From Acidobacteriota bacterium (lineage in GTDB: Bacteria; Acidobacteriota; Blastocatellia; Pyrinomonadales; Pyrinomonadaceae), in contig JAVXWN010000054.1 of assembly GCA_032230645.1 (NCBI GenBank), forward strand, positions 1,511 to 65,510: a DNA stretch of 64,000 nt, read 5' to 3'. The stretch's first letter is position 1; each line of letters opens with the position of its first letter. Position numbers and translations under genes: made by a program. Shown piece by piece: positions 1 to 64,000 of the stretch. Below the pieces are notes generated by a model. The model searched no databases. It had not been told where the DNA came from and worked only from the letters and a program-made list of their open reading frames with translations.

Positions 1-441
1 ACATCTTGTGTCTTGAAGCTTAAGCCCTAAAATATGACCATTTTTAATGACGAAATCAGTAACGACACCTTGTCGAAGATGCAAATTCGGGGTAAATTCG
101 AGAACGTGTCGCATCTCCGTCCGATAGAGGACCCTATCGGCTTGAGCACGAGGAGCCTGTACGGCAGGGCCGCGAGAACGATTGAGCAGACGAAATTGTA
201 TACCTGTGCGGTCGATTATATGCCCCATAATTCCGCCAAGGGCGTCTATCTCACGGACTAGATGACCTTTAGCAATCCCTCCGACAGCCGGATTGCAGGA
301 CATTTGACCGATCATATCCAGACTGATGGTAACAAGCGCAGTTTGGCACCCCATACGTGCGCAGGCCGAAGCGGCCTCGCAACCAGCATGTCCCGCTCCA
401 ATCACGATCACGTCAAAGATTTCGTCAAAGATTTCTTTCAT
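1..441 (-). CDS. mnmG: tRNA uridine 5-carboxymethylaminomethyl modification enzyme MnmG (GidA), N-terminal part only; the gene runs off the window
   Basis: Reverse translation from ATG at 439..441 gives [38 protein letters not shown]..., the FAD-binding GxGxxG N-terminus typical of MnmG. Its ATG overlaps the mnmE stop as ATGA (438..441). Confidence 0.85.
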
Positions 442-1844
442 TTTCCTATGCAGAAGGTCGAAAATATTTGGGAAAGAATGTCCACCGAGGTTGTTTCGCC
501 TGTAATTTCTCCCAAAAACCGTAATGCCTCATAAAGCTTCGATAGAATCAACTCTTCACTTACGCTCTGTCGAATCAAGATTTCAGAGGAGTGTAAGCCA
601 TCACTCGTCCGCCGCAAAAGATCGTAATGCCGGGCATTGGTTATAACAAAGCTGTTTTCATCAAAATTAGCACTTGAAAATGGCTTTATTATCTCCGAAC
701 AGAGAGCAGTTAGCCCGTTTCCTGTTTTAGCCGATACCGGAATCGGAATCAAATTTTCGCCCAATTGTTGCGCATTATTGATACAAAAACCTTCTAAATC
801 ACTTTTGTTTAGAACGACGATGCACTGAGTTTCCGAAGCTTCACATATAATGCTCTTATCTTCTTCAGTTAACGGCCTTGAGCCATCAAGAATCGCTAAA
901 ATGAGATCGGCATCTGCTATTGCGCGACGTGTGCGCTCAATGCCAAGCTGTTCAATTCTATCTTGAGAGGAACGCACACCTGCCGTATCCGTTATGAGAA
1001 CGGGTATGCCTTCAATGTTTATTACTTCATTAATTGTATCACGTGTAGTTCCGGGAATCTCCGTAACGATTGCCCTGTCAGAAGAGAGTAATTTATTGAA
1101 AAGACTGGACTTACCTACGTTCGGTCGGCCGACGAGTGCTACCCGCAGTCCTTCTTTTAAAAGTCGCCCGCGCCGGAAGGAAGCGGCCATCTCATCAACC
1201 ATGACTGAAAGTGCGGAAAGCTCTTGGGCGATGTTGCGAGCGATGTCATCAGGAAGATCATCTTCTACGAATTCAAGTGAGGATTCGAGCGGAACGATTA
1301 TTTCCAGAAGCGCATCTTTTATTGGCTGAAGTCTAATGGAGAGTTCACCACCGAGTTGTCGCGCCGCCTGACGGACGGCCGAGTGGGTCTGAGCCTCAAT
1401 AAGATCACGGACAGCTTCAGCCTGCGTGAGATTGAGGCGACCATTGGCAACGGCCCTCATAGTGAACTCACCCGGATCGGCTGCCCTCGCATCAAAGAAG
1501 AGCAGTAAATCCAGTATGTGCAAAAGGAGCGTTGGAGAACCGTGGCAGCTAAGCTCTACGACATCTTCGCCCGTGTATGAATGGGGCGCTCTGAAGAACG
1601 TAACCAGAGCACGATCAATGCTTTCCAGTGTATGCGGGTCGTAAATTGTTCTGAGTAAAACCCGGTTAGGCTCGGGTTTAAAATCAGGGTCGTGAAGGAG
1701 GAAGCGCGTAAGTTCTAGTGCGCCGTCACCACTGATACGAACTACGCCGATTCCGCTTCGTCCGGGCGGCGTGGAGAGCGCAACGATAGTGTCGGCGGTC
1801 TGCACTTTAAGGGAAATTGCGCTGCAAAAAGAGACTAGCCCCAC
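438..1844 (-). CDS. mnmE: tRNA modification GTPase MnmE (TrmE)
   Basis: 468-aa ORF with G-domain motifs [12 protein letters not shown] and DTAG and the C-terminal CIGK tail. The true start may be the GTG at 1803..1805 ([15 protein letters not shown]). Confidence 0.9.
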
Positions 1845-1881
1845 GTAAATACTACAAAAACGCGGCCCCCACCTGAAAAAA

Positions 1882-2358
1882 TCAAATTTTAGACGGGGTT
1901 TTTAGGCTTACTTTCAGCCGTCGGGCATTCCCTTCGCCGACTGATTCAGTGAAAAGGGTATTCTCTTCGGCGAGAGTCATGTGGATTATGCGGCGCTCGC
2001 CAGCGCTCATCGGCCCGAAAAAGAAGGGTAGTCCGGTCGAACGGACGCGCTCGGCCGCGTGTCGCGCCATTGCACGAAGCTCCATCTCGCGGATAGCGCG
2101 AAAATTATCAACGTCACAGACGAAGCGCTCGCCTTCCGATAGGCCGCGGGCAAAAGACTGATTGACGAAGTGTTCGAGCGCGTCCAAAAACTCTCCACCT
2201 TCACTACGCACCAGCGCGGAATCCGTACCATCAATATTCAAAATACATCCATCAGCACTTTCGCTCGCCTCAGCATGCAACGAAAATCCGGCCAGACGAA
2301 AGATGTCGTTTAAGAATTGCTCTGCCTGTCCGTAAGCTTCCTTCATTTGACATCCCAA
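1882..2358 (-). CDS. jag: Jag/KhpB-type R3H domain RNA-binding protein
   Basis: C-terminal R3H-like segment (ERRIIHMTLAEENTLFTESVGEGNARRLKV). The position between yidC and mnmE is conserved synteny. Confidence 0.75.
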   Translation of the reverse strand: MGCQMKEAYGQAEQFLNDIFRLAGFSLHAEASESADGCILNIDGTDSALVRSEGGEFLDALEHFVNQSFARGLSEGERFVCDVDNFRAIREMELRAMARHAAERVRSTGLPFFFGPMSAGERRIIHMTLAEENTLFTESVGEGNARRLKVSLKTPSKI

Positions 2359-2384
2359 ACGGGAAACTATTCCCTGTAAAAGAC

Positions 2385-4244
2385 TTATGCCTGTGTAGGC
2401 CGCGCGTCATTCAGCTTTTTCTTTGGCCGTGTGCCAGCTCGATCCTTCTCCTCAGGCGGTTGTTCTTCGTCATCTCTCGATTTGAGCATCCGGTTTATCA
2501 AAAACTGTTGGCTGAAGCCCACGAGGTTGCCAACCAGCCAGTAGACAAGAAGACCTGCCGGCGCGCTCCAAAGGATGTAGAGCATCATCATCGGCATAAT
2601 AACCGCCATCATTTTCCTCTGTAGAGGGTCAGCCGAAGGAGCAGGCGTGATTAATTGCAGGACAAGCATCGAACTCGCCATCAGAATGGGGAGAAGCTTG
2701 GTTGGGTCGCCCGCCGAAAGGTCTTGAATCCACAGGAAGGAGGACTGGCGGAAATCGATGGAGATAGTGATCGCGACATAGAGCGCAATGAGGAAGGGCA
2801 TCTGAATCAGAAGTGGTAGACAGCCACCCAGCGGATTCCCCTCCTTCATCAGACGCAACTGCTCCATCTGCAACTCTTTAAGCCGGGGATCGTTCTGCTT
2901 CATCCCCTTTATCTTTTCCTGTAATTCCTTCATCCGCGGCGCGAGCTTCTGAGCTTTCTTCATGGATTTTGAAGAGCGCCACTTGAGCGGAAAAAACAGG
3001 GTGTAGATAACGACTGTGAAGAGAATAATGGCGAGTCCGTAGCTACCCGTCAGCCTGTTTAGATACTTGATTGACGCAAGGATTGGGGTCGCCAAGGGCT
3101 TGGTGACACGCTGCGTCCAGCCATAGTTGATTAATTGACCCAAGTCAATCTGCTGGCCGGAGAGATTTTTGTTAATAAATTCGCTGGTTTCTTGTAACTG
3201 GTCATGATCCTTCGGCCCTGTGAACAGGTACATTGGCGACCCGTCGGCAGGGACAGGGACGTAGCCGGTGATTAAAAACCTATCCTCTTTCTGTCCGTTG
3301 CCCTGATACTCATACTTTTCAGTGTGATACTCGAGGCCGTTGACAGGATTCGGTAGCACAAGGGTCATCGCAAAGTAAGTGTCCCCAACGCCCGCCCACC
3401 GAGATGGCGCGTTAAACTTATGAATGTGAGGACTTTCCTTATTCTGATCGATTTGCGCCGCTGTCCAGTGCTCGACCTTTTCGCCGACGGCGGCGATTGC
3501 CTCTGGGGCAATGGAGTAGAAGCTGTAGCGTGGGACGCCCTGGTCTCCAATGCTCGGCCCGATAGATATTTTCGCTTCGGGAACCGGCTGTCCACCTTGC
3601 AGAACCTTTGTTTCGAGCTTGACCGTGTAATTGTCGGCATCGAAGGTGAGTTTTTTCAGCACTTCGACCCCGCTCTCCGGCTCATTCATTGTTAATTCGA
3701 CGGATTTTTGCTCGCCGGGCTTCAACTCCAACTGGGCGTTGGCCGCGTTACCTTCGACGCCGCTGACCGCAAAATTCCTTGAAGCAATGGCCGCGTCCAA
3801 CTCCTGTCGCCCCGTGAAAATCTTCAGAGGGGCTAGACCATGGCTGAGTCCTTCCTGCGAAATTAGCTGGAGCGGTTGAGGCTTATCTCTGGTACTGGAA
3901 ACGGAACGAAGAGGCTTTCCTGCACCGTCTTTTTCCTTATTTCGTTTGATAATCCAGCTTTTAACGGTTGCGCCCCGGCTATCAAACTCGATCTCGTAGA
4001 GAGATGTCGAGACGGTTAGTGTACGTTCCGGAGTAACGTCCAGAGGCGCAGTAACGGCTGGTTGGCTCTGCGGGACAGCTTGGTTGGACTGTGCGGTAGG
4101 TGTCGGAGTCGGCGATTCGGTAGATGCCGGCTGCGAAGTGTTGGCGTTCTGCTGGTTATTCGTCGGAGGAGGAAAAAGGTAGCTCCATCCAAAAAGAATT
4201 ACCGCCGAAAGTACAAAAGCAAGTAAAAGGCGCTTCTGATCCAT
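2385..4244 (-). CDS. yidC: membrane protein insertase YidC
   Basis: 619 aa with an N-terminal TM segment, a large periplasmic domain, and a C-terminal 60-kDa insertase core ([45 protein letters not shown]). Confidence 0.93.
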
Positions 4245-4300
4245 CTATTTCATACCGTGTGCATTAAAGAACACGTCAGAACGTAAATAAAAGTTCGAGA

Positions 4301-4513
4301 TTACTTAACCGGGTCATAGCCCCCCGGATGAAAAGGATGGCAGCGTAAGAGGCGGCGTACCCCCCTCCAGACACCCCGCATCGCACCGTACCGCTCAATT
4401 GCCTCAAGCGCGTACTCTGAACAGGTTGGAACAAATCGGCACGAGGGTGGGAGTACGGGCGAGATGCACGCCTTATAGAACCGGAGCAAACTTGTAAGAG
4501 CAACTCTTACCAA
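4301..4513 (-). CDS. yidD: membrane protein insertion efficiency factor YidD
   Basis: 70 aa containing [27 protein letters not shown]...[12 protein letters not shown], the YidD signature. Confidence 0.9.
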
Positions 4514-4888
4514 TTACTTTTCCGTTTCGCACGCAGATTCTTGTTCGCTAGACTTAACCTGAGCAATTATTCGCTTTAAATCTGCGATTACGGCAGCAGC
4601 CTTTTCTTGGACTATCGAACGGCGAGCGTTAAAAACCCAATCATATCTACGATTAAGTTCATCCAGCTCGCAACCCGTCAACCGAAAAGCCTCACGCAAA
4701 AGACGCTTTGCTCGGTTACGCTTAGCGGCGAGGCGCGACATTTTCCGCGAAGCCGTTATTCCTAACCGATGCTGATCGAGGTCGGTGAACAGAACGAAGG
4801 CTGTCACCAGACGACCCTCGAAACGCTTACCCTCGCCATAAACCGCACGAAACTCTGCGGATTTACGCAAACGCGCATCTTTGGGCAA
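4514..4888 (-). CDS. rnpA: ribonuclease P protein component
   Basis: 124-aa basic protein (LRKSAEFRAVYGEGKRF...) sitting between rpmH and yidD. It uses a TTG start. Confidence 0.85.
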   Translation of the reverse strand: MPKDARLRKSAEFRAVYGEGKRFEGRLVTAFVLFTDLDQHRLGITASRKMSRLAAKRNRAKRLLREAFRLTGCELDELNRRYDWVFNARRSIVQEKAAAVIADLKRIIAQVKSSEQESACETEK

Positions 4889-4899
4889 AGCAGTCTCGA

Positions 4900-5046
4900 T
4901 CAGTAATGCGACGGCGTTAGACGCCTACGACCTTTGGCGCGCCGCCTCTTCAGCACCAAGCGCCCACTCTTTGTGGCCATGCGGGCACGAAAGCCATGGG
5001 TCTTGGCACGTCGGCGATTGTTAGGTTGGAATGTGCGTTTAGGCAT
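4900..5046 (-). CDS. rpmH: 50S ribosomal protein L34
   Basis: Not in the ORF track because it is under 60 aa. The reverse strand reads ATG CCT AAA CGC ACA TTC CAA ..., giving [48 protein letters not shown]. Confidence 0.9.
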
Positions 5047-5289
5047 ATCTGTTCAAAGTTTCTCCTTCAGACGAAAGTATTAAGACTAGCCGCTAATGTG
5101 ATTCATGTCAAGGAAAGCGAAGGTAATTAGAGCCATCTTTAGAACTCCTAATCTGCTACCATTCTCGAAATATCACTAAAAACAATCGTCTCAAAACAGT
5201 TCACGAATCGCTAACCTTCTAAGAAAATTCAAAAATTCGGGGCAATTGAAAAGTACAAATATTGCTTGTTCGAAAAAACTTTTAAGCCC

Positions 5290-5444
5290 TGTGGAATTCT
5301 CTTGCATCTGGGGTCGGCTTATGCTAGTCTCGCGCCCGTTTCACAGACGGCCATCGCCTGTAAGTAATTGAAAGTAAAACACTTAAAGCTTCACTTTAAG
5401 TCTTCCAGAGTTTTCCACAGGGCTGTGGAAAACTCTGTGGAAAT
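5290..5444. promoter_or_regulatory. DnaA-box cluster in the rpmH-dnaA divergent region
   Basis: TGTGGAATT 5290..5298; TTTTCCACA 5411..5419; TGTGGAAAA 5424..5432; TGTGGAAAT 5436..5444. These match the TTATCCACA-class consensus, and an AT-rich stretch lies upstream (5100..5280). Confidence 0.6.
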
Positions 5445-5594
5445 CCTTCTGGGCTAATCCAAAAGGAGGCTTAAAAGGGAAGTTTTACAACAGCTTCCGT
5501 TGATTGATTCAAGAGTTAGCTTGAGCAAATCGCGGAAGGAGGCTGTACCCTTTCGAGTCGGTCGTTGTCGGACTCGGTTGAAGGCGAGAAGCAT

Positions 5595-7061
5595 ATGAGC
5601 ACAACATTCGAGCATAGAATTTGGAACAACATTCTTCTCGCGGTCGAGAAGCGTCTGAATCGTCAAAGCTTTGAGACATGGATACGGCCCATCCTCTTTG
5701 AAGGTTATGACGAGGCCGAGCATGTGCTCCATCTTCGTGCTCCTAACCATGTGGTTAAGGATTGGGTGAGTTCAAACTACTCGGACGTTTTGGATGCGTC
5801 CTTGTCTGAGTTGAATCTTTCAAACTACCAGCTCGACTGGACGGTGGAGGAGGATTCGCAGACGCCGAGTTCGATGTCGGGCAAAGAGATGGATAATCTC
5901 GGGACTCTTGATTTGGAAAAGCAGCCTTTAAATAATTCTTCGAAGAACACCTCTTCGAGCCTCTTCTCCTTATTGGAGGCGGCCCAATCGGATGGGCTGA
6001 CTCCGGGCGCAACGACCTTCGTCGACATCGAGCCGCTGGAAAATTCACTCAACCAGAAGTGTTCGTTCGGGACATTTGTCGTTGGCTCCTGCAATCAATT
6101 TGCGCATGCGGCAGCACTGGCTGTCGCCGAAGCCCCCGGAAAAACGTACAACCCTCTATATATTTATGGGGGAGTTGGGCTCGGCAAAACTCACTTGGTA
6201 CACGCTATCGGTCACGCTATTAAGGAGCGCAACAGATACCTCCGCTTATCCTATATTTCGGCGGAGAGATTTATGAATGAGCTTATCAACGCCATCCGCT
6301 ACGACAAGACGCAGACTTTTCGTGAGAAATATCGTTCGATTGATGTGCTGTTGATGGATGACATACAGTTCATGGCTGGCAAGGAGCGCACTCAAGAGGA
6401 GTTCTTCCACACGTTCAATGCACTCTACGATGGCCAGAAACAGATCGTCATCACTTCCGACTGCCCGCCGCGGGAGATTCCGACGCTGGAGGAGAGACTA
6501 CACTCACGCTTCGAGTGGGGATTGATAGCCGACATCGAGCCGCCTGACCTCGAAACCAAGGTCGCGATTCTGAAGCGCAAAGCAGACCTCGACGGAGTGA
6601 CCTTGCCCGACGATGTTGCCTTCTTTATCGCGGGCAAAGTCAAAAGCAACATACGAGAGTTGGAAGGGTCGCTCGTGCGCCTGATCGCCATCTCCTCGCT
6701 GCGCGGGCTTCCCATCTCCAAGATGCTTGCACAGGACGCCATTCGCAACATTGCCGAGGACGACCAACCAGCCGGGATAACCATCGAACAGATTCAGCGC
6801 GCGGTCGGCGCACATTACAAACTCCGCGTTGATGACCTGAAGTCCAAAAACAACTCGCGGCAGATTGCAGTGCCGCGACAGGTGGCAATGTACTTGTGCA
6901 AGCGTCTAACTAAACATAGCTTTCCCGAGATAGGTAGAGAGTTCGGCGGGAAGCATCACACGACCGTTATTCACTCCGTGGACAAGATCGAAGCACTCGT
7001 TTCGAGGGATCAGAATTTCCACAGGGTCGTGAGTGACATTATGGACAATCTTTGCAAGTAG
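5595..7061 (+). CDS. dnaA: chromosomal replication initiator DnaA
   Basis: Walker [14 protein letters not shown]+ core, and a C-terminal DNA-binding domain ([16 protein letters not shown]). I placed the start at the ATG at 5595 ([12 protein letters not shown]) rather than the upstream TTG at 5565. Confidence 0.95.
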
Positions 7062-7085
7062 TTAGATCCCTTTTGGGGTGAATAT

Positions 7086-7380
7086 TTTTCCACAGGCCCG
7101 TTTTCTACTAAATTGCCTTGTATCAATAAATTAACTAAAAGTTTTCCACATTTCCACAGGTGACTTTAAAACGAGGCCTGTGGAAATGTGGAAAACTTTT
7201 TCTTCATGCTCTTTTTCCACACAAAGGCAAAGTTTTCCACAGCATTTTCCACAGCCGTTGTGGAAAACAATTCTCTTAGATAGAACATTTAAGTCACTTT
7301 TCCACATTTCCACAGGCCCTACTACTACTACTAGATATAAATATAAGGTATTAAATTAGAAGGAATAGTAAAAGCGATTG
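7086..7380. other. oriC: DnaA-box array plus an AT-rich candidate unwinding element
   Basis: Boxes at 7086, 7142, 7150, 7179(rc), 7187(rc), 7213, 7233, 7245, 7259(rc), 7298 and 7306. The composite TTTTCCACATTTCCACAGG occurs three times. An AT-rich segment (actactactactagatataaatataaggtattaaattag) follows at 7321..7360, just upstream of dnaN. Confidence 0.75.
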
Positions 7381-7455
7381 ATGCAATATCTCTTCAATGC
7401 TTTTAAGAGCTATCATGTGATTTGAAAACTTTAGTCCCTCAGAGGAGTTAAGAAA

Positions 7456-8565
7456 ATGGAGTTCACGATCAGCAAAACCTCTCTTCAGAAAGAGCTAGGT
7501 CTTGTTCAAGGTACGGTAGAAAAGAAGAACACAATTCCCGCGCTCTCTAACATCCTTATCGAGTCCGTGGGCGAAGGCACGATCCGCGTCACTGGAACCG
7601 ACTTGGATGTGACGCTGCGTTGCGAGACGGAGGCTGAGATTAAGACGCCGGGTTCGATGTGTGTCGGTGCGCGCAAGCTCTTCGACATTGCACGCGTGCT
7701 GCCCGACGCACCTGTCAGTTTTCGGAAGGAGGAGAACAACTGGGCGACGGTCAAGTGCGAGCGCTCGAACTTCCGCATCGCAGGCATTGATCGGGACAAC
7801 TTTCCCGAAGTCCCGAGCTTTAAGTCCGCCCCGGTGAAACTCTCCGCAGGGGTCTTTAAAACACTCATTGACCGGACTATCTTCGCCATCACTTTGGAGG
7901 AGTCGCGGTACACGCTGTCCGGCGCCAAGTTCATGGTCAGCAAGTCGGGCGCGAGAATGGTGACGACCGACGGCCATCGCCTCGCTTACGTCGAGCGGAA
8001 GGACTTGGGGGCAGTGCCTTCGGAAGATATTGACGTACTCATCCCGCGTAAGACTCTTGCTGAACTCACGAAGTTAACTGCGTCTTTCGAGGGCGAGATC
8101 GGTCTTGGTGCCGACGAGAATCACATCTACTTCGAGGTCGGGCCGCGACTCCTCATCTCACGAACGCTGACGGGTCAATTCCCGAACTACGACATGGTGA
8201 TGCCGAAGACGAACGACAAGCGAGCCGAGTTCGACTCTCAATCGCTCGGGCAAGCCATAAGGCGCGTAGCCCTCATGGCCGACGACCGCTCGCACGCCAT
8301 ACGCTTCAAACTAACTCCCGGCAGCCTGCACATCAGCTCACAGACCGCCGAAGAGGGCGAGGCGCGCGAAACCGTCACCACGGAGTATGCGGGGGAAGAG
8401 ACAGAGATTGGTTTCAACGCCGCCTATTTACAGGACTTCCTGAACGTTCTGAGCGACAGCACAGTGGCCTTCGAGTTCAAAGACGGCAACTCGCAGGCGC
8501 AGCTCCGCCCCGGCTCCGACGACGGTTACGATTACAGGTACGTTGTCATGCCCATGCGTTTATGA
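7456..8565 (+). CDS. dnaN: DNA polymerase III beta sliding clamp
   Basis: 369 aa. N-terminal MEFTISKTSLQKEL... and C-terminal ...YRYVVMPMRL are typical of DnaN, and it is syntenic with dnaA. Confidence 0.95.
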   Translation: MEFTISKTSLQKELGLVQGTVEKKNTIPALSNILIESVGEGTIRVTGTDLDVTLRCETEAEIKTPGSMCVGARKLFDIARVLPDAPVSFRKEENNWATVKCERSNFRIAGIDRDNFPEVPSFKSAPVKLSAGVFKTLIDRTIFAITLEESRYTLSGAKFMVSKSGARMVTTDGHRLAYVERKDLGAVPSEDIDVLIPRKTLAELTKLTASFEGEIGLGADENHIYFEVGPRLLISRTLTGQFPNYDMVMPKTNDKRAEFDSQSLGQAIRRVALMADDRSHAIRFKLTPGSLHISSQTAEEGEARETVTTEYAGEETEIGFNAAYLQDFLNVLSDSTVAFEFKDGNSQAQLRPGSDDGYDYRYVVMPMRL

Positions 8566-8586
8566 CTTCGTAAGTCAAAAGACGAG

Positions 8587-8591
8587 CGAGG
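8587..8591. repeat. left copy of the 5-bp target-site duplication CGAGG
   Basis: CGAGG lies immediately outside TGAATTGG..., and the identical pentamer lies immediately outside ...CCGATTCA at 25854..25858. Confidence 0.6.
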
Positions 8592-8675
8592 TGAATTGGT
8601 ACAATAATTAGCCGAACTTTACAATAAAAAGGTGAACTTTACATTAAAAGGTTGAACTTTTTATTGGAAGAGTTC
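8592..8675 (+). repeat. R-like end: four contiguous transposase-binding-like repeats at about 20-bp spacing
   Basis: TGAATTGGTACAATAATTAGCC / GAACTTTACAATAAAAAGGT / GAACTTTACATTAAAAGGTT / GAACTTTTTATTGG. A possible fifth site (CAATAATGAACTCTG) lies at about 8754..8768. Confidence 0.6.
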
Positions 8676-8808
8676 GAGAGTGGACCTACGTGCAGACGAT
8701 CGCCGTGAAGAAGGACAAATCTAGCGGCAGTATTAGAAGCAGAATAGGCTGATCAATAATGAACTCTGCACGGCCGTAATAGTCTGCGGCCAGTAAGCGA
8801 GCCCCGGA

Positions 8809-10158
8809 TCAGTTGGACGGCGACGCGCCAGCCCCGGAGTCGCTAGCGTCATCCGACTTGTTATCTCGTGTGCTGAAGGACAGAATGACGCCGCCGAGCA
8901 GGGTGGACTGAGTTTTGCTGAAGTCGCCGGGAGTGGTTCTTTCAAACACGGGCTGATTCGACCAGTCTCTCCTATACTCAAGGCGCGTTAGCACGTACTT
9001 ATTGAACTTGTACTCGCCAGTAAAAGTCACCTCTTTGAGCCTCTGCGCTGTGCCGGACGTGTAACCGTCCGGGTCGTCGTACACCTCGAAGCGCGGGCTG
9101 AGAGCGAACTCCTTCGTGATCGCGAGGCGCAGGTAGGCCGCGACCCCTTGCCAGCGCACACTACTGCCGTCCGTTAGGGTGTCGTGACCGTAATCGTAGT
9201 TCCCCATCACCTTTACGCGCTCATTAAATTCGTAGCTCACGACCGTGTCGAGTAAGTGACGAAGGTGGTGGCTGTCGTCGGGCTGCTCAGGGCCGACCGT
9301 GTAGCTCTGCGTCAGCGACAGGTGGTCGGCGGGTTCCAAGTCGAGGGCGAGGCCGAATGTCTTACCGCCGTTGTTATCTCTAGTGTTGCCCCAGCCGTTG
9401 ACAAGGGCACCCGTGAGGGCGACTTTGTCGCTAAATTTATACTTCGTGCGCACCCCCGCGTGGAAGGTGGGCTGAGCCAGCACGTATAGGAGGCTGCGCG
9501 AGTAGTTCCAGTCCTTCTTCGCCTCATCGTATTCGGCACCGGCCCACGGAATGAACTTCCCGACGTCCACTTGCAGCCCCTCGCCGACTGGCACGAGATA
9601 GCCGACGTATGCCTGGTGCAGGTGCTCGGTCGCTTTGTGTGGGCGGGTCTCTTCCGAATTCAGGAAGTCCACGGCTTGGCGGCCGAAAAGGAGGTCGAGC
9701 TGAAACCCGAGGCGCGAGTCGGCCGTGGACTCCTTTTCAAAGGAGACCTCCGCCATGTCGAGTGCGAGCCGCCTGTCGCGTGTGTCGAAGCTGCGGAAGA
9801 GATTTTCTTCGCCCGCCGGGTGGTTGTAGTTGTGACTGTAATAAGTGCTGACGAAAGCGTCCACGGTAGTTTTGCCGAAAAAACGTAGAAACTTGTTGCG
9901 CTCGTCCTTCGCCTGCTTCTGATCGTCGTCGGCGCGGGGGCGCACTGTCGGCCCCGTGCTGCCTTGGACTTCGGCTGCCATTTCGGCGTGCGGCTGGTCG
10001 TCGTTACACACTACGATGGCGTCCGCCGTTTCCTTCGCGGTCGGCACGAGTTGTTGCGAGCGGGCGTCGCGGGCTGAGAGTGCCACCGAAAGGAGCGCGG
10101 TGAGTAGGCACATGCAGAGTAAGTTGATGCGGCGCGTGGAGGTCTTGACGAGAATCAT
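8809..10158 (-). CDS. outer-membrane beta-barrel porin (OmpL-like / BBP2-type)
   Basis: 449 aa with a signal peptide (LLCMCLLTALLSVALSA) and alternating aromatic beta-strand patterns (FVSTYYSHNYNHP, GFQLDLLFG, VLTRLEYRRDW). Confidence 0.65.
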   Translation of the reverse strand: MILVKTSTRRINLLCMCLLTALLSVALSARDARSQQLVPTAKETADAIVVCNDDQPHAEMAAEVQGSTGPTVRPRADDDQKQAKDERNKFLRFFGKTTVDAFVSTYYSHNYNHPAGEENLFRSFDTRDRRLALDMAEVSFEKESTADSRLGFQLDLLFGRQAVDFLNSEETRPHKATEHLHQAYVGYLVPVGEGLQVDVGKFIPWAGAEYDEAKKDWNYSRSLLYVLAQPTFHAGVRTKYKFSDKVALTGALVNGWGNTRDNNGGKTFGLALDLEPADHLSLTQSYTVGPEQPDDSHHLRHLLDTVVSYEFNERVKVMGNYDYGHDTLTDGSSVRWQGVAAYLRLAITKEFALSPRFEVYDDPDGYTSGTAQRLKEVTFTGEYKFNKYVLTRLEYRRDWSNQPVFERTTPGDFSKTQSTLLGGVILSFSTRDNKSDDASDSGAGASPSN

Positions 10159-10290
10159 GTGAAGCTACTTGGGCGTAGGCCGGAACGGGGGCGGTAACAG
10201 TTTCAGACTCTGTACCAGCCTATGCAGCAGTGGTTACGCTCGTGCGAGGAAGAGCCGATTCACGGAGGGCACCTGAAGAGATAGCTTGCC

Positions 10291-11541
10291 CTAGCTCTTT
10301 TTTAAGATCACAACGGCGACTAGGCCGCAAAACGAAGAAATCAGAATAAAGACTAAACAGTAAAACAGGACCTTGGCCACATCGGCACCGGTTCGTAAGT
10401 TCAACTCCGTCAGGCCGAGGAGGGCTGCGAGCGCCAGACAGAACATCTGGGCCGCCATGTTGGTCACGCCTGAGACCGCGCCGTGGGCGAGCCCCATGCT
10501 CAGGCGCATACGTTCGGGCGCGCGGTTGACGTGCACGAGGACGGCCAACCAGCCGTTCGTCAGCAGCAAGATGAGCCACAAGCCGAGGCTTACGTCCTCG
10601 AAGCCCAAGGCCCTGAGGCCGAGAAGTATCGCGACCGACGCAAAGCCGATAACGCCCCCTATCAGCGCGGACAGGACTAGGGCTGCGGCCGATGAGGAGG
10701 TTTCGTACATCGACAGCGGCCGCGTGGGCCTGTCGTTATCCAGACGCTTCTCGATCAGCTCTGACTCCTTGCCCATAAAGGAGTTGAGATCATCCCTCAT
10801 CTGGGCAGCGCTGGCATAGCGCTGCTTTATGTCCGGCGCGAGGACCTTCATTACTATGCGACGGAGCGCGTCAGGGCACGAGTCCGGCAGCGGGGGCGGC
10901 GGCACGCGTGACAGAATCAGCTTCTCAAGCTTGCGCGTCGTCACTTCCGTGAACGGCTGCCTGCCAGAGACCATCTCGTAGAGCAGGACCCCTACCGACC
11001 AGATGTCTGAATGCTGGTCGACGTATCCCGTATCGAGCCGCTCAGGTGAAGCGTAGCCCGTGCTCCCGAACTCGCTGCGGGTCAGGCGGCGAGTCTGCGA
11101 GAGTGCCTTGGCGATTCCAAAGTCAATCAGCCTAATTCGGTCTTGCAGGTCTACGCGCACATTCTGAGGCTTAATATCGCCGTGAATGATACCCTCGACC
11201 TCCTTGCCATCCACGAGGCCATAAAAGGAGTGTGAGACGCTGAGAACACAGCATATCTCGTACGCGATTCTCGCCGCTTGCGGGGCGTCGAACTGGCCCG
11301 CATTGATCATTGAAGACAGGTCTTTGCCCTCGACGTACTCCATCGCGACGTAGAAGTGGTCATCTAAGTCAGCGTAACCGTAGACAGCGGCCACGTGCTT
11401 GTCGAGTTCGTAGAGGCGGGACTGCAACTGCGCGCCCCGCCTCTCGGCCTCAATGGCCTCGACCGTTGCCCGGTCAGACCTGTGAGGGATTATTTTAAGC
11501 GCCACTTGCCTCCGCTTCTTATTGTCGAAAGCTAAGTACAC
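10291..11541 (-). CDS. Ser/Thr protein kinase (non-RD, HGDIKP) with a four-TM C-terminal region; no canonical start codon covers the glycine-rich loop
   Basis: Motifs VALKII, HGDIKPQNV, DFGIAKAL and ASPERL. Kinase homology continues upstream of the GTG at 11541 as HFKILHAIGRGGFGD. That open frame, back to the in-frame stop near 11704, contains no ATG, GTG or TTG. Confidence 0.7.
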   Translation of the reverse strand: MYLAFDNKKRRQVALKIIPHRSDRATVEAIEAERRGAQLQSRLYELDKHVAAVYGYADLDDHFYVAMEYVEGKDLSSMINAGQFDAPQAARIAYEICCVLSVSHSFYGLVDGKEVEGIIHGDIKPQNVRVDLQDRIRLIDFGIAKALSQTRRLTRSEFGSTGYASPERLDTGYVDQHSDIWSVGVLLYEMVSGRQPFTEVTTRKLEKLILSRVPPPPLPDSCPDALRRIVMKVLAPDIKQRYASAAQMRDDLNSFMGKESELIEKRLDNDRPTRPLSMYETSSSAAALVLSALIGGVIGFASVAILLGLRALGFEDVSLGLWLILLLTNGWLAVLVHVNRAPERMRLSMGLAHGAVSGVTNMAAQMFCLALAALLGLTELNLRTGADVAKVLFYCLVFILISSFCGLVAVVILKKS

Positions 11542-11595
11542 GTCACCAAACCCGCCGCGCCCGATGGCGTGCAGAATCTTGAAGTGGCCTAGGTT

Positions 11596-11627
11596 TTTAT
11601 AAATGTTTCCCTTTATAAATGTTTCCC
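11596..11627. repeat. perfect 16-bp tandem duplication TTTATAAATGTTTCCC x2
   Basis: An AT-rich island in GC-rich DNA. It lies between the amine-oxidase stop (11648) and the kinase glycine-loop codons. Confidence 0.9.
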
Positions 11628-11647
11628 ACGGTCGAGGAGTCTGAAGG

Positions 11648-13228
11648 CTAGCGCCGCACGCCGTAGGCCGCGCGTCTTGCGCGTGAGGGGCGACGATGCC
11701 CCCTCACTTTCAGCCTCACAGCCTCTGCCGCCATCCTGCCGCTTTCGGCGCCGCCGTTCATGTACCCCTGAAAGTCGCGGCTACAGTGCTCGCCGGCGAA
11801 GAACAGATTGCCGACGGACTCGATCTCGGCCCCGCCGATCCCCGTCCACTGCCCCACCTTGTAGCAGGAGTAGCTGCCAAGGCTAAATGGGTTCGAGGGC
11901 CAGTTGAATACGCCTTTGCTGCCGTTGTGCTTCGCGGTCGCGTCGCCGTACGCTTGGTCGAGCACAGAGAGGTAGCGGCCAGCCATGCTCTCGGACAGGT
12001 TGAGCCCGTCGGCACCACCGAGAAACACGGTGTAGCCGCCGCTCCCCGCGTTCCCGTTTTGAAGTTGGCTGTGGTCCCAGCCGTTCTGTAGGATATTGTT
12101 AATCAGGTAGCCGCTGTAACCCTTGCTGCGCCACACCCTCTCCTTGAAGCCGAGCAGCAGCTTCGCGTTAGTGCCATAGCCCAACTCCCTGATGGCAGTC
12201 ACCTTCTGCGGCGGGAGGGGCAGCTGCAAGTCCACGTGCCTCAGGACGGAGAAAGGGATAGCGAGGATGACGATGTCCGCTTTGACCTCTTTGCCGCCGT
12301 AGAACGAGAGGACGTACTCGCCGCCACTACCCTTCATAGCTTGCAACTGCCTGCCCCTTTCGATCCTGTCCTGAAGGCGCTCGCCGAGTCTCTTGATGAG
12401 CAGGTCGTTGCCGCCTTTTATCTTGAACCGCTCATCGCTCTCGCCGAAGACCTTGAACTCCTTGGCACCGGGCTCCGCGCCTATCATTGTGAGAAAGTTC
12501 AGCGCCGACTGTTCTCCCACGTCCAGCCCAAACTCGCTGGTGTAAGCCGCCCTGAGCAACTCCAGGAGCCAGCCGCGTACCCCGAGCTGTTGGAAGTACT
12601 CTTCGACCGAGATGATGTCGTACTTACGGGCCGCGCCGGGGTGCCGGTAGGTGACGTTTTTGGGCAGCACGTCCTGATCCTGCTTAATACTCTTCGCGAT
12701 GCCTTTGAACTCGCTGACCACTTGCTGCTCGGTGTAGCGGGTGCCGTTTATGAAGTAGTCATCCTGCTTGAGGCGGCGCTCGCTTAACTCCATCCGGTCA
12801 TAACGCGGCAGATGAAATTCCCTGGCCAATTGGATGAGGTCGGCGTGGCTGCTGTCTATGAACTCGCCGCCCAGCTCAGAATACACGTCAGGTGCCACGA
12901 GGCCGCGGGCCGTGCGGATACGCCCGCCCAGAGTGTCGCTGGCCTCGTAGACCGTCGCCCTGAGCCCGACCTTCGACAGTTGGTAGGCGGCGTTGAGTCC
13001 CGCTATCCCGCCGCCCACGATGGCGATGCGCGGTGCCGAAGCGACCGCCTGGGCCAGAGCGCCCGCCCTAGTCAAGAGCGCGACTCCGCCGAGCCCTAGG
13101 CTGGCCTTCGCGGTCGTCGAAAGGAAGGCGCGGCGGTCGAAAGCCTCAGGGGCTTCTTGCGGAGTCCCGGCTTCCGTCGCCTCGCTCTCGTCACAACCCC
13201 GACCGGAACTGTCTCCGAACGCATCCAC
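11648..13228 (-). CDS. Tat-signal flavin-containing amine oxidase family protein
   Basis: Twin-arginine signal DRRAFLSTTAKASLGLGGVALL...ALA followed by the FAD dinucleotide fold RIAIVGGGIAGLNAAYQL and a C-terminal FAGEH motif. I trimmed the start to the GTG at 13226..13228, because the 667-aa track ORF runs antisense through the PP2C gene. Confidence 0.75.
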   Translation of the reverse strand: MDAFGDSSGRGCDESEATEAGTPQEAPEAFDRRAFLSTTAKASLGLGGVALLTRAGALAQAVASAPRIAIVGGGIAGLNAAYQLSKVGLRATVYEASDTLGGRIRTARGLVAPDVYSELGGEFIDSSHADLIQLAREFHLPRYDRMELSERRLKQDDYFINGTRYTEQQVVSEFKGIAKSIKQDQDVLPKNVTYRHPGAARKYDIISVEEYFQQLGVRGWLLELLRAAYTSEFGLDVGEQSALNFLTMIGAEPGAKEFKVFGESDERFKIKGGNDLLIKRLGERLQDRIERGRQLQAMKGSGGEYVLSFYGGKEVKADIVILAIPFSVLRHVDLQLPLPPQKVTAIRELGYGTNAKLLLGFKERVWRSKGYSGYLINNILQNGWDHSQLQNGNAGSGGYTVFLGGADGLNLSESMAGRYLSVLDQAYGDATAKHNGSKGVFNWPSNPFSLGSYSCYKVGQWTGIGGAEIESVGNLFFAGEHCSRDFQGYMNGGAESGRMAAEAVRLKVRGHRRPSRARRAAYGVRR

Positions 13229-14857
13229 GAGGCAATTACCATTGCCAACAACGAAATCCTCCGCGCGGCTGAGGGACGCGAGGAGTGGTGCGGCATGGCA
13301 TGCGTGCTGACGGTGGCGGTCGTCGAGGACGGCAAGGCCACCATAGGCCATGTCGGCGATACGCGCCTCTACAAGATACGGCGGGGGCAGATAGAGAAGG
13401 TCACGCACGACCACTCGCCCGTAGGCGAGCGCGAGGACTCGGGCGAGTTGTCGGAAGTGGACGCGATGCGCCACCCCAGGCGTAACGAGGTCTACAGAGA
13501 CGTAGGCACGCAGTTCCACGAGCCAGACGACCCGGACTTCATAGATCTTATAGAAATACCGTTCGAGCCGGACAGCGCGCTCCTCATGTGTAGCGACGGC
13601 CTGAGCGACCTCGCGACCTCGGCGCAGATTCTGCGCATTGTCGAGGCGCACGCGGGCGACTCTACCGAAGTCGTGGAGCGGCTGATCGAGGCAGCCAATG
13701 AAGCCGGCGGCAAGGACAACATCACGGCCCTGTTTGCCTCGGGCGCAGAGTTTGCGGCTGCGGCGCGCCTGGACGGGGAGCCGCCGGTCATACCTACCGC
13801 GCCGCTCGAACTTCCTGAGAAGGCTGCCGACGGGTCGGACGCGGACGCCGTGGCGAAGGCGGATGCTGGCGAAGGCCCGAATCCGAACGAATCACGGAAC
13901 CCGAATGAGTCAAGCGGCCCAGTCGAGCGGCCGCGTCCCGGCGGCTTCGGCCGTCGTGCGCTGAGGTGGCTCGGGTCGCGCCCGCTGGTCTTCATTTGCG
14001 GGGTATTGTTCTGTGTCCTTCTGCTGCTACTCATGCCGCGTGAGTGGCGCAGTCTGTGGCTCCGGCCCGAAGTTATCGCGCCCCCGCCTTCGCCACAGGC
14101 GCGCACCCTACGCGTCGCAGCCGAAGGCAAAGAGTTCACGACAATCGCCGACGCGCTAGAGCATGCGCGCCCCGGCGACACGGTCGAAGTCGCGCCCGGC
14201 GAGTACCACGAAAGCGTGGTCATGAGGGAGGGCGTCGCCATCGTCAGCGCACAGCCCCTCGGCGCGCTGATTCGCCTGCCCGAGGGGTCGGACGAGCCGC
14301 GCGTCGCCGTCAAAGCCGAGGGGGTCAGAGAGGGGCGGCTTGTCGGCTTCAGGATCGAGGGTGACGAGACCTCCCCGCTCGACGTAGGGGTGCTTTTGGC
14401 GGACTCGAACGTCGAGGTGGAGCGGATGGAGATTTCCGGGGCTCAGGCGGCTGGCGTGAAGGTGACGGGCCACTCGCAGGCCGTCTTGATCGGCAACCAT
14501 ATACGCCAGAACGCCGGTAGCGGCGTGAGCGTGGAGGGCGAGTCCGAGCCGGAGATTCTTCACAACTGGATCATCGGCAACGGCGCCCCCGTGAAGGGCG
14601 TGCGCGATGTCGGCAGCCCCGGCGTTGAAATCCACGACTCCGCGCAGCCGGTACTGATAGGAAACGTGATCGCCGAGAACGGCGCGGCCGGCGTTGACGG
14701 GCTACGCGCGGAGAGGCAGAAGGACGTGGAGAAGAAGAACTATTTCGGCGAGGACGTGAAGGCGAACCGCAAGGGCAAGGTGCACGCGCGGGCCGAGACG
14801 CAGGCCGGGCCCGGCGCGCAGGCGACCGCCGCGGACGGACAGAACATTCGACGTTGA
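13157..14857 (+). CDS. PP2C-family phosphatase (N-terminal metal-binding motifs missing), then a TM segment and a right-handed parallel beta-helix domain
   Basis: PP2C motifs GMACVLTV, VGDTRLY, THDHS, HPRRNEVYRDVG, LMCSDGL and GGKDNITALF are present. No DGMGGH-type motif occurs in any plus-strand frame upstream. A TM segment (LVFICGVLFCVLLLLL) is followed by beta-helix repeats (GNHIRQN, HNWIIGN, GNVIAEN). Confidence 0.7.
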   Translation: MRSPGFRRLALVTTPTGTVSERIHEAITIANNEILRAAEGREEWCGMACVLTVAVVEDGKATIGHVGDTRLYKIRRGQIEKVTHDHSPVGEREDSGELSEVDAMRHPRRNEVYRDVGTQFHEPDDPDFIDLIEIPFEPDSALLMCSDGLSDLATSAQILRIVEAHAGDSTEVVERLIEAANEAGGKDNITALFASGAEFAAAARLDGEPPVIPTAPLELPEKAADGSDADAVAKADAGEGPNPNESRNPNESSGPVERPRPGGFGRRALRWLGSRPLVFICGVLFCVLLLLLMPREWRSLWLRPEVIAPPPSPQARTLRVAAEGKEFTTIADALEHARPGDTVEVAPGEYHESVVMREGVAIVSAQPLGALIRLPEGSDEPRVAVKAEGVREGRLVGFRIEGDETSPLDVGVLLADSNVEVERMEISGAQAAGVKVTGHSQAVLIGNHIRQNAGSGVSVEGESEPEILHNWIIGNGAPVKGVRDVGSPGVEIHDSAQPVLIGNVIAENGAAGVDGLRAERQKDVEKKNYFGEDVKANRKGKVHARAETQAGPGAQATAADGQNIRR

Positions 14858-14879
14858 GGTCCCACCTTCGAGAAAGATT

Positions 14880-16855
14880 GTGAACCACCTAATCAACAGG
14901 GTCGGGAGGTACAAGATCAGGAAGAGGCTGCGCCGCGGCGGCATGAGCGACGTCTACCTCGCTTTCGACACCAAGAAGAAGAAGCCCGTGGCCCTCAAGC
15001 TCATCGAGCAAAGAGACGACCGCGACACGCGCGACGCAATCAAGGCCGAGGGCGACGGCGTGAAATTGCAGCAGGCCCTGAGCGCGTACGAACCGACCGT
15101 CCCGAAGGTGGAAGATTTCGGCACGCTCGGAGACTTCTTTTATATAGCGATGGAGTACGTTGAGGGCACCGACCTCTCGGAGATGATTGAGCGTAGGCAA
15201 CTCACCACGGCCGACGTGATTCGGATCGGGGCCTCTGTCTGCCGCACGCTTCAAATCGCCCACACGCTCACTACCACAATCGACGGGCGCGAAATCACGC
15301 AGATCGTTCACGGCGACATCAAGCCGAAGAACATCCGCTTGACAAAGGATGGCACGATCAAGCTGCTGGACTTCGGCATCGCCAAGGCTCTCTCTCTCTT
15401 ACGCGGAAGGTGACGCACAACGACTTCGGGACCCTCGACTACTGCTCTCCCGAAAGGCTCGATACGGGGCGGCTCGACGCGCAGTCAGACCTGTGGTCGC
15501 TCGGCGTGATGCTCTACGAGATGCTGAGCGGAAGCCTTCCGTTCCAGGCCGAAACGCCGCGCGCGCAGGAGGCACTCATCATGTCGGGGCAGCCGCCCCC
15601 CCCGCTCCCGGCAGACTGCCCCAAACCGCTCGCTGGCCTCATCATGAAGGCCCTCGACCCCGACGTGTCGAGGCGCTACCAGAGCGCCGCCGAAATGCTC
15701 GAGGAACTCTCGGGGCTCGACCAGCCTCCGACGCGTCGCATACGGAGGGAGGAAGAGGATCTGGACGCACGCCCGGAGGACGAGGCGGCAGGCGGCGAGG
15801 AGGGCGAGGCCATCTCCTCCGCCAGCGGGGCGGACGAGCACCAGCAGCAAGCCGAAGGGGGCCATAAGGATGCTACGGACGTGTCTAGTCGCGCCGGGGA
15901 AGGAGGTGGCTGGGCGGGCTCGGCCAGCGACCGGGGCGGACAGAAGCTCAGGGTAGGCTCGCTGCTGTTCAAAGCGGCGGTCACAATCGTCGTCTCGATA
16001 GCGGTGGTACTGGGTGCGGCCGAGTGGCTCGCCTGGAGGGCTAAGCGCGAGCTTTACGAAGACCTATCGAAGGCGACTTTCCTGCGGCTCACCGACTCGG
16101 AAGGGTTCTGGAATCGCTACAAGGGCGCGGAGGATAAAGGCGTTCTCAAGCTCGGCCTGCCGGAACTGCGCGCGCAGATGAAGCTCAAACTGTTGGATGT
16201 CGCGCAGCGGGTCGTCAAGGACTACGAGAAGGACAGGCCGACGGCCAAGGAGAGCGACTGGATTGACGCCAAGGCCAGCCTCGCACGCGCCCTCGAAATA
16301 GAATCGAGTGACGCCTCCGTCAAGGCGATGATGCTCTACTGTGACGGGCAGATCGAGCGCATCAACGGGGATGCGCAGAAGTCGCGTAAGAAGTTGCAGG
16401 ACGCCTCCAACAGGTTCAACAACGCCATGCGACTCTTCGGCGACGCCGCTGAGTTGCAGCCGCAGTGGCCCGACCCGCACCTGGGGCTCGCCGTCATCTA
16501 CGCGTACGGCAGTCCGAACGCCGACAGGGCCGTGGAGGAACTGGACAAGGCCAAGGGGCTAGGGCTGAACTTAGGCAACAGGGAGGTGGCGCTGCGCGCC
16601 GACTGCCTGCGACTCAAGGCCGACGCACAGTACGAGGAGTTGCAGCGGACGCCCGGCGCACGCACCGACGACTACAAGAGTGCGAAGCAGCAGTATGCGC
16701 AGGCGCTGGAGAAGTACCGGCAGGTATTAAGCTTCACCGATAACTCTCGAAGGTACGTCAGGGAGATCGAGGGCAAGATGCAGAAACTCGACGCCGCCAT
16801 CGAGAGGCGCGAACAGCGTTCGGGCGACGGCACCGCGGAGGTGAACCAGCTTTGA
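14880..16855 (+). pseudogene. Ser/Thr protein kinase (non-RD), then a TM segment and a TPR-like extracytoplasmic domain; split by a frameshift in a (CT)6 tract
   Basis: ORF 14880..15413 ends in DFGIAKALSLLRGR*. ORF 15410..16855 continues as VTHNDFGTLDYCSPERL. Removing one CT unit gives DFGIAKALSLTRKVTHNDFGT, which is colinear with the paralog sequence DFGIAKALSQTRRLTRSEFGS. Confidence 0.8.
15388..15399. repeat. (CT)6 dinucleotide tract at the kinase frameshift
   Basis: The sequence gctctctctctctt was read directly. It lies inside the activation-loop codons. Confidence 0.95.
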
Positions 16856-19800
16856 TTCGTATCCACAGGACAGTCGCCGACAAGGGTGCAAGCCGGCTCC
16901 CGAAGCGCGCACGAGAAAGCTCACGCTGGCGAGAGCTTTTCGGCCTACTCTTATCCTCGTTCGTGATAGCCACGGGGCTGTTCCTCGTCTATCAGGCGAA
17001 GACGAAGCGCCCCACGCCTTTCGACGAGGCCAGCGCCATGCTCAAGGACGGAAGGCTCCTAAACCTCAACCAAGCGCCGAGCCGCGAGTCGCTCCTGCCG
17101 TTTTTGTCCGCGATAGAGAACCCCGCCGACAGGCAGTTCGCCGCTGAGAAGCTCTACGCCTTCCTCAAGGACCCGCGCACCGGCGAACTGCCGAACGTCG
17201 GCGCGCTGACGCGCGCGCGCGCTGACGCCGCCGAGATAACTTCGAGGCCGGGACTGAAAGATTACCGCGAAGAACTGGAGCGGCTGCGTCAGCGCGACGC
17301 GGAGAGGGTGAAGGCCGGGCGCTCCCCCGCCGCCGAGAGCAAAGTTTCCGTGATCGCGCAGGTGAGCGAGCTGAAGCCTTCCTTCGTCGTTCGCACGCCC
17401 GAAGAGTTCCGCCGCTCCTTCCTCGTTTGGTCGGCCCTCTGCTTTCTGGGCGCCTTCGCCGTTCACTTCGCTTGGCGCGCGCGCAAGTTTGAGGGCGACC
17501 AGACGCTTCTGCCGATGGTTCAACTCCTGAGCGGCATCGGGCTGATTCTGATGGTGAGCCTACGCGACCCGCTCCGTGACTCGCTGAGCCTTGAGAACTT
17601 CGGCCAGGGGATTCTGGCCGGCTACGCGGTGCTATTCGCGGCCAGCGCGACAGACGTCAGCAAGCGGTTCGGCCGGTCAAGGTACGTTCCGCTGCTGATC
17701 GGCCTGGCGCTATCCGTCGCCCTCATCCTCTTCGGTAGCGGCCCCGGTTCGAGCGACGCAAAGGTTAACCTACTAGGCTTTCAGCCCGTCGAAGCCATCA
17801 AAATACTCGTCGTCCTTTTCCTCGCCGGCTACTTCGCGAAGGAGTGGGAGGTCATACGGCTTTTGAAGGAGAAGCGACTTGGAGGGGCCGGCGCACGGCT
17901 AAACGTCCCGCGGCTCGACTACGTGCTGCCGGTGGTCGTAGCAATGGGGCTGGTGCTCCTCTTCTTCTTCCTTCAGAAAGACCTCGGCCCGGCGCTGATA
18001 CTGTCATGCCTATTCTTAACCCTCTACGGCGTGGCCCGCCAGCGCGTCATGATGGTTGCTTTCGGCCTGTTGATGATGCTCGCGGGATTCTACGTCAGCT
18101 CACACTTCGCCATCTCGCACACGGTCGCCGACCGCATACAAATCTGGCTCTCGCCCTGGGACAACAACGTTAGGGGCGGCGACCAGCTCGTGCAGGGGCT
18201 CTGGTCACTGGCGACCGGCGGCGTATCGGGGATGGGACTCGGCCTGGGCGACCCTGGCCTCGTGCCAGCAAGTCATACGGACTTCGTCATCACCGCGCTC
18301 GGCGAGGAGGTGGGCTTCGCCGGGCTGCTGGTTCTGTTCCTGCTCTACGCCGCCTTGATCTATAAAGGAGTCGTCATTGCGCTTCGCTCGGCCGACCCTT
18401 ACGCCTTTTTCCTCGCCCTCGGCCTGACGCTGCTGACGGCCCTACAGATTCTACTGATATCGCTCGGCGTCTTCGGACTCATCCCGCTCTCTGGCGTCGT
18501 GTCGCCGTTCATCAGCTACGGCCGAACGTCCATGATCGCCAACTTCGCCATCGTCGGCATACTGCTCTCGCTCTCGGCGCGGCCCGGCGAGGGCGAGCAG
18601 CGCGACTTCAAGACGCCCGTGCGCTGGGTGATGGCGTGCCTCGGCGTGCTGACGGTCGTGCTCGTGGCTAGGGCGGCCTATGTGCAGAGCTACCGCGGCG
18701 ACGAGATTCTGGTAGCCTCGGCGCTGGCACCGCAGGCCGACGGCGTGCGGCGCTATCAGTACAACCCGCGCATCCTACAGGTCGCCCGCACGCTGCCGCG
18801 CGGCAGCATCTACGACCGCAACGGCATCCCGCTCGCCACCAGCCGCCGCGAGGAGTTGGAGCAGCACAGGCAGGATTATGAGAGGCTCCTCGGCGTCAAA
18901 CTCGAAGATGTATGCGGACGCGGCGAAGGCCGCTGTTACCCGTTCGGAGCGAGCATGTTCCATCTGCTCGGCGACGAGCGGACGCGCCTCAACTGGGCCG
19001 CCACAAACACCGCCTACATCGAGCGCGACTCAAGCACCCGACTACAGGGCTACGACGATTACGCGCAGAGGGTCGAACTGAAAGACCCGGAGACGGGCCG
19101 CACGAACGTCGTGCTGCGCAGGGACTACAGGGAGTTGATACCGCTTCTACGTTACCGCTACCGCCCCGACGACGAGTCGGTCAAGCGCATACTCGAACGG
19201 GAGCGCGACGTGCGAACGTCCGTGGACATACGCCTTCAGTTGCGCGCCGCGCAAATCCTGCGCGATCAACTCCGCGCCACGGACAGGGACAAGGGCGCGA
19301 TGGTCGTGCTCGATGCGGACACGGGCGACCTCCTCGCGAGCGTGAGCTACCCAACGCTCGACGCACGGCCTCCGGCCCTGGCGACTCCCGACGGCGCGGC
19401 CGAGGAGTTGGAGTCGGCTTTGCTCGACCGCGCGCGGTTCGGACTCTACCCGCCCGGCTCCACCTTCAAGATCGTGACTGCTGTCGCGGCCCTGCGTAAA
19501 GACCCCGGCCTCGCGAAGAAGACCTTCGACTGCGTAGGCTTGGGCGACGGGCGCGTCGGCAACACCGTCCGCGGGTGGAATCGCCCTATCCGCGACGACA
19601 AGGGCGACTCCGCTCACGGACACGTCAACATGGAGAGGGGCATCACTGTTTCCTGCAACGCCTACTTCGCGCAGTTGGGCACGTATGAAGTCGGGCCGGA
19701 GGCGCTCTTCTCCACGGCCTCGCTCTTCGGCGTCTCCGTCGCCAGCCCTAACACGGCGGCGAAACTGCGCGAGGCCATCCCGCAGTCGTCCTATGGACAG

Positions 19801-20226
19801 GGGCAGGTGGTGGCTTCACCCTTCCAGATGGCGAGAGTCGCAGCGACCGTTGCCGCGGGTGGGCGCATGCCTTACGGGCGATGGGTGACGGACGATAGCA
19901 ACCAGCGCGTGCAACCGCCGCAAGAGGTAATCGACGCAGCCGCCGCGTCGTTCCTGGCGCAGGCTATGCGCTCCGTAATCACCCAGGGCACCGCGACTCG
20001 GCTGCGCGACACTAAGTCACAGGTCGCGGGCAAAACCGGCACGGCCGAGTTGGAAGGCCAGGACTCGCACTCGTGGTTCATCGGCTTCGCCCCCTATGAC
20101 AAGAACTCGTCCAGCCGCATAGCTTTTAGCGTCATCATAGAGAACGGAGGCTACGGCGGGCGCGCGGCCGTGCCCGCGGCGGGCGCGCTCGTCAACGCCG
20201 CCCGCGAATTGGAGATCATTCATTAA
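16852..20226 (+). CDS. SEDS (FtsW/RodA) glycosyltransferase fused to a class B penicillin-binding transpeptidase
   Basis: 1124 aa. SEDS motifs ASHTDFVITALGEEVGFAG and PLSGVVSPFISYGRTSM, then a TM segment, then transpeptidase motifs STFK, SCN and KTGT. The TTG start overlaps the kinase stop as TTGA. Confidence 0.88.
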   Translation: MIRIHRTVADKGASRLPKRARESSRWRELFGLLLSSFVIATGLFLVYQAKTKRPTPFDEASAMLKDGRLLNLNQAPSRESLLPFLSAIENPADRQFAAEKLYAFLKDPRTGELPNVGALTRARADAAEITSRPGLKDYREELERLRQRDAERVKAGRSPAAESKVSVIAQVSELKPSFVVRTPEEFRRSFLVWSALCFLGAFAVHFAWRARKFEGDQTLLPMVQLLSGIGLILMVSLRDPLRDSLSLENFGQGILAGYAVLFAASATDVSKRFGRSRYVPLLIGLALSVALILFGSGPGSSDAKVNLLGFQPVEAIKILVVLFLAGYFAKEWEVIRLLKEKRLGGAGARLNVPRLDYVLPVVVAMGLVLLFFFLQKDLGPALILSCLFLTLYGVARQRVMMVAFGLLMMLAGFYVSSHFAISHTVADRIQIWLSPWDNNVRGGDQLVQGLWSLATGGVSGMGLGLGDPGLVPASHTDFVITALGEEVGFAGLLVLFLLYAALIYKGVVIALRSADPYAFFLALGLTLLTALQILLISLGVFGLIPLSGVVSPFISYGRTSMIANFAIVGILLSLSARPGEGEQRDFKTPVRWVMACLGVLTVVLVARAAYVQSYRGDEILVASALAPQADGVRRYQYNPRILQVARTLPRGSIYDRNGIPLATSRREELEQHRQDYERLLGVKLEDVCGRGEGRCYPFGASMFHLLGDERTRLNWAATNTAYIERDSSTRLQGYDDYAQRVELKDPETGRTNVVLRRDYRELIPLLRYRYRPDDESVKRILERERDVRTSVDIRLQLRAAQILRDQLRATDRDKGAMVVLDADTGDLLASVSYPTLDARPPALATPDGAAEELESALLDRARFGLYPPGSTFKIVTAVAALRKDPGLAKKTFDCVGLGDGRVGNTVRGWNRPIRDDKGDSAHGHVNMERGITVSCNAYFAQLGTYEVGPEALFSTASLFGVSVASPNTAAKLREAIPQSSYGQGQVVASPFQMARVAATVAAGGRMPYGRWVTDDSNQRVQPPQEVIDAAAASFLAQAMRSVITQGTATRLRDTKSQVAGKTGTAELEGQDSHSWFIGFAPYDKNSSSRIAFSVIIENGGYGGRAAVPAAGALVNAARELEIIH

Positions 20227-20241
20227 GGGAAGGGTACACGC

Positions 20242-21042
20242 GTGAGTATTTTCGAGAAGTTGGAGAAGGCCATCGAGAAGGTGATCGGGGGCGGGCGCGA
20301 CCGGCATCGCGAGCCGCTAGAGATCAGTCGGGCGATCATCAACGAGCTTGAGAGTAAGATTACCCCCCTCGATGGCGGCAGGCGCGTCTTCCCGTACACG
20401 CGCGTCACCGTGCGCCTGTACGCAGGCGACGCGGAGCGCCGCGCGATCTATGAGGTAGCCTTCATCAACGAGCGTCTGCTTGAGAGGAGTATACGCGAGC
20501 ACCTGCGCGCGCCTAAGTGCGAGACACCGGTCGGGCTCTTGATAAACGTCCTAATCGAGGAGACAAGCCCGCCCGACCTTATAGCACAGGGATACGCCTT
20601 AGAGTATGGGAGCAGCGCCCCGCAGCAGGATCCCGCGCCGGTCATCACGAGCCCCCTCCTCATGGTGGTGCAGGGCATCGCCCAGACCTCCGAGTACCGC
20701 ATCGCCAAGAGGCGGACGAACATCGGCAGGCAGGCCGAAGTGCACGACACCGAAGGCCGGCCGTTCCGGCGCAACGACCTCGCGTTCCTGAACGACAACA
20801 ACGAGGTCAACCAGACCGTCTCCAAAGTCCAAGCGCACATTGAGTACAACCCGCAGACGGGGGAGTACAGGCTCTACGACGATGAAAGCGCCTTCGGCAC
20901 GCTGATCATCCGAGAGGACGGCCGGCGGGTCGACGTTACCAAACATCTCGGCTCGGCCCTGCGTCCCGGCGACGAAATCTACTTCGGTCAGGCGCGCGTG
21001 CTCTTCAAAAATGAGAAGGACGAGAAGGGTAAGGACGGATGA
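20242..21042 (+). CDS. FhaA-like protein (FhaA N-terminal-type domain plus a C-terminal FHA domain)
   Basis: The N-terminus MSIFEKLEKAIEKVIGG...EISRAIINELE resembles the FhaA N-domain. The C-terminal FHA signature is TNIGRQ...ND...VSKVQAHI...DDESAFGT. Confidence 0.75.
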   Translation: MSIFEKLEKAIEKVIGGGRDRHREPLEISRAIINELESKITPLDGGRRVFPYTRVTVRLYAGDAERRAIYEVAFINERLLERSIREHLRAPKCETPVGLLINVLIEETSPPDLIAQGYALEYGSSAPQQDPAPVITSPLLMVVQGIAQTSEYRIAKRRTNIGRQAEVHDTEGRPFRRNDLAFLNDNNEVNQTVSKVQAHIEYNPQTGEYRLYDDESAFGTLIIREDGRRVDVTKHLGSALRPGDEIYFGQARVLFKNEKDEKGKDG

Positions 21043-21314
21043 AACATAGGCCGGTGCCTCCCACGTCCTCGCCCTCCGCCCGATCTTCACGGCAGATCGA
21101 AAGTCGCCGCAGGCGAAACGGCGCAGCCTGCGCTCATCCCTCGCAATAATTGTAAGTTACTTAGCTCTTCTCATAACCACGGAAGGGCGCGGACTAACCA
21201 ACGTTTCTTACGAAAGCCGTTCCGGTTTCTTCATTCTCTTGTCGGCATATTTGAGTACATACCGAGCAATCTGGAGAATGCCAATACACCATTCCACAGC
21301 GACTCTATTCTTAC

Positions 21315-21659
21315 TCACCGCTTCTTAGCACGCCTTGCAGTCTTAACCTTAGATGTATGCCTCACCACTCCGTGCATCGGATCAGGGGCAAGCTTATCCG
21401 GCAAGTCCTGCTCGTCATCGATGAGCAATTCGACATTCACGCCTGCCACCCTTGCGTAGCGAAGCAAGTGCGGCAGCGCAGGCTCCCTAGACCACTTGTC
21501 ATCGGGTTCGCGCTCGAAGGCGCTGACGTCCGACTGCTTTAACTCATCCAGCAGACCTAGTCGACTCACCATCTCCGCCTGAGACAAACCATAAGCCTCG
21601 CGTATCTGCCGGAGCTTCTCGTGCAGGCGCAGAGCGCGCGGCCTCTTACGACTTCCCAT
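21315..21659 (-). CDS. XRE-family helix-turn-helix transcriptional regulator
   Basis: LRQIREAYGLSQAEMVSRLG is an HTH_3-like segment. The ATG at 21657..21659 is preceded by a GGAGG ribosome-binding site about 9 nt upstream (rc of the cctcc at 21669..21673). Confidence 0.7.
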   Translation of the reverse strand: MGSRKRPRALRLHEKLRQIREAYGLSQAEMVSRLGLLDELKQSDVSAFEREPDDKWSREPALPHLLRYARVAGVNVELLIDDEQDLPDKLAPDPMHGVVRHTSKVKTARRAKKR

Positions 21660-21711
21660 CAGAAGTAACCTCCTCCGATGGGAAGATTGCGCGAAGAGCA
21701 TCCAAGCTTAG

Positions 21712-21748
21712 CACTCTAATTGTCTTGCGCAATACTTCAATTAGAGTT
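21712..21748. promoter_or_regulatory. inverted repeat CACTCTAATTG ... CAATTAGAGTT, a candidate operator in the XRE / bPH divergent region
   Basis: CTCTAATTG at 21714..21722 and its reverse complement at 21738..21746. The 11-mer AACTCTAATTG recurs at 23021..23031. Confidence 0.5.
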
Positions 21749-21920
21749 ATAGTGTCGCCTCGAACCGATCCCGCCGTGGTCCCTGTCTTTAGTTCCGCGA
21801 CGGCTCTCATTACCGGTTGAGTTGTCGAGCCACTTCACGCATTGCTCTAGCGATACGAATTGTCAAAGACGTGATCTGGAATAACGAGCCGGTAAGAATA
21901 GCAGAATTTACGCCGATGGT

Positions 21921-22421
21921 GTGAAACGTATGGCATTGGACGCTGCCATGCACTCTCATTCGGATGCGGTCCTCGTGGATCGCCCCGTCACGCGCCGGAC
22001 CGCATCCATTATGCTGGCCCTCGCCGCCGTCACCGTGGTCTGTGCGGCAATATTCGCCGTGTGCCTGCTACAAACTAATCCCGGTGACTCCTCCTGGACA
22101 TGGGTTTTCGGGATCGCAACGTGCGCACTTCTCATCATTACAACCGGCATGGCGCTGGATTTCGCTAGGCTTTACTCCGAGAAATATGTAGTGACACCAG
22201 AAGCCATCGAAATCACAAGCGGTATCCTGCGGCGCGACTCGCGCAAGATCCCTTTAGCCAATGTTCTGGATGTGACTTCCAACAACTCATTCGACCGGCG
22301 GTTGTTCGGCGTTGGGAACATTACGATCGCAATCGCCAACGGCGACCGCATCACGCTTGAGGACGTCACTGACCCCCACGGTAAGATGGAAATCCTCTGG
22401 CAGTTGGTTCACAAGAAGTGA
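21921..22421 (+). CDS. membrane protein with a bacterial PH domain (bPH_2 / YdbS-YdbT-like)
   Basis: Two TM helices followed by YVVTPEAIEITSGILRRDSRKIPLANVLDVTSNNSFDRRLFGVGNITI. Confidence 0.6.
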   Translation: MKRMALDAAMHSHSDAVLVDRPVTRRTASIMLALAAVTVVCAAIFAVCLLQTNPGDSSWTWVFGIATCALLIITTGMALDFARLYSEKYVVTPEAIEITSGILRRDSRKIPLANVLDVTSNNSFDRRLFGVGNITIAIANGDRITLEDVTDPHGKMEILWQLVHKK

Positions 22422-22445
22422 ACCAAGGAGTAGAAAAGGAGACGC

Positions 22446-22745
22446 ATGTTCAGGAAACGATGGCGGCTTACTGCATCACTTATGGTCATCGCGGCGCTTG
22501 CTGGCGGAGTGGCTTCGAGCGGCCTCCCCTTTCTAGCTCAGGAAGCTCAAGCTCAGCGAAATACGGCGACTCCCAAAACGTCGGTGCACAAGTGGGAATA
22601 TCAGGTCTATATCGCGCCAGGGCCGCAAGATCTGTCCGACAAAGCCAACCAACTCGGCGACGAGGGGTGGGAGCTAACAAACGTTATCACGGACGAGCGC
22701 ATCGTCAGTCGCTACATCGGGTACTTCAAACGTCCGAAGCAATAG
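22446..22745 (+). CDS. small secreted DUF4177-like protein
   Basis: Signal peptide followed by WEYQVY...LGDEGWELTNVI. Confidence 0.5.
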   Translation: MFRKRWRLTASLMVIAALAGGVASSGLPFLAQEAQAQRNTATPKTSVHKWEYQVYIAPGPQDLSDKANQLGDEGWELTNVITDERIVSRYIGYFKRPKQ

Positions 22746-23020
22746 CGATAAGGAGAGAAATAGGCGCTCATACGCCATTGTCTTTCTCGCTATCGAGCAA
22801 GTTAGGCACGGGCTCCCTCTTGGGGCGAATGGAGCCATCTGTGCCGGGACCGCCGCACCCATAGAGGGGGTGACCGCGAGTGCGGCGGTCTCTCAACTAT
22901 CAGACTTTCAGTCCTCCCTTTTCCGCGGCCCCTACCACCCTCTGGCGACACCGTCTCTTTGAAACTGAGAACGGTGTTTCTAACACGCAAAATCCACCAT
23001 AAAAATTTCGCTACCCAATC

Positions 23021-23031
23021 AACTCTAATTG
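23021..23031 (+). promoter_or_regulatory. third copy of the AACTCTAATTG motif, upstream of the ORF144-tnsD operon
   Basis: An exact 11-mer match to the reverse complement of 21738..21748. Confidence 0.45.
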
Positions 23032-23163
23032 GAGTATTATGCGCGCCTCAAGGTGGTTGCATACGCGCAACAGCGTACAACACACAAGACAAGCGGTGAT
23101 TATCACCGTGGTCAGCGTTGAATCTCCACTGTAGCCCAACCGCCTGCCCTCCCGAGCGACTCC

Positions 23164-23598
23164 ATGCCGGAAGCAGCTACTGAGAACGATTCCCTACCGG
23201 ATGTGCAGCCCGTAAGCGTCGATGACTTCATCGAGCGGGCGCGAAAAGCTCAGGAAAAGCGAGATAAAAACACCCAACAAAATAAGCGAAATGATGATGA
23301 GGACGACGCCCCGAAGGCGACGCAAGAAGCCTTACCCCGCAATCCAAACACGGGAAACGGACAAGCTTCCGCCGACACACCAACTCAAGGCACTCCGGAC
23401 GAAGCCTCATCTCTCGATCCGCCGAAGCAGATACGGATGAGAAGGCCCAAGAAGAGCAAGGAAGTGTACCCGGAAGGTGACCTACGGGGCGGGATGGCGA
23501 AGGGCGTCGACTCAGGGACTACTCCATACGAATCCCTCCGGCAAGCTGGTCACATTGCTCCCGAAACTGAGTTCGTCCCTGCGGAGGAAACATCATGA
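23164..23598 (+). CDS. hypothetical charged low-complexity protein, translationally coupled to the tnsD-like gene
   Basis: 144 aa. The stop overlaps the next ATG as ATGA (23595..23598), and a GGAGGAAA ribosome-binding site for the downstream gene sits inside its 3' end. I recognise no family. Confidence 0.4.
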   Translation: MPEAATENDSLPDVQPVSVDDFIERARKAQEKRDKNTQQNKRNDDEDDAPKATQEALPRNPNTGNGQASADTPTQGTPDEASSLDPPKQIRMRRPKKSKEVYPEGDLRGGMAKGVDSGTTPYESLRQAGHIAPETEFVPAEETS

Positions 23599-25568
23599 GC
23601 GGCTTCTTCCCCGAGCTTTACCCAGATGAAACGCTCCATAGCGCCTGCTCGCGCTACCATGCCCGGGCAGGATATCGAACTCGGGAGGCGACCGGGCGTG
23701 ACCTACTTCGTGCCGAAAGGCTAAAAGTCGCGATTGACTTGCCTTCGAACCTCAATGCCTTAGTCGCCTCACTTCCGCCGGGGCACCGATACACCGTCGA
23801 TTATTTCATCGGCAGGCACACGCTGCTGCCCTTCTACGCCCCGTTCCTGCCACCTGAGCGTGTCACAACCCTACGCGCCGACATGCGCGGTTCTGGCAGC
23901 GGTTCGATCCACGGTCGCATCGGGATTCTCACTAGCGGGATCGGCCCTGAGCAGTTGCGCTTTTGCCCGGAGTGCGTCCGAGCAGATCGGGAAAAATACG
24001 ACGATGGGACGTACTGGCACCGTCTACATCAAACACCGGGAGTCGAAGTCTGCCACCTGCATGGCATCTTCTTACAGGACAGCGGCGTTCATTACAGGCA
24101 CCGGAGCCATCATGACTCCTTCGTCGCGGCGGAACAGGCTGTCAGCCTTAAAGGCATGCGCTTCGTTGATGCTCAGAATAAAAATCATCAGGTGTTGTTA
24201 AAGATCGCCACCGACGCTGCATGGCTCCTTGGCCAAGAAAGGTTGTTAGCCGAGTCAGAGAATGCCAATCGCGAGAGGTATATCGAACTGCTTTTTCACA
24301 AGGGGCTCTCGACCTACCCCGGCACGGTGAGCACAAGACTACTTATAGAAAGCTTGAAAGCATTCTACTCGCCCGCGTTACTCGGACAGATAGCGTGTCC
24401 GATCGAGGCGAAATATAACTGGGCACATCGGCTCGTACACAACACGCGCGGGGCGCAACACCCCCTCCAGCACCTATTGCTTATGCAGTTCCTGAACGTC
24501 ACCGCGGAAGATTTCTTCTGCCTCCCCGGCAAGCGGCAACCGTTCGGCGAAGGGCCGTGGCCCTGCCTCAACCCAGTAAGCGACCATTTCGGTAAAGAGT
24601 TGATAGCCGAGTACGAGGTGTCATCGATCACGCAACGAAATGGGCGTCGCCCGCGAGCAACCTTTTGCTGTGACCATTGCGAGTACACCTATTATCGGGT
24701 AGGCCCCGACCTTGCAGATGAAGACCGCCGGAATTCGCACGGCGTTATTACCTTCGGACATGTTTGGGATGAGAAACTGAAGCGGGCCTTCGCTGAAAGT
24801 GCAGATCATAAGCAGTTACTTGATCGCTTCGGTGTCAAACAGCACACGCTCGACAAACAACTTATTCGCCTCGGACTGGTAGCAATAAGAGAGACGGGAG
24901 GCTGTGCAAAAGTGGATGGGCGACATCGAAGAGCGCTCTCGCCAGAGCAGGAACATGAACTCAGAGAAGGTCACAGAAAAGCTTGGCGGGAGGTTTTGAG
25001 AGCGAACCCCGAACTGGGGCGGAGCGCTCTTAGAGGAAAGGCACCCGACCATTACATCTGGCTATACCAGCATGATCTTGAGTGGTTAAAGGTACACCTG
25101 CCAGAGCGGCAAAACCCGAGCGGACCTAAAGAGCGGATAGACTGGCCCACGCGGGATGCGGAAATGGCACTATCAGTGAAGCAAGAGGCAGAAAAACTAC
25201 GGCACATGCCAGGCCGCCCGGTCAGGATTTCGGAGACAAGGCTCGCCAAAGGGACTGGCAAACTGACCATCATCAGTAAACACGGAGATAAGTTACCGCT
25301 TACACTCAAAGCCCTTGAAGAGGTATCCGAGACGGTCGAGCAGTACGCCGTAAGGCGAGTAAAGTGGGCAGCAGCGTGTTTCCGCGCAGAAGGCATTCGT
25401 CCATCACGAGGAAAACTTCAAATTCGCGCAACCGTCAGCCATCAAATAGTCATTCGTCCAAAAGTTGAGCAGGCAATGGACAAAGCTTTGAGCGCACTCG
25501 ACCCGAGAGACCTCCAAAAGCCGGAGGCCTCCCACGAGCGCAGCATAACAACAGATAAAAGCCGATAA
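23595..25568 (+). CDS. tnsD: TnsD/TniQ-family transposition target-selection protein
   Basis: Colinear with Tn7 TnsD landmarks as I recall them: FPELYPDETLHS, LPSNL, HTLLPFYAPF, FCPECV...YWHRLHQTPGVEVCHLHG (a CCCH zinc-finger pattern). There is a second cluster, PWPCLNPV...FCCDHCEY. Confidence 0.85.
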   Translation: MSGFFPELYPDETLHSACSRYHARAGYRTREATGRDLLRAERLKVAIDLPSNLNALVASLPPGHRYTVDYFIGRHTLLPFYAPFLPPERVTTLRADMRGSGSGSIHGRIGILTSGIGPEQLRFCPECVRADREKYDDGTYWHRLHQTPGVEVCHLHGIFLQDSGVHYRHRSHHDSFVAAEQAVSLKGMRFVDAQNKNHQVLLKIATDAAWLLGQERLLAESENANRERYIELLFHKGLSTYPGTVSTRLLIESLKAFYSPALLGQIACPIEAKYNWAHRLVHNTRGAQHPLQHLLLMQFLNVTAEDFFCLPGKRQPFGEGPWPCLNPVSDHFGKELIAEYEVSSITQRNGRRPRATFCCDHCEYTYYRVGPDLADEDRRNSHGVITFGHVWDEKLKRAFAESADHKQLLDRFGVKQHTLDKQLIRLGLVAIRETGGCAKVDGRHRRALSPEQEHELREGHRKAWREVLRANPELGRSALRGKAPDHYIWLYQHDLEWLKVHLPERQNPSGPKERIDWPTRDAEMALSVKQEAEKLRHMPGRPVRISETRLAKGTGKLTIISKHGDKLPLTLKALEEVSETVEQYAVRRVKWAAACFRAEGIRPSRGKLQIRATVSHQIVIRPKVEQAMDKALSALDPRDLQKPEASHERSITTDKSR

Positions 25569-25699
25569 GTAGATAACATTATTACCAGTGAAGAACGGTC
25601 GCCACGCTTTTAATTTCTTTGACCTATGACAACTATTTGTGTAAAGTGCCGCATAAAGAAGCAAATTGATTAAAGGCGGAGACAAATTAGTCTTCTAAG

Positions 25700-25853
25700 A
25701 GGAGAAGTTCACGTATTTAATGTCGCGGGAAAAATGAGCGCGGCTGCTGGACCGTGAAAAGTTCACCTAAGTAGTCATCAAGGGTCGAGACACCAGAAAA
25801 GAAAATAAAGGACTTATCGACGCAAAAGTTCAGGTTATTATTGTACCGATTCA
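25700..25853 (-). repeat. L-like end: terminal inverted repeat plus dispersed GTGAACTT-type repeats
   Basis: Reverse-complement reads: TGAATCGGTACAATAATAACCT (25832..25853), GAACTTTTGCG (adjacent), GGTGAACTTTTCAC (about 25755..25768) and CGTGAACTTCTCC (about 25701..25713). Confidence 0.6.
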
Positions 25854-25858
25854 CGAGG
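25854..25858. repeat. right copy of the 5-bp target-site duplication CGAGG
   Basis: See 8587..8591. Confidence 0.6.
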
Positions 25859-25871
25859 CCAGCGCTGGTTA

Positions 25872-25897
25872 CGAGCAGCATATGTTAAACTCGACGT

Positions 25898-25907
<10 letters not shown>
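25872..25907 (+). promoter_or_regulatory. 11-bp perfect hairpin that includes the recF start codon
   Basis: CGAGCAGCATA (25872..25882) pairs with TATGCTGCTCG (25897..25907), with a 14-nt loop. The recF ATG is at 25898. Confidence 0.5.
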
Positions 25908-29559
<3,652 letters not shown>

Positions 29560-29568
29560 GATTAGTCG

Positions 29569-29617
29569 CACGAGCGGACAGGGTGTGAATCTATTTGACA
29601 CACCCTGTCTGCTCGTG
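29569..29617 (+). repeat. 19-bp-stem hairpin directly after the gyrB stop
   Basis: CACGAGCGGACAGGGTGTG / CACACCCTGTCTGCTCGTG with one G-U position and an 11-nt loop. No T-run follows. Confidence 0.7.
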
Positions 29618-29650
29618 TAGAATGAAGACCCTTTCCTCCTGTGGATATTG

Positions 29651-29687
29651 CCGCTGCATGCATCTCGCGTATGCAGCGGTATTTTTT
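29651..29687 (+). terminator. rho-independent terminator of gyrB
   Basis: CCGCTGCAT ... ATGCAGCGG stem followed by TATTTTTT. Confidence 0.75.
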
Positions 29688-29776
29688 GTGGAAGAATCCG
29701 TTTCGGAAATACCTTTCCAATTACTGATAGCATTAACAAAAATGAAGCTCCCGGAAAAATATTTCCCTCCAAGTTG

Positions 29777-30022
29777 TCATTCCTCTTTAGATAGAGCGCC
29801 ATCGACTTGTTCATCCAGATCGATTCGGCGCGATTTTGTGGCCCCCAACTCGTTATAGCGACCGCCCGGCGCGAATTGACCGGATTCGCCGACATCGAGT
29901 GCGCGCTCATCATTCGCCGGGTTAATGTCTTCAATCGGGTCAGGCGTCGCGTCGGGTTTGAGTTCATGGTCGGCGTTCTTCTCGCCGAGAGAGCTTTTCG
30001 TCTCGTTCAAATCTGGCATCAT
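29777..30022 (-). CDS. small acidic hypothetical protein
   Basis: The ORF has a GAGGAGG ribosome-binding site directly upstream of ATGATG. I recognise no family. Confidence 0.3.
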   Translation of the reverse strand: MMPDLNETKSSLGEKNADHELKPDATPDPIEDINPANDERALDVGESGQFAPGGRYNELGATKSRRIDLDEQVDGALSKEE

Positions 30023-30048
30023 CTTCCTCCTCATTCAGGATTAAAGGG

Positions 30049-30669
30049 TCAGTGCCACTCGCTGAAGCGGCGGGTACGAAATCGGTATAGCCTTAAAGGC
30101 GCGTCCGGTTTAATGCCGGCTTTTTTTGCCGCAATGCGGACTTGCAAATCGGCTGTCCTGATACTTTCGATGGCGGGTAGAAGTAGTCCGCGTCGTGAGC
30201 CTGAATGGTCTGACACAACAACGCCGAATACGGCAGGGTCTAAGTCCTCGAACCGGGCCGGCTCCAAAGTTCCGAGGACATCGACGGAGTAGCGCAGAGA
30301 GGGGAGTTCGTTTTCCGAAAGAGGTTGGAAGCGAGGGTCACGCGTAGCCGCCTTAATCGCGTTGGCGACTATCTCTTCGGCAAGGGTATTTTTCTCTGGC
30401 TCGACCGTGCCGATGCAGCCACGTAGTTCGCTGTCAATTGTCTTGATGGTGACGAAGCAGGCCAAGGGCTTGTTTAATAGTGACTTGGTTGAAGAAGTCA
30501 TGGGCTCGACGACCCAACGCCGCGAGATGAAGGTCTCAACTGCGCTCCGCGCCAGCGCAGGTATCTGGCTCTCGTCAGAGACGAGGTGAGAATCCTGTTC
30601 CTCCCTTATGTTCAAAGGTTGGGGTGGAATCGGGTTCGCGTTTTTGTTCTCTTTCGTCTTGAGATTCAT
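30049..30669 (-). CDS. AMMECR1 domain protein
   Basis: ACFVTIKT...LRGCIGT...PRF.PL core typical of AMMECR1. Confidence 0.8.
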   Translation of the reverse strand: MNLKTKENKNANPIPPQPLNIREEQDSHLVSDESQIPALARSAVETFISRRWVVEPMTSSTKSLLNKPLACFVTIKTIDSELRGCIGTVEPEKNTLAEEIVANAIKAATRDPRFQPLSENELPSLRYSVDVLGTLEPARFEDLDPAVFGVVVSDHSGSRRGLLLPAIESIRTADLQVRIAAKKAGIKPDAPLRLYRFRTRRFSEWH

Positions 30670-30672
30670 TGG

Positions 30673-31524
30673 TTAATTTAAGCTCGTGCCTGAAAGTTGC
30701 GCCACGAGATAGCCGACGCCGAAGGGCGCTTCGTAATGTATGACTTCGCACGCATTGACGGCATCGTCGCAAGCGCCCAGTGCGACGAGCATCGAACGGT
30801 AGCCGCACTCACCAGCGAGACGCCGCAGGCTCCGGTCGATGTGAAGGATGCGTCCGGGGCTGTTCTGACGGATTGCCTCTACCACCTCTTCGTCAAAGCG
30901 GTGCGCTTCCGCGTAGTGGCCTGCGGGCGCGTCGGGAATGAGGCGGTGACTCAGGTCGCCGCTGGCGATGAGAGCGACGGGATGTTCGACTCTCTCGACC
31001 GCGCGCCTGATACATCTGCCGAAGCTCACGTGCACTTCGTCGGGAAGAAAGCAGTAGCCGAGCGCGACAACCGCGCCGCGCCAGCCGTTACGCAGTAGAA
31101 AGTAGAGAGGCACAGCGGTGCCGTGATCCAGTTCGCGTGGCCCGAGCCGAGCGACGCCTATCTGTTCGCGGGCAGCGGCCTCTTCAATAGAGATGAGAAG
31201 TTCCGCGTCGAGGGGCGCTTCGACGATTGCCTGCGGGGCGCGGAAGTTGGCAAAATCTCCGCGCAGTTGCGCGCCGTCGTAGGCTACGAAGGTGTTATTC
31301 TCAAGCGGGGCGTGCGGCGAGATGAGTATGACCGTCCGCGCACCGCTGGCTTTGACTCGGTCTGACAGGTCGCGCATAGCGGCGATGGATGCGCGCACTT
31401 CGTCAGCCTGTGCGCCGCCGACTTCGGGTACCATCACAGGCGGGTGCGGGGCGATACCGACGAATACGAGAGGACTGCCGTTCATAACTTCAACACTGAC
31501 TTCTGAGCGGAGTTCTTTCGACAA
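30673..31524 (-). CDS. class III extradiol dioxygenase subunit B-like (LigB/MEMO superfamily) protein
   Basis: GIAPHPPVMVPE, ILISPHAP, DHGTAVPL and SGDLSHRL motifs. Its stop lies 3 nt upstream of the AMMECR1 start. Its own start is uncertain (TTG at 31524 or ATG at 31485). Confidence 0.7.
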   Translation of the reverse strand: MSKELRSEVSVEVMNGSPLVFVGIAPHPPVMVPEVGGAQADEVRASIAAMRDLSDRVKASGARTVILISPHAPLENNTFVAYDGAQLRGDFANFRAPQAIVEAPLDAELLISIEEAAAREQIGVARLGPRELDHGTAVPLYFLLRNGWRGAVVALGYCFLPDEVHVSFGRCIRRAVERVEHPVALIASGDLSHRLIPDAPAGHYAEAHRFDEEVVEAIRQNSPGRILHIDRSLRRLAGECGYRSMLVALGACDDAVNACEVIHYEAPFGVGYLVAQLSGTSLN

Positions 31525-31697
31525 GGGGGACTAAAACTCGAACGGGAATTTCGGCGTCTAAAAGCGACGCAACAAAGTCAAGGGACTTGCAGGGGTTGGC
31601 AGAGATTCTAACACAACAGAAGTTTTCTATGACAAGGGTGCGGGCGAGCATGACAGGCGACGAGTAAAGTCGTGTCTGAACGTGTTCGAGGAGAGAC

Positions 31698-32912
31698 GTG
31701 GCAGGCGGTAGCAAAAAATTCGATGTGTTAATAGTCGGGGCCGGTCCCGCAGGTTCGTTCGCGGCTGAGAAGCTTGCGCGCGGTGGGGCGCGTGTGGCGC
31801 TCTTCGATGGAAGGCCCGCGCGCGAGGCGAAGGCGTGCGGCGGCGGCGTCACGTCAAAGGCACTCAAGGCTTGGCCGTTTCTGCTCGAAGCAGGCGGACG
31901 CACCGTGACCGAGGTGGAGATGATTTCGCCGACAGGTGAAGGCGTTCGGCTCAAGCTGGCCGAGCCGTTCGCGGTCTACTCGCGTTGCGCCTTCGACTCC
32001 TACCTGCGCGAGCGCGCGCGGAGAGCCGGGGCCGAGGTCTTCAAGTGTCGCGTCTCCGCGTCTACTGAAAAGGACTCTGAAGGTCGCTGGATCATGCGTG
32101 AACGCGGAGGTCAGAGTTGGAGTGGCGTTGTGCTGGCGGCGGCAGACGGCGCGAACAGCGCTATCGCGCGGCGGCTTGCGGGCCCACTACCGAACTCGGA
32201 TATGGAAGTCGCGTTCGGCTATCGCACCCCTCTGAACGAGGCGGACGAGGCTCCGACGGTCATCGCCTTTCTGCCGGGCTGGGCCGGTTACGCTTGGGCC
32301 TTCCCGCGCCTCGACCACATCTCTTTCGGCATCGCTACCGCGCAGGACGCTTTCGACCATAAGGCTCTCGACCGGATGCTCTGGGACTTCATGGCCAGCT
32401 ACTACCGTGCGCGCGAAGAGGACGCGTCGCCGTCGGCGCACAAAGAGAAAGTGTGCGCGCTCGATGTAGAGGAGAAGCTACGTGCGGTCGCCGAGCGTTA
32501 CGCGGCGCGCATACCCGGGCTCGCGCCGGAGTCGTTCGATAAACGGCGCGCGGCGGGCGAGGATTGGGCGCTGCTGGGCGACGCGGCGGGCTTCGCAGAC
32601 CCGGTGACGGGGGAAGGGATTTACTACGCGCTTCGCTCGGCGGAGCTTTTCGCGGAAGCTTTTCTCGCGGGTGACGTGAAGGCTTACGAAACGAATTGGC
32701 GCGCCGACTTTGGACGCGAGTTGCGACGCGCATCGCGGATGCGCCGAAGGTTCTACGGAAACTTCTGGGGCGGGCCTTTCACGGGCCGGATGATTAAACT
32801 CGCGCGGGCGCACCCCGGCATCCGGCGCACGCTGCGCGAACTCGTCACGGGCGATCAGGGCTACGTTGATCTCAAGCGCACGCTTGCCCGCCGCGTCTTC
32901 AATCCATTTTAG
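31698..32912 (+). CDS. geranylgeranyl reductase-family FAD-dependent oxidoreductase
   Basis: FDVLIVGAGPAGSFAAEKLARGGARVALFD, ACGGGV and GDAAGFADPVTGEGIYYA. Confidence 0.75.
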   Translation: MAGGSKKFDVLIVGAGPAGSFAAEKLARGGARVALFDGRPAREAKACGGGVTSKALKAWPFLLEAGGRTVTEVEMISPTGEGVRLKLAEPFAVYSRCAFDSYLRERARRAGAEVFKCRVSASTEKDSEGRWIMRERGGQSWSGVVLAAADGANSAIARRLAGPLPNSDMEVAFGYRTPLNEADEAPTVIAFLPGWAGYAWAFPRLDHISFGIATAQDAFDHKALDRMLWDFMASYYRAREEDASPSAHKEKVCALDVEEKLRAVAERYAARIPGLAPESFDKRRAAGEDWALLGDAAGFADPVTGEGIYYALRSAELFAEAFLAGDVKAYETNWRADFGRELRRASRMRRRFYGNFWGGPFTGRMIKLARAHPGIRRTLRELVTGDQGYVDLKRTLARRVFNPF

Positions 32913-32965
32913 TCCGACTCGTTTAGTCCTACTCGACAACGATCACGACGCGCTTCCTCACCGTC

Positions 32966-33439
32966 TTACCGTTTAAGCTCATCATGGTCGCTGCTTTCGT
33001 TCACGCCGGGTTGCGTGTACGGGGCGAGGCGACGTTTTAGCTCGTCGGGCACAGGCACGGACTCGAAGGTGTTGCGGCGAACGGCGACGAGGACGAAGTG
33101 CGCTTCGGCAATCAGTTCCTCGCCGCCGTTTCTCCGCACCTCGAAGTTTAGACGCAGCGACTTTGTGCCGACGCGGCCGACATAGACGCAGACCTCCAGC
33201 AGATCGTCGAGCTGTGCGGCGCGATGAAAGTCACATTCCAGGTGCGCGCGCGGCAGCCATATGTCCAGCTCGTCGAACATCACGCCGTAGGGCAGGCCGA
33301 CGGCGCGGAACAGCTCGGTCTCGGCGAACTCGAAGAAGCGTATGTATGCGCCATAGAAGATGATTCGCGCAGCGTCCACGTCACCCCAGCGGACGCGCTC
33401 CTCAATCCGATATTTCCAGTGTTCGTTCACGTCAATCAT
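32966..33439 (-). CDS. acyl-CoA thioesterase (4HBT/YbgC-like hotdog fold)
   Basis: 157 aa with RVRWGDVDAARIIFYGAYIRFFE. Confidence 0.75.
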   Translation of the reverse strand: MIDVNEHWKYRIEERVRWGDVDAARIIFYGAYIRFFEFAETELFRAVGLPYGVMFDELDIWLPRAHLECDFHRAAQLDDLLEVCVYVGRVGTKSLRLNFEVRRNGGEELIAEAHFVLVAVRRNTFESVPVPDELKRRLAPYTQPGVNESSDHDELKR

Positions 33440-33446
33440 TTCGCTT

Positions 33447-34628
33447 TCAAGAGGCCATAAGGTTTTTGCGGCCGAGCGCCTCGGCGTAGACGCGCTCGGT
33501 CGCTTCGACCATACGTGTGATGTCGAATCGCTCTCGCGCCGTCTCGCGCGCGCGCGTGCCTAGTAAGAGCCGGAGCCCTTCGTCTTCAAGCAGCGAGGCG
33601 ACGGCCGCAGCAAGCGCGCGCACATCGCCCAAGGGTACGAGCAAGCCGGTTGCACCCTCTTCGACTATCTCACGCGCGCCCTCGGTCGCGGTCGCGACGA
33701 CGGGGACTCCGCACGCCATCGCCTCGACCATCGCGATGCCAAAGGCTTCGGAGCGCGAGGCGGAGACGAACAGGTCGAGCGACGACAAGAGGCGCGGCAC
33801 TTCTTCTTCGTTGAGTCGTCCGAGAAGACTTACGCGCTTTGACAGTCCCAACTCGGAGATGAGCCGTTCGATACGTGCGCGCGGCTCGCCGTCGCGAGAA
33901 GCGTCACCGCCCGCGATGACGAACGCGACCGCATCGCCGAACCTTTCGACGACGAGCGACGCGGCACGCACGAACTCCTCCTGCCCTTTGACCGCGCTCA
34001 ACTCGCCGATGATGCCGACGCGCAAAGGGCGGCGAGTCGAACCACGCTCGGCCTCAACACGCTCCTGCTCATACTCGTCACTTGATTGCTTAAAGTCTTC
34101 ACTTGCTTGCTCAAGCTCCGCGCGCGCTCTCTCGAAACGTCGCACGTCTATGCCGTTCGTGACGACACGAATCTTATCGTCGTCGAAAATCTTCTGCGCA
34201 CGGAGCGAGCGCGCGACGGCTTGGGAGACGGCTATGACGCGCGAGACGTTCGAGAGCGCGAGGCGGTGCGCGCGGGCGAGAGGGAAGAGGACGTGGCGCG
34301 TGATGACGAGTCGAGTCGAAGGCACGCGGCGCGTGGCGAAGGCTGCAAGTGTGTAGTCACGTGCGACGTGCGCGTGGATGATGTCAACGCGATTCTCTCT
34401 CGCGATACGCGCAAGGCGCAGCGCGCCCGGAAGGTCGAGAGCGTTGCGCAGAGGCAGCGTGAAGACGTTATTCGCAGGGAGGACAGCGAGTCTTTCATGA
34501 AGCGGTGATCGTTCGGCGAGCGCGACGAAGAGTTCGTGGCCGCGCGCCGCCAGACCGCGCGTGAGGTCGCAGAGGTGGCGCTCGCCGCCCCCGAACGCGC
34601 GCGCCGAACTGACGTGGAGGACTCTCAT
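33447..34628 (-). CDS. glycosyltransferase family 4
   Basis: MRVLHVSSARAFGGGERH at the N-terminus and SEAFGIAMVEAMACGVPVVAT (an E-x7-E region). Confidence 0.85.
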   Translation of the reverse strand: MRVLHVSSARAFGGGERHLCDLTRGLAARGHELFVALAERSPLHERLAVLPANNVFTLPLRNALDLPGALRLARIARENRVDIIHAHVARDYTLAAFATRRVPSTRLVITRHVLFPLARAHRLALSNVSRVIAVSQAVARSLRAQKIFDDDKIRVVTNGIDVRRFERARAELEQASEDFKQSSDEYEQERVEAERGSTRRPLRVGIIGELSAVKGQEEFVRAASLVVERFGDAVAFVIAGGDASRDGEPRARIERLISELGLSKRVSLLGRLNEEEVPRLLSSLDLFVSASRSEAFGIAMVEAMACGVPVVATATEGAREIVEEGATGLLVPLGDVRALAAAVASLLEDEGLRLLLGTRARETARERFDITRMVEATERVYAEALGRKNLMAS

Positions 34629-34678
34629 AAAGTGGAAAGGCAAAGGGCGAAAGGTACAAGTCGGAACAGTGCTGCGCC

Positions 34679-34716
34679 CTGAATCTTTCAGGCTCGTCGC
34701 TCGCTGAATCTTTCAG
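34679..34716. promoter_or_regulatory. two copies of the palindromic 13-mer CTGAATCTTTCAG, 25 bp apart
   Basis: Copies at 34679..34691 and 34704..34716, in the divergent GT4 / beta-propeller intergenic region. Confidence 0.5.
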
Positions 34717-34793
34717 ACTACGGAGTAGCAAGCAATGACGAAATTATAACCGAGAAGGATTTTAATGCCTCAACGCAAGCGGCGTGATGTTTT

Positions 34794-36080
34794 ATGTTGC
34801 GCCGCGAGTGGCTCGCGAATATGATGCGCCGCATGAAAAGGATGAACCCTGCAACCGCGCTCGCCGTCGCGGGCGTGCTCATAATACTTTTCGCCTCTCA
34901 CGCTCACGGCCGGACGCGAAGCGCGGGGCCGTCTCCGTCTCAGTGTAACGCGCCCGCCCCTTCGCCGGTCTCATACGTCCCGCTGCCCGGCCACCCGTTC
35001 AGCACCGTCTCGACCCCGGACGGATGCTGGCTCTTTGTTTCAGTCACGACATCGAATCCGAAGTCGTTCAACGGCGTCGCAATGCTCCGTCGCTCAAGCG
35101 GGCAAGTCACACTCTCGAAGGTCTTCCCCGTTGAAGGCGAGCCGACGGGGATGGTGTTGACGCACGACGGCAAGATGCTCATCGTGGCGGACGGTGACTT
35201 TGTAGTCTTCATGGATGTGGCGCGGATGACCTCGGGCAGTGGAGACCCGATACTGGGCTTCATCAGCGATGGCGACTTCCCCGGCAGCGTCTATGCCAAC
35301 GTGACGACCGACGACCGCCTTCTCTTCGTCAGCGATGAGGCGATAGAGGCCATCACGGTTATCAACCTTCAGAAGGCGCGCGCCGAAGGTTTTAAGGAGA
35401 GCGCCATCGTCGGCAAGATACCAACGGGCAACGCACCCATCGCGCTCACGTTCTCGCCCGATGGGCGCTGGCTCTACACGACCAGCCAGATAGCGCCAAG
35501 GGACTACGGGTGGCCCGTCGAGTGCAAGCCCGAGGGCGCAGACCCGGCGACCGCCACGCCGCGCAACCCGCAGGGCGCAATCATCGTCGTGGACGTTCAG
35601 CACGCCGCGACCGATCCGGCGAACTCCATCGCCGCGCGCATCCCCGCCGGTTGCAGCCCCGTGCGCATGGGCATCACGCCCGGCGGCGAACGCGTCTTCG
35701 TCACGGCGCGCAACAGCAACGCGCTGCTCGGCTTCGACACTTCAAAGTTCATGAGCGACCCGGCGCACGCGCTCGTCGGCACGGTGCCCGTCGGCTCGTC
35801 GCCCGTGGGCGTGGCCGTCGTCAACGAGGGCAAGCTCGTTATCGTCACCAACTCGAACCGCTTCTCTAAGGAGAGGCTGGCGCGGCAGACGTTGACCGCG
35901 ATAGACGCGTCGAAGGTCGGCGCGGGCGCGGCGGCTGTGTTGGGTAGCATACCCGCGGGCGCGTTCCCGCGCGAGTTCGGACGCTCGCCTGACGGGCAGA
36001 CGCTCTTTGTCGCTAACTACATCTCGAACGAGTTAGAGGTGCTTGACCTCGCACGACTCCCGTTGACGCGACAGCAGTAA
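34794..36080 (+). CDS. secreted beta-propeller repeat protein (YNCE/YVTN-like)
   Basis: Signal peptide followed by repeated units such as P.G...SPDG..L.V. Confidence 0.6.
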   Translation: MLRREWLANMMRRMKRMNPATALAVAGVLIILFASHAHGRTRSAGPSPSQCNAPAPSPVSYVPLPGHPFSTVSTPDGCWLFVSVTTSNPKSFNGVAMLRRSSGQVTLSKVFPVEGEPTGMVLTHDGKMLIVADGDFVVFMDVARMTSGSGDPILGFISDGDFPGSVYANVTTDDRLLFVSDEAIEAITVINLQKARAEGFKESAIVGKIPTGNAPIALTFSPDGRWLYTTSQIAPRDYGWPVECKPEGADPATATPRNPQGAIIVVDVQHAATDPANSIAARIPAGCSPVRMGITPGGERVFVTARNSNALLGFDTSKFMSDPAHALVGTVPVGSSPVGVAVVNEGKLVIVTNSNRFSKERLARQTLTAIDASKVGAGAAAVLGSIPAGAFPREFGRSPDGQTLFVANYISNELEVLDLARLPLTRQQ

Positions 36081-36117
36081 CGCGCGCGACACGGTTACAC
36101 CTTCGCGCTCCGCTTTG

Positions 36118-36786
36118 TTATTGCGCCGCGAGCGGTGATGAGTCGTAGTGCGCGAGGAGGTCTGCGGCGTCGCGGTAGATGCGAATGCACCCGGCGGCGC
36201 GCAGGTCTTCTTCGGGGAAGCCGCCGCTGAGGAAACCGATTGTTTTGATGCCGGCCTTGCCTGCGGCTTCCGCATCGTAGGGCGTGTCGCCGACGGCGAT
36301 TGCCTCGGCGGGCTCCGGGTCGCCGAGACGTGCGAGCGCGGCCTCGAAGATGTCCGGGTGCGGCTTCGACTTGTCGGCGTCGTCGGCCGATGTCTCCTCT
36401 TCGACGAGGTCTTCGATGTCGGCAATCTTTTTGTAAGCCTTCAACTCGTCGGCCTTGGCCGATGAGGCCAGCGCGGTCTGAAGCCCTTCGCGTTTGACCC
36501 GCTCGAACAACTCGCGCACCGCGGGGAAGCTCTTCACGCGCGGCAGGTAGTCGCGCTTGAAGAGTTCGCCACGATACTCTTCAAGCTTCTCACCGAAATC
36601 GTCTATCTCCTCTTTCGAGAGAAAGACGGGCAGCAGTTGGTCGCCGCCCTTGCCTATCTGGTAGCGCACGCGCTCGTATTCAACCCGCTTGCCGAAGTGC
36701 GCCAGCGCCTCCTGCCATGCGCGCGCATGAAGGTCTACGGAGTCGATGAGCGTCCCGTCCACGTCGAAGATGACCGCCTTAATCAC
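36118..36786 (-). CDS. HAD-superfamily hydrolase (beta-phosphoglucomutase-like subfamily IA)
   Basis: VIKAVIFDVDGTLIDS, SSA...K and AVGDTPYD. I trimmed the start to the GTG at 36784..36786, which lies downstream of a GGGAG. Confidence 0.8.
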   Translation of the reverse strand: MIKAVIFDVDGTLIDSVDLHARAWQEALAHFGKRVEYERVRYQIGKGGDQLLPVFLSKEEIDDFGEKLEEYRGELFKRDYLPRVKSFPAVRELFERVKREGLQTALASSAKADELKAYKKIADIEDLVEEETSADDADKSKPHPDIFEAALARLGDPEPAEAIAVGDTPYDAEAAGKAGIKTIGFLSGGFPEEDLRAAGCIRIYRDAADLLAHYDSSPLAAQ

Positions 36787-37153
36787 TTGAATCTCCCATG
36801 CGAAAGTTTGAATTGCGATGAGTGCGAAGGCACGCGTTATACCAACGCGCTCTCGCACGCGTCGCGGTGCGTGTGCGCCTCGTGTGAAGCTCGCCATGAC
36901 GCCGAACAGAACACAGGCGCGGTTGCTCGTTCCGCTTTGGTACGCGGCCCGTGTCGCGCAGTCGCGCTCGAAGCGCGCCCCGCTTGGTTCTATCGCCTTG
37001 TGATTCGCCGTCATCGTCGCGCGCGCTTGGGAGGGCAGAGTCGGCACGGGGCTTGCCGGAGTGTGAGCGTGGATAAGTCTCTTTAGTATGCCCCGTGTGA
37101 CTCGTCCCCGAGTCGCGGGCCGAGTCGTTTGAAGCAGAGTAGAGGAGTCTATT

Positions 37154-37654
37154 ATGGCAAAACTTGTGACCGGAGTTTTCAAGACGCGCGTGGCGGCCGA
37201 GGCAGCCGTGGACGCAATCATCAAGCGCGGATATACGCGCGACGACATCAGCGTGCTGATGTCCGACGCAACCAAGTCGAAAGAGTTCGCCATCGAGACG
37301 CGCACGCACGCGGCTGACGGGCTCGGCTACGGCGCGGCCGTGGGCGGGACGGTCGGCGCGGTGGTGGCGGCAATCATCGCTGTCGGCACGAACGTTGTGC
37401 TGCCCGGATTAGGGCTCGTAGTCGCGGGGCCTCTGGCGGCGGCATTGGCGGGCGCGGGCGCGGGAGGCGCGGCGGGTGGGCTTATCGGTGCGCTTGTCGG
37501 CGCGGGCATCCCTGAACATCGTGCGAAAGTCTACGACGCTTCTTTGCGCGCCGGAGGCATTCTCATCGGCATCGAGTCCAAGACTGACGAGGAGGCCGAC
37601 AAGCTTGAAGAGCTTCTTAAAGACCTCGGCGCGGATTACATTCGTCAGGAGTAA
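37154..37654 (+). CDS. general-stress-type protein with a glycine-zipper hydrophobic core
   Basis: The N-terminus KLVTGVFKTRVAAEAAVDAIIKRGYTRDDISVL is YflT-like. The centre is Gly/Ala-rich. Confidence 0.5.
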   Translation: MAKLVTGVFKTRVAAEAAVDAIIKRGYTRDDISVLMSDATKSKEFAIETRTHAADGLGYGAAVGGTVGAVVAAIIAVGTNVVLPGLGLVVAGPLAAALAGAGAGGAAGGLIGALVGAGIPEHRAKVYDASLRAGGILIGIESKTDEEADKLEELLKDLGADYIRQE

Positions 37655-37665
37655 CGATGAACGCC

Positions 37666-37722
37666 GTAATGAGGAACGATGAGCTGAAGACAGCTTGTCT
37701 TTAGTTCATCGTTCCTCATTAC
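37666..37722. terminator. long hairpin between convergent genes (17-bp perfect outer stem)
   Basis: GTAATGAGGAACGATGA (37666..37682) pairs with TCATCGTTCCTCATTAC (37706..37722). The interior is also largely complementary. Confidence 0.6.
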
Positions 37723-37769
37723 TTCTTCAAAGATGGCTTTGTCTTTGAAGGTTAAGTTTAAGGGAGGCG

Positions 37770-37982
37770 TTAGCGTTTGATGGCGTCGCCCGCGTCTTCG
37801 AGCATGTCGCCGACCTTGCGCTTGGCTCCGCCAAAGCCTTCCTGCACATCGCCCTTGAGCTTGTCGGCTGAACCTTCGGAGCGCAACTTGTCGTCGCCTG
37901 TCAGATTGCCCAAGCCTTCCTTGATCGAGCCCTTGGCCTGATCGAATTTGCCTTCTATCTCGTCCTTGTTCGGAGCACCCAT
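37770..37982 (-). CDS. csbD: CsbD-family stress response protein
   Basis: MGAPNKDEIEGKFDQAKGSIKEGLGNLTGDDKLRSEG...; a GGAGG ribosome-binding site lies upstream of the ATG at 37982. Confidence 0.8.
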   Translation of the reverse strand: MGAPNKDEIEGKFDQAKGSIKEGLGNLTGDDKLRSEGSADKLKGDVQEGFGGAKRKVGDMLEDAGDAIKR

Positions 37983-38254
37983 TTGCGTTAATCCTCCTTC
38001 GATAATTTGAATGCGGGAGAGCGCACGAAATCTCACTCTTCGCACGAAGAAGAGGGCAACGTTCATGCCAACCGCCCGTCTCTTCAGAGAGTCGCATCGA
38101 AAGGTATTGTGTCGCGCGGAGATGCGGTCTTGGGGCCGGTGTGAGTTGAGCGGATGGGAGCACGTGGCGGGGGTTCGTTTTCATACGTTAGAGACTGGTG
38201 GTGCGGCCTGTCTTGAGACGAGGCGCGCTCGAATCTCTGACCTCATGCACAAAT

Positions 38255-38291
38255 AAAAAAGGGGCGCGCACCCGTTTGAGGTGCGCGCCCC
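38255..38291 (-). terminator. rho-independent terminator of the TonB-dependent receptor
   Basis: GGGGCGCGCAC / GTGCGCGCCCC stem with a T-run on the minus strand. Confidence 0.8.
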
Positions 38292-38320
38292 TTTGAGTGG
38301 AGCGCCTCCGAGCTTCGACT

Positions 38321-41300
38321 TTAGAACTCGAAGCGCACGGCGAGCTGAACCTGACGCTCGCGGAAGAAGAAGCCGTCAGCGCCGGTTGTGGTGCCGAACG
38401 AGGGATTGTAAGTCGCAAATACCGCGTTCGAGCCAAAGGGACACGTACCGGTTGTGCCGGTTCCGCTACAGATGTTGTAGATCGTGTTATTAACGCTCGT
38501 CACCTGCGTGCGGTTGAAGATGTTGAAGCCCTCGGCTATCAGCTCCAACTTCGTCTTCTCTGTAATGCTGAAGCGGCGCGAGATGCGCATGTCTGTGTAC
38601 CAGATGTTCGGCTGCTTGAAGAAGTTGGGCGCGACCTGCGCGAAACGGAGCGAGCCGTTCGAGCCGTTCACGCCACCGGCCTGACTGAAGCCAAAGACGC
38701 CGCTGACGCTGGAACCTGAAGTGTTCCCGGTGTAGCGCGCCCCGGAGAAGGCGTTGAAGATCGGCGCAATCGTCCAGCCGTTAAAGATCGCGCGTCCAAC
38801 CTTATTGTCCTTCAAGCTGGCGAACGCAGTGTTGTAGACAAGACTCGCTACAAGCTTGTGCCGCCTGTCGAAAGCCGAGAGACTTTTCTCGCCGGACGGG
38901 TTGAAGGGATCGAAGGGGCCCGAGAAGCTAGGCGTAAAGGTCGTCGAGGTCTGGCCGTTGTCCGATGCCCTTGAGAGCGTGTAGCTGCTCTGGAACTGGA
39001 GGCCGTTCGTCAGACGACGGTTTGCCTGCAACACCAGCGCGTGGTATTTCGACGAGACGTTGCTGGTAATCTGATCGATGAAACCGAAGCTGGTGTTCGG
39101 TCGCGTCGCCCCTAAGTAGTAGGGGAATGTCCAAGTCTGACCCGCGAAGGGGCCGTCCACGATGTTGACGCTTCTGGTGGTCGTCGTCGGGCTCAGGTTG
39201 ACATCAACGAAGCTCGGGAGGTACTTCCCGAAGCTGAAGAGATAAGAGGCGGAGACCACCGTGTTGCGCATGATCTGACGCTCAAAGACAAGGTCGCCCT
39301 GATGGATCATCGGATTCTGGAAGCCGCTCTGGAAGAACTGAACGCCTGCCGTGCCCGAAGGTGCTGCGGCCAAAATGTTGGGGAAGATTGGCGCAGTCGG
39401 ATTGCCCGCGGCGGTAGCAGGGTTAGTGGCAGGCGCTATCGAACTGACAACTTGGCCGCTTGCAAGGCCGGTGTTAATCAGCGAGTTGATGATGGTCGAG
39501 CCAATCACGCGCCCGTAGTAGATTCCGTAGCCACCGCGCAAGCTCGTCTTGCCGTCGCCGGTCATATCCAACGCGAAACCGATGCGCGGGCCGAAGTTGT
39601 TCTTGTCGCTCGGCCTGTTCGCCGTTTGCGGCAAGGCGGGATTGACGAGGAAAGGCTGCGGAAACTTCTCGTACTCCCAACGCAGGCCGAGGTTGAGGGT
39701 CAGGCGCGGCGTCACGCGCCAGTCATCCTGCGCGAAGAAAGCATAGTCAACAGTCGAGAGCGCAAAACGAGGCGGGCCGAAACCTTGCGCGAAGTTGCTG
39801 GTGTAGCACTTACCCGCGAGGCGTGTGCTGGTCGCGCACTGCTTATTCGCCGCCCGCAATGACCCGCTCGTGGTGAAGTTCACGTAATCGACGATGAAGT
39901 CATTGACGTTGGAGTAGGTATAAGAACCGGCTCCGGTGAACAGGTTGTCGTCGATGTCGTGAACATGACTAATATCGGTGCCCCACTTGAACGTATGGTT
40001 CCCCGTAGTGAAAGTCATGGTGTCGGCGAACTGATAGCGCTTCTCATCCGGCAGGGCTTTCCGATCTAAGGATGTCGCCTTACCAAAGGTGATGCCGTTT
40101 GTCAGGGCGACCTGTGGGGAGTTGCCGTCCGCCGTGGTCGGCTCGCCCGGTAGCGGCGGATTGGCGATCTGCGAGTCAAGCTCATGCGACCAAAGGAAGC
40201 GACCCTCGTTGAGCAGCTTGTTTGTGAGCGTCGAGGTGAGACGTAGGTTGACGGAATCAGCGGTGACGAAGTCATCGCCGAAGCCTGCGCGGTCGCGCGT
40301 CACCGTCGCCGCTGTTTGCACTCCCGCAGGCGAAGCCCAACGCAAGCGGTTGTAGGTCGCCGTGAGTGTGTTCTTCGGAGTGATGTTCCAGTCCAGCTTC
40401 GGAAAGAAGAGTTTCTGACCACCTTTGCGCGGCACCTCACCCGTCAGGCTATTGATGAAGCTCACAGCCGAATCAATCTGAGCAGTGGTTAATCCTCTGG
40501 CCGCCGCGGTAAGCAGAGTGCTATTGACGCCGTTTGTCGAAGAGCCGGTGACGGGGTTCAGATAACCGGCATTAACGAACCGGGCGATGCCGGGGAAGTT
40601 GCGTTTCTGCTGGTCGTAGCTGAAGAAGAAGAAAGCCTTGTCCTTCACGATGGGCCCGCCGATGGTGCCGCCGAACTGATAACGCACATCCTTCGGCTTG
40701 AGTCCGACGGGCGTTAAAACCCCGTTCACAAATTGGTTGATGGTACTGAGTGGGTTGCGCGCTCCCCACTTGTTGTTACGGTCGTAGAGAAAACCCGAGC
40801 CGTGGAACTCGTTGGTGCCGGACTTGGTGACGGCGTTGATTACGCCACCCGCCGAACGTCCGTACTCAGCCGAGTAGTTTGAGGTGTTGACCTGAAACTC
40901 GCGAATCGCGGCTTGGCTGACCGAGTAGCCGATGCGCGTGCGCCCGCGCTCCTCCGAGAAGAACGCTTGGTTGTTGTCGCCGCCATCAACCGTATTGTTG
41001 TTGAGCAAGCCTGAGATGCCGCGGAAACTTATGAGTCCGAACGTGCCGTCGGGAACCGTGCCCGGCGTCAGAATCGCAAGGTTAGACCATCGGCGACCGT
41101 TGGTCGGAAGATTATTGATAGAGACCTGATTAATGTTGGTAGAGAAGTCTTGCTGCGTGGTGTTAATGGCTGGCGCTTCGCTCGTCACCTGGACGGTCTC
41201 CTGCGCTCCGCCGACGGTGAGAGCAGCGTCGATGGACGTGACGCGCCCGACTTCGACCACGACCTTCTGCTGTGTGAAGGCGGAGAAGCCCGAGGCGTTG

Positions 41301-41566
41301 ATCGTCACGCTGTAGTTGCCCGGGTCGAGCTGCACGACGCGGAAGCGCCCCTCGCTGTCGGTCGTGGCGGAGGTCTCCTTGTTCGTCTCCTCATTCTTGA
41401 CGGTGATTGCGGCGTTCGCGACGACCGCGCCCTGCGGGTCTTTCACCGTGCCGCCGACTGCACCCTGCGTCGTGGATTGTGCCGCGGCGTTAGCCGCGCC
41501 GAAGGCGAGGCAGAAAAAAAGCAAGGCCAGCGCGCAGGCTGACTTGCAGAGGGGATGTTTCGACAT
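38321..41566 (-). CDS. TonB-dependent receptor with a carboxypeptidase-regulatory-like N-terminal domain
   Basis: 1081 aa. Signal peptide, then GTVKDPQGAVVANAAITVKNEETNKETSATTDSEGRFRVVQLDPGNYSV. The C-terminus ...QLAVRFEF ends in an aromatic residue. Confidence 0.85.
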   Translation of the reverse strand: MSKHPLCKSACALALLFFCLAFGAANAAAQSTTQGAVGGTVKDPQGAVVANAAITVKNEETNKETSATTDSEGRFRVVQLDPGNYSVTINASGFSAFTQQKVVVEVGRVTSIDAALTVGGAQETVQVTSEAPAINTTQQDFSTNINQVSINNLPTNGRRWSNLAILTPGTVPDGTFGLISFRGISGLLNNNTVDGGDNNQAFFSEERGRTRIGYSVSQAAIREFQVNTSNYSAEYGRSAGGVINAVTKSGTNEFHGSGFLYDRNNKWGARNPLSTINQFVNGVLTPVGLKPKDVRYQFGGTIGGPIVKDKAFFFFSYDQQKRNFPGIARFVNAGYLNPVTGSSTNGVNSTLLTAAARGLTTAQIDSAVSFINSLTGEVPRKGGQKLFFPKLDWNITPKNTLTATYNRLRWASPAGVQTAATVTRDRAGFGDDFVTADSVNLRLTSTLTNKLLNEGRFLWSHELDSQIANPPLPGEPTTADGNSPQVALTNGITFGKATSLDRKALPDEKRYQFADTMTFTTGNHTFKWGTDISHVHDIDDNLFTGAGSYTYSNVNDFIVDYVNFTTSGSLRAANKQCATSTRLAGKCYTSNFAQGFGPPRFALSTVDYAFFAQDDWRVTPRLTLNLGLRWEYEKFPQPFLVNPALPQTANRPSDKNNFGPRIGFALDMTGDGKTSLRGGYGIYYGRVIGSTIINSLINTGLASGQVVSSIAPATNPATAAGNPTAPIFPNILAAAPSGTAGVQFFQSGFQNPMIHQGDLVFERQIMRNTVVSASYLFSFGKYLPSFVDVNLSPTTTTRSVNIVDGPFAGQTWTFPYYLGATRPNTSFGFIDQITSNVSSKYHALVLQANRRLTNGLQFQSSYTLSRASDNGQTSTTFTPSFSGPFDPFNPSGEKSLSAFDRRHKLVASLVYNTAFASLKDNKVGRAIFNGWTIAPIFNAFSGARYTGNTSGSSVSGVFGFSQAGGVNGSNGSLRFAQVAPNFFKQPNIWYTDMRISRRFSITEKTKLELIAEGFNIFNRTQVTSVNNTIYNICSGTGTTGTCPFGSNAVFATYNPSFGTTTGADGFFFRERQVQLAVRFEF

Positions 41567-42153
41567 ATTTCTTCCTTTTCCTGCGAAGTTTGTTGCGGTT
41601 GGTTCGGGACTCGGGTGCCATACTTTCCACGTCTCCCGAAGATGTCGGCTGACCTGTTTGATTGAAAGATGGCAAGCTAAGAGAACTAAGACTTATAACA
41701 TACGGGAAGATGTTTTCGCGAGCCTGACGACGGCGGAAACGTGATGTTAAATACTACATTTCCACCCACGCGCGCAAGGTTAAAAAAGGTAACGAGAGCC
41801 GCACATTCACGCCCCCGGCGGCAGACGGTTTTCACCTGCTGCGGGCGGACAGATTTCCGTCCGAAAACATGAATCAAAAGTCCAAAAAATCGGATGTGCG
41901 TGGCGAGCTTCGTTTGTCAAAGCGACAGGGCATGCAGAAGCTTCTCCCGCATAACTAGAACAACGGGAAAGGCTTTCGGACTTCCGGTTTAAGTGCGCCC
42001 TTCAAGGCAACAATTCATCATGTGCCTGCACGACCTGACAAAACAAAAAGCATGCCAGCAAGATAAGTTGGCAGCGCCAACGAAAGTGGCGTGCGAAGTG
42101 TTTTCGTGCTCGTGGCTTCAACCGGAATTTCCGAGGCGGGGAAGTAAGAAGGA

Positions 42154-42194
42154 TTGAGGGATTGATTCATTTTTCCGATGAGTCAATCCCTCAA
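42154..42194 (-). terminator. 12-bp-stem hairpin downstream of the thiolase gene
   Basis: TTGAGGGATTGA pairs with TCAATCCCTCAA. Confidence 0.55.
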
Positions 42195-42210
42195 CCCCTT
42201 CGTCCTTCCG

Positions 42211-43392
42211 TTAGACTCGTTCGAAGATGATGGCAATGCCCTGACCGCCGCCGATGCAGGCCGAGGCGAGACCGTAGCGGCCGTTGCGGCGCTTGAGTTC
42301 GTTCATAGCCGTGAGCACGAGGCGCGTCCCCGATGCTCCGAGCGGGTGGCCAAGGGCGATTGCGCCGCCGTTGACGTTCGTCTTCGAGCGGTCGAGCCCC
42401 AACTCCTTCTCGACGGCGAGATACTGGCAGGCGAATGCTTCGTTGACCTCGACGAGATCAATGTCGGAGAGCTTCAGGCTCGCCTTCTCAAGCGCCTTGC
42501 GAATCGCGGGGACAGGGCCGATGCCCATCAAGTCAGGCTCGACGCCCGCGTAGGCCCAAGAGACGATACGCGCCACGGGTTGCGCGGCGTGCTCTTTCAT
42601 ATAGTCTTCGCCCGCGATGACGAGAGCAGCCGCGCCGTCTACGATGCCGGAGGCGTTGCCCGCAGTGACGAAGCCGTCCTTACTGAAAGCGGTTGGCAGT
42701 TTCGCAAGCACTTCGAGCGTCGTTTCGGGACGCAGGTGGTCGTCCGCGTCAACGACCTTCACGCCCTTGCGCGTCTTCACTTCGACGGGAACTATCTCTT
42801 CGGCGAAGATACCGGCGGCGCGTGCGCGCGCGGCCTCCTGTTGCGAACGGAGCGCGTATGCGTCCTGCTCCTCACGCGAGATTTCGTACTTGCGCGCGAG
42901 GTTCTCGGCCGTGCCCGCCATCGTCGTGTTGCAGTAGGTGTCTAAGAGCGCGACCATCAAAGAGTCTTCCAGCTTGCCCTGACCCAGAGCGAAGCCGGAG
43001 CGCGCGCCGTAGATGACGTGCGGAGCCATTGACATGGACTCCATGCCGCCGACGAGCGCGGTGCGCCCCTCGCCCAGAAGAATCATGTGCGCGCCCGAAA
43101 TGATTGATTGAATGCCGCTGCCGCAGAGCCGGTTGACGGTGAGAGCGGGGCGGTCGGCGGGCACGCCCGCCTTCAGCGCGACGTGGCGCGCTCCGTAGAT
43201 GGCATCGCCCGAGGTCTGGAGCGCGTTGCCGATGACGGTGTGGTCTATCTCTTCGGCCGCAACGCCCGCAGCTTCAAGCGCGCCACGCGCAGCCGTCGCG
43301 CCGAGGTCAATCGCCTTCACGTCCTTGAGCGCGCCGACGTACTGAGTCATCGGCGTGCGCTTGCCGCCGAGAATGAAAATGTCCTGAGTCAT
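42211..43392 (-). CDS. acetyl-CoA acetyltransferase (thiolase II)
   Basis: MTQDIFILGGKRTPM, NRLCGSGIQS, NEAFA and GGAIALGHPLGASG...CIGGGQG. Confidence 0.93.
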   Translation of the reverse strand: MTQDIFILGGKRTPMTQYVGALKDVKAIDLGATAARGALEAAGVAAEEIDHTVIGNALQTSGDAIYGARHVALKAGVPADRPALTVNRLCGSGIQSIISGAHMILLGEGRTALVGGMESMSMAPHVIYGARSGFALGQGKLEDSLMVALLDTYCNTTMAGTAENLARKYEISREEQDAYALRSQQEAARARAAGIFAEEIVPVEVKTRKGVKVVDADDHLRPETTLEVLAKLPTAFSKDGFVTAGNASGIVDGAAALVIAGEDYMKEHAAQPVARIVSWAYAGVEPDLMGIGPVPAIRKALEKASLKLSDIDLVEVNEAFACQYLAVEKELGLDRSKTNVNGGAIALGHPLGASGTRLVLTAMNELKRRNGRYGLASACIGGGQGIAIIFERV

Positions 43393-43500
43393 AGTGTTGA
43401 TTAGATGTGCCTCTCCGAGAAAAATCTGCCCGCCAAAATAACCCCGCAGTGTAGACGACCCCGCGCGCACGCGTCAATTTCGGCACAATGCCGCGCCTTT

Positions 43501-44322
43501 TTAGTCGGAGAAGCGGTGCGTGGCGCGATAGCGTTGAAGCAACTCTTCGAGGAAGCCTTCATATGTGAAGGCCGCCGGGTCATAGTCGGGTCGAAGCTTG
43601 TAGAGCAGGGGCGTTGCGACTCGCCAAGCCATCCATTGCCGGGGCATCTCTTCCATATCCCAGCGACGGCGTAGGAACGCTTCGACCACTTCGACTTCGC
43701 GTTCGTTGAGCGCGGAGAGTTCGGCGCGAAAGGGCATGGGCTTGAATGAGCGCCTGAGCGCCGCGTCCGAGGTCGGCGCGGAGAAGACTTGATCGAAGGT
43801 TGGCGCTTGCGCCTCGCGCTCGCGCACGACCACAGTGCCCGCGACGAGGTCGCCCACGCGCTGGTCGCGGCTGGTAACGAAGACCGAGATGAGCCCGACC
43901 GAGTAGAAGGGGAATGGCTCCATATCGAGTATGCGGACGAGGTTTCGCGCCGTGGCCTCCCAGAAGGTGACGGGTCGCCCGTCCTCTCGTATCACGCGCA
44001 GGCGCAGCCAACGCTTGCCCGGCGTCTGTCCCGCCCAAGCCCACTCGAAGAGCACGAAGTAACCTGACCAGACGACGAAGACCGAGACGACGAGCAGCGC
44101 AATCATCCACTTTGGCGCGCCCTTCACCCAGCGGCCGAGGTCGGAGAAGCCAACCCACCAGAAGATGGCGAAGGCCCCGACGGCGATGACGAGTATTTGC
44201 AGGAAGTGGTCAAAGGCGCACGCGAGGAAACGGTTGCCCGTCGAGGCCAGAGCGAAGTGCAGCGGCACACGCTCCGGCGTCTCGATGACAAGTGTCTCGT
44301 CGGTTGTGACGACTGCCGACAT
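43501..44322 (-). CDS. RDD-family membrane protein
   Basis: GNRFLACAFDHFLQ, TM helices, and a GQTPGKRWLRLRVI segment. Confidence 0.6.
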   Translation of the reverse strand: MSAVVTTDETLVIETPERVPLHFALASTGNRFLACAFDHFLQILVIAVGAFAIFWWVGFSDLGRWVKGAPKWMIALLVVSVFVVWSGYFVLFEWAWAGQTPGKRWLRLRVIREDGRPVTFWEATARNLVRILDMEPFPFYSVGLISVFVTSRDQRVGDLVAGTVVVREREAQAPTFDQVFSAPTSDAALRRSFKPMPFRAELSALNEREVEVVEAFLRRRWDMEEMPRQWMAWRVATPLLYKLRPDYDPAAFTYEGFLEELLQRYRATHRFSD

Positions 44323-44363
44323 AACAGTGAAGTGCCGAAGCGACGTGTAATGACTACCGGCAA

Positions 44364-45668
44364 TTATTGGATTTTCGCCAACTCTTTCATGATGTTGGGA
44401 AGTGCGCCCCGTACACGCATGAAGCGACGCTTGCCTACTTGAACAAGAATCTGTTCGCCTGCGCCTAAATACAATTCGCCTCTGTTAAGTGGTCCGACAA
44501 CGTCAACCTCTTCCAGTTTCGACGGGTATTCCAGTTTCGATTCTAAATGTACACGTTCGCCGTCAACTCTCGCGCCACCCTGCTCGATGAGGCGACGTGC
44601 CTCTGCCATCGAGGGCGCGAGGCCGATTTCAACAAGCAGGTGCGTCAGCTTCCATGTCCGCGCAGCAACCGTGCGCTCTTCGACCTCGTCGGGCACTTCC
44701 TTGTTGCGGAACCTGCGGACGAACTCCTCTTCGGCGTCGTCGGCATCGGCCGTAGAGTGAAAGTCGGCGATGATGCGCTTGGCGAGACCGACCTTGAAGT
44801 CGCGCGGGTTGTCTTCGCCGTACTCGGCGCGCTCGCGCATCCATTTGATGTCGTTGACTGTCAGGTCGGTCAGCAATTCGTAGTAGCGCCACATCAGTTC
44901 GTCGGAGATGGACATGAGCTTGCCGAACATCTCCGAGGGCGGCTCGTCGATGCCGATGTAGTTGCCGAGAGACTTCGACATCTTCTGCACGCCGTCGGTG
45001 CCTTCCAAGAGGGGCGTGATGAGCGCGACCTGCGGCGGCTGCCCGTACTCGCGTTGGAGGTTGCGCCCCATCAGGAGGTTGAACTTCTGGTCGGTGCCGC
45101 CAAGCTCGACATCAGCTTCGAGCGCGACCGAGTCGTAGGCTTGCGTGAGCGGGTAGAGCAGTTCGTGGAGCGCGACGGGGCGCTCTTCCGTGATGCGCTT
45201 CTGAAAGTCGTCGCGCTCTAAAATTTGTTTGACCGTGACATGCGAGGCGAGGCGGACGAAGCCGCCCGCGCCGAGCTTGTTCATCCACTCGGAGTTGAAA
45301 CGTATCTCCGTCTTATCCGGGTCGAGCAGCTTGAAGATTTGCTTCTTATAAGTCTCGGCGTTGGCGTCTATCTCTTCGCGCGTGAGTTGTGGGCGCGTCG
45401 AGTTCTTGCCCGAGGGATCGCCGATGAGAGCCGTGAAGTCGCCGATGAGAAAGATGACGGTGTGGCCCAACTCCTGAAAGTGCCGGAGCTTGCGTATGAC
45501 GACCGTGTGGCCGAGGTGTATGTCGGGCGCGGTCGGGTCTGCACCGAGCTTGATGCGAAGGGGCTTGCCCGTCTGCGCGCTCTGCTCAAGCTTCGCACGC
45601 AAGTCCTCTTCGCGGATGACCTCGACCGCGCCCTTGCGCAGTAATTCAAGTTGCTCGTCAATCGTCAT
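44364..45668 (-). CDS. tyrS: tyrosine--tRNA ligase
   Basis: HIGH-type motif DIHLGH, KMSKS motif, and a C-terminal S4-like domain. Confidence 0.93.
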
Positions 45669-45676
45669 ATGGGGAA

Positions 45677-46309
45677 TTATAAACAGGGATGGACAGGATG
45701 AGAAGAACGATGAACGATGACGCGCCGCCCTTTGATTTCGTAGCCGCCGCAGACGAGGGCGAGGGCCTCCGGGTAAGTCTTGTGCTCTTCAACGAGGATG
45801 CGCGCGGCGAGCGTGTCGGGCGTGTCATCGTCGAGGACGGGGACGACGCGCTGCGCGATGATGGGGCCGCCATCAAGCGTCTCGTCTACGAAGTGGACGG
45901 TGCAGCCCGAGTATTTGACGCCGTGAGCGATGGCCTGTCGCTGCGCGTCGAGGCCGGGGAAGGCGGGCAGCAGCGAAGGATGTATGTTGAGCACGCGACC
46001 GCGAAACTCTTCGATGAAGCAGGGCGAGAGCAGTCGCATGTAGCCCGCGAGACAGACTAGCTCGACGCCGTGCTCGCGCAAACGGGCGATGACCTCGCGC
46101 TCGTGCTCCTCGCGCGTGCGCCCGCGTCGCTCGACGAACGCGGTCTCTATGCCACGCCCGCGCGCGCGTGCGAGCCCCGCAGCTTCCGGCTTGTCGCTTA
46201 AGACGATGGCGACCAGCGCGCCGGGCACGCGCCCCGCGCCGACGGCGTCCGCCAGCGCCGTCATGTTCGAGCCGCGCCCCGAGATGAGAATGCCGATTCT
46301 CATAAACAA
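45677..46309 (-). CDS. purN: phosphoribosylglycinamide formyltransferase
   Basis: [21 protein letters not shown] and HFVDE.LD.GPII. Confidence 0.9.
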
Positions 46310-46348
46310 TGCTCTTAACTCTGAGTCTCGACCTTTGAACTCTCGAAC

Positions 46349-47407
46349 TCAGACCATCCTGACCTCGCGGTCGCCAGCGACGACGCGCCCTATCGTGAAG
46401 CAGTCCGAGCCGGGGCTGTCGAAGTGGTGGCGGATGGTGTCGGCGTCCGCGTCCGCGCAAATGACGACCATCCCGACGCCCATGTTGAAGGTGCGGTGCA
46501 TTTCGGTGTCGGCCACGTTGCCTATCTCCTGCATGACGCGGAAGACAGGAAGAACGGGCCACGAGCCGCGGTTGATTTCAACGGCCGTACCCTCTGGCAG
46601 TACACGCGGGATGTTTTCGAGCAGCCCGCCGCCGGTGATGTGCGCGAGCGCCTTGACCATCCCCGTGTCGAGCAAGCCTTCGAGCGGGCGCAGGTAACTC
46701 AGGTGCGGTTGCAGGAGAGCCTCGCCCACGCTCATGCCGAGCGCGTCCAAGTGTGTGTCAACTTTATAACCCGCGACCTCGAAGAAGAGCTTGCGCGCGA
46801 GCGAGTAGCCGTTGGTGTGCAAGCCCGCCGAAGGAAGCCCGAGAAGAACGTCGCCCGGCTCGACGCGGCTCCCGTCAATGACCTTCGCGCGACCGACGAC
46901 GCCGACGATGAAGCCCGCCACGTCGTACTCGCCCTCCGAATAGAAGCCGGGCATCTCGGCCGTCTCGCCGCCGAGAAGCACGCACCCGTTCTCGCGACAG
47001 CCGCGCGCAACGCCTTCGACGACCGAGACGATTATCTCCGGCGACAACACGCCCGCCGCCACGTAGTCGAGGAAGAAGAGCGGTCGCGCGCCCTGCACGA
47101 GTATGTCGTTGGTGCAATGGTTGACGAGGTCGCGCCCCACCGTGTCGTGCACGCCCGTCATAAAGGCTATCTTCAGCTTCGTCCCCACGCCGTCGGCCGA
47201 CGCGACGAGCACGGGCTCACTCATGCCGGGGAACGCCCCGTCGAACATCCCGCCAAAGCTCCCAATCTCCGAGAGCGTCCGCGCGTTGAAGGTCGAGCGC
47301 GCCATCCGCTTTATCTTCTCGACCGCCGCATTCGCCGCGTCAATCGAGACGCCCGCGTCGGAGTATGTGATTGATTTGGTCATCAGCTGTCCGGTCGTTG
47401 CCGACAC
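46349..47407 (-). CDS. purM: phosphoribosylformylglycinamidine cyclo-ligase
   Basis: DGVGTK, DLVNHCTNDI, GGETAEMPG and HITGGG. Confidence 0.93.
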   Translation of the reverse strand: MSATTGQLMTKSITYSDAGVSIDAANAAVEKIKRMARSTFNARTLSEIGSFGGMFDGAFPGMSEPVLVASADGVGTKLKIAFMTGVHDTVGRDLVNHCTNDILVQGARPLFFLDYVAAGVLSPEIIVSVVEGVARGCRENGCVLLGGETAEMPGFYSEGEYDVAGFIVGVVGRAKVIDGSRVEPGDVLLGLPSAGLHTNGYSLARKLFFEVAGYKVDTHLDALGMSVGEALLQPHLSYLRPLEGLLDTGMVKALAHITGGGLLENIPRVLPEGTAVEINRGSWPVLPVFRVMQEIGNVADTEMHRTFNMGVGMVVICADADADTIRHHFDSPGSDCFTIGRVVAGDREVRMV

Positions 47408-47454
47408 CTTTTATCGCAGCTTGGCCGTTCACGAAATGATCTGGTTCGTGCTGT

Positions 47455-48558
47455 TCACTTCGCGCGCGTCGGCCTGTTCGCATTCTTGTTGGAGTTCGCG
47501 TTGGCGCGGTCGGGCGTCGGTTTGGGCGCGGGCGGTAGGTCGCCGAAGTCTATGAAGCCGCGCTTGGCCGAGTCGTCACGAAGCGACGGAAGCGCCGCCC
47601 AGATGTCCTGCCCGGCTTTGGGCTCGCGCGCCGCCGTGATCTTGGTGTCGTCCGTCTGGCCGCGCGTCGAGATGGTGATCTCGCCCTGCATGTCCGTGCG
47701 AAAGAGTTTGACGCCAGCGCCCTTCAAACGTTCGAGCGTCTCCGAAGAGGGCAGGCCGTAACGGTTATCCGCGCCCGTCGAGATGACGGCGAAGCGGAAG
47801 CCGCCGCGCTTGAGGAAGTCGGCCGAGGTGGCGTACTTCGAGCCGTGATGTGCGACCTTGAGGACGGACGTGGCGAAGTTCGCGCCGCGCTCGACCATGC
47901 GCCGCTCGGTCTGCTCCTCCGCGTCGCCCGCGAGCAGCATCGAGAACGCGCCATAGTCGAGCCGCATGACGATTGAGTTCGCGTTCGGCTCGTTGCCGCC
48001 CGTGCTCAAGTCTTTCTTCTCGAAGAAGGGCTCGATGGGCGCAAGCACTCGCAGCAACACGCCGTCGCCGAGGTCAATGGCCGTGCCCGGCGTCGCCTTC
48101 TCAAGCTTGATGTTCTTCTGCTGGACAGCCTTGAGGAAGTCGTCGTACTCGCGCGTCGTTTGCGGGTAGCCGCTGTAGAAGACCTGCCCCGTGTTGACGG
48201 CCTTCAAGACTTCGTCGGCCCCGCCAACGTGGTCTGCGTGCGCGTGCGTGGCGATGAGGACATCTATGTGATCAACGCCCGCGCGCTTCAACGCGTCCAG
48301 AATCTTCTTGCCCGCGCCCGGCGGCCCCGCGTCAACGAGCACGGTCTTGCCCGACGGCGCGACTATCAGGATAGAGTCGCCGAGTCCCACGTCGAGCACG
48401 CGTACCTGCAACTCTTTGCCCGAAGCCGCGGGCACTTGCCGCGCGCGGTACTCGTCCCAGCGCGGCTTGAACAGACGCCACCCCGCGAACCCGCCGACCG
48501 CGAGCACGACCAACAACACCGCACCCAAACAACCGCACCCACGCCTACCTTGCGCCAC
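47455..48558 (-). CDS. membrane-anchored MBL-fold hydrolase (ComEC C-terminal-domain-like)
   Basis: N-terminal TM segment, VRVLDVGLGDSILI, and THAHADHVGG. Confidence 0.75.
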   Translation of the reverse strand: MAQGRRGCGCLGAVLLVVLAVGGFAGWRLFKPRWDEYRARQVPAASGKELQVRVLDVGLGDSILIVAPSGKTVLVDAGPPGAGKKILDALKRAGVDHIDVLIATHAHADHVGGADEVLKAVNTGQVFYSGYPQTTREYDDFLKAVQQKNIKLEKATPGTAIDLGDGVLLRVLAPIEPFFEKKDLSTGGNEPNANSIVMRLDYGAFSMLLAGDAEEQTERRMVERGANFATSVLKVAHHGSKYATSADFLKRGGFRFAVISTGADNRYGLPSSETLERLKGAGVKLFRTDMQGEITISTRGQTDDTKITAAREPKAGQDIWAALPSLRDDSAKRGFIDFGDLPPAPKPTPDRANANSNKNANRPTRAK

Positions 48559-48584
48559 TTACGAATTCACCTCCGATAAAATAA

Positions 48585-48645
48585 GGGATGAGGGATAAAT
48601 AAACGGGATGAAGCGATTTCTTATTCATTCCTCCGCCCTCATCCC
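48585..48645. repeat. two-tier hairpin just downstream of purF
   Basis: GGGATGAGGG pairs with CCCTCATCCC on the outside, and GGGATGAA with TTCATTCC on the inside. The left arm shows GGGATGA / GGGATAA heptads. Confidence 0.55.
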
Positions 48646-50139
48646 TCAGTCTGACGGTACGGGCTCGCGCTCGCGCGCGTATTGAGTTTCGGCGACCGCG
48701 TTGATGCGCGTCGGGTAGCGACCCGTCCAGCAGGCGACGCAGGACGTTTCGGCCGGAAGGCCGCAGGCTTCGAGCATGCCGTCCATCGAGAGATAGCCGA
48801 GCGAGTCGGCTTCGATGAAGCGGCAGACCTCTTCGACCGACATCTGCGCGGCGATCAGTTCCGACTTGTCCGGCGTGTCAACGCCGTAGTAGCAGGGGCT
48901 TATCGTCGGCGGGCAACTGATGCGGACGTGTACACGCGCCGCGCCTGCCTCGCGCACGAGGCGCACGATCTTCTTCGAGGTCGTGCCGCGCACGATTGAG
49001 TCATCAATCAGCACGACGTTGCGCCCCTGTATCAGGTCACGCACGGGGTTGAGCTTGAGGCGGACGCCGAAAGAGCGGATGGATTGCTTCGGCTCGATGA
49101 AGGTGCGGCCGATGTAGTGGTTGCGCACCAGCCCGAAGCGAAAGGGGAGCCCCGACTGCGCGGCATAGCCGATGGCGGCGGCCACGCCCGAGTCCGGTAC
49201 GGGCACGACGAGGTTTGCGTCCGCGGGCTGCTCGATGGCGAGGCGCTTGCCCATCTTGTGACGCGACTCGTTGACCGAGCGGCCGTAGACCATCGAGTCG
49301 GGGCGCGAGAAATAGACGTGCTCGAAGATGCAGAAGGAGCGCGGGCGCTCGGGCAGCGAGAACGACGAGCGCAAGCCCTCGCTCGTAATCGTCACCATCT
49401 CGCCGGGCTCAACATCGCGCACGTAAGCCGCGCCGATAAGGTCGAACGCGCACGTCTCGGAGGCGACGACCCATGCGCCATCGAGACGGCCGAGCGCGAG
49501 CGGGCGAAAGCCTCTCGGGTCGCGCACGGCGATGAGCGCATCCGGCGTGAGAAAGAGCATCGAGAAAGCGCCCTCGGTCTCGCAGAGGACTTCGGCAATT
49601 GCGCCTTCGACCGTCTCGGCGCGCGAGCGCGCGATGCGGTGCAGGACGACTTCGGTGTCCGAGGTCGAAGAGAAGATCGCGCCCTCGCGTTCGAGCCTCT
49701 TCCTCTCTTCCGTAGCGAAAGGGAGGTTGCCGTTGTGACAGACGGCGACCTGCCCATGCTTGCATGCGATGAGGAAGGGCTGCGCCTCGCGCACCGAGAC
49801 TTCGCCCGCGGTTGAGTAGCGCGTGTGCCCGATGGCCGACACGCCGGGCAGACGATTGAGCCGCTCTTCGGTGAAGACCTCCGAGACCAGCCCCATCGCG
49901 CGCTCCGAGCGCAGCATTCCATCCGACGCGACGATGCCGCACGACTCCTGCCCGCGATGTTGTAGCTGGTAGAGGCCGAGGTATGTGAGGCGCGCGGCGT
50001 CGTCATGCCCGTAGATGCCGAACACGCCGCACTCGTCGCGAAAGCCGTCCCTGATTGATTCGTCCACTTGTTTTGACTTTAACCGTCGATGAGAAAATCG
50101 CCGCCGCAAAGTCCGAACGTTGAAGCGACATTGTAACAC
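48646..50139 (-). CDS. purF: amidophosphoribosyltransferase
   Basis: The catalytic Cys context CGVFGIYG is present, along with PRTase and 4Fe-4S Cys motifs. The start is uncertain; the GTG at 50065..50067 would give a 12-aa propeptide. Confidence 0.9.
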   Translation of the reverse strand: MLQCRFNVRTLRRRFSHRRLKSKQVDESIRDGFRDECGVFGIYGHDDAARLTYLGLYQLQHRGQESCGIVASDGMLRSERAMGLVSEVFTEERLNRLPGVSAIGHTRYSTAGEVSVREAQPFLIACKHGQVAVCHNGNLPFATEERKRLEREGAIFSSTSDTEVVLHRIARSRAETVEGAIAEVLCETEGAFSMLFLTPDALIAVRDPRGFRPLALGRLDGAWVVASETCAFDLIGAAYVRDVEPGEMVTITSEGLRSSFSLPERPRSFCIFEHVYFSRPDSMVYGRSVNESRHKMGKRLAIEQPADANLVVPVPDSGVAAAIGYAAQSGLPFRFGLVRNHYIGRTFIEPKQSIRSFGVRLKLNPVRDLIQGRNVVLIDDSIVRGTTSKKIVRLVREAGAARVHVRISCPPTISPCYYGVDTPDKSELIAAQMSVEEVCRFIEADSLGYLSMDGMLEACGLPAETSCVACWTGRYPTRINAVAETQYAREREPVPSD

Positions 50140-50187
50140 CGCGCCGCCCGCGCGTAGAGCGGGTTCGCAATAACTCGCTCGACATAG

Positions 50188-50216
50188 AAAAAGGCCCCCG
50201 CGCCGAGGCGGGGGCC
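50188..50216 (-). terminator. rho-independent terminator of the 50245..50751 gene
   Basis: GGCCCCCGC / GCGGGGGCC stem with T5 on the minus strand. Confidence 0.75.
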
Positions 50217-50244
50217 TTCAATAACTAACGCTCTTTCTGCTCGG

Positions 50245-50751
50245 TCAATGCTTGGCGGATTTGCTGTTGACGGAACTGACGCACTGCCCCTGGTTCTTGA
50301 AGCGGCCGTCGGGCGAATTGAAACGCATCCAGCCGCCGTTCTTGCACTCGTCCGCATTCGCGGGCGTGCTGTACAACTCGAAGTCGTACTTCACTGTGTC
50401 GCGCCCCTGCGCGCTGATGACGAGATTGTCGGCGTTGCCGATGAAGTTCGTCCATGCGCCGCCGCCGCAGCCGGTGGCGATGCGAAGGCCGCCCTTGCCG
50501 GTCTCAGTGTTGACGATGGTTGCATCCGGGTGCTCGTTAACGTAAGCGGCGATGCTGATGAGCGGCGGGCCGCCCGCGCTCTCGTTCCCAGACCACCAGC
50601 CGCCTTGAAGCGCGTTCCACGTTTGCCACTGGTTGAGCGTGACGCAGGCCGTGTTCGACCCGCATTGATTGGGCACCGAGTCGGTGGTGAAGATCGTGCT
50701 GTAAGTGCCGTTCTGATAGGCCGGCTCGAAGAAGAGTTGGTCGACAACCAT
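50245..50751 (-). CDS. hypothetical protein (Trp/Cys/Gly-rich, no obvious signal peptide)
   Basis: 168-aa ORF with its own terminator. I recognise no family. Confidence 0.4.
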   Translation of the reverse strand: MVVDQLFFEPAYQNGTYSTIFTTDSVPNQCGSNTACVTLNQWQTWNALQGGWWSGNESAGGPPLISIAAYVNEHPDATIVNTETGKGGLRIATGCGGGAWTNFIGNADNLVISAQGRDTVKYDFELYSTPANADECKNGGWMRFNSPDGRFKNQGQCVSSVNSKSAKH

Positions 50752-50819
50752 GGTAAGTCAATCCCGCCGCGCGCGTGCTATCATGTCTCATAAGATTTAG
50801 GAAAGCGGAGGTGAGGCCC

Positions 50820-51071
50820 GTGTTCGGAGTGAAAGTCTACGGCACCGATTGGTGCGAGGACACGCGGCACACGCGCGGGTACCTTGACGGTCTGGGCGTG
50901 CAGTACAAGTACGTCAACATCGAGCAGGACGCAGCCGCGGCCGAGTGGGTGCGTGGACAGAACGGCGGCAAGGAGCGCAAGCCGACCGTGGACGTTGCGG
51001 GCCAAGTGCTCTGCGTGCCGACCGACCACGAGTTGACGAGCGCGCTGCGCGAGCGCGGCCTGATGGCCTGA
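50820..51071 (+). CDS. glutaredoxin-like small protein
   Basis: VKVYGTDWCEDTRHTRGYLDGLGVQYKYVNIE has the layout of a thioredoxin fold. The GTG at 50820 lies downstream of a GGAGG. Confidence 0.55.
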   Translation: MFGVKVYGTDWCEDTRHTRGYLDGLGVQYKYVNIEQDAAAAEWVRGQNGGKERKPTVDVAGQVLCVPTDHELTSALRERGLMA

Positions 51072-51126
51072 GCCGCCCCGGCGACGGACTTTCTGCGGGC
51101 CGAACGGCGCGCGACCGTTTCACCGT

Positions 51127-51645
51127 ATGAGCGACAGACACGGCTTCGCACACAGACTCGCGGCAGCGTCACTGCGCGTCGCGCTCGTCACCGCACTGGG
51201 CGCGGCCGTGTGGGGCGTCTACCGTCGTTTGCCCGAAGGCGAGCACACGGGCGCGGCCGAGGGTCGGCAACAGCGACCGACGCTGCTGCACTTGCGCCTG
51301 CGTACCGAAGAGGTCGGCCTTTCCGTCTCGGCGAAGAAGATTCCCCTACAGCTCTACCCCATCAACATGGTCGCGGCGCGCAACGAGTTCGACTCGGAGC
51401 GACGCCCCGGACAACGCTTCGAGGATTTCGCCACGCGCCTGATGGGCGAACGCCAACCTTTGGGCGTCGAGCTTGACGAGCACGGTGAAGCGACAATCGC
51501 CGTCCCGCCCGGCAAGTGGTGGGTTCACGCGACCGTCGAAGGCGACCGTGAACTAACATGGCGTCTCGCCGTCAACGTCTCAGGCCGCGAGAAGACGGTC
51601 GAGCTTACGAAAGAGAACGCCTACCTCCGCGCGAAAAGATTTTAG
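51127..51645 (+). CDS. hypothetical membrane-anchored protein
   Basis: N-terminal TM segment (VALVTALGAAVWGVY). I recognise no family. Confidence 0.4.
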   Translation: MSDRHGFAHRLAAASLRVALVTALGAAVWGVYRRLPEGEHTGAAEGRQQRPTLLHLRLRTEEVGLSVSAKKIPLQLYPINMVAARNEFDSERRPGQRFEDFATRLMGERQPLGVELDEHGEATIAVPPGKWWVHATVEGDRELTWRLAVNVSGREKTVELTKENAYLRAKRF

Positions 51646-51650
51646 AGGAA

Positions 51651-51731
51651 GTGTTTGAATGATGAATGATGAGTGATGAATAAGAGACGACTCGCTCTTT
51701 AATTCATCATTCATCATTCATCATTCAACAC
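51651..51731. repeat. heptad-repeat hairpin: (GARTGAT)3 arm against (ATCATTC)3 arm
   Basis: Arms 51651..51681 and 51702..51731 are nearly fully complementary. The loop holds a small AAGAG/CTCTT stem. Confidence 0.85.
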
Positions 51732-51740
51732 TCATCACCG

Positions 51741-52703
51741 ATGAAGGCGCTTCGATTCGAGAACAATCAACTCGGTGTGGCAGACGTTCCCGTGCCGGAG
51801 CGCGCGGGCGAGGCGCTGGTGCGCGTGCGTTTGGCGGGCGTGTGCAACACGGATGTTGAGATAGTGCGCGGGTACGCGGGCTTTGAAGGCACGCTCGGGC
51901 ACGAGTTCGTCGGCGAGGTGGAGCGCGCGCCGGGTGCGCCCGAGCTTGAAGGCAAGCGCGTGGTCGGCGAGATCAACGCAGGCTGCGGGCGCTGCCACTC
52001 GTGCCGCGCGGGCGATTCGCGCCATTGCCCTGAACGCACCGTGCTCGGCATCGTCGGGCGCGACGGCGCTTTTGCCGAGTATCTGCAACTGCCAATCGCG
52101 AACCTCTTGACTGTCCCCGAAGAGGTGCCGGACGAGCGCGCCATCTTCACCGAGCCGCTCGCCGCCGCCTGCGGGATATTAGAGCGCGTGCACGTCGAGT
52201 TGGAGACGCGTGTCGCCGTCGTCGGTGACGGCAAGCTCGGTCTGCTCTGCGCGCAGGCGTTGAAGGCGATGACCGGCGCGGGCGTCACGCTCGTCGGCCG
52301 TCACAAGTCCAAGCTCGACCTCGCACGACGCCGAGGCGTCCGGGTCGTCAAGTCGGATGAGCTGCCACCCTCGTTCGACCGCGCCTTCGACGTGACGGTT
52401 GAAGCCTCGGGCTCGCCCGCCGGGTTCGAGACGGCGCTCCGCTTACTGCGCCCACGCGGCACGCTCGTCCTCAAGTCAACCTTCCACGGCATGATGGAGC
52501 TTAACGCCGCGCCCGTCGTCGTTGACGAGATACAGATAGTCGGCTCGCGCTGCGGACGCTTTCCCGTCGCGCTCGAACTGCTCAGGCGCGGCGCCGTCGA
52601 GACGGATGCTCTCATCCACGAAGAGTTCCCGCTCGCCGAAGGCGTCCGCGCTTTAAAGCGCGCCGCCGAACCCGGCGTTCTGAAAGTCCTTCTCAGACCT
52701 TGA
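51741..52703 (+). CDS. zinc-binding alcohol dehydrogenase (MDR family)
   Basis: GVCNTDVE, GHEFVG and C..C..C cluster, plus a GDGKLG Rossmann segment. Confidence 0.85.
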   Translation: MKALRFENNQLGVADVPVPERAGEALVRVRLAGVCNTDVEIVRGYAGFEGTLGHEFVGEVERAPGAPELEGKRVVGEINAGCGRCHSCRAGDSRHCPERTVLGIVGRDGAFAEYLQLPIANLLTVPEEVPDERAIFTEPLAAACGILERVHVELETRVAVVGDGKLGLLCAQALKAMTGAGVTLVGRHKSKLDLARRRGVRVVKSDELPPSFDRAFDVTVEASGSPAGFETALRLLRPRGTLVLKSTFHGMMELNAAPVVVDEIQIVGSRCGRFPVALELLRRGAVETDALIHEEFPLAEGVRALKRAAEPGVLKVLLRP

Positions 52704-52710
52704 AGAGTGT

Positions 52711-52794
52711 GAAGTCTGAAGTTTGAAGTGTGAAGTCAAGAGAGCACGACTCTCATGCTCATTGTCTTGACTTCACACTTCGGACTTCAGACTT
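52711..52794. repeat. heptad-repeat hairpin: (GAAGTNT)4 arm against (NNACTTC)4 arm
   Basis: GAAGTCTGAAGTTTGAAGTGTGAAGTCAAG pairs with CTTGACTTCACACTTCGGACTTCAGACTTT. The loop is 25 nt and TTTTT follows. Confidence 0.85.
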
Positions 52795-52801
52795 TTTAAT
52801 A

Positions 52802-53752
52802 ATGAAGCTCAAGGCCAACCTCGTCGCGGACGGCGCGATACTGTTGACGACGCTCATCTGGGGCTCGACGTTCGCGGTTGCGCGCGGCGTGCTCGACCAC
52901 TGGCCGCCGCTCTCGTATCTCGCGGTGCGGATGCCGCTGGCGGCGCTCGTCTTCGTGGCACTCTTTCCACGACAGGTCTTCGGGGCGACGCGCGCGGCTT
53001 GGAAGGCGGGCGCGACTCTGGGCGCGTTCATCGGCGCGGCCTTTCTCTTGCAGACCACGGGGCTGCTCTACACGACGCCCGCGAAGTCCGCATTCATCTC
53101 GGGGCTGACCACGCCGCTCATCCCCATCGTCGCTTACGTCGTCTGGCGCGCGCGCCCGAGCCGCGAGAATTTGACGGGCATCGTGCTTGCCTCAATCGGC
53201 GGCGCGCTCATCCTCGCGCCCGTTGAGGCGGCGGGATTCAATAAGGGCGACCTCATCACGCTCTCGACCACGCTGCTCTTCGCCACGCACGTCACGCTGA
53301 TGAGCCTGTACGCGCGCCGCTTCGACGTGCGGCAGTTGAGCGCTTTGCAGATAAGCTTCGCCGCTGCGTTCATAGTCGCGGCGTGGCTCGCCGTGCGTGC
53401 CGCCGTGGCGCTCATGGGCGCGGGAGCCCTCCCGCCCGGACTCGCGCGCGAGGCCGAGCCGCTTGCATGGAGCGCGTCGGCGATATGGCAGCTTGTCTAC
53501 CTCGTGTTGATAGCCACGGTCGCCGTCTTCATGCTCTGGACGTGGGGACAGGCGCGCATGTCGGCCACGCACGCCGCCGTCATCTTCAGCCTTGAACCGG
53601 TCTTCGCCACGGGCTTCGCAATTCTCCTGCGCGGCTCCGCCGAATGGACTGGCGGCCGCGCAACCCTCGGCGCGATTCTTATCCTCGCGGGCGTCATCGT
53701 GTCGGAACTGCGTTGGGGGAGGGAAGAAGGGGAAGTGGTCAGTAGGCAGTAA
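52802..53752 (+). CDS. EamA/DMT-family transporter
   Basis: Ten predicted TM helices and two EamA-like halves. I moved the start to the ATG at 52802, because the track start at 52730 lies inside the hairpin. Confidence 0.85.
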   Translation: MKLKANLVADGAILLTTLIWGSTFAVARGVLDHWPPLSYLAVRMPLAALVFVALFPRQVFGATRAAWKAGATLGAFIGAAFLLQTTGLLYTTPAKSAFISGLTTPLIPIVAYVVWRARPSRENLTGIVLASIGGALILAPVEAAGFNKGDLITLSTTLLFATHVTLMSLYARRFDVRQLSALQISFAAAFIVAAWLAVRAAVALMGAGALPPGLAREAEPLAWSASAIWQLVYLVLIATVAVFMLWTWGQARMSATHAAVIFSLEPVFATGFAILLRGSAEWTGGRATLGAILILAGVIVSELRWGREEGEVVSRQ

Positions 53753-53767
53753 GCAGTAGACAGTAGT
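53740..53767. repeat. tandem heptamers CAGTAGG CAGTAAG CAGTAGA CAGTAGT spanning the EamA stop codon
   Basis: Read directly. A partly complementary heptad array (CTATTGA CTATCTT GGCTACT GTCTACT) lies at 53827..53854. Confidence 0.8.
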
Positions 53768-54037
53768 GCTCCGCGTTGCGATGTAGCCTATGTTTATACC
53801 GGGACGATTTGACGATGAGGATTTTTCTATTGACTATCTTGGCTACTGTCTACTTCTCCCCTTCACCTTTGCGGCCGGTGGCGGCATTAGTTATACTCGG
53901 CACTCGCCATGTGCCCTCAAGTCTCCCTTGTCTCTGAAGGCACAGACCGGCGGCGCGGCGTGGTGCCCATCGAAGGGCGGGCGGCGTGGCCGCGTGACCC
54001 TACCGGCTCCTTTGAATTTTAGAAGGTGAAGTGGTTT

Positions 54038-55639
54038 ATGTTGCAAATCCCGAAGGGCCAGACGACTGATGCGGAGCGCGACATCCTGCGCCGCCTCCGC
54101 GTGTGGATAGCGGCGCTGGCGGCGGCGTGCCTCGTCGTCGGCGTCGGCGTCGGCGCGATGCTCAGCCGCACGCGAGTCTTCGCGGGCGCAGACCAGCCCG
54201 CCTCGCCCGCCGCGATAGCGCGCGCGCCCGAGGCGCTCTCGGCCTCATTCGCCGAGATAGCGCGCCGCGTCGAGCCAGCGGTCGTCAACATTGACACCGT
54301 CTCGGCCGCGCCGCAGGTGGCCGACAAGGAGGGCGACGACGATGACAGCAGCAGCCAAGAGGGCGGAGCAGATAATCCTCTGCTCGACATGCTGCGCCGC
54401 CATGCACGTCGGCCTTCGCGCGGCGTCGGGAGCGGCTTCATCGTTGACCCGAAGGGCGTCATCCTCACCAACTTCCATGTTGTCGAGAACATGACCGGCA
54501 TCATGGTCAAGCTCCAGTCGGGCGAGCAACTGCGCGGCACCGTGGTCGGCTCGGACGAAGAGACGGACATCGCCGTCATCAAGGTCAACGCGGGCCGAGA
54601 CCTCCCCGCCGTCAACTTAGGCAACTCCGACGACATGCAGGTCGGCGATTGGGTTCTTGCCATCGGCTCACCTTTCGGGCTTGAACAGACCGTCACGGCG
54701 GGCATCATCTCGACCAAGGAGCGGCAGACCGACCCGGGCGCAAGCTTCCGCCGCTTCATCCAGACCGACGCGGCCATCAACCGTGGCAACTCGGGCGGCC
54801 CGCTCGTCAACATGCGCGGCGAAGTCATCGGCATCAACTCGCAGATTGCCACCTCGACCGGCGACTACAACGGCATCGGCTTTGCGCTCCCGACCAACAT
54901 CGCATCGTCCGTCTACAAGCAATTGATGACGACGGGCAAGGTCAGGCGCGGCTACCTCGGCGTCTTCCTCGACTCGGTCAAGCCCGAGTTCGCGCGCGTC
55001 TATCAACTGCCGAAGGCTGCGGGCGCAATCATCAAGGACGTGGCCGACGCGAAAGGCCCGGCCGCGACGGCAGGTATCCAGACCAACGACGTGGTCGTCG
55101 AGTTCAACGGCCAACCCGTAGAGAACGCGCAAGACCTCATCAACAAGGTCGCCGCCACGCCCGTCAACCAGACCGTGCAGCTTACATATCTGCGCGAGGT
55201 CAGCGACAAGCTTGAGCGGCGCACCGCAAACGTCACCGTCGGCGAGCGCCCGGCGCGCGCCGCTTCAACGCTTGAGCCGAGCGAAGAGACCAAGGGCGGC
55301 GAGACGGCGAAGCCGAAGTCAACCAGCACGGACAAGGGCGACCGTCCCGTGCTCGGGCTCAAGCTGAGCGAGTTGACGCCGCAGATTGCCAATGAGCGCA
55401 ACCTCAAGGGCGTGCGCGGCCTCTTTGTGCAGGACGTGGATCAGGCTGGTATCGCTTTCGACGCGGGCGTGCAGAAGTACATGGTTATCCAGCGCGTCAA
55501 TCGCCAGCCGGTCGGCTCCATCGACGACTTCGAGCACATCATCAATGCGCTCAAGCCCGGCGATCCAATCGTCCTTCACGTCTCGGCCTTCAACGGCGAG
55601 CGCGTCACGCAGTCAATCGTTCAGTTCACATATCAGTAA
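54038..55639 (+). CDS. Do/HtrA-family periplasmic serine endopeptidase with two PDZ domains
   Basis: Catalytic segments TNFHVV, DIAVIK and GNSGGPL, followed by two PDZ-like regions. Confidence 0.9.
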   Translation: MLQIPKGQTTDAERDILRRLRVWIAALAAACLVVGVGVGAMLSRTRVFAGADQPASPAAIARAPEALSASFAEIARRVEPAVVNIDTVSAAPQVADKEGDDDDSSSQEGGADNPLLDMLRRHARRPSRGVGSGFIVDPKGVILTNFHVVENMTGIMVKLQSGEQLRGTVVGSDEETDIAVIKVNAGRDLPAVNLGNSDDMQVGDWVLAIGSPFGLEQTVTAGIISTKERQTDPGASFRRFIQTDAAINRGNSGGPLVNMRGEVIGINSQIATSTGDYNGIGFALPTNIASSVYKQLMTTGKVRRGYLGVFLDSVKPEFARVYQLPKAAGAIIKDVADAKGPAATAGIQTNDVVVEFNGQPVENAQDLINKVAATPVNQTVQLTYLREVSDKLERRTANVTVGERPARAASTLEPSEETKGGETAKPKSTSTDKGDRPVLGLKLSELTPQIANERNLKGVRGLFVQDVDQAGIAFDAGVQKYMVIQRVNRQPVGSIDDFEHIINALKPGDPIVLHVSAFNGERVTQSIVQFTYQ

Positions 55640-55721
55640 GAACCGAAAACCGTGAACCGTAAATCGTGATAAGAAGGATAGTCTTCCTCCTGTCACGGTT
55701 TACGGTTCACGGTTTTCGGTT
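55640..55721. repeat. heptad-repeat hairpin: (RAAYCGW)4 arm against its complement
   Basis: GAACCGAAAACCGTGAACCGTAAATCGTGA pairs with TCACGGTTTACGGTTCACGGTTTTCGGTT, with a 23-nt loop. Confidence 0.85.
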
Positions 55722-55737
55722 TACGATTAACCAAACA

Positions 55738-57306
55738 ATGGCACAGGCGAAAAAGTCCCTCGGGAAGAGTCGGAAGAAGAACGGTCGCGTCGCGTCGGCG
55801 CGCACCGTTACGAAGAGTTACCCGAACTACATCGGCGGCGAGTGGGTCGCATCGAGTTCGGGCGAGTGGTTCGAGAACGAGAACCCGGCGGACACGGATG
55901 AGGTGGTCGGGCGCTTCCCCGTCTCGAACGCAGAGGACGTGGAGGCGGCAGTCGAGGCGGCGCGTGGCGCGGCCGACCGTTGGCGACACTTGCCCGCGCC
56001 GCGCCGCGCCGAAATCCTCTTCCGCCTCGGCGAGATTCTCATACGCCACAAGGACAGGTTCGCGCGCGAGATGACGCGCGAGATGGGCAAGGTCTTGAAG
56101 GAGACCGGCGGCGACGTGCAGGAGGCCATAGACTGCACCTACTACACCGCTGGCGAGGGGCGCAGGCTTCACGGCTTCACCACTCCGGCCGAGATGCCCG
56201 ACAAGTTCGCGATGTGTGTGCGCCAGCCCGTCGGCCTCTGCGGGCTCATCACGCCTTGGAACTTCCCGATGGCGATTCCTTCGTGGAAGCTCATCCCCGC
56301 GCTCGTCTGCGGCAACACCGTCGTCATCAAGCCCGCCGAAGATACCCCGCTCTCGACTTACAATCTGGTCAAAGCCTGCGAAGAGGCGGGCGTCCCCGCA
56401 GGCGTCGTCAACATGGTGAGCGGCTACGGCGAGACGGCGGGCGCGGCGCTGACCACGCACCCGGATGTCCGGCTCATCTCCTTCACCGGCTCGACCGGAG
56501 TGGGACGCATCGTCGCCGGGGCTTGCGCCGAGCGCAACGCCGTCTGCTCGCTTGAGATGGGCGGCAAGAACGTCATCATGGTGATGGAGGACGCAGACCT
56601 CGACCTCGCGGTTGAAGGCGCGGTCTGGGGAGCCTTCGGCACATCGGGGCAGCGTTGCACGGCCTCGTCACGCATCGTCGTCCACAAGAAGGTCTACAAA
56701 CGTTTCACGCAGATGCTCGTCGAGCGCGCACGCGGCCTTCGCGTCGGCAACGGTCTCGATGAGAAGACCGATGTCGGGCCGGTCATCAATGCCGACGCGC
56801 TACACAGGATTCTCGGCTACATCGAGATTGGACAAAGGGAAGACCGTGCGCGCCTCGCCTGCGGCGGCAACCGTCTGGATAAGGGCGAGCACGCACGCGG
56901 CTACTTCATCGAGCCCACCGTCTTCACCGACGCCGCGCCCGACATGCGCATCTCGCAAGAGGAGATTTTCGGCCCTGTCACCACGGTCATCCCGGCGGGC
57001 TCGCTCGAAGAGGCAGTTGAGATTGGCAACGGCGTGCGCTACGGGTTGTCGGCCGCGATCTACACGCAGGACGTGAACCGCGCCTTCCGCGCGATGAACG
57101 AGATGTATACCGGCATCTTCTACGTCAATTCATCGACCATCGGCGCGGAAGTCCATCTCCCCTTCGGCGGCACGAAAGCGACGGGCAACGGCCACCGCGA
57201 GGCAGGCACGCAAGTCCTCGACATCTTCACCGAATGGAAGTCAATCTACGTGGACTACAGCGGCAAGCTCCAGCGCGCGCAGATAGACCAAGTCAATTTT
57301 GAATAA
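55738..57306 (+). CDS. NAD(P)-dependent aldehyde dehydrogenase
   Basis: [16 protein letters not shown] (catalytic Glu) and GQRCTA (catalytic Cys). I moved the start to the ATG at 55738. Confidence 0.9.
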
Positions 57307-57327
57307 CAAAGATTGGAGACTGCAAAA

Positions 57328-58479
<1,152 letters not shown>

Positions 58480-58519
58480 GCGTCAACCGGGCCGCACACG
58501 CGCACCGGCTAAAGAAGTC

Positions 58520-58571
58520 GAACACAATGCGAAGGGGCTCCTTTTATAAAAGGAGCCCCTTCGCATTGTGT
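58520..58571. terminator. perfect 52-bp palindrome, a bidirectional terminator between ald and the response regulator
   Basis: AACACAATGCGAAGGGGCTCCTTTTA followed by its exact reverse complement. Confidence 0.8.
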
Positions 58572-58592
58572 TTAGTGTCGCGTGCAACGCGT

Positions 58593-59018
58593 TCATGCGA
58601 GCAGGCGTTCGAGGCAGCCTGCAAGCTCTTCCGCGGGGACGGGCTTCGAGAGATATGCATCAGCGCGTGAGTCCGCGTCCGAAGTCGCTTGAGAGCCGTC
58701 CGCGCCGCTTAAGAGCACGACGGGGAGCCCTTTCAGCTTTGGATGACGATGCAGGAAGCGGCAGAGTTCGTAGCCGTTCAGATGCGGCATCACTGCATCG
58801 GTCACGACCAAGTCCACGGCCGACGAGAGCAGCGTCTTCATGGCTTCGAGCCCGTCGGCCGCCGTCAGAACTTCGTAGCCCGCGCGGCGCAACACGACCT
58901 CCAGATAACGACGCAGCGAGCGGTCGTCTTCGACGAGCAGGACTGTGCGGCGCATGTGTGTGTGCTCTACTACGATGTGTGCGGGTGTCTGTCTGAGTCC
59001 CTGAGGCGTAGTGCTCAT
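58593..59018 (-). CDS. single-domain response regulator (CheY-like receiver)
   Basis: VLLVEDD, VVTDAVMP, and a SKP lysine. Confidence 0.8.
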   Translation of the reverse strand: MSTTPQGLRQTPAHIVVEHTHMRRTVLLVEDDRSLRRYLEVVLRRAGYEVLTAADGLEAMKTLLSSAVDLVVTDAVMPHLNGYELCRFLHRHPKLKGLPVVLLSGADGSQATSDADSRADAYLSKPVPAEELAGCLERLLA

Positions 59019-59435
59019 GTGGCTGAATAAAAACCTTTCCGGCGCGCGCTATGGCTGGTGGAGCCGACGGGGGAACGGACGCCGCCCGAAACTTTAGCAA
59101 CCCGTGTGCCTTCCGCCACGCACCGTCTTCGCGGCCATTCGGGTGTGAAAGTGAGCGCGCGGTTCAGTCACGCTCGTTCTTTCTGACGTGATGACCGGTC
59201 AGTATGCTGTGGTGGAACGCCGCGCTGACGCATTCTTCAACTCGCCGACATGCAGGCAAACCGCCCCGCCGACTCGCTCATCTATCTTCTTTCGCCTTGC
59301 GCTCGACCAAGCCTCTAACGCATGCAACGGGTTGAAGTGCCGCCCGGCTTCGGCCATACTCACAGGTTGGATTCGCGCGCGAAAAGTCTTCGGGTGTCAG
59401 CTTCGGTAGTCAGTCGCAAGCAAGGGTCGTTCGAG

Positions 59436-60806
59436 ATGTACGAATTCGCAGTCACGCCAGCCATCACGCAGATACGCCGCCGCGGCGTGACTATCACTGA
59501 GGTCGAGCCCGACAGCCTCGGCGCGGAGCTTGAGCTTGAGCCGGGCGACCGTGTCGTCAAGGTCAACGGCCGCACCGTGCGCGACTATCTCGACTTTCGC
59601 TTTCACACGGGCGGCGAGACCGAGATGGTGCTCGACATACTCAAGCGCGGCGGTGAAGAGTGGGAGGTTGAAATCGTCCGCGCAGAGGGCGAAGACTTCG
59701 GGCTCCAGTTCGAGAACATCGCGCCGCGACAGTGCGCCAACGAGTGTCTCTTCTGCTTCTGTAACGGCAACCCGCCCGACGCGCGCCCCGCGCTCTTCTT
59801 CCGCGACGAGGACGTGCGCCTCTCCTTTCTCTACGGCAACTACACGACGCTCACCTCGATCACCGAAGACGAGATGCAGCGCGTCATCGAGCAGCGACTC
59901 ACACCACAGTACGTCTCAGTCCACGCGACAGATTTGAAGGTGCGCTCGCTCCTGCTCGGCGTAGACGAGCGGCGCGCGGACATCTCCGACAAGATGCGCC
60001 GGATGATGGACGCTGGCATCGAGATTCACGCGCAGGTCGTGCTCTGCCCCGACATCAACGACGGCGAAGTCTTGCGAAAGACCGTGGACGATCTTGCGGC
60101 CGAGTACCCGAGCGTGCGCAGCGTCGCCATCGTCCCGCTCGGGCTCACACGCTATAACAAGGACGAGCGCCTGACACCCGTTACGCCCGAGTGGTGTCGA
60201 AAAATTATTCGCGAGGTCGGGACGATTCAGAAGGAGTTGCGCGCGCGTCTGGGAACGAACTTCGCCTTCCTCGGCGACGAGATTTACCTGCGCGCGGGGC
60301 GCGATGTGCCGGGGCGTCGTCACTACGGCGACTACCCGCAGATTGAAGACGGCGTTGGTATGGTGCGGTCGTTCCGCGAGGACTTCGCGCGCCTGCTGCG
60401 AAGAATCGAGAAGAGAAGACCGAGTGGTGGTGGTGGCGACGCCGCGCGCCTTCGCGGGACGATATTGACGGGGACACTGTTCGCGCCCGTGCTCGAAGAG
60501 CTTGTTGGGCAACTGAACGAGCGTACGGGGACGAGTCTTCGGGTCGTCGCGGTCGAGAATAAGTATTTCGGTTCGGAGATCGTCGTCGCGGGATTGATGA
60601 CGGGTGAGTGCGTGTTAGACGCGCGTGCGCGCATCGAAGGCGAGTTCGTCATCATTCCAAAGACGGCGCACAAATCAGACGAGCCAATCATGCTCGACGG
60701 CACGCGGCTCGACGAGTTGGAAGGCAAGCTCGGCCTGCCGGTTCTCGCGCTCGACCTTGAGGGGCTGGAAGCGTTGTTAATCGAAAGCCACGTGCGACCC
60801 GAATGA
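59436..60806 (+). CDS. PDZ-domain / DUF512 radical-SAM-like protein
   Basis: N-terminal PDZ (LEPGDRVVKVNGRTV) and CANECLFC, which is a CxxxCxxC pattern. Confidence 0.75.
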   Translation: MYEFAVTPAITQIRRRGVTITEVEPDSLGAELELEPGDRVVKVNGRTVRDYLDFRFHTGGETEMVLDILKRGGEEWEVEIVRAEGEDFGLQFENIAPRQCANECLFCFCNGNPPDARPALFFRDEDVRLSFLYGNYTTLTSITEDEMQRVIEQRLTPQYVSVHATDLKVRSLLLGVDERRADISDKMRRMMDAGIEIHAQVVLCPDINDGEVLRKTVDDLAAEYPSVRSVAIVPLGLTRYNKDERLTPVTPEWCRKIIREVGTIQKELRARLGTNFAFLGDEIYLRAGRDVPGRRHYGDYPQIEDGVGMVRSFREDFARLLRRIEKRRPSGGGGDAARLRGTILTGTLFAPVLEELVGQLNERTGTSLRVVAVENKYFGSEIVVAGLMTGECVLDARARIEGEFVIIPKTAHKSDEPIMLDGTRLDELEGKLGLPVLALDLEGLEALLIESHVRPE

Positions 60807-60812
60807 TGCTCG

Positions 60813-61883
60813 TCACGGCCGCGCGGTCGCGGTCTGCTTGCGAAGCTGGCTGATTATCTCGCGGATGGCATCGGCGTCTTTGGCCTTCGGCTCAAGCGTA
60901 AGGTACTTCTCCAGCGCCTCGATGGCGTGCGCGTTGTCGCCCATCTCTCTGTAGATTCCACCAAGATAACGATAAGCCTCGTTCACCTCCGTGCCGCCGA
61001 GTGTGATGGCGCGGTGCAGTTCCTTCTCGGCCTCCGTATAGTTGCGTTCTTTGACGAGCGTGCGGCCGAGGAAGAAGTGCGCGAGCACCGAGCCCTCCTG
61101 CTTCTGTAGCACGAGCCGTAGGTGCTGTTCGGCCCCCGGTAGATTGTTTCTATAGAAGAGCAGGATGCCGTAGTTGAGGTGCGGCGGCGCGGCATCGGGC
61201 GAGAGTTCCAGCGCGGAGCGGAGAGCTTCGGCGGCCTCGTCAAACTTGTTCACGCGCATGTACTGCACGCCCATCTCGTTGAAGGCAAGCATGAATTGCG
61301 GGTAGGCCGCGACCGCGCCCTTGAGCGCCTCGATGGCCTTGTCGCTCTCGCCGTCGTGCGCCGCCTTGAGCGCCTTCTCATAGAGTTTGAGCGCGGGCTT
61401 GGGCACACCTACGAGCGCCGTGCTCACCGTCCCCGGCTTCTCCGCCGCCGACTCCTTGTAGCGCAGTTGAACGTTGACGGTCTGCGTCATGCCTGAGCCG
61501 ATGCCCGAGTCGAAGATGTCGAACGTCTCGTTCACGGTCTGGTACTCGGGCCCCGCGTCAACGGTCAGAAAGTACGTGCCGCCCTGTAGCCGCCTGAAGA
61601 AGAAGCTGCCGTTGTCGTCCGTGAAGCCGAAGAGAGTCCCGCCTGTTGAGCCGACAATCTTGACCTTCGCCCTCGTTTCGAGCCGAGCGCCGTTCGGGAG
61701 CGTGACGTAGCCCTGAACGGAGTTGCGCGCACTGGCGCGCGTGCCGATGCCCATGCCGGGGTCGGCCTCCATTGCACCGGTCTGTGCGTGCGTCGAGTTG
61801 AAGATTAAGGGTAAGAGGAGGGCAGCGAAAAGGGCGGAGAGCGCGCGGCGGCGCGCGACTATGTCGGACGCTATGTTTGCCAT
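60813..61883 (-). CDS. secreted protein with a carboxypeptidase-regulatory-like domain and TPR repeats
   Basis: Signal peptide, GSFFFRRLQGGTYFLTV, then at least four TPR-like units. Confidence 0.65.
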   Translation of the reverse strand: MANIASDIVARRRALSALFAALLLPLIFNSTHAQTGAMEADPGMGIGTRASARNSVQGYVTLPNGARLETRAKVKIVGSTGGTLFGFTDDNGSFFFRRLQGGTYFLTVDAGPEYQTVNETFDIFDSGIGSGMTQTVNVQLRYKESAAEKPGTVSTALVGVPKPALKLYEKALKAAHDGESDKAIEALKGAVAAYPQFMLAFNEMGVQYMRVNKFDEAAEALRSALELSPDAAPPHLNYGILLFYRNNLPGAEQHLRLVLQKQEGSVLAHFFLGRTLVKERNYTEAEKELHRAITLGGTEVNEAYRYLGGIYREMGDNAHAIEALEKYLTLEPKAKDADAIREIISQLRKQTATARP

Positions 61884-62103
61884 GACGAAACTACTCCTGG
61901 GCAGAAGCGTTACGGGGAGCCGGAAAGTCTGTTCGGCGCGTGAGAGTATATCGCAAACCGTTCCGGCTGGCACGACGTTTTAAGCTGTGGACGATAACCG
62001 CCGCGCCCGAGGATGTTCAAAGACGGGCGGCCCGTGATACGCTCTCCGTCGCCCCCTCCCAAGGGGCACGAGACCACTCAACTCAAGCTCGGAGGCAAGC
62101 CAT

Positions 62104-62919
62104 ATGAAACGCAGGATACTTACGCCACTTTTCCTCTTGCTATGTCTCTGCGTGTCGGGCGCGTCGGTCAAAGGTGATGAGAAGGGCCCGACCGCCGACG
62201 AGATTATCAACAAACATCTGGAAGCGGTCGGCGGTCGCGCGGCGCTCGCCAAGTTCAAGACGCGCGTTGCGTTGGGAACCATCAAGAAAGAGGACGAGCC
62301 GGAGGGCAAGATGGCGATCATGTCCGAAGCGCCCAACCGTCTCTCGGTCTTCTACGGCTTTCGCGACTACTCGCTACAGATGATCTACGACGGCAAGGGC
62401 GCATACATCCGCCCTGCGCTCCCGCGACAGGTCTCTTACCTGACCGACAAGTATCAGGAGATGATGGCTTCGGGTCTGATGTTCAACGGTATCTCTCTCT
62501 ACAACCTGCTCGCGGCGAGCGAGCCGGGCACGCTCAAGTTCGAGGCCAAGGGAACGAAGAAGGTTGACGGCCGCACGGCTTACGTCGTTCAGGTCAAGCC
62601 ACCGAAGGGCTCCGCGATGCGGCTCTACTTCGACACAGAGACATACATGTGGGTGCGCACCGACTACGGGAAGGCTTCCGTTTCAAAAGAGATGGGGACG
62701 TTCACGAACGACGTGGTCAATCAGGGCGGCAGCGAGTTGACCGTTGACTTCTATGTCGAGACCTCGGACTTCCGCGACGTGGACGGCGTCAAGCTGCCCT
62801 TCAAGTTCGAGCAGGTGATGACGGCCCCCATCATGCGCCAGAAGGCTACGGGCACCATCATCGGCACCATCAGAGAGTATCAACACAACGTCAAGATAGA
62901 CCCCAACATGTTCCAGTGA
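62104..62919 (+). CDS. hypothetical secreted protein or lipoprotein (LolA-like fold suspected)
   Basis: Signal peptide containing a Cys (LLLCLCVSGA). The remainder is rich in beta-strand patterns. Confidence 0.45.
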   Translation: MKRRILTPLFLLLCLCVSGASVKGDEKGPTADEIINKHLEAVGGRAALAKFKTRVALGTIKKEDEPEGKMAIMSEAPNRLSVFYGFRDYSLQMIYDGKGAYIRPALPRQVSYLTDKYQEMMASGLMFNGISLYNLLAASEPGTLKFEAKGTKKVDGRTAYVVQVKPPKGSAMRLYFDTETYMWVRTDYGKASVSKEMGTFTNDVVNQGGSELTVDFYVETSDFRDVDGVKLPFKFEQVMTAPIMRQKATGTIIGTIREYQHNVKIDPNMFQ

Positions 62920-62955
62920 AGCGTCCGCTGCTGCGCTCTTTCGCGCCTTGAAGAG

Positions 62956-63002
62956 TTTTTCATCAACGCAGAGAGAGAGAGAGAATCTGCGTTGATGAAA
63001 AA
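62956..63002. terminator. bidirectional hairpin with a (GA)6 loop
   Basis: TTTTTCATCAACGCAGA pairs with TCTGCGTTGATGAAAAA. Confidence 0.7.
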
Positions 63003-63047
63003 TTCCGATTCACACCGACAGACTTCTCTCACAAAGATTCGTCGGCG

Positions 63048-63076
63048 AAAAAAAGGGGGAGCCCGGAGGCTCCCCC
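63048..63076 (-). terminator. rho-independent terminator of the partial TonB-dependent receptor
   Basis: GGGGGAGCC / GGCTCCCCC stem with T7 on the minus strand. Confidence 0.8.
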
Positions 63077-63103
63077 TTATGAACCGCTTCAGTCCGATCT
63101 CCC

Positions 63104-64000
63104 TTAGAAGATGAACTTGACGGCGAGTTGAATGTTGCGACGCCCATCCTTGAAGCCTTGGATGAAGCTGGTCTCGGCGACATCCGCCGTCGAACCTTGC
63201 ACGAACATGTTGGCGTGGTTGAAGACGTTGTACATCTCGCCACGCAACTGAATGCGGGTGTTCTCGGTAAGCGGGATGTTCTTGTAGACCCCGAAGTCGA
63301 AGTTCCAGAAGCCGGGGCCGCGGAAGGCGTTGCGCTTCGTCATGTTCGACGGGAAGGGCCCGAACTCGCTCGTCCCCGTAAGCGGGTTAATGAAGTTGCC
63401 AGCAGTCTGGCCGCTCAGGTCGAGCAGGTTGAACTCGTTCGGCTGGTCAGTGCCCGCCGGGTTCGAGTTGACGTGGGTCGCAAGCGTGCTGGTCGGAACC
63501 AGACGCGGGCAGACCTCGAATGCGGCGTTGGTGCAGTCGAAGATCGTGAACGGCTGTCCCGAGCGGATGGTGACGATGCCCGTCAGCGTCCAGCCGCCGA
63601 GTCCCTGACGAACGAAGTCATTGCTGTTCTTGTTCAGACCCCAGAGCGTGCCCGTGTCCCAGTTGAAGCTGCCGGAGAACCGGTGCCGCGTGTCGAAGTC
63701 GGCGTAGCCGTAGTCGAGCTTCGGATTGAACGGATCGAGCAGTCCGAGGTTGAAGTTGTTGCTCGACTCGCTGAAGGTCGAGCTCAGGTTGTCCTTCGTC
63801 ACCGAATAGGTGTAGCGGGCCGTGAACTGGAGCCCGAGGTTGCGAAGGTTGCTGCTCTCAAGCGAAGCGATCAGGGCATTGTAATTCGAGTAGCCCTTGT
63901 TGCCGCGCGTGTTGAGCGGGTAGTACTTGGTGTTGAGCAGCGCGTTCGGGTTCGCGGCCGTGAAGCACTCGGCCGCGCCGATGTAAATGCAGGCCGAGCC
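63104..64000 (-). CDS. TonB-dependent receptor, C-terminal part; the gene runs off the window
   Basis: It ends ...RRNIQLAVKFIF, paralogous to the tail of the 38321..41566 receptor. The reading frame stays open upstream of the track start through to position 64000. Confidence 0.8.
   Translation of the reverse strand, partial: GSACIYIGAAECFTAANPNALLNTKYYPLNTRGNKGYSNYNALIASLESSNLRNLGLQFTARYTYSVTKDNLSSTFSESSNNFNLGLLDPFNPKLDYGYADFDTRHRFSGSFNWDTGTLWGLNKNSNDFVRQGLGGWTLTGIVTIRSGQPFTIFDCTNAAFEVCPRLVPTSTLATHVNSNPAGTDQPNEFNLLDLSGQTAGNFINPLTGTSEFGPFPSNMTKRNAFRGPGFWNFDFGVYKNIPLTENTRIQLRGEMYNVFNHANMFVQGSTADVAETSFIQGFKDGRRNIQLAVKFIF

Follow-up and report, generated by a model that had tools for sequence, protein, structure and literature searches.

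Identity and boundaries of the element

At this locus, a 17-kb island interrupts the dnaA-dnaN-recF-gyrB cluster, whose conservation exceeds that of any other gene cluster on the chromosome. The locus raises the question of how an island with the ends and the target selector of a Tn7-like element came to lack tnsA, tnsB and tnsC, and whether the 3' end of dnaN is its attachment site.

Within the analyzed stretch of DNA (64 kb, hereafter the window), a Tn7-family transposon occupies positions 8592-25853 (17,262 bp) between the target gene dnaN (7456-8565, forward strand; DNA polymerase III beta clamp with all three DNA_pol3_beta Pfam domains) and recF (25898-27046, forward strand, downstream of the attachment site; identified by Pfam); dnaA, dnaN, recF and gyrB are all confirmed as flanking genes by Pfam. 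The element tip lies 26 nt past the dnaN stop codon, which ends at 8565, in agreement with the approximately 22-26 bp estimated in the earlier note. The proposal made there, that a Tn7-like element splits the dnaN-recF junction, holds for the ends, the CGAGG duplication and the TnsD/TniQ gene alike. No second element or further end motif was found within the 64-kb window. The window copy is a defective representative of a canonical Tn7-like clade that uses a new attachment site. It is very probable that this copy is of the prototypic TnsA/TnsB/TnsC/TnsD type and occupies a dedicated chromosomal site downstream of dnaN, this judgment being made jointly with the deletion and the homing mechanism described below.

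Ends, TnsB-type sites and target-site duplication

The sequence TGAATTGGTACAATAAT begins at 8592 and its reverse complement finishes at 25853, the termini being TG...CA; the two ends match at 25 of the first 29 nucleotides, as had been claimed before. A 17-mer of the ends, searched with at most three mismatches, occurs in only two places in the 64 kb, both being element tips (0.06 expected). The R-type end, with the terminal inverted repeat TGAATTGGTACAATAAT, occupies 8592-8682 (forward strand) and is delimited by the sequence and by comparison with an intact twin element (L175, see below), with which it shares 87 of the first 91 bp and no similarity beyond them. The L-type end occupies 25704-25853 (reverse strand), its terminal inverted repeat ending in ...ATTATTGTACCGATTCA. 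The pentamer CGAGG flanks both ends, as previously noticed, forming the left (8587-8591) and right (25854-25858) copies of the target-site duplication.

The TnsB-type site is best read as a 21-mer, TACAATAAAAAGGTGAACTTT. On the dnaN side, there are three contiguous sites (8600-8620, 8620-8640, 8640-8660), plus a further copy in inverted orientation at 8648-8668, and on the recF side three dispersed ones (25825-25845, 25758-25778 and 25704-25724, or 9, 76 and 130 nt from the tip). Hence the asymmetry of contiguous and dispersed repeats reported in the earlier note stands, whereas the four contiguous copies described there reduce to three when read as 21-mers. In a scan of the whole window with at most six mismatches, five of the six matches of the 21-mer are inward-facing end sites. 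The 17-mer and 21-mer scans thus place the ends and the duplication far above chance frequency.

Intact tnsD and deletion of tnsABC

The target selector gene tnsD (23595-25568, forward strand) is intact, encoding 657 amino acids with zero internal stops, and its pN/pS relative to the twin is 0.37. The protein scores as expected from the earlier suggestion of a TnsD/TniQ-type product (Pfam TnsD, 1.3e-78; TniQ, 8.3e-23), and its N-terminus matches the Tn7 TnsD structure 8glu (E = 5.8e-16).

The twin (L175/L004) is an intact element of 22,996 bp that carries tnsA-tnsB-tnsC-tnsD, its tnsD being 97% identical to the one studied here. Identity between the window and the twin is 95-100% within the element and 63-81% in recF, and the drop falls at the terminus, 25853. 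The TnsB of the twin aligns full-length with E. coli Tn7 TnsB (structure 7pik, E = 2e-95), and its TnsA (both TnsA domains) and TnsC have the expected Pfam domains.

Comparison with the twin maps a deletion junction in the window to 23192-23193, where about 7.6 kb of the twin (L004, approximately 1973-9598) are missing. The deleted segment contains tnsA, tnsB and TnsC codons 1-461, as well as an exonuclease-like gene, a sigma-70-like gene, a 233-aa ORF, an M78-like peptidase gene and a 106-aa ORF. What remains of TnsC are residues 462-595 of 595 (134 residues) at 23194-23598 (forward strand; tblastn, 100% identity to the TnsC of the relative, E = 5e-83), within a 144-aa ORF (23164-23598) that overlaps the start of tnsD; the remnant has no AAA+ domain. 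Pfam and tblastn searches found no TnsA or TnsB sequence anywhere in the window. The earlier statement that tnsA, tnsB and tnsC are all absent is therefore correct for TnsA and TnsB, while a C-terminal TnsC remnant had been overlooked. The same deletion is present in four independent assemblies, with an identical junction in L001, L002 and L003, the fourth contig agreeing by gene layout only.

Thus, the puzzle of the missing transposase has an ordinary answer: tnsABC are missing because an internal deletion of 7.6 kb removed them. Without tnsA, tnsB and the greater part of tnsC, the window copy should therefore be unable to move by itself, and could at most be mobilised by the TnsABC of a related element. 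For annotation, the lesson is that an orphan tnsD can simply signal a deleted element, and the 17-kb island is explained in this way.

The 3' end of dnaN as the probable attachment site

Excision of 8592-25858 (the element and one CGAGG) leaves a dnaN-recF spacer of 65 nt. The closest relatives, with 90-95% identical DnaN, do have empty sites, a check proposed in the earlier note; recF starts there 54-68 nt after dnaN, and the reconstructed spacer equals that of L014 in length and can be aligned to it.

Five further elements were found at the same position. Apart from the twin, with flanks AAAC(T) ambiguous by one base (GAAAC on one side, AAACT on the other), these are L015/L090, a complete element whose TnsD is 44% identical and whose flanks are CCTCT; L030, a gene-less miniature of about 400 bp at the dnaN site of another host, with a perfect TCTGT duplication; and L021 and L055, represented by dnaN-side ends only. 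Three pairs of ends among the five have their own duplications, and the end facing dnaN is identical in type in all of them. Together with the window copy, all six elements begin 26-28 nt from the dnaN stop codon in a single orientation. The operon tnsA-tnsB-tnsC-tnsD is located upstream of recF-gyrB in L004/L005 (TnsD identity 97%), L006 (77%), L007 (50%) and L090 (44%). In two close TnsD relatives, L093 (TnsD identity 48%) and L096 (43%), dnaN and recF are absent within 10 kb, so either the target may not be uniform across the clade, or the cargo may be longer than the sequence covered.

The idea put forward in the earlier note, that this TnsD homolog has its attachment site at the dnaN 3' end, is now strongly supported by sequence comparison, because five independent elements insert 26-28 nt past the stop codon in the same orientation. 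The predicted TnsD recognition sequence comprises the last approximately 11 codons of dnaN (8533-8565, forward strand; ...YRYVVMPMRL and the stop), as suggested by conservation, constant spacing and Tn7 geometry. Across 76 loci, the end of dnaN is the most conserved 30 nt of the last 300 nt (0.86 overall), and at third codon positions the conservation of these terminal 30 nt is 0.69, compared to 0.49-0.59 elsewhere. In Tn7, TnsD binds inside the coding end of glmS, and the geometry observed here matches it (PMC2918618). That a prototypic-Tn7-like clade in Pyrinomonadaceae homes to the dnaN 3' end, with TnsD reading the codons that specify the conserved beta-clamp C-terminus, seems somewhat better than an even bet.

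By analogy with Tn7, TnsD would bind the highly conserved last 30 bp or so of the dnaN coding sequence and recruit the AAA+ adaptor TnsC, which would activate TnsA+TnsB on both ends. Insertion would follow at a set distance. Its geometry, orientation and duplication are directly visible: the contiguous-site end faces dnaN, the tns genes are co-directional with dnaN, and 5 bp are duplicated. In the window copy, illegitimate recombination deleted approximately 7.6 kb and left the ends, the duplication and tnsD intact. One may speculate that the orphan tnsD, kept after the loss of tnsABC, still binds the dnaN site and affects re-invasion or local expression.

Alternative explanations

The deletion could have preceded the insertion, that is, tnsABC were lost first and the element then inserted via TnsABC acting in trans, being a mobile non-autonomous derivative rather than one decayed in place. 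The intact ends, duplication and tnsD are compatible with this order, and the miniature L030, at the same site in another host, indicates that derivatives recur or move. However, all deleted-form copies found have 100% identical flanks and thus represent one population; among these copies, no deleted form with another site or another duplication was found, there is no other element or end motif in the window to point to such mobility, and the one dnaN site per genome is already occupied here. We therefore regard this scenario as unlikely. Replacement of the transposition core, with movement by a different recombinase encoded in the cargo, could account for the absence of tns genes and for a cargo unusual for a Tn7-like element, but none of the 13 largest ORFs of the element matches the DDE, tyrosine or serine recombinase families in Pfam, and the TnsC stub together with the mapped junction indicates simple loss, so this explanation is rejected as having almost no probability. 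Hence, among the three options listed in the earlier note, the fossil is the one borne out by the deletion mapped against the twin, core replacement fails, and mobilisation in trans has gained no support.

As for the site itself, the attachment determinant might be a conserved hairpin and the 5' sequence of recF, not the end of dnaN. The hairpin, whose 15-bp stem spans the recF start codon, is indeed highly conserved, and 4-20 nt separate it from the insertion point. Still, its distance to the insertions varies (13, 6, 4 and 20 nt), as does the distance to recF in general, whereas the spacing from the dnaN stop stays at 26-28 nt; several relatives have 1-7 kb between their recF-side end and recF; and the Tn7 selector binds next to the right end, the right-type end here facing dnaN. 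These observations make a determinant on the recF side very improbable and favor recognition of the dnaN end.

Comparison with known Tn7-like systems

The element resembles Tn7 in having a heteromeric TnsA/TnsB transposase and AAA+ TnsC (in the intact twin), TnsD with the TniQ N-terminal domain (in the window copy), TG...CA ends with asymmetric TnsB-type sites, a 5-bp duplication, a contiguous-site end toward the target gene, tns genes co-directional with it, and site- and orientation-specific insertion, with empty sites in relatives, approximately 25 bp beyond the stop codon of a highly conserved essential gene, which therefore stays intact. The differences are the target (dnaN here, glmS in Tn7), the hosts (Pyrinomonadaceae, Acidobacteriota), the lack of tnsA, tnsB and most of tnsC in the window copy, and the gene order. 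The tns genes of Tn7 abut the right end, whereas the dnaN elements have tnsD next to the left end and their cargo between tnsA and the right end. The intact relatives show neither tnsE nor another selector; both in the window copy and in the twin, the element ends directly after tnsD, and there is no other TnsE/TniQ Pfam match at either locus. Canonical Tn7, homing to glmS with TnsD plus TnsE, was rejected, as the flanks are dnaN/recF and TnsE was not found, and so was a CRISPR-associated transposon (CAST), Cas families being absent from the Pfam matches of the element's ORFs.

Other protein-recognised sites of Tn7-like elements are tRNA genes, parE and, for Tn6022, comM (PMC9881144, PMC10293859, PMC8649781). 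These elements likewise combine a TnsD/TniQ-family or associated selector retargeted to a conserved chromosomal sequence, oriented insertion and defence systems in the cargo, but comM is disrupted by insertion, unlike dnaN. Neither dnaN nor recF is listed as a site in the main text and examined supplements of these three papers. Consistent with the earlier note, which did not recognise dnaN as a described Tn7-family site, no such description was found in the open-access literature searched.

Internally deleted, non-autonomous derivatives are known from the Tn7 family. The window copy is similar to them in having kept the ends and the duplication and lost the transposition genes, L030 being the extreme case, and differs in retaining full-length tnsD and 12.7 kb of cargo.

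Thus, dnaN is an apparently undescribed homing site for a group of Tn7-family elements in soil Acidobacteria. It would be a new safe-harbour site following the logic of glmS, in which the near-invariant coding end of an essential gene is read and insertion occurs just past it. With the intact twin, nature provides a compact TnsABCD system that resembles prototypic Tn7 closely, differs from it in specificity, and could serve for studying TnsD C-terminal retargeting or as an orthogonal tool for site-specific integration.

Cargo of the element

If true, homing to dnaN puts exchangeable cargo (defence, kinase/cell-wall modules) beside the replication origin, where it would gain high gene dosage, and recF is cut off from its usual upstream genes. 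The variable cargo (8683-21358, 12.7 kb, GC content 60-66%), delimited by comparison with the twin, is bordered by the dnaN-side end and the tns operon and is wholly unlike that of the near-identical twin. Cargo has thus been exchanged between near-identical elements, the twin having a Druantia-type defence cluster where the window copy has a kinase/phosphatase/FHA/cell-wall-synthase cluster.

Three cargo genes are on the reverse strand, encoding an OmpL-like beta-barrel porin (BBP2; 8809-10158, Pfam 1.4e-73), a Ser/Thr protein kinase (10291-11541, Pkinase 1.4e-38) and a flavin amine oxidase (11648-13651, Amino_oxidase 6.6e-51). They are followed on the forward strand by genes for a PP2C phosphatase with a beta-helix domain (13157-14857, Pfam; gene callers place the start later, yielding 520 aa), a Ser/Thr kinase with TPR repeats (14880-16855), a fusion of FtsW/RodA (SEDS) and a class-B penicillin-binding transpeptidase (16852-20226; FTSW_RODA_SPOVE 3.1e-49, Transpeptidase 2.6e-38) and an FHA-domain protein (20242-21042, Pfam). 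Similarity to the twin starts at 21359, inside the gene of an HTH protein (21315-21701, reverse strand; Pfam), and the bPH_2 membrane protein encoded further on (21930-22421, forward strand; Pfam) is 100% identical to that of the twin. A frameshift divides the TPR-containing kinase gene into two ORFs, 14880-15413 and 15410-16855, covering positions 1-148 and 157-258 of the Pkinase profile, respectively, and the same split is observed in the three other assemblies covering this gene.

Structure of the element ends

The insert between dnaN (7456-8565) and recF (25898-27046) spans 8592-25853 (17,262 bp), and both genes, as well as the neighboring dnaA (5565-7061) and gyrB (27061-29559), have full sets of Pfam domains. 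The insert begins with TGAATTGGTACAATAAT, its other end being TGAATCGGTACAATAAT in reverse complement. Its two ends are identical in 25 of the first 29 nt, and the pentamer CGAGG is found directly outside both tips (8587-8591 and 25854-25858). The end 17-mer (at most 3 mismatches) is confined to the two insert ends within the 64 kb, with 0.06 occurrences expected. Thus, the inverted ends and the flanking pentamer, proposed in the earlier note from the sequence alone, are borne out.

The internal end repeat is best read as the 21-mer TACAATAAAAAGGTGAACTTT; a 20-mer consensus, ACTTTACAATAAAAAGGTGA, was discarded as being out of register and yielding two sites only, and the 21-mer register was given by comparison with a complete related element (L015/L090). 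On the dnaN side (right-type end, 8592-8682) the copies are contiguous (three, starting 9, 29 and 49 nt from the tip), and on the recF side (left-type end, 25704-25853) they are dispersed (three, starting 9, 76 and 130 nt from the tip); all six face inward. This asymmetry of the right and left ends is shared with Tn7, and it stands as initially claimed, except that the contiguous copies are three, not four. The scan of the whole window with the 21-mer (at most 6 mismatches) produced six matches, five of them being end sites, while the sixth is an additional inverted TnsB-type site (8648-8668, minus strand, 4 mismatches) overlapping the innermost right-end sites.

tnsD, the TnsC remnant and the internal deletion

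The 657-aa ORF at 23595-25568, predicted to be of the TnsD/TniQ type, indeed encodes TnsD, according to Pfam (TnsD, 1.3e-78; TniQ, 8.3e-23) and to the match of its N-terminus with the solved structure of Tn7 TnsD (E = 5.8e-16). The gene is uninterrupted and differs from tnsD of an intact near-identical element (L175/L004, 22,996 bp, contig Ga0467048_0000015, positions 137337-160332; hereafter, the twin) by 40 nucleotides and 21 amino acids (pN/pS 0.37). The element was supposed to lack tnsA, tnsB and tnsC. This holds for the first two, as no TnsA or TnsB sequence was found anywhere in the window by Pfam or tblastn, but not for the third: residues 462-595 of TnsC, overlooked previously, were recovered at 23194-23595 with 100% identity by tblastn with TnsC of a relative as the query. 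The remnant sits within a 144-aa ORF overlapping the start of tnsD; the Pfam search of this ORF gave no match, the identification coming from tblastn.

Window positions 21359-23205 align with positions 139-1985 of L004 (96.7% identity), and from position 23193 on the alignment picks up again at L004 9599, the deletion junction being between 23192 and 23193, with imperfect microhomology only. According to L004, the 7.6-kb deletion removed the coding sequences for TnsA (two TnsA Pfam domains), TnsB and the AAA+ portion of TnsC, together with those for exonuclease-like and sigma-70-like proteins, an M78-like peptidase, and two ORFs of 233 and 106 aa. Three further assemblies (L001-L003) have an identical junction sequence, and a fourth contig, available as gene layout without DNA, has the layout of the deleted form; hence, this form is not an assembly error. 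Replacement of the core by another recombinase was rejected, as Pfam gave no match to DDE, tyrosine or serine recombinase families among the 13 largest ORFs of the element. The transposase genes are missing because of an ordinary internal deletion; the element belongs to a canonical Tn7-like clade and is defective.

All close relatives of the window TnsD are encoded within tnsA-tnsB-tnsC-tnsD operons, located upstream of recF-gyrB in L004/L005 (TnsD 97% identical), L006 (77%), L007 (50%) and L090 (44%). TnsB of the twin aligns with TnsB of E. coli Tn7 over almost the full length (E = 2e-95), being far closer to it than to any CAST TnsB. In L006, about 7 kb (9707-16850), encoding a patatin, DUF4331 and TPR proteins and a 789-aa ORF, separate the recF-side end of the element from recF. 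No second element end was recognized near recF in this stretch, which could be an older decayed island displaced by a newer insertion, or host DNA.

The 3' end of dnaN as the proposed attachment site

Scanning of metagenome contigs with DnaN yielded 80 related loci. In the closest relatives (L010-L014, DnaN 90-95% identical) the site is empty, with recF starting 54-68 nt past dnaN. Without positions 8592-25858, the window has a 65-nt dnaN-recF spacer, equal in length to that of L014 and alignable with it base for base.

Six elements were found at this junction; the Tn7-like ends at the other loci differ from those of the window element and represent independent insertions. In the window element, lacking tnsABC, the tip is 26 nt from the dnaN stop codon, the flanking repeat is CGAGG on both sides, and the distance from the repeat to a hairpin at the recF start is 13 nt. 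The corresponding values are 26 nt, GAAAC/AAACT (AAAC shared) and 6 nt for the intact twin; 28 nt, CCTCT/CCTCT and 4 nt for L015/L090 (about 16 kb, TnsD 44% identical); and 28 nt, TCTGT/TCTGT and 20 nt for L030, a gene-less miniature of about 400 bp. In L021 and L055, represented by the dnaN-side end only, the tip is 27 nt from the stop codon in each case, the repeat and the hairpin distance not being seen. All six elements are oriented with the contiguous-site end toward dnaN. Since the distance from the dnaN stop codon to the tip is constant to plus or minus one base, whereas the distance from the repeat to the recF hairpin varies from 4 to 20 nt, the insertion position is measured from dnaN, and the hairpin was rejected as the target. 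Taken together, the empty sites and the further elements, inserted at 26-28 nt in one orientation, support the initial suggestion that the 3' end of dnaN is the attachment site. The miniature (L030, 1773-2225) is a natural one, with a contiguous right end, a dispersed left end and a perfect TCTGT duplication.

Within the final 300 nt of dnaN, conservation peaks over the last 30 nt (0.86 overall; 0.69 at third codon positions, compared to 0.49-0.59 at such positions elsewhere). Just past the stop codon, where the elements insert, it drops to 0.35-0.39. Residues at the C-terminus of the beta clamp are part of the partner-binding pocket, which would explain the constraint on the end of dnaN. The dnaN site follows the Tn7/glmS pattern, where TnsD binds within the conserved coding end of glmS and insertion occurs beyond it, in unconserved DNA (PMC2918618).

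Among named genomes, recF-adjacent TnsD relatives were observed only in Pyrinomonadaceae and other Acidobacteriota (L091, L092, L097 and L105; 50-38% identity), and the metagenome element L090 is likewise recF-adjacent. No dnaN or recF was found within 10 kb of cyanobacterial, Chloroflexota and Firmicute TnsD relatives (at most 41% identity), or in reach of two close acidobacterial relatives (L093, L096). There is no mention of dnaN/recF as an attachment site in Faure et al. 2023 and its supplements, Benler et al. 2021 and one of its supplements, Hsieh & Peters 2022 or Peters 2017. Within the open-access literature searched, TnsD and dnaN occur together in two papers only, one mentioning the clamp as a host factor of TnsE and the other being an unrelated review of yeast transposons, and phrases for the dnaN-recF junction retrieved nothing on mobile elements. 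Hence, judging from the open-access literature, this is apparently a new homing site for a Tn7-like clade, provisionally considered undescribed.

Other features of the dnaN-recF junction

The hairpin (25872-25908), with a conserved 15-bp stem CGAGCAGCATATGTT ... GACGTATGCTGCTCG, covers the start and the first codons of recF. It is also present in L004, L006, L010-L016, L022-L028 and L090, and its consensus fold (16 loci) has an energy of -23.3 kcal/mol, two of the pairs showing compensatory changes (GC/AU and UA/CG). A role in the control of recF translation, or as a terminator/attenuator, is possible; the Tn7-like insertions sit just upstream of the hairpin and leave it intact. The junction is not invariant across the family, as in some relatives a tRNA-Ser(GCT) gene (74-75 nt, identified by ARAGORN) is located between dnaN and recF (L017, 3696-3769; L020, 3835-3909).

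Mobility and cargo

From the TnsC remnant to approximately position 25742, identity between the window element and the twin is 95-100%, whereas in recF it is 63-81%, the transition bin spanning the terminus at 25853. DnaN proteins of the two hosts are 88% identical. Thus, a near-identical element resides in two diverged hosts. Common to both copies are 91 bp at the dnaN-side tip (87 identical) and the segment from 21359 through the recF-side tip, the DNA between them being completely different. In the layout of this clade, tnsA is separated from the right end by the cargo, and tnsD adjoins the left end; L015/L090 is organized likewise, its cargo being an MmeI-like restriction-modification gene.

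The twin cargo (10.8 kb; L171 1-8970, L175 11756-21113) comprises DruA (Druantia-type), a 491-aa ORF and a 1554-aa protein with the FtsK/SpoIIIE domain, and is probably a defence island at the position of the window cluster of kinase and cell-wall genes. The window cargo (12.7 kb, with kinase, phosphatase, FHA and cell-wall functions) encodes, according to Pfam, a BBP2 porin, an amine oxidase, a PP2C phosphatase also carrying a beta-helix domain, a fusion of FtsW/RodA with a transpeptidase, an FHA protein, and two Ser/Thr kinases, one of which is split by a frameshift. The next two genes, for HTH and bPH_2 membrane proteins (Pfam), are part of a module that is present in the twin as well. PADLOC identified only kinase models (PD-T4-6, mad6) and weak HTH and desaturase matches in the window cargo; the former were considered to be generic kinase-domain matches, and the defence assignment was not adopted. 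Region 13157-21042 (PP2C, Ser/Thr kinase, FtsW/RodA-transpeptidase, FHA) resembles the actinobacterial cell-wall signalling cluster fhaAB-pstP-rodA-pbpA-pknAB. A cluster of this kind is an unusual cargo for a Tn7-like element.

The GC content is 45-54% in the dnaA-dnaN-recF-gyrB core (1-8000 and 25000-30000) and 58-66% in the rest of the window (30000-64000) and the cargo. The split Ser/Thr kinase occupies two frames (14880-15413 and 15410-16855), with the break inside the kinase domain; the split is also seen in all three other assemblies covering the kinase, and is likely a pseudogene or a real frameshift. The SEDS glycosyltransferase (FtsW/RodA) and the class-B PBP transpeptidase, normally separate partner proteins, are fused here in a single 1124-aa ORF (16852-20226).
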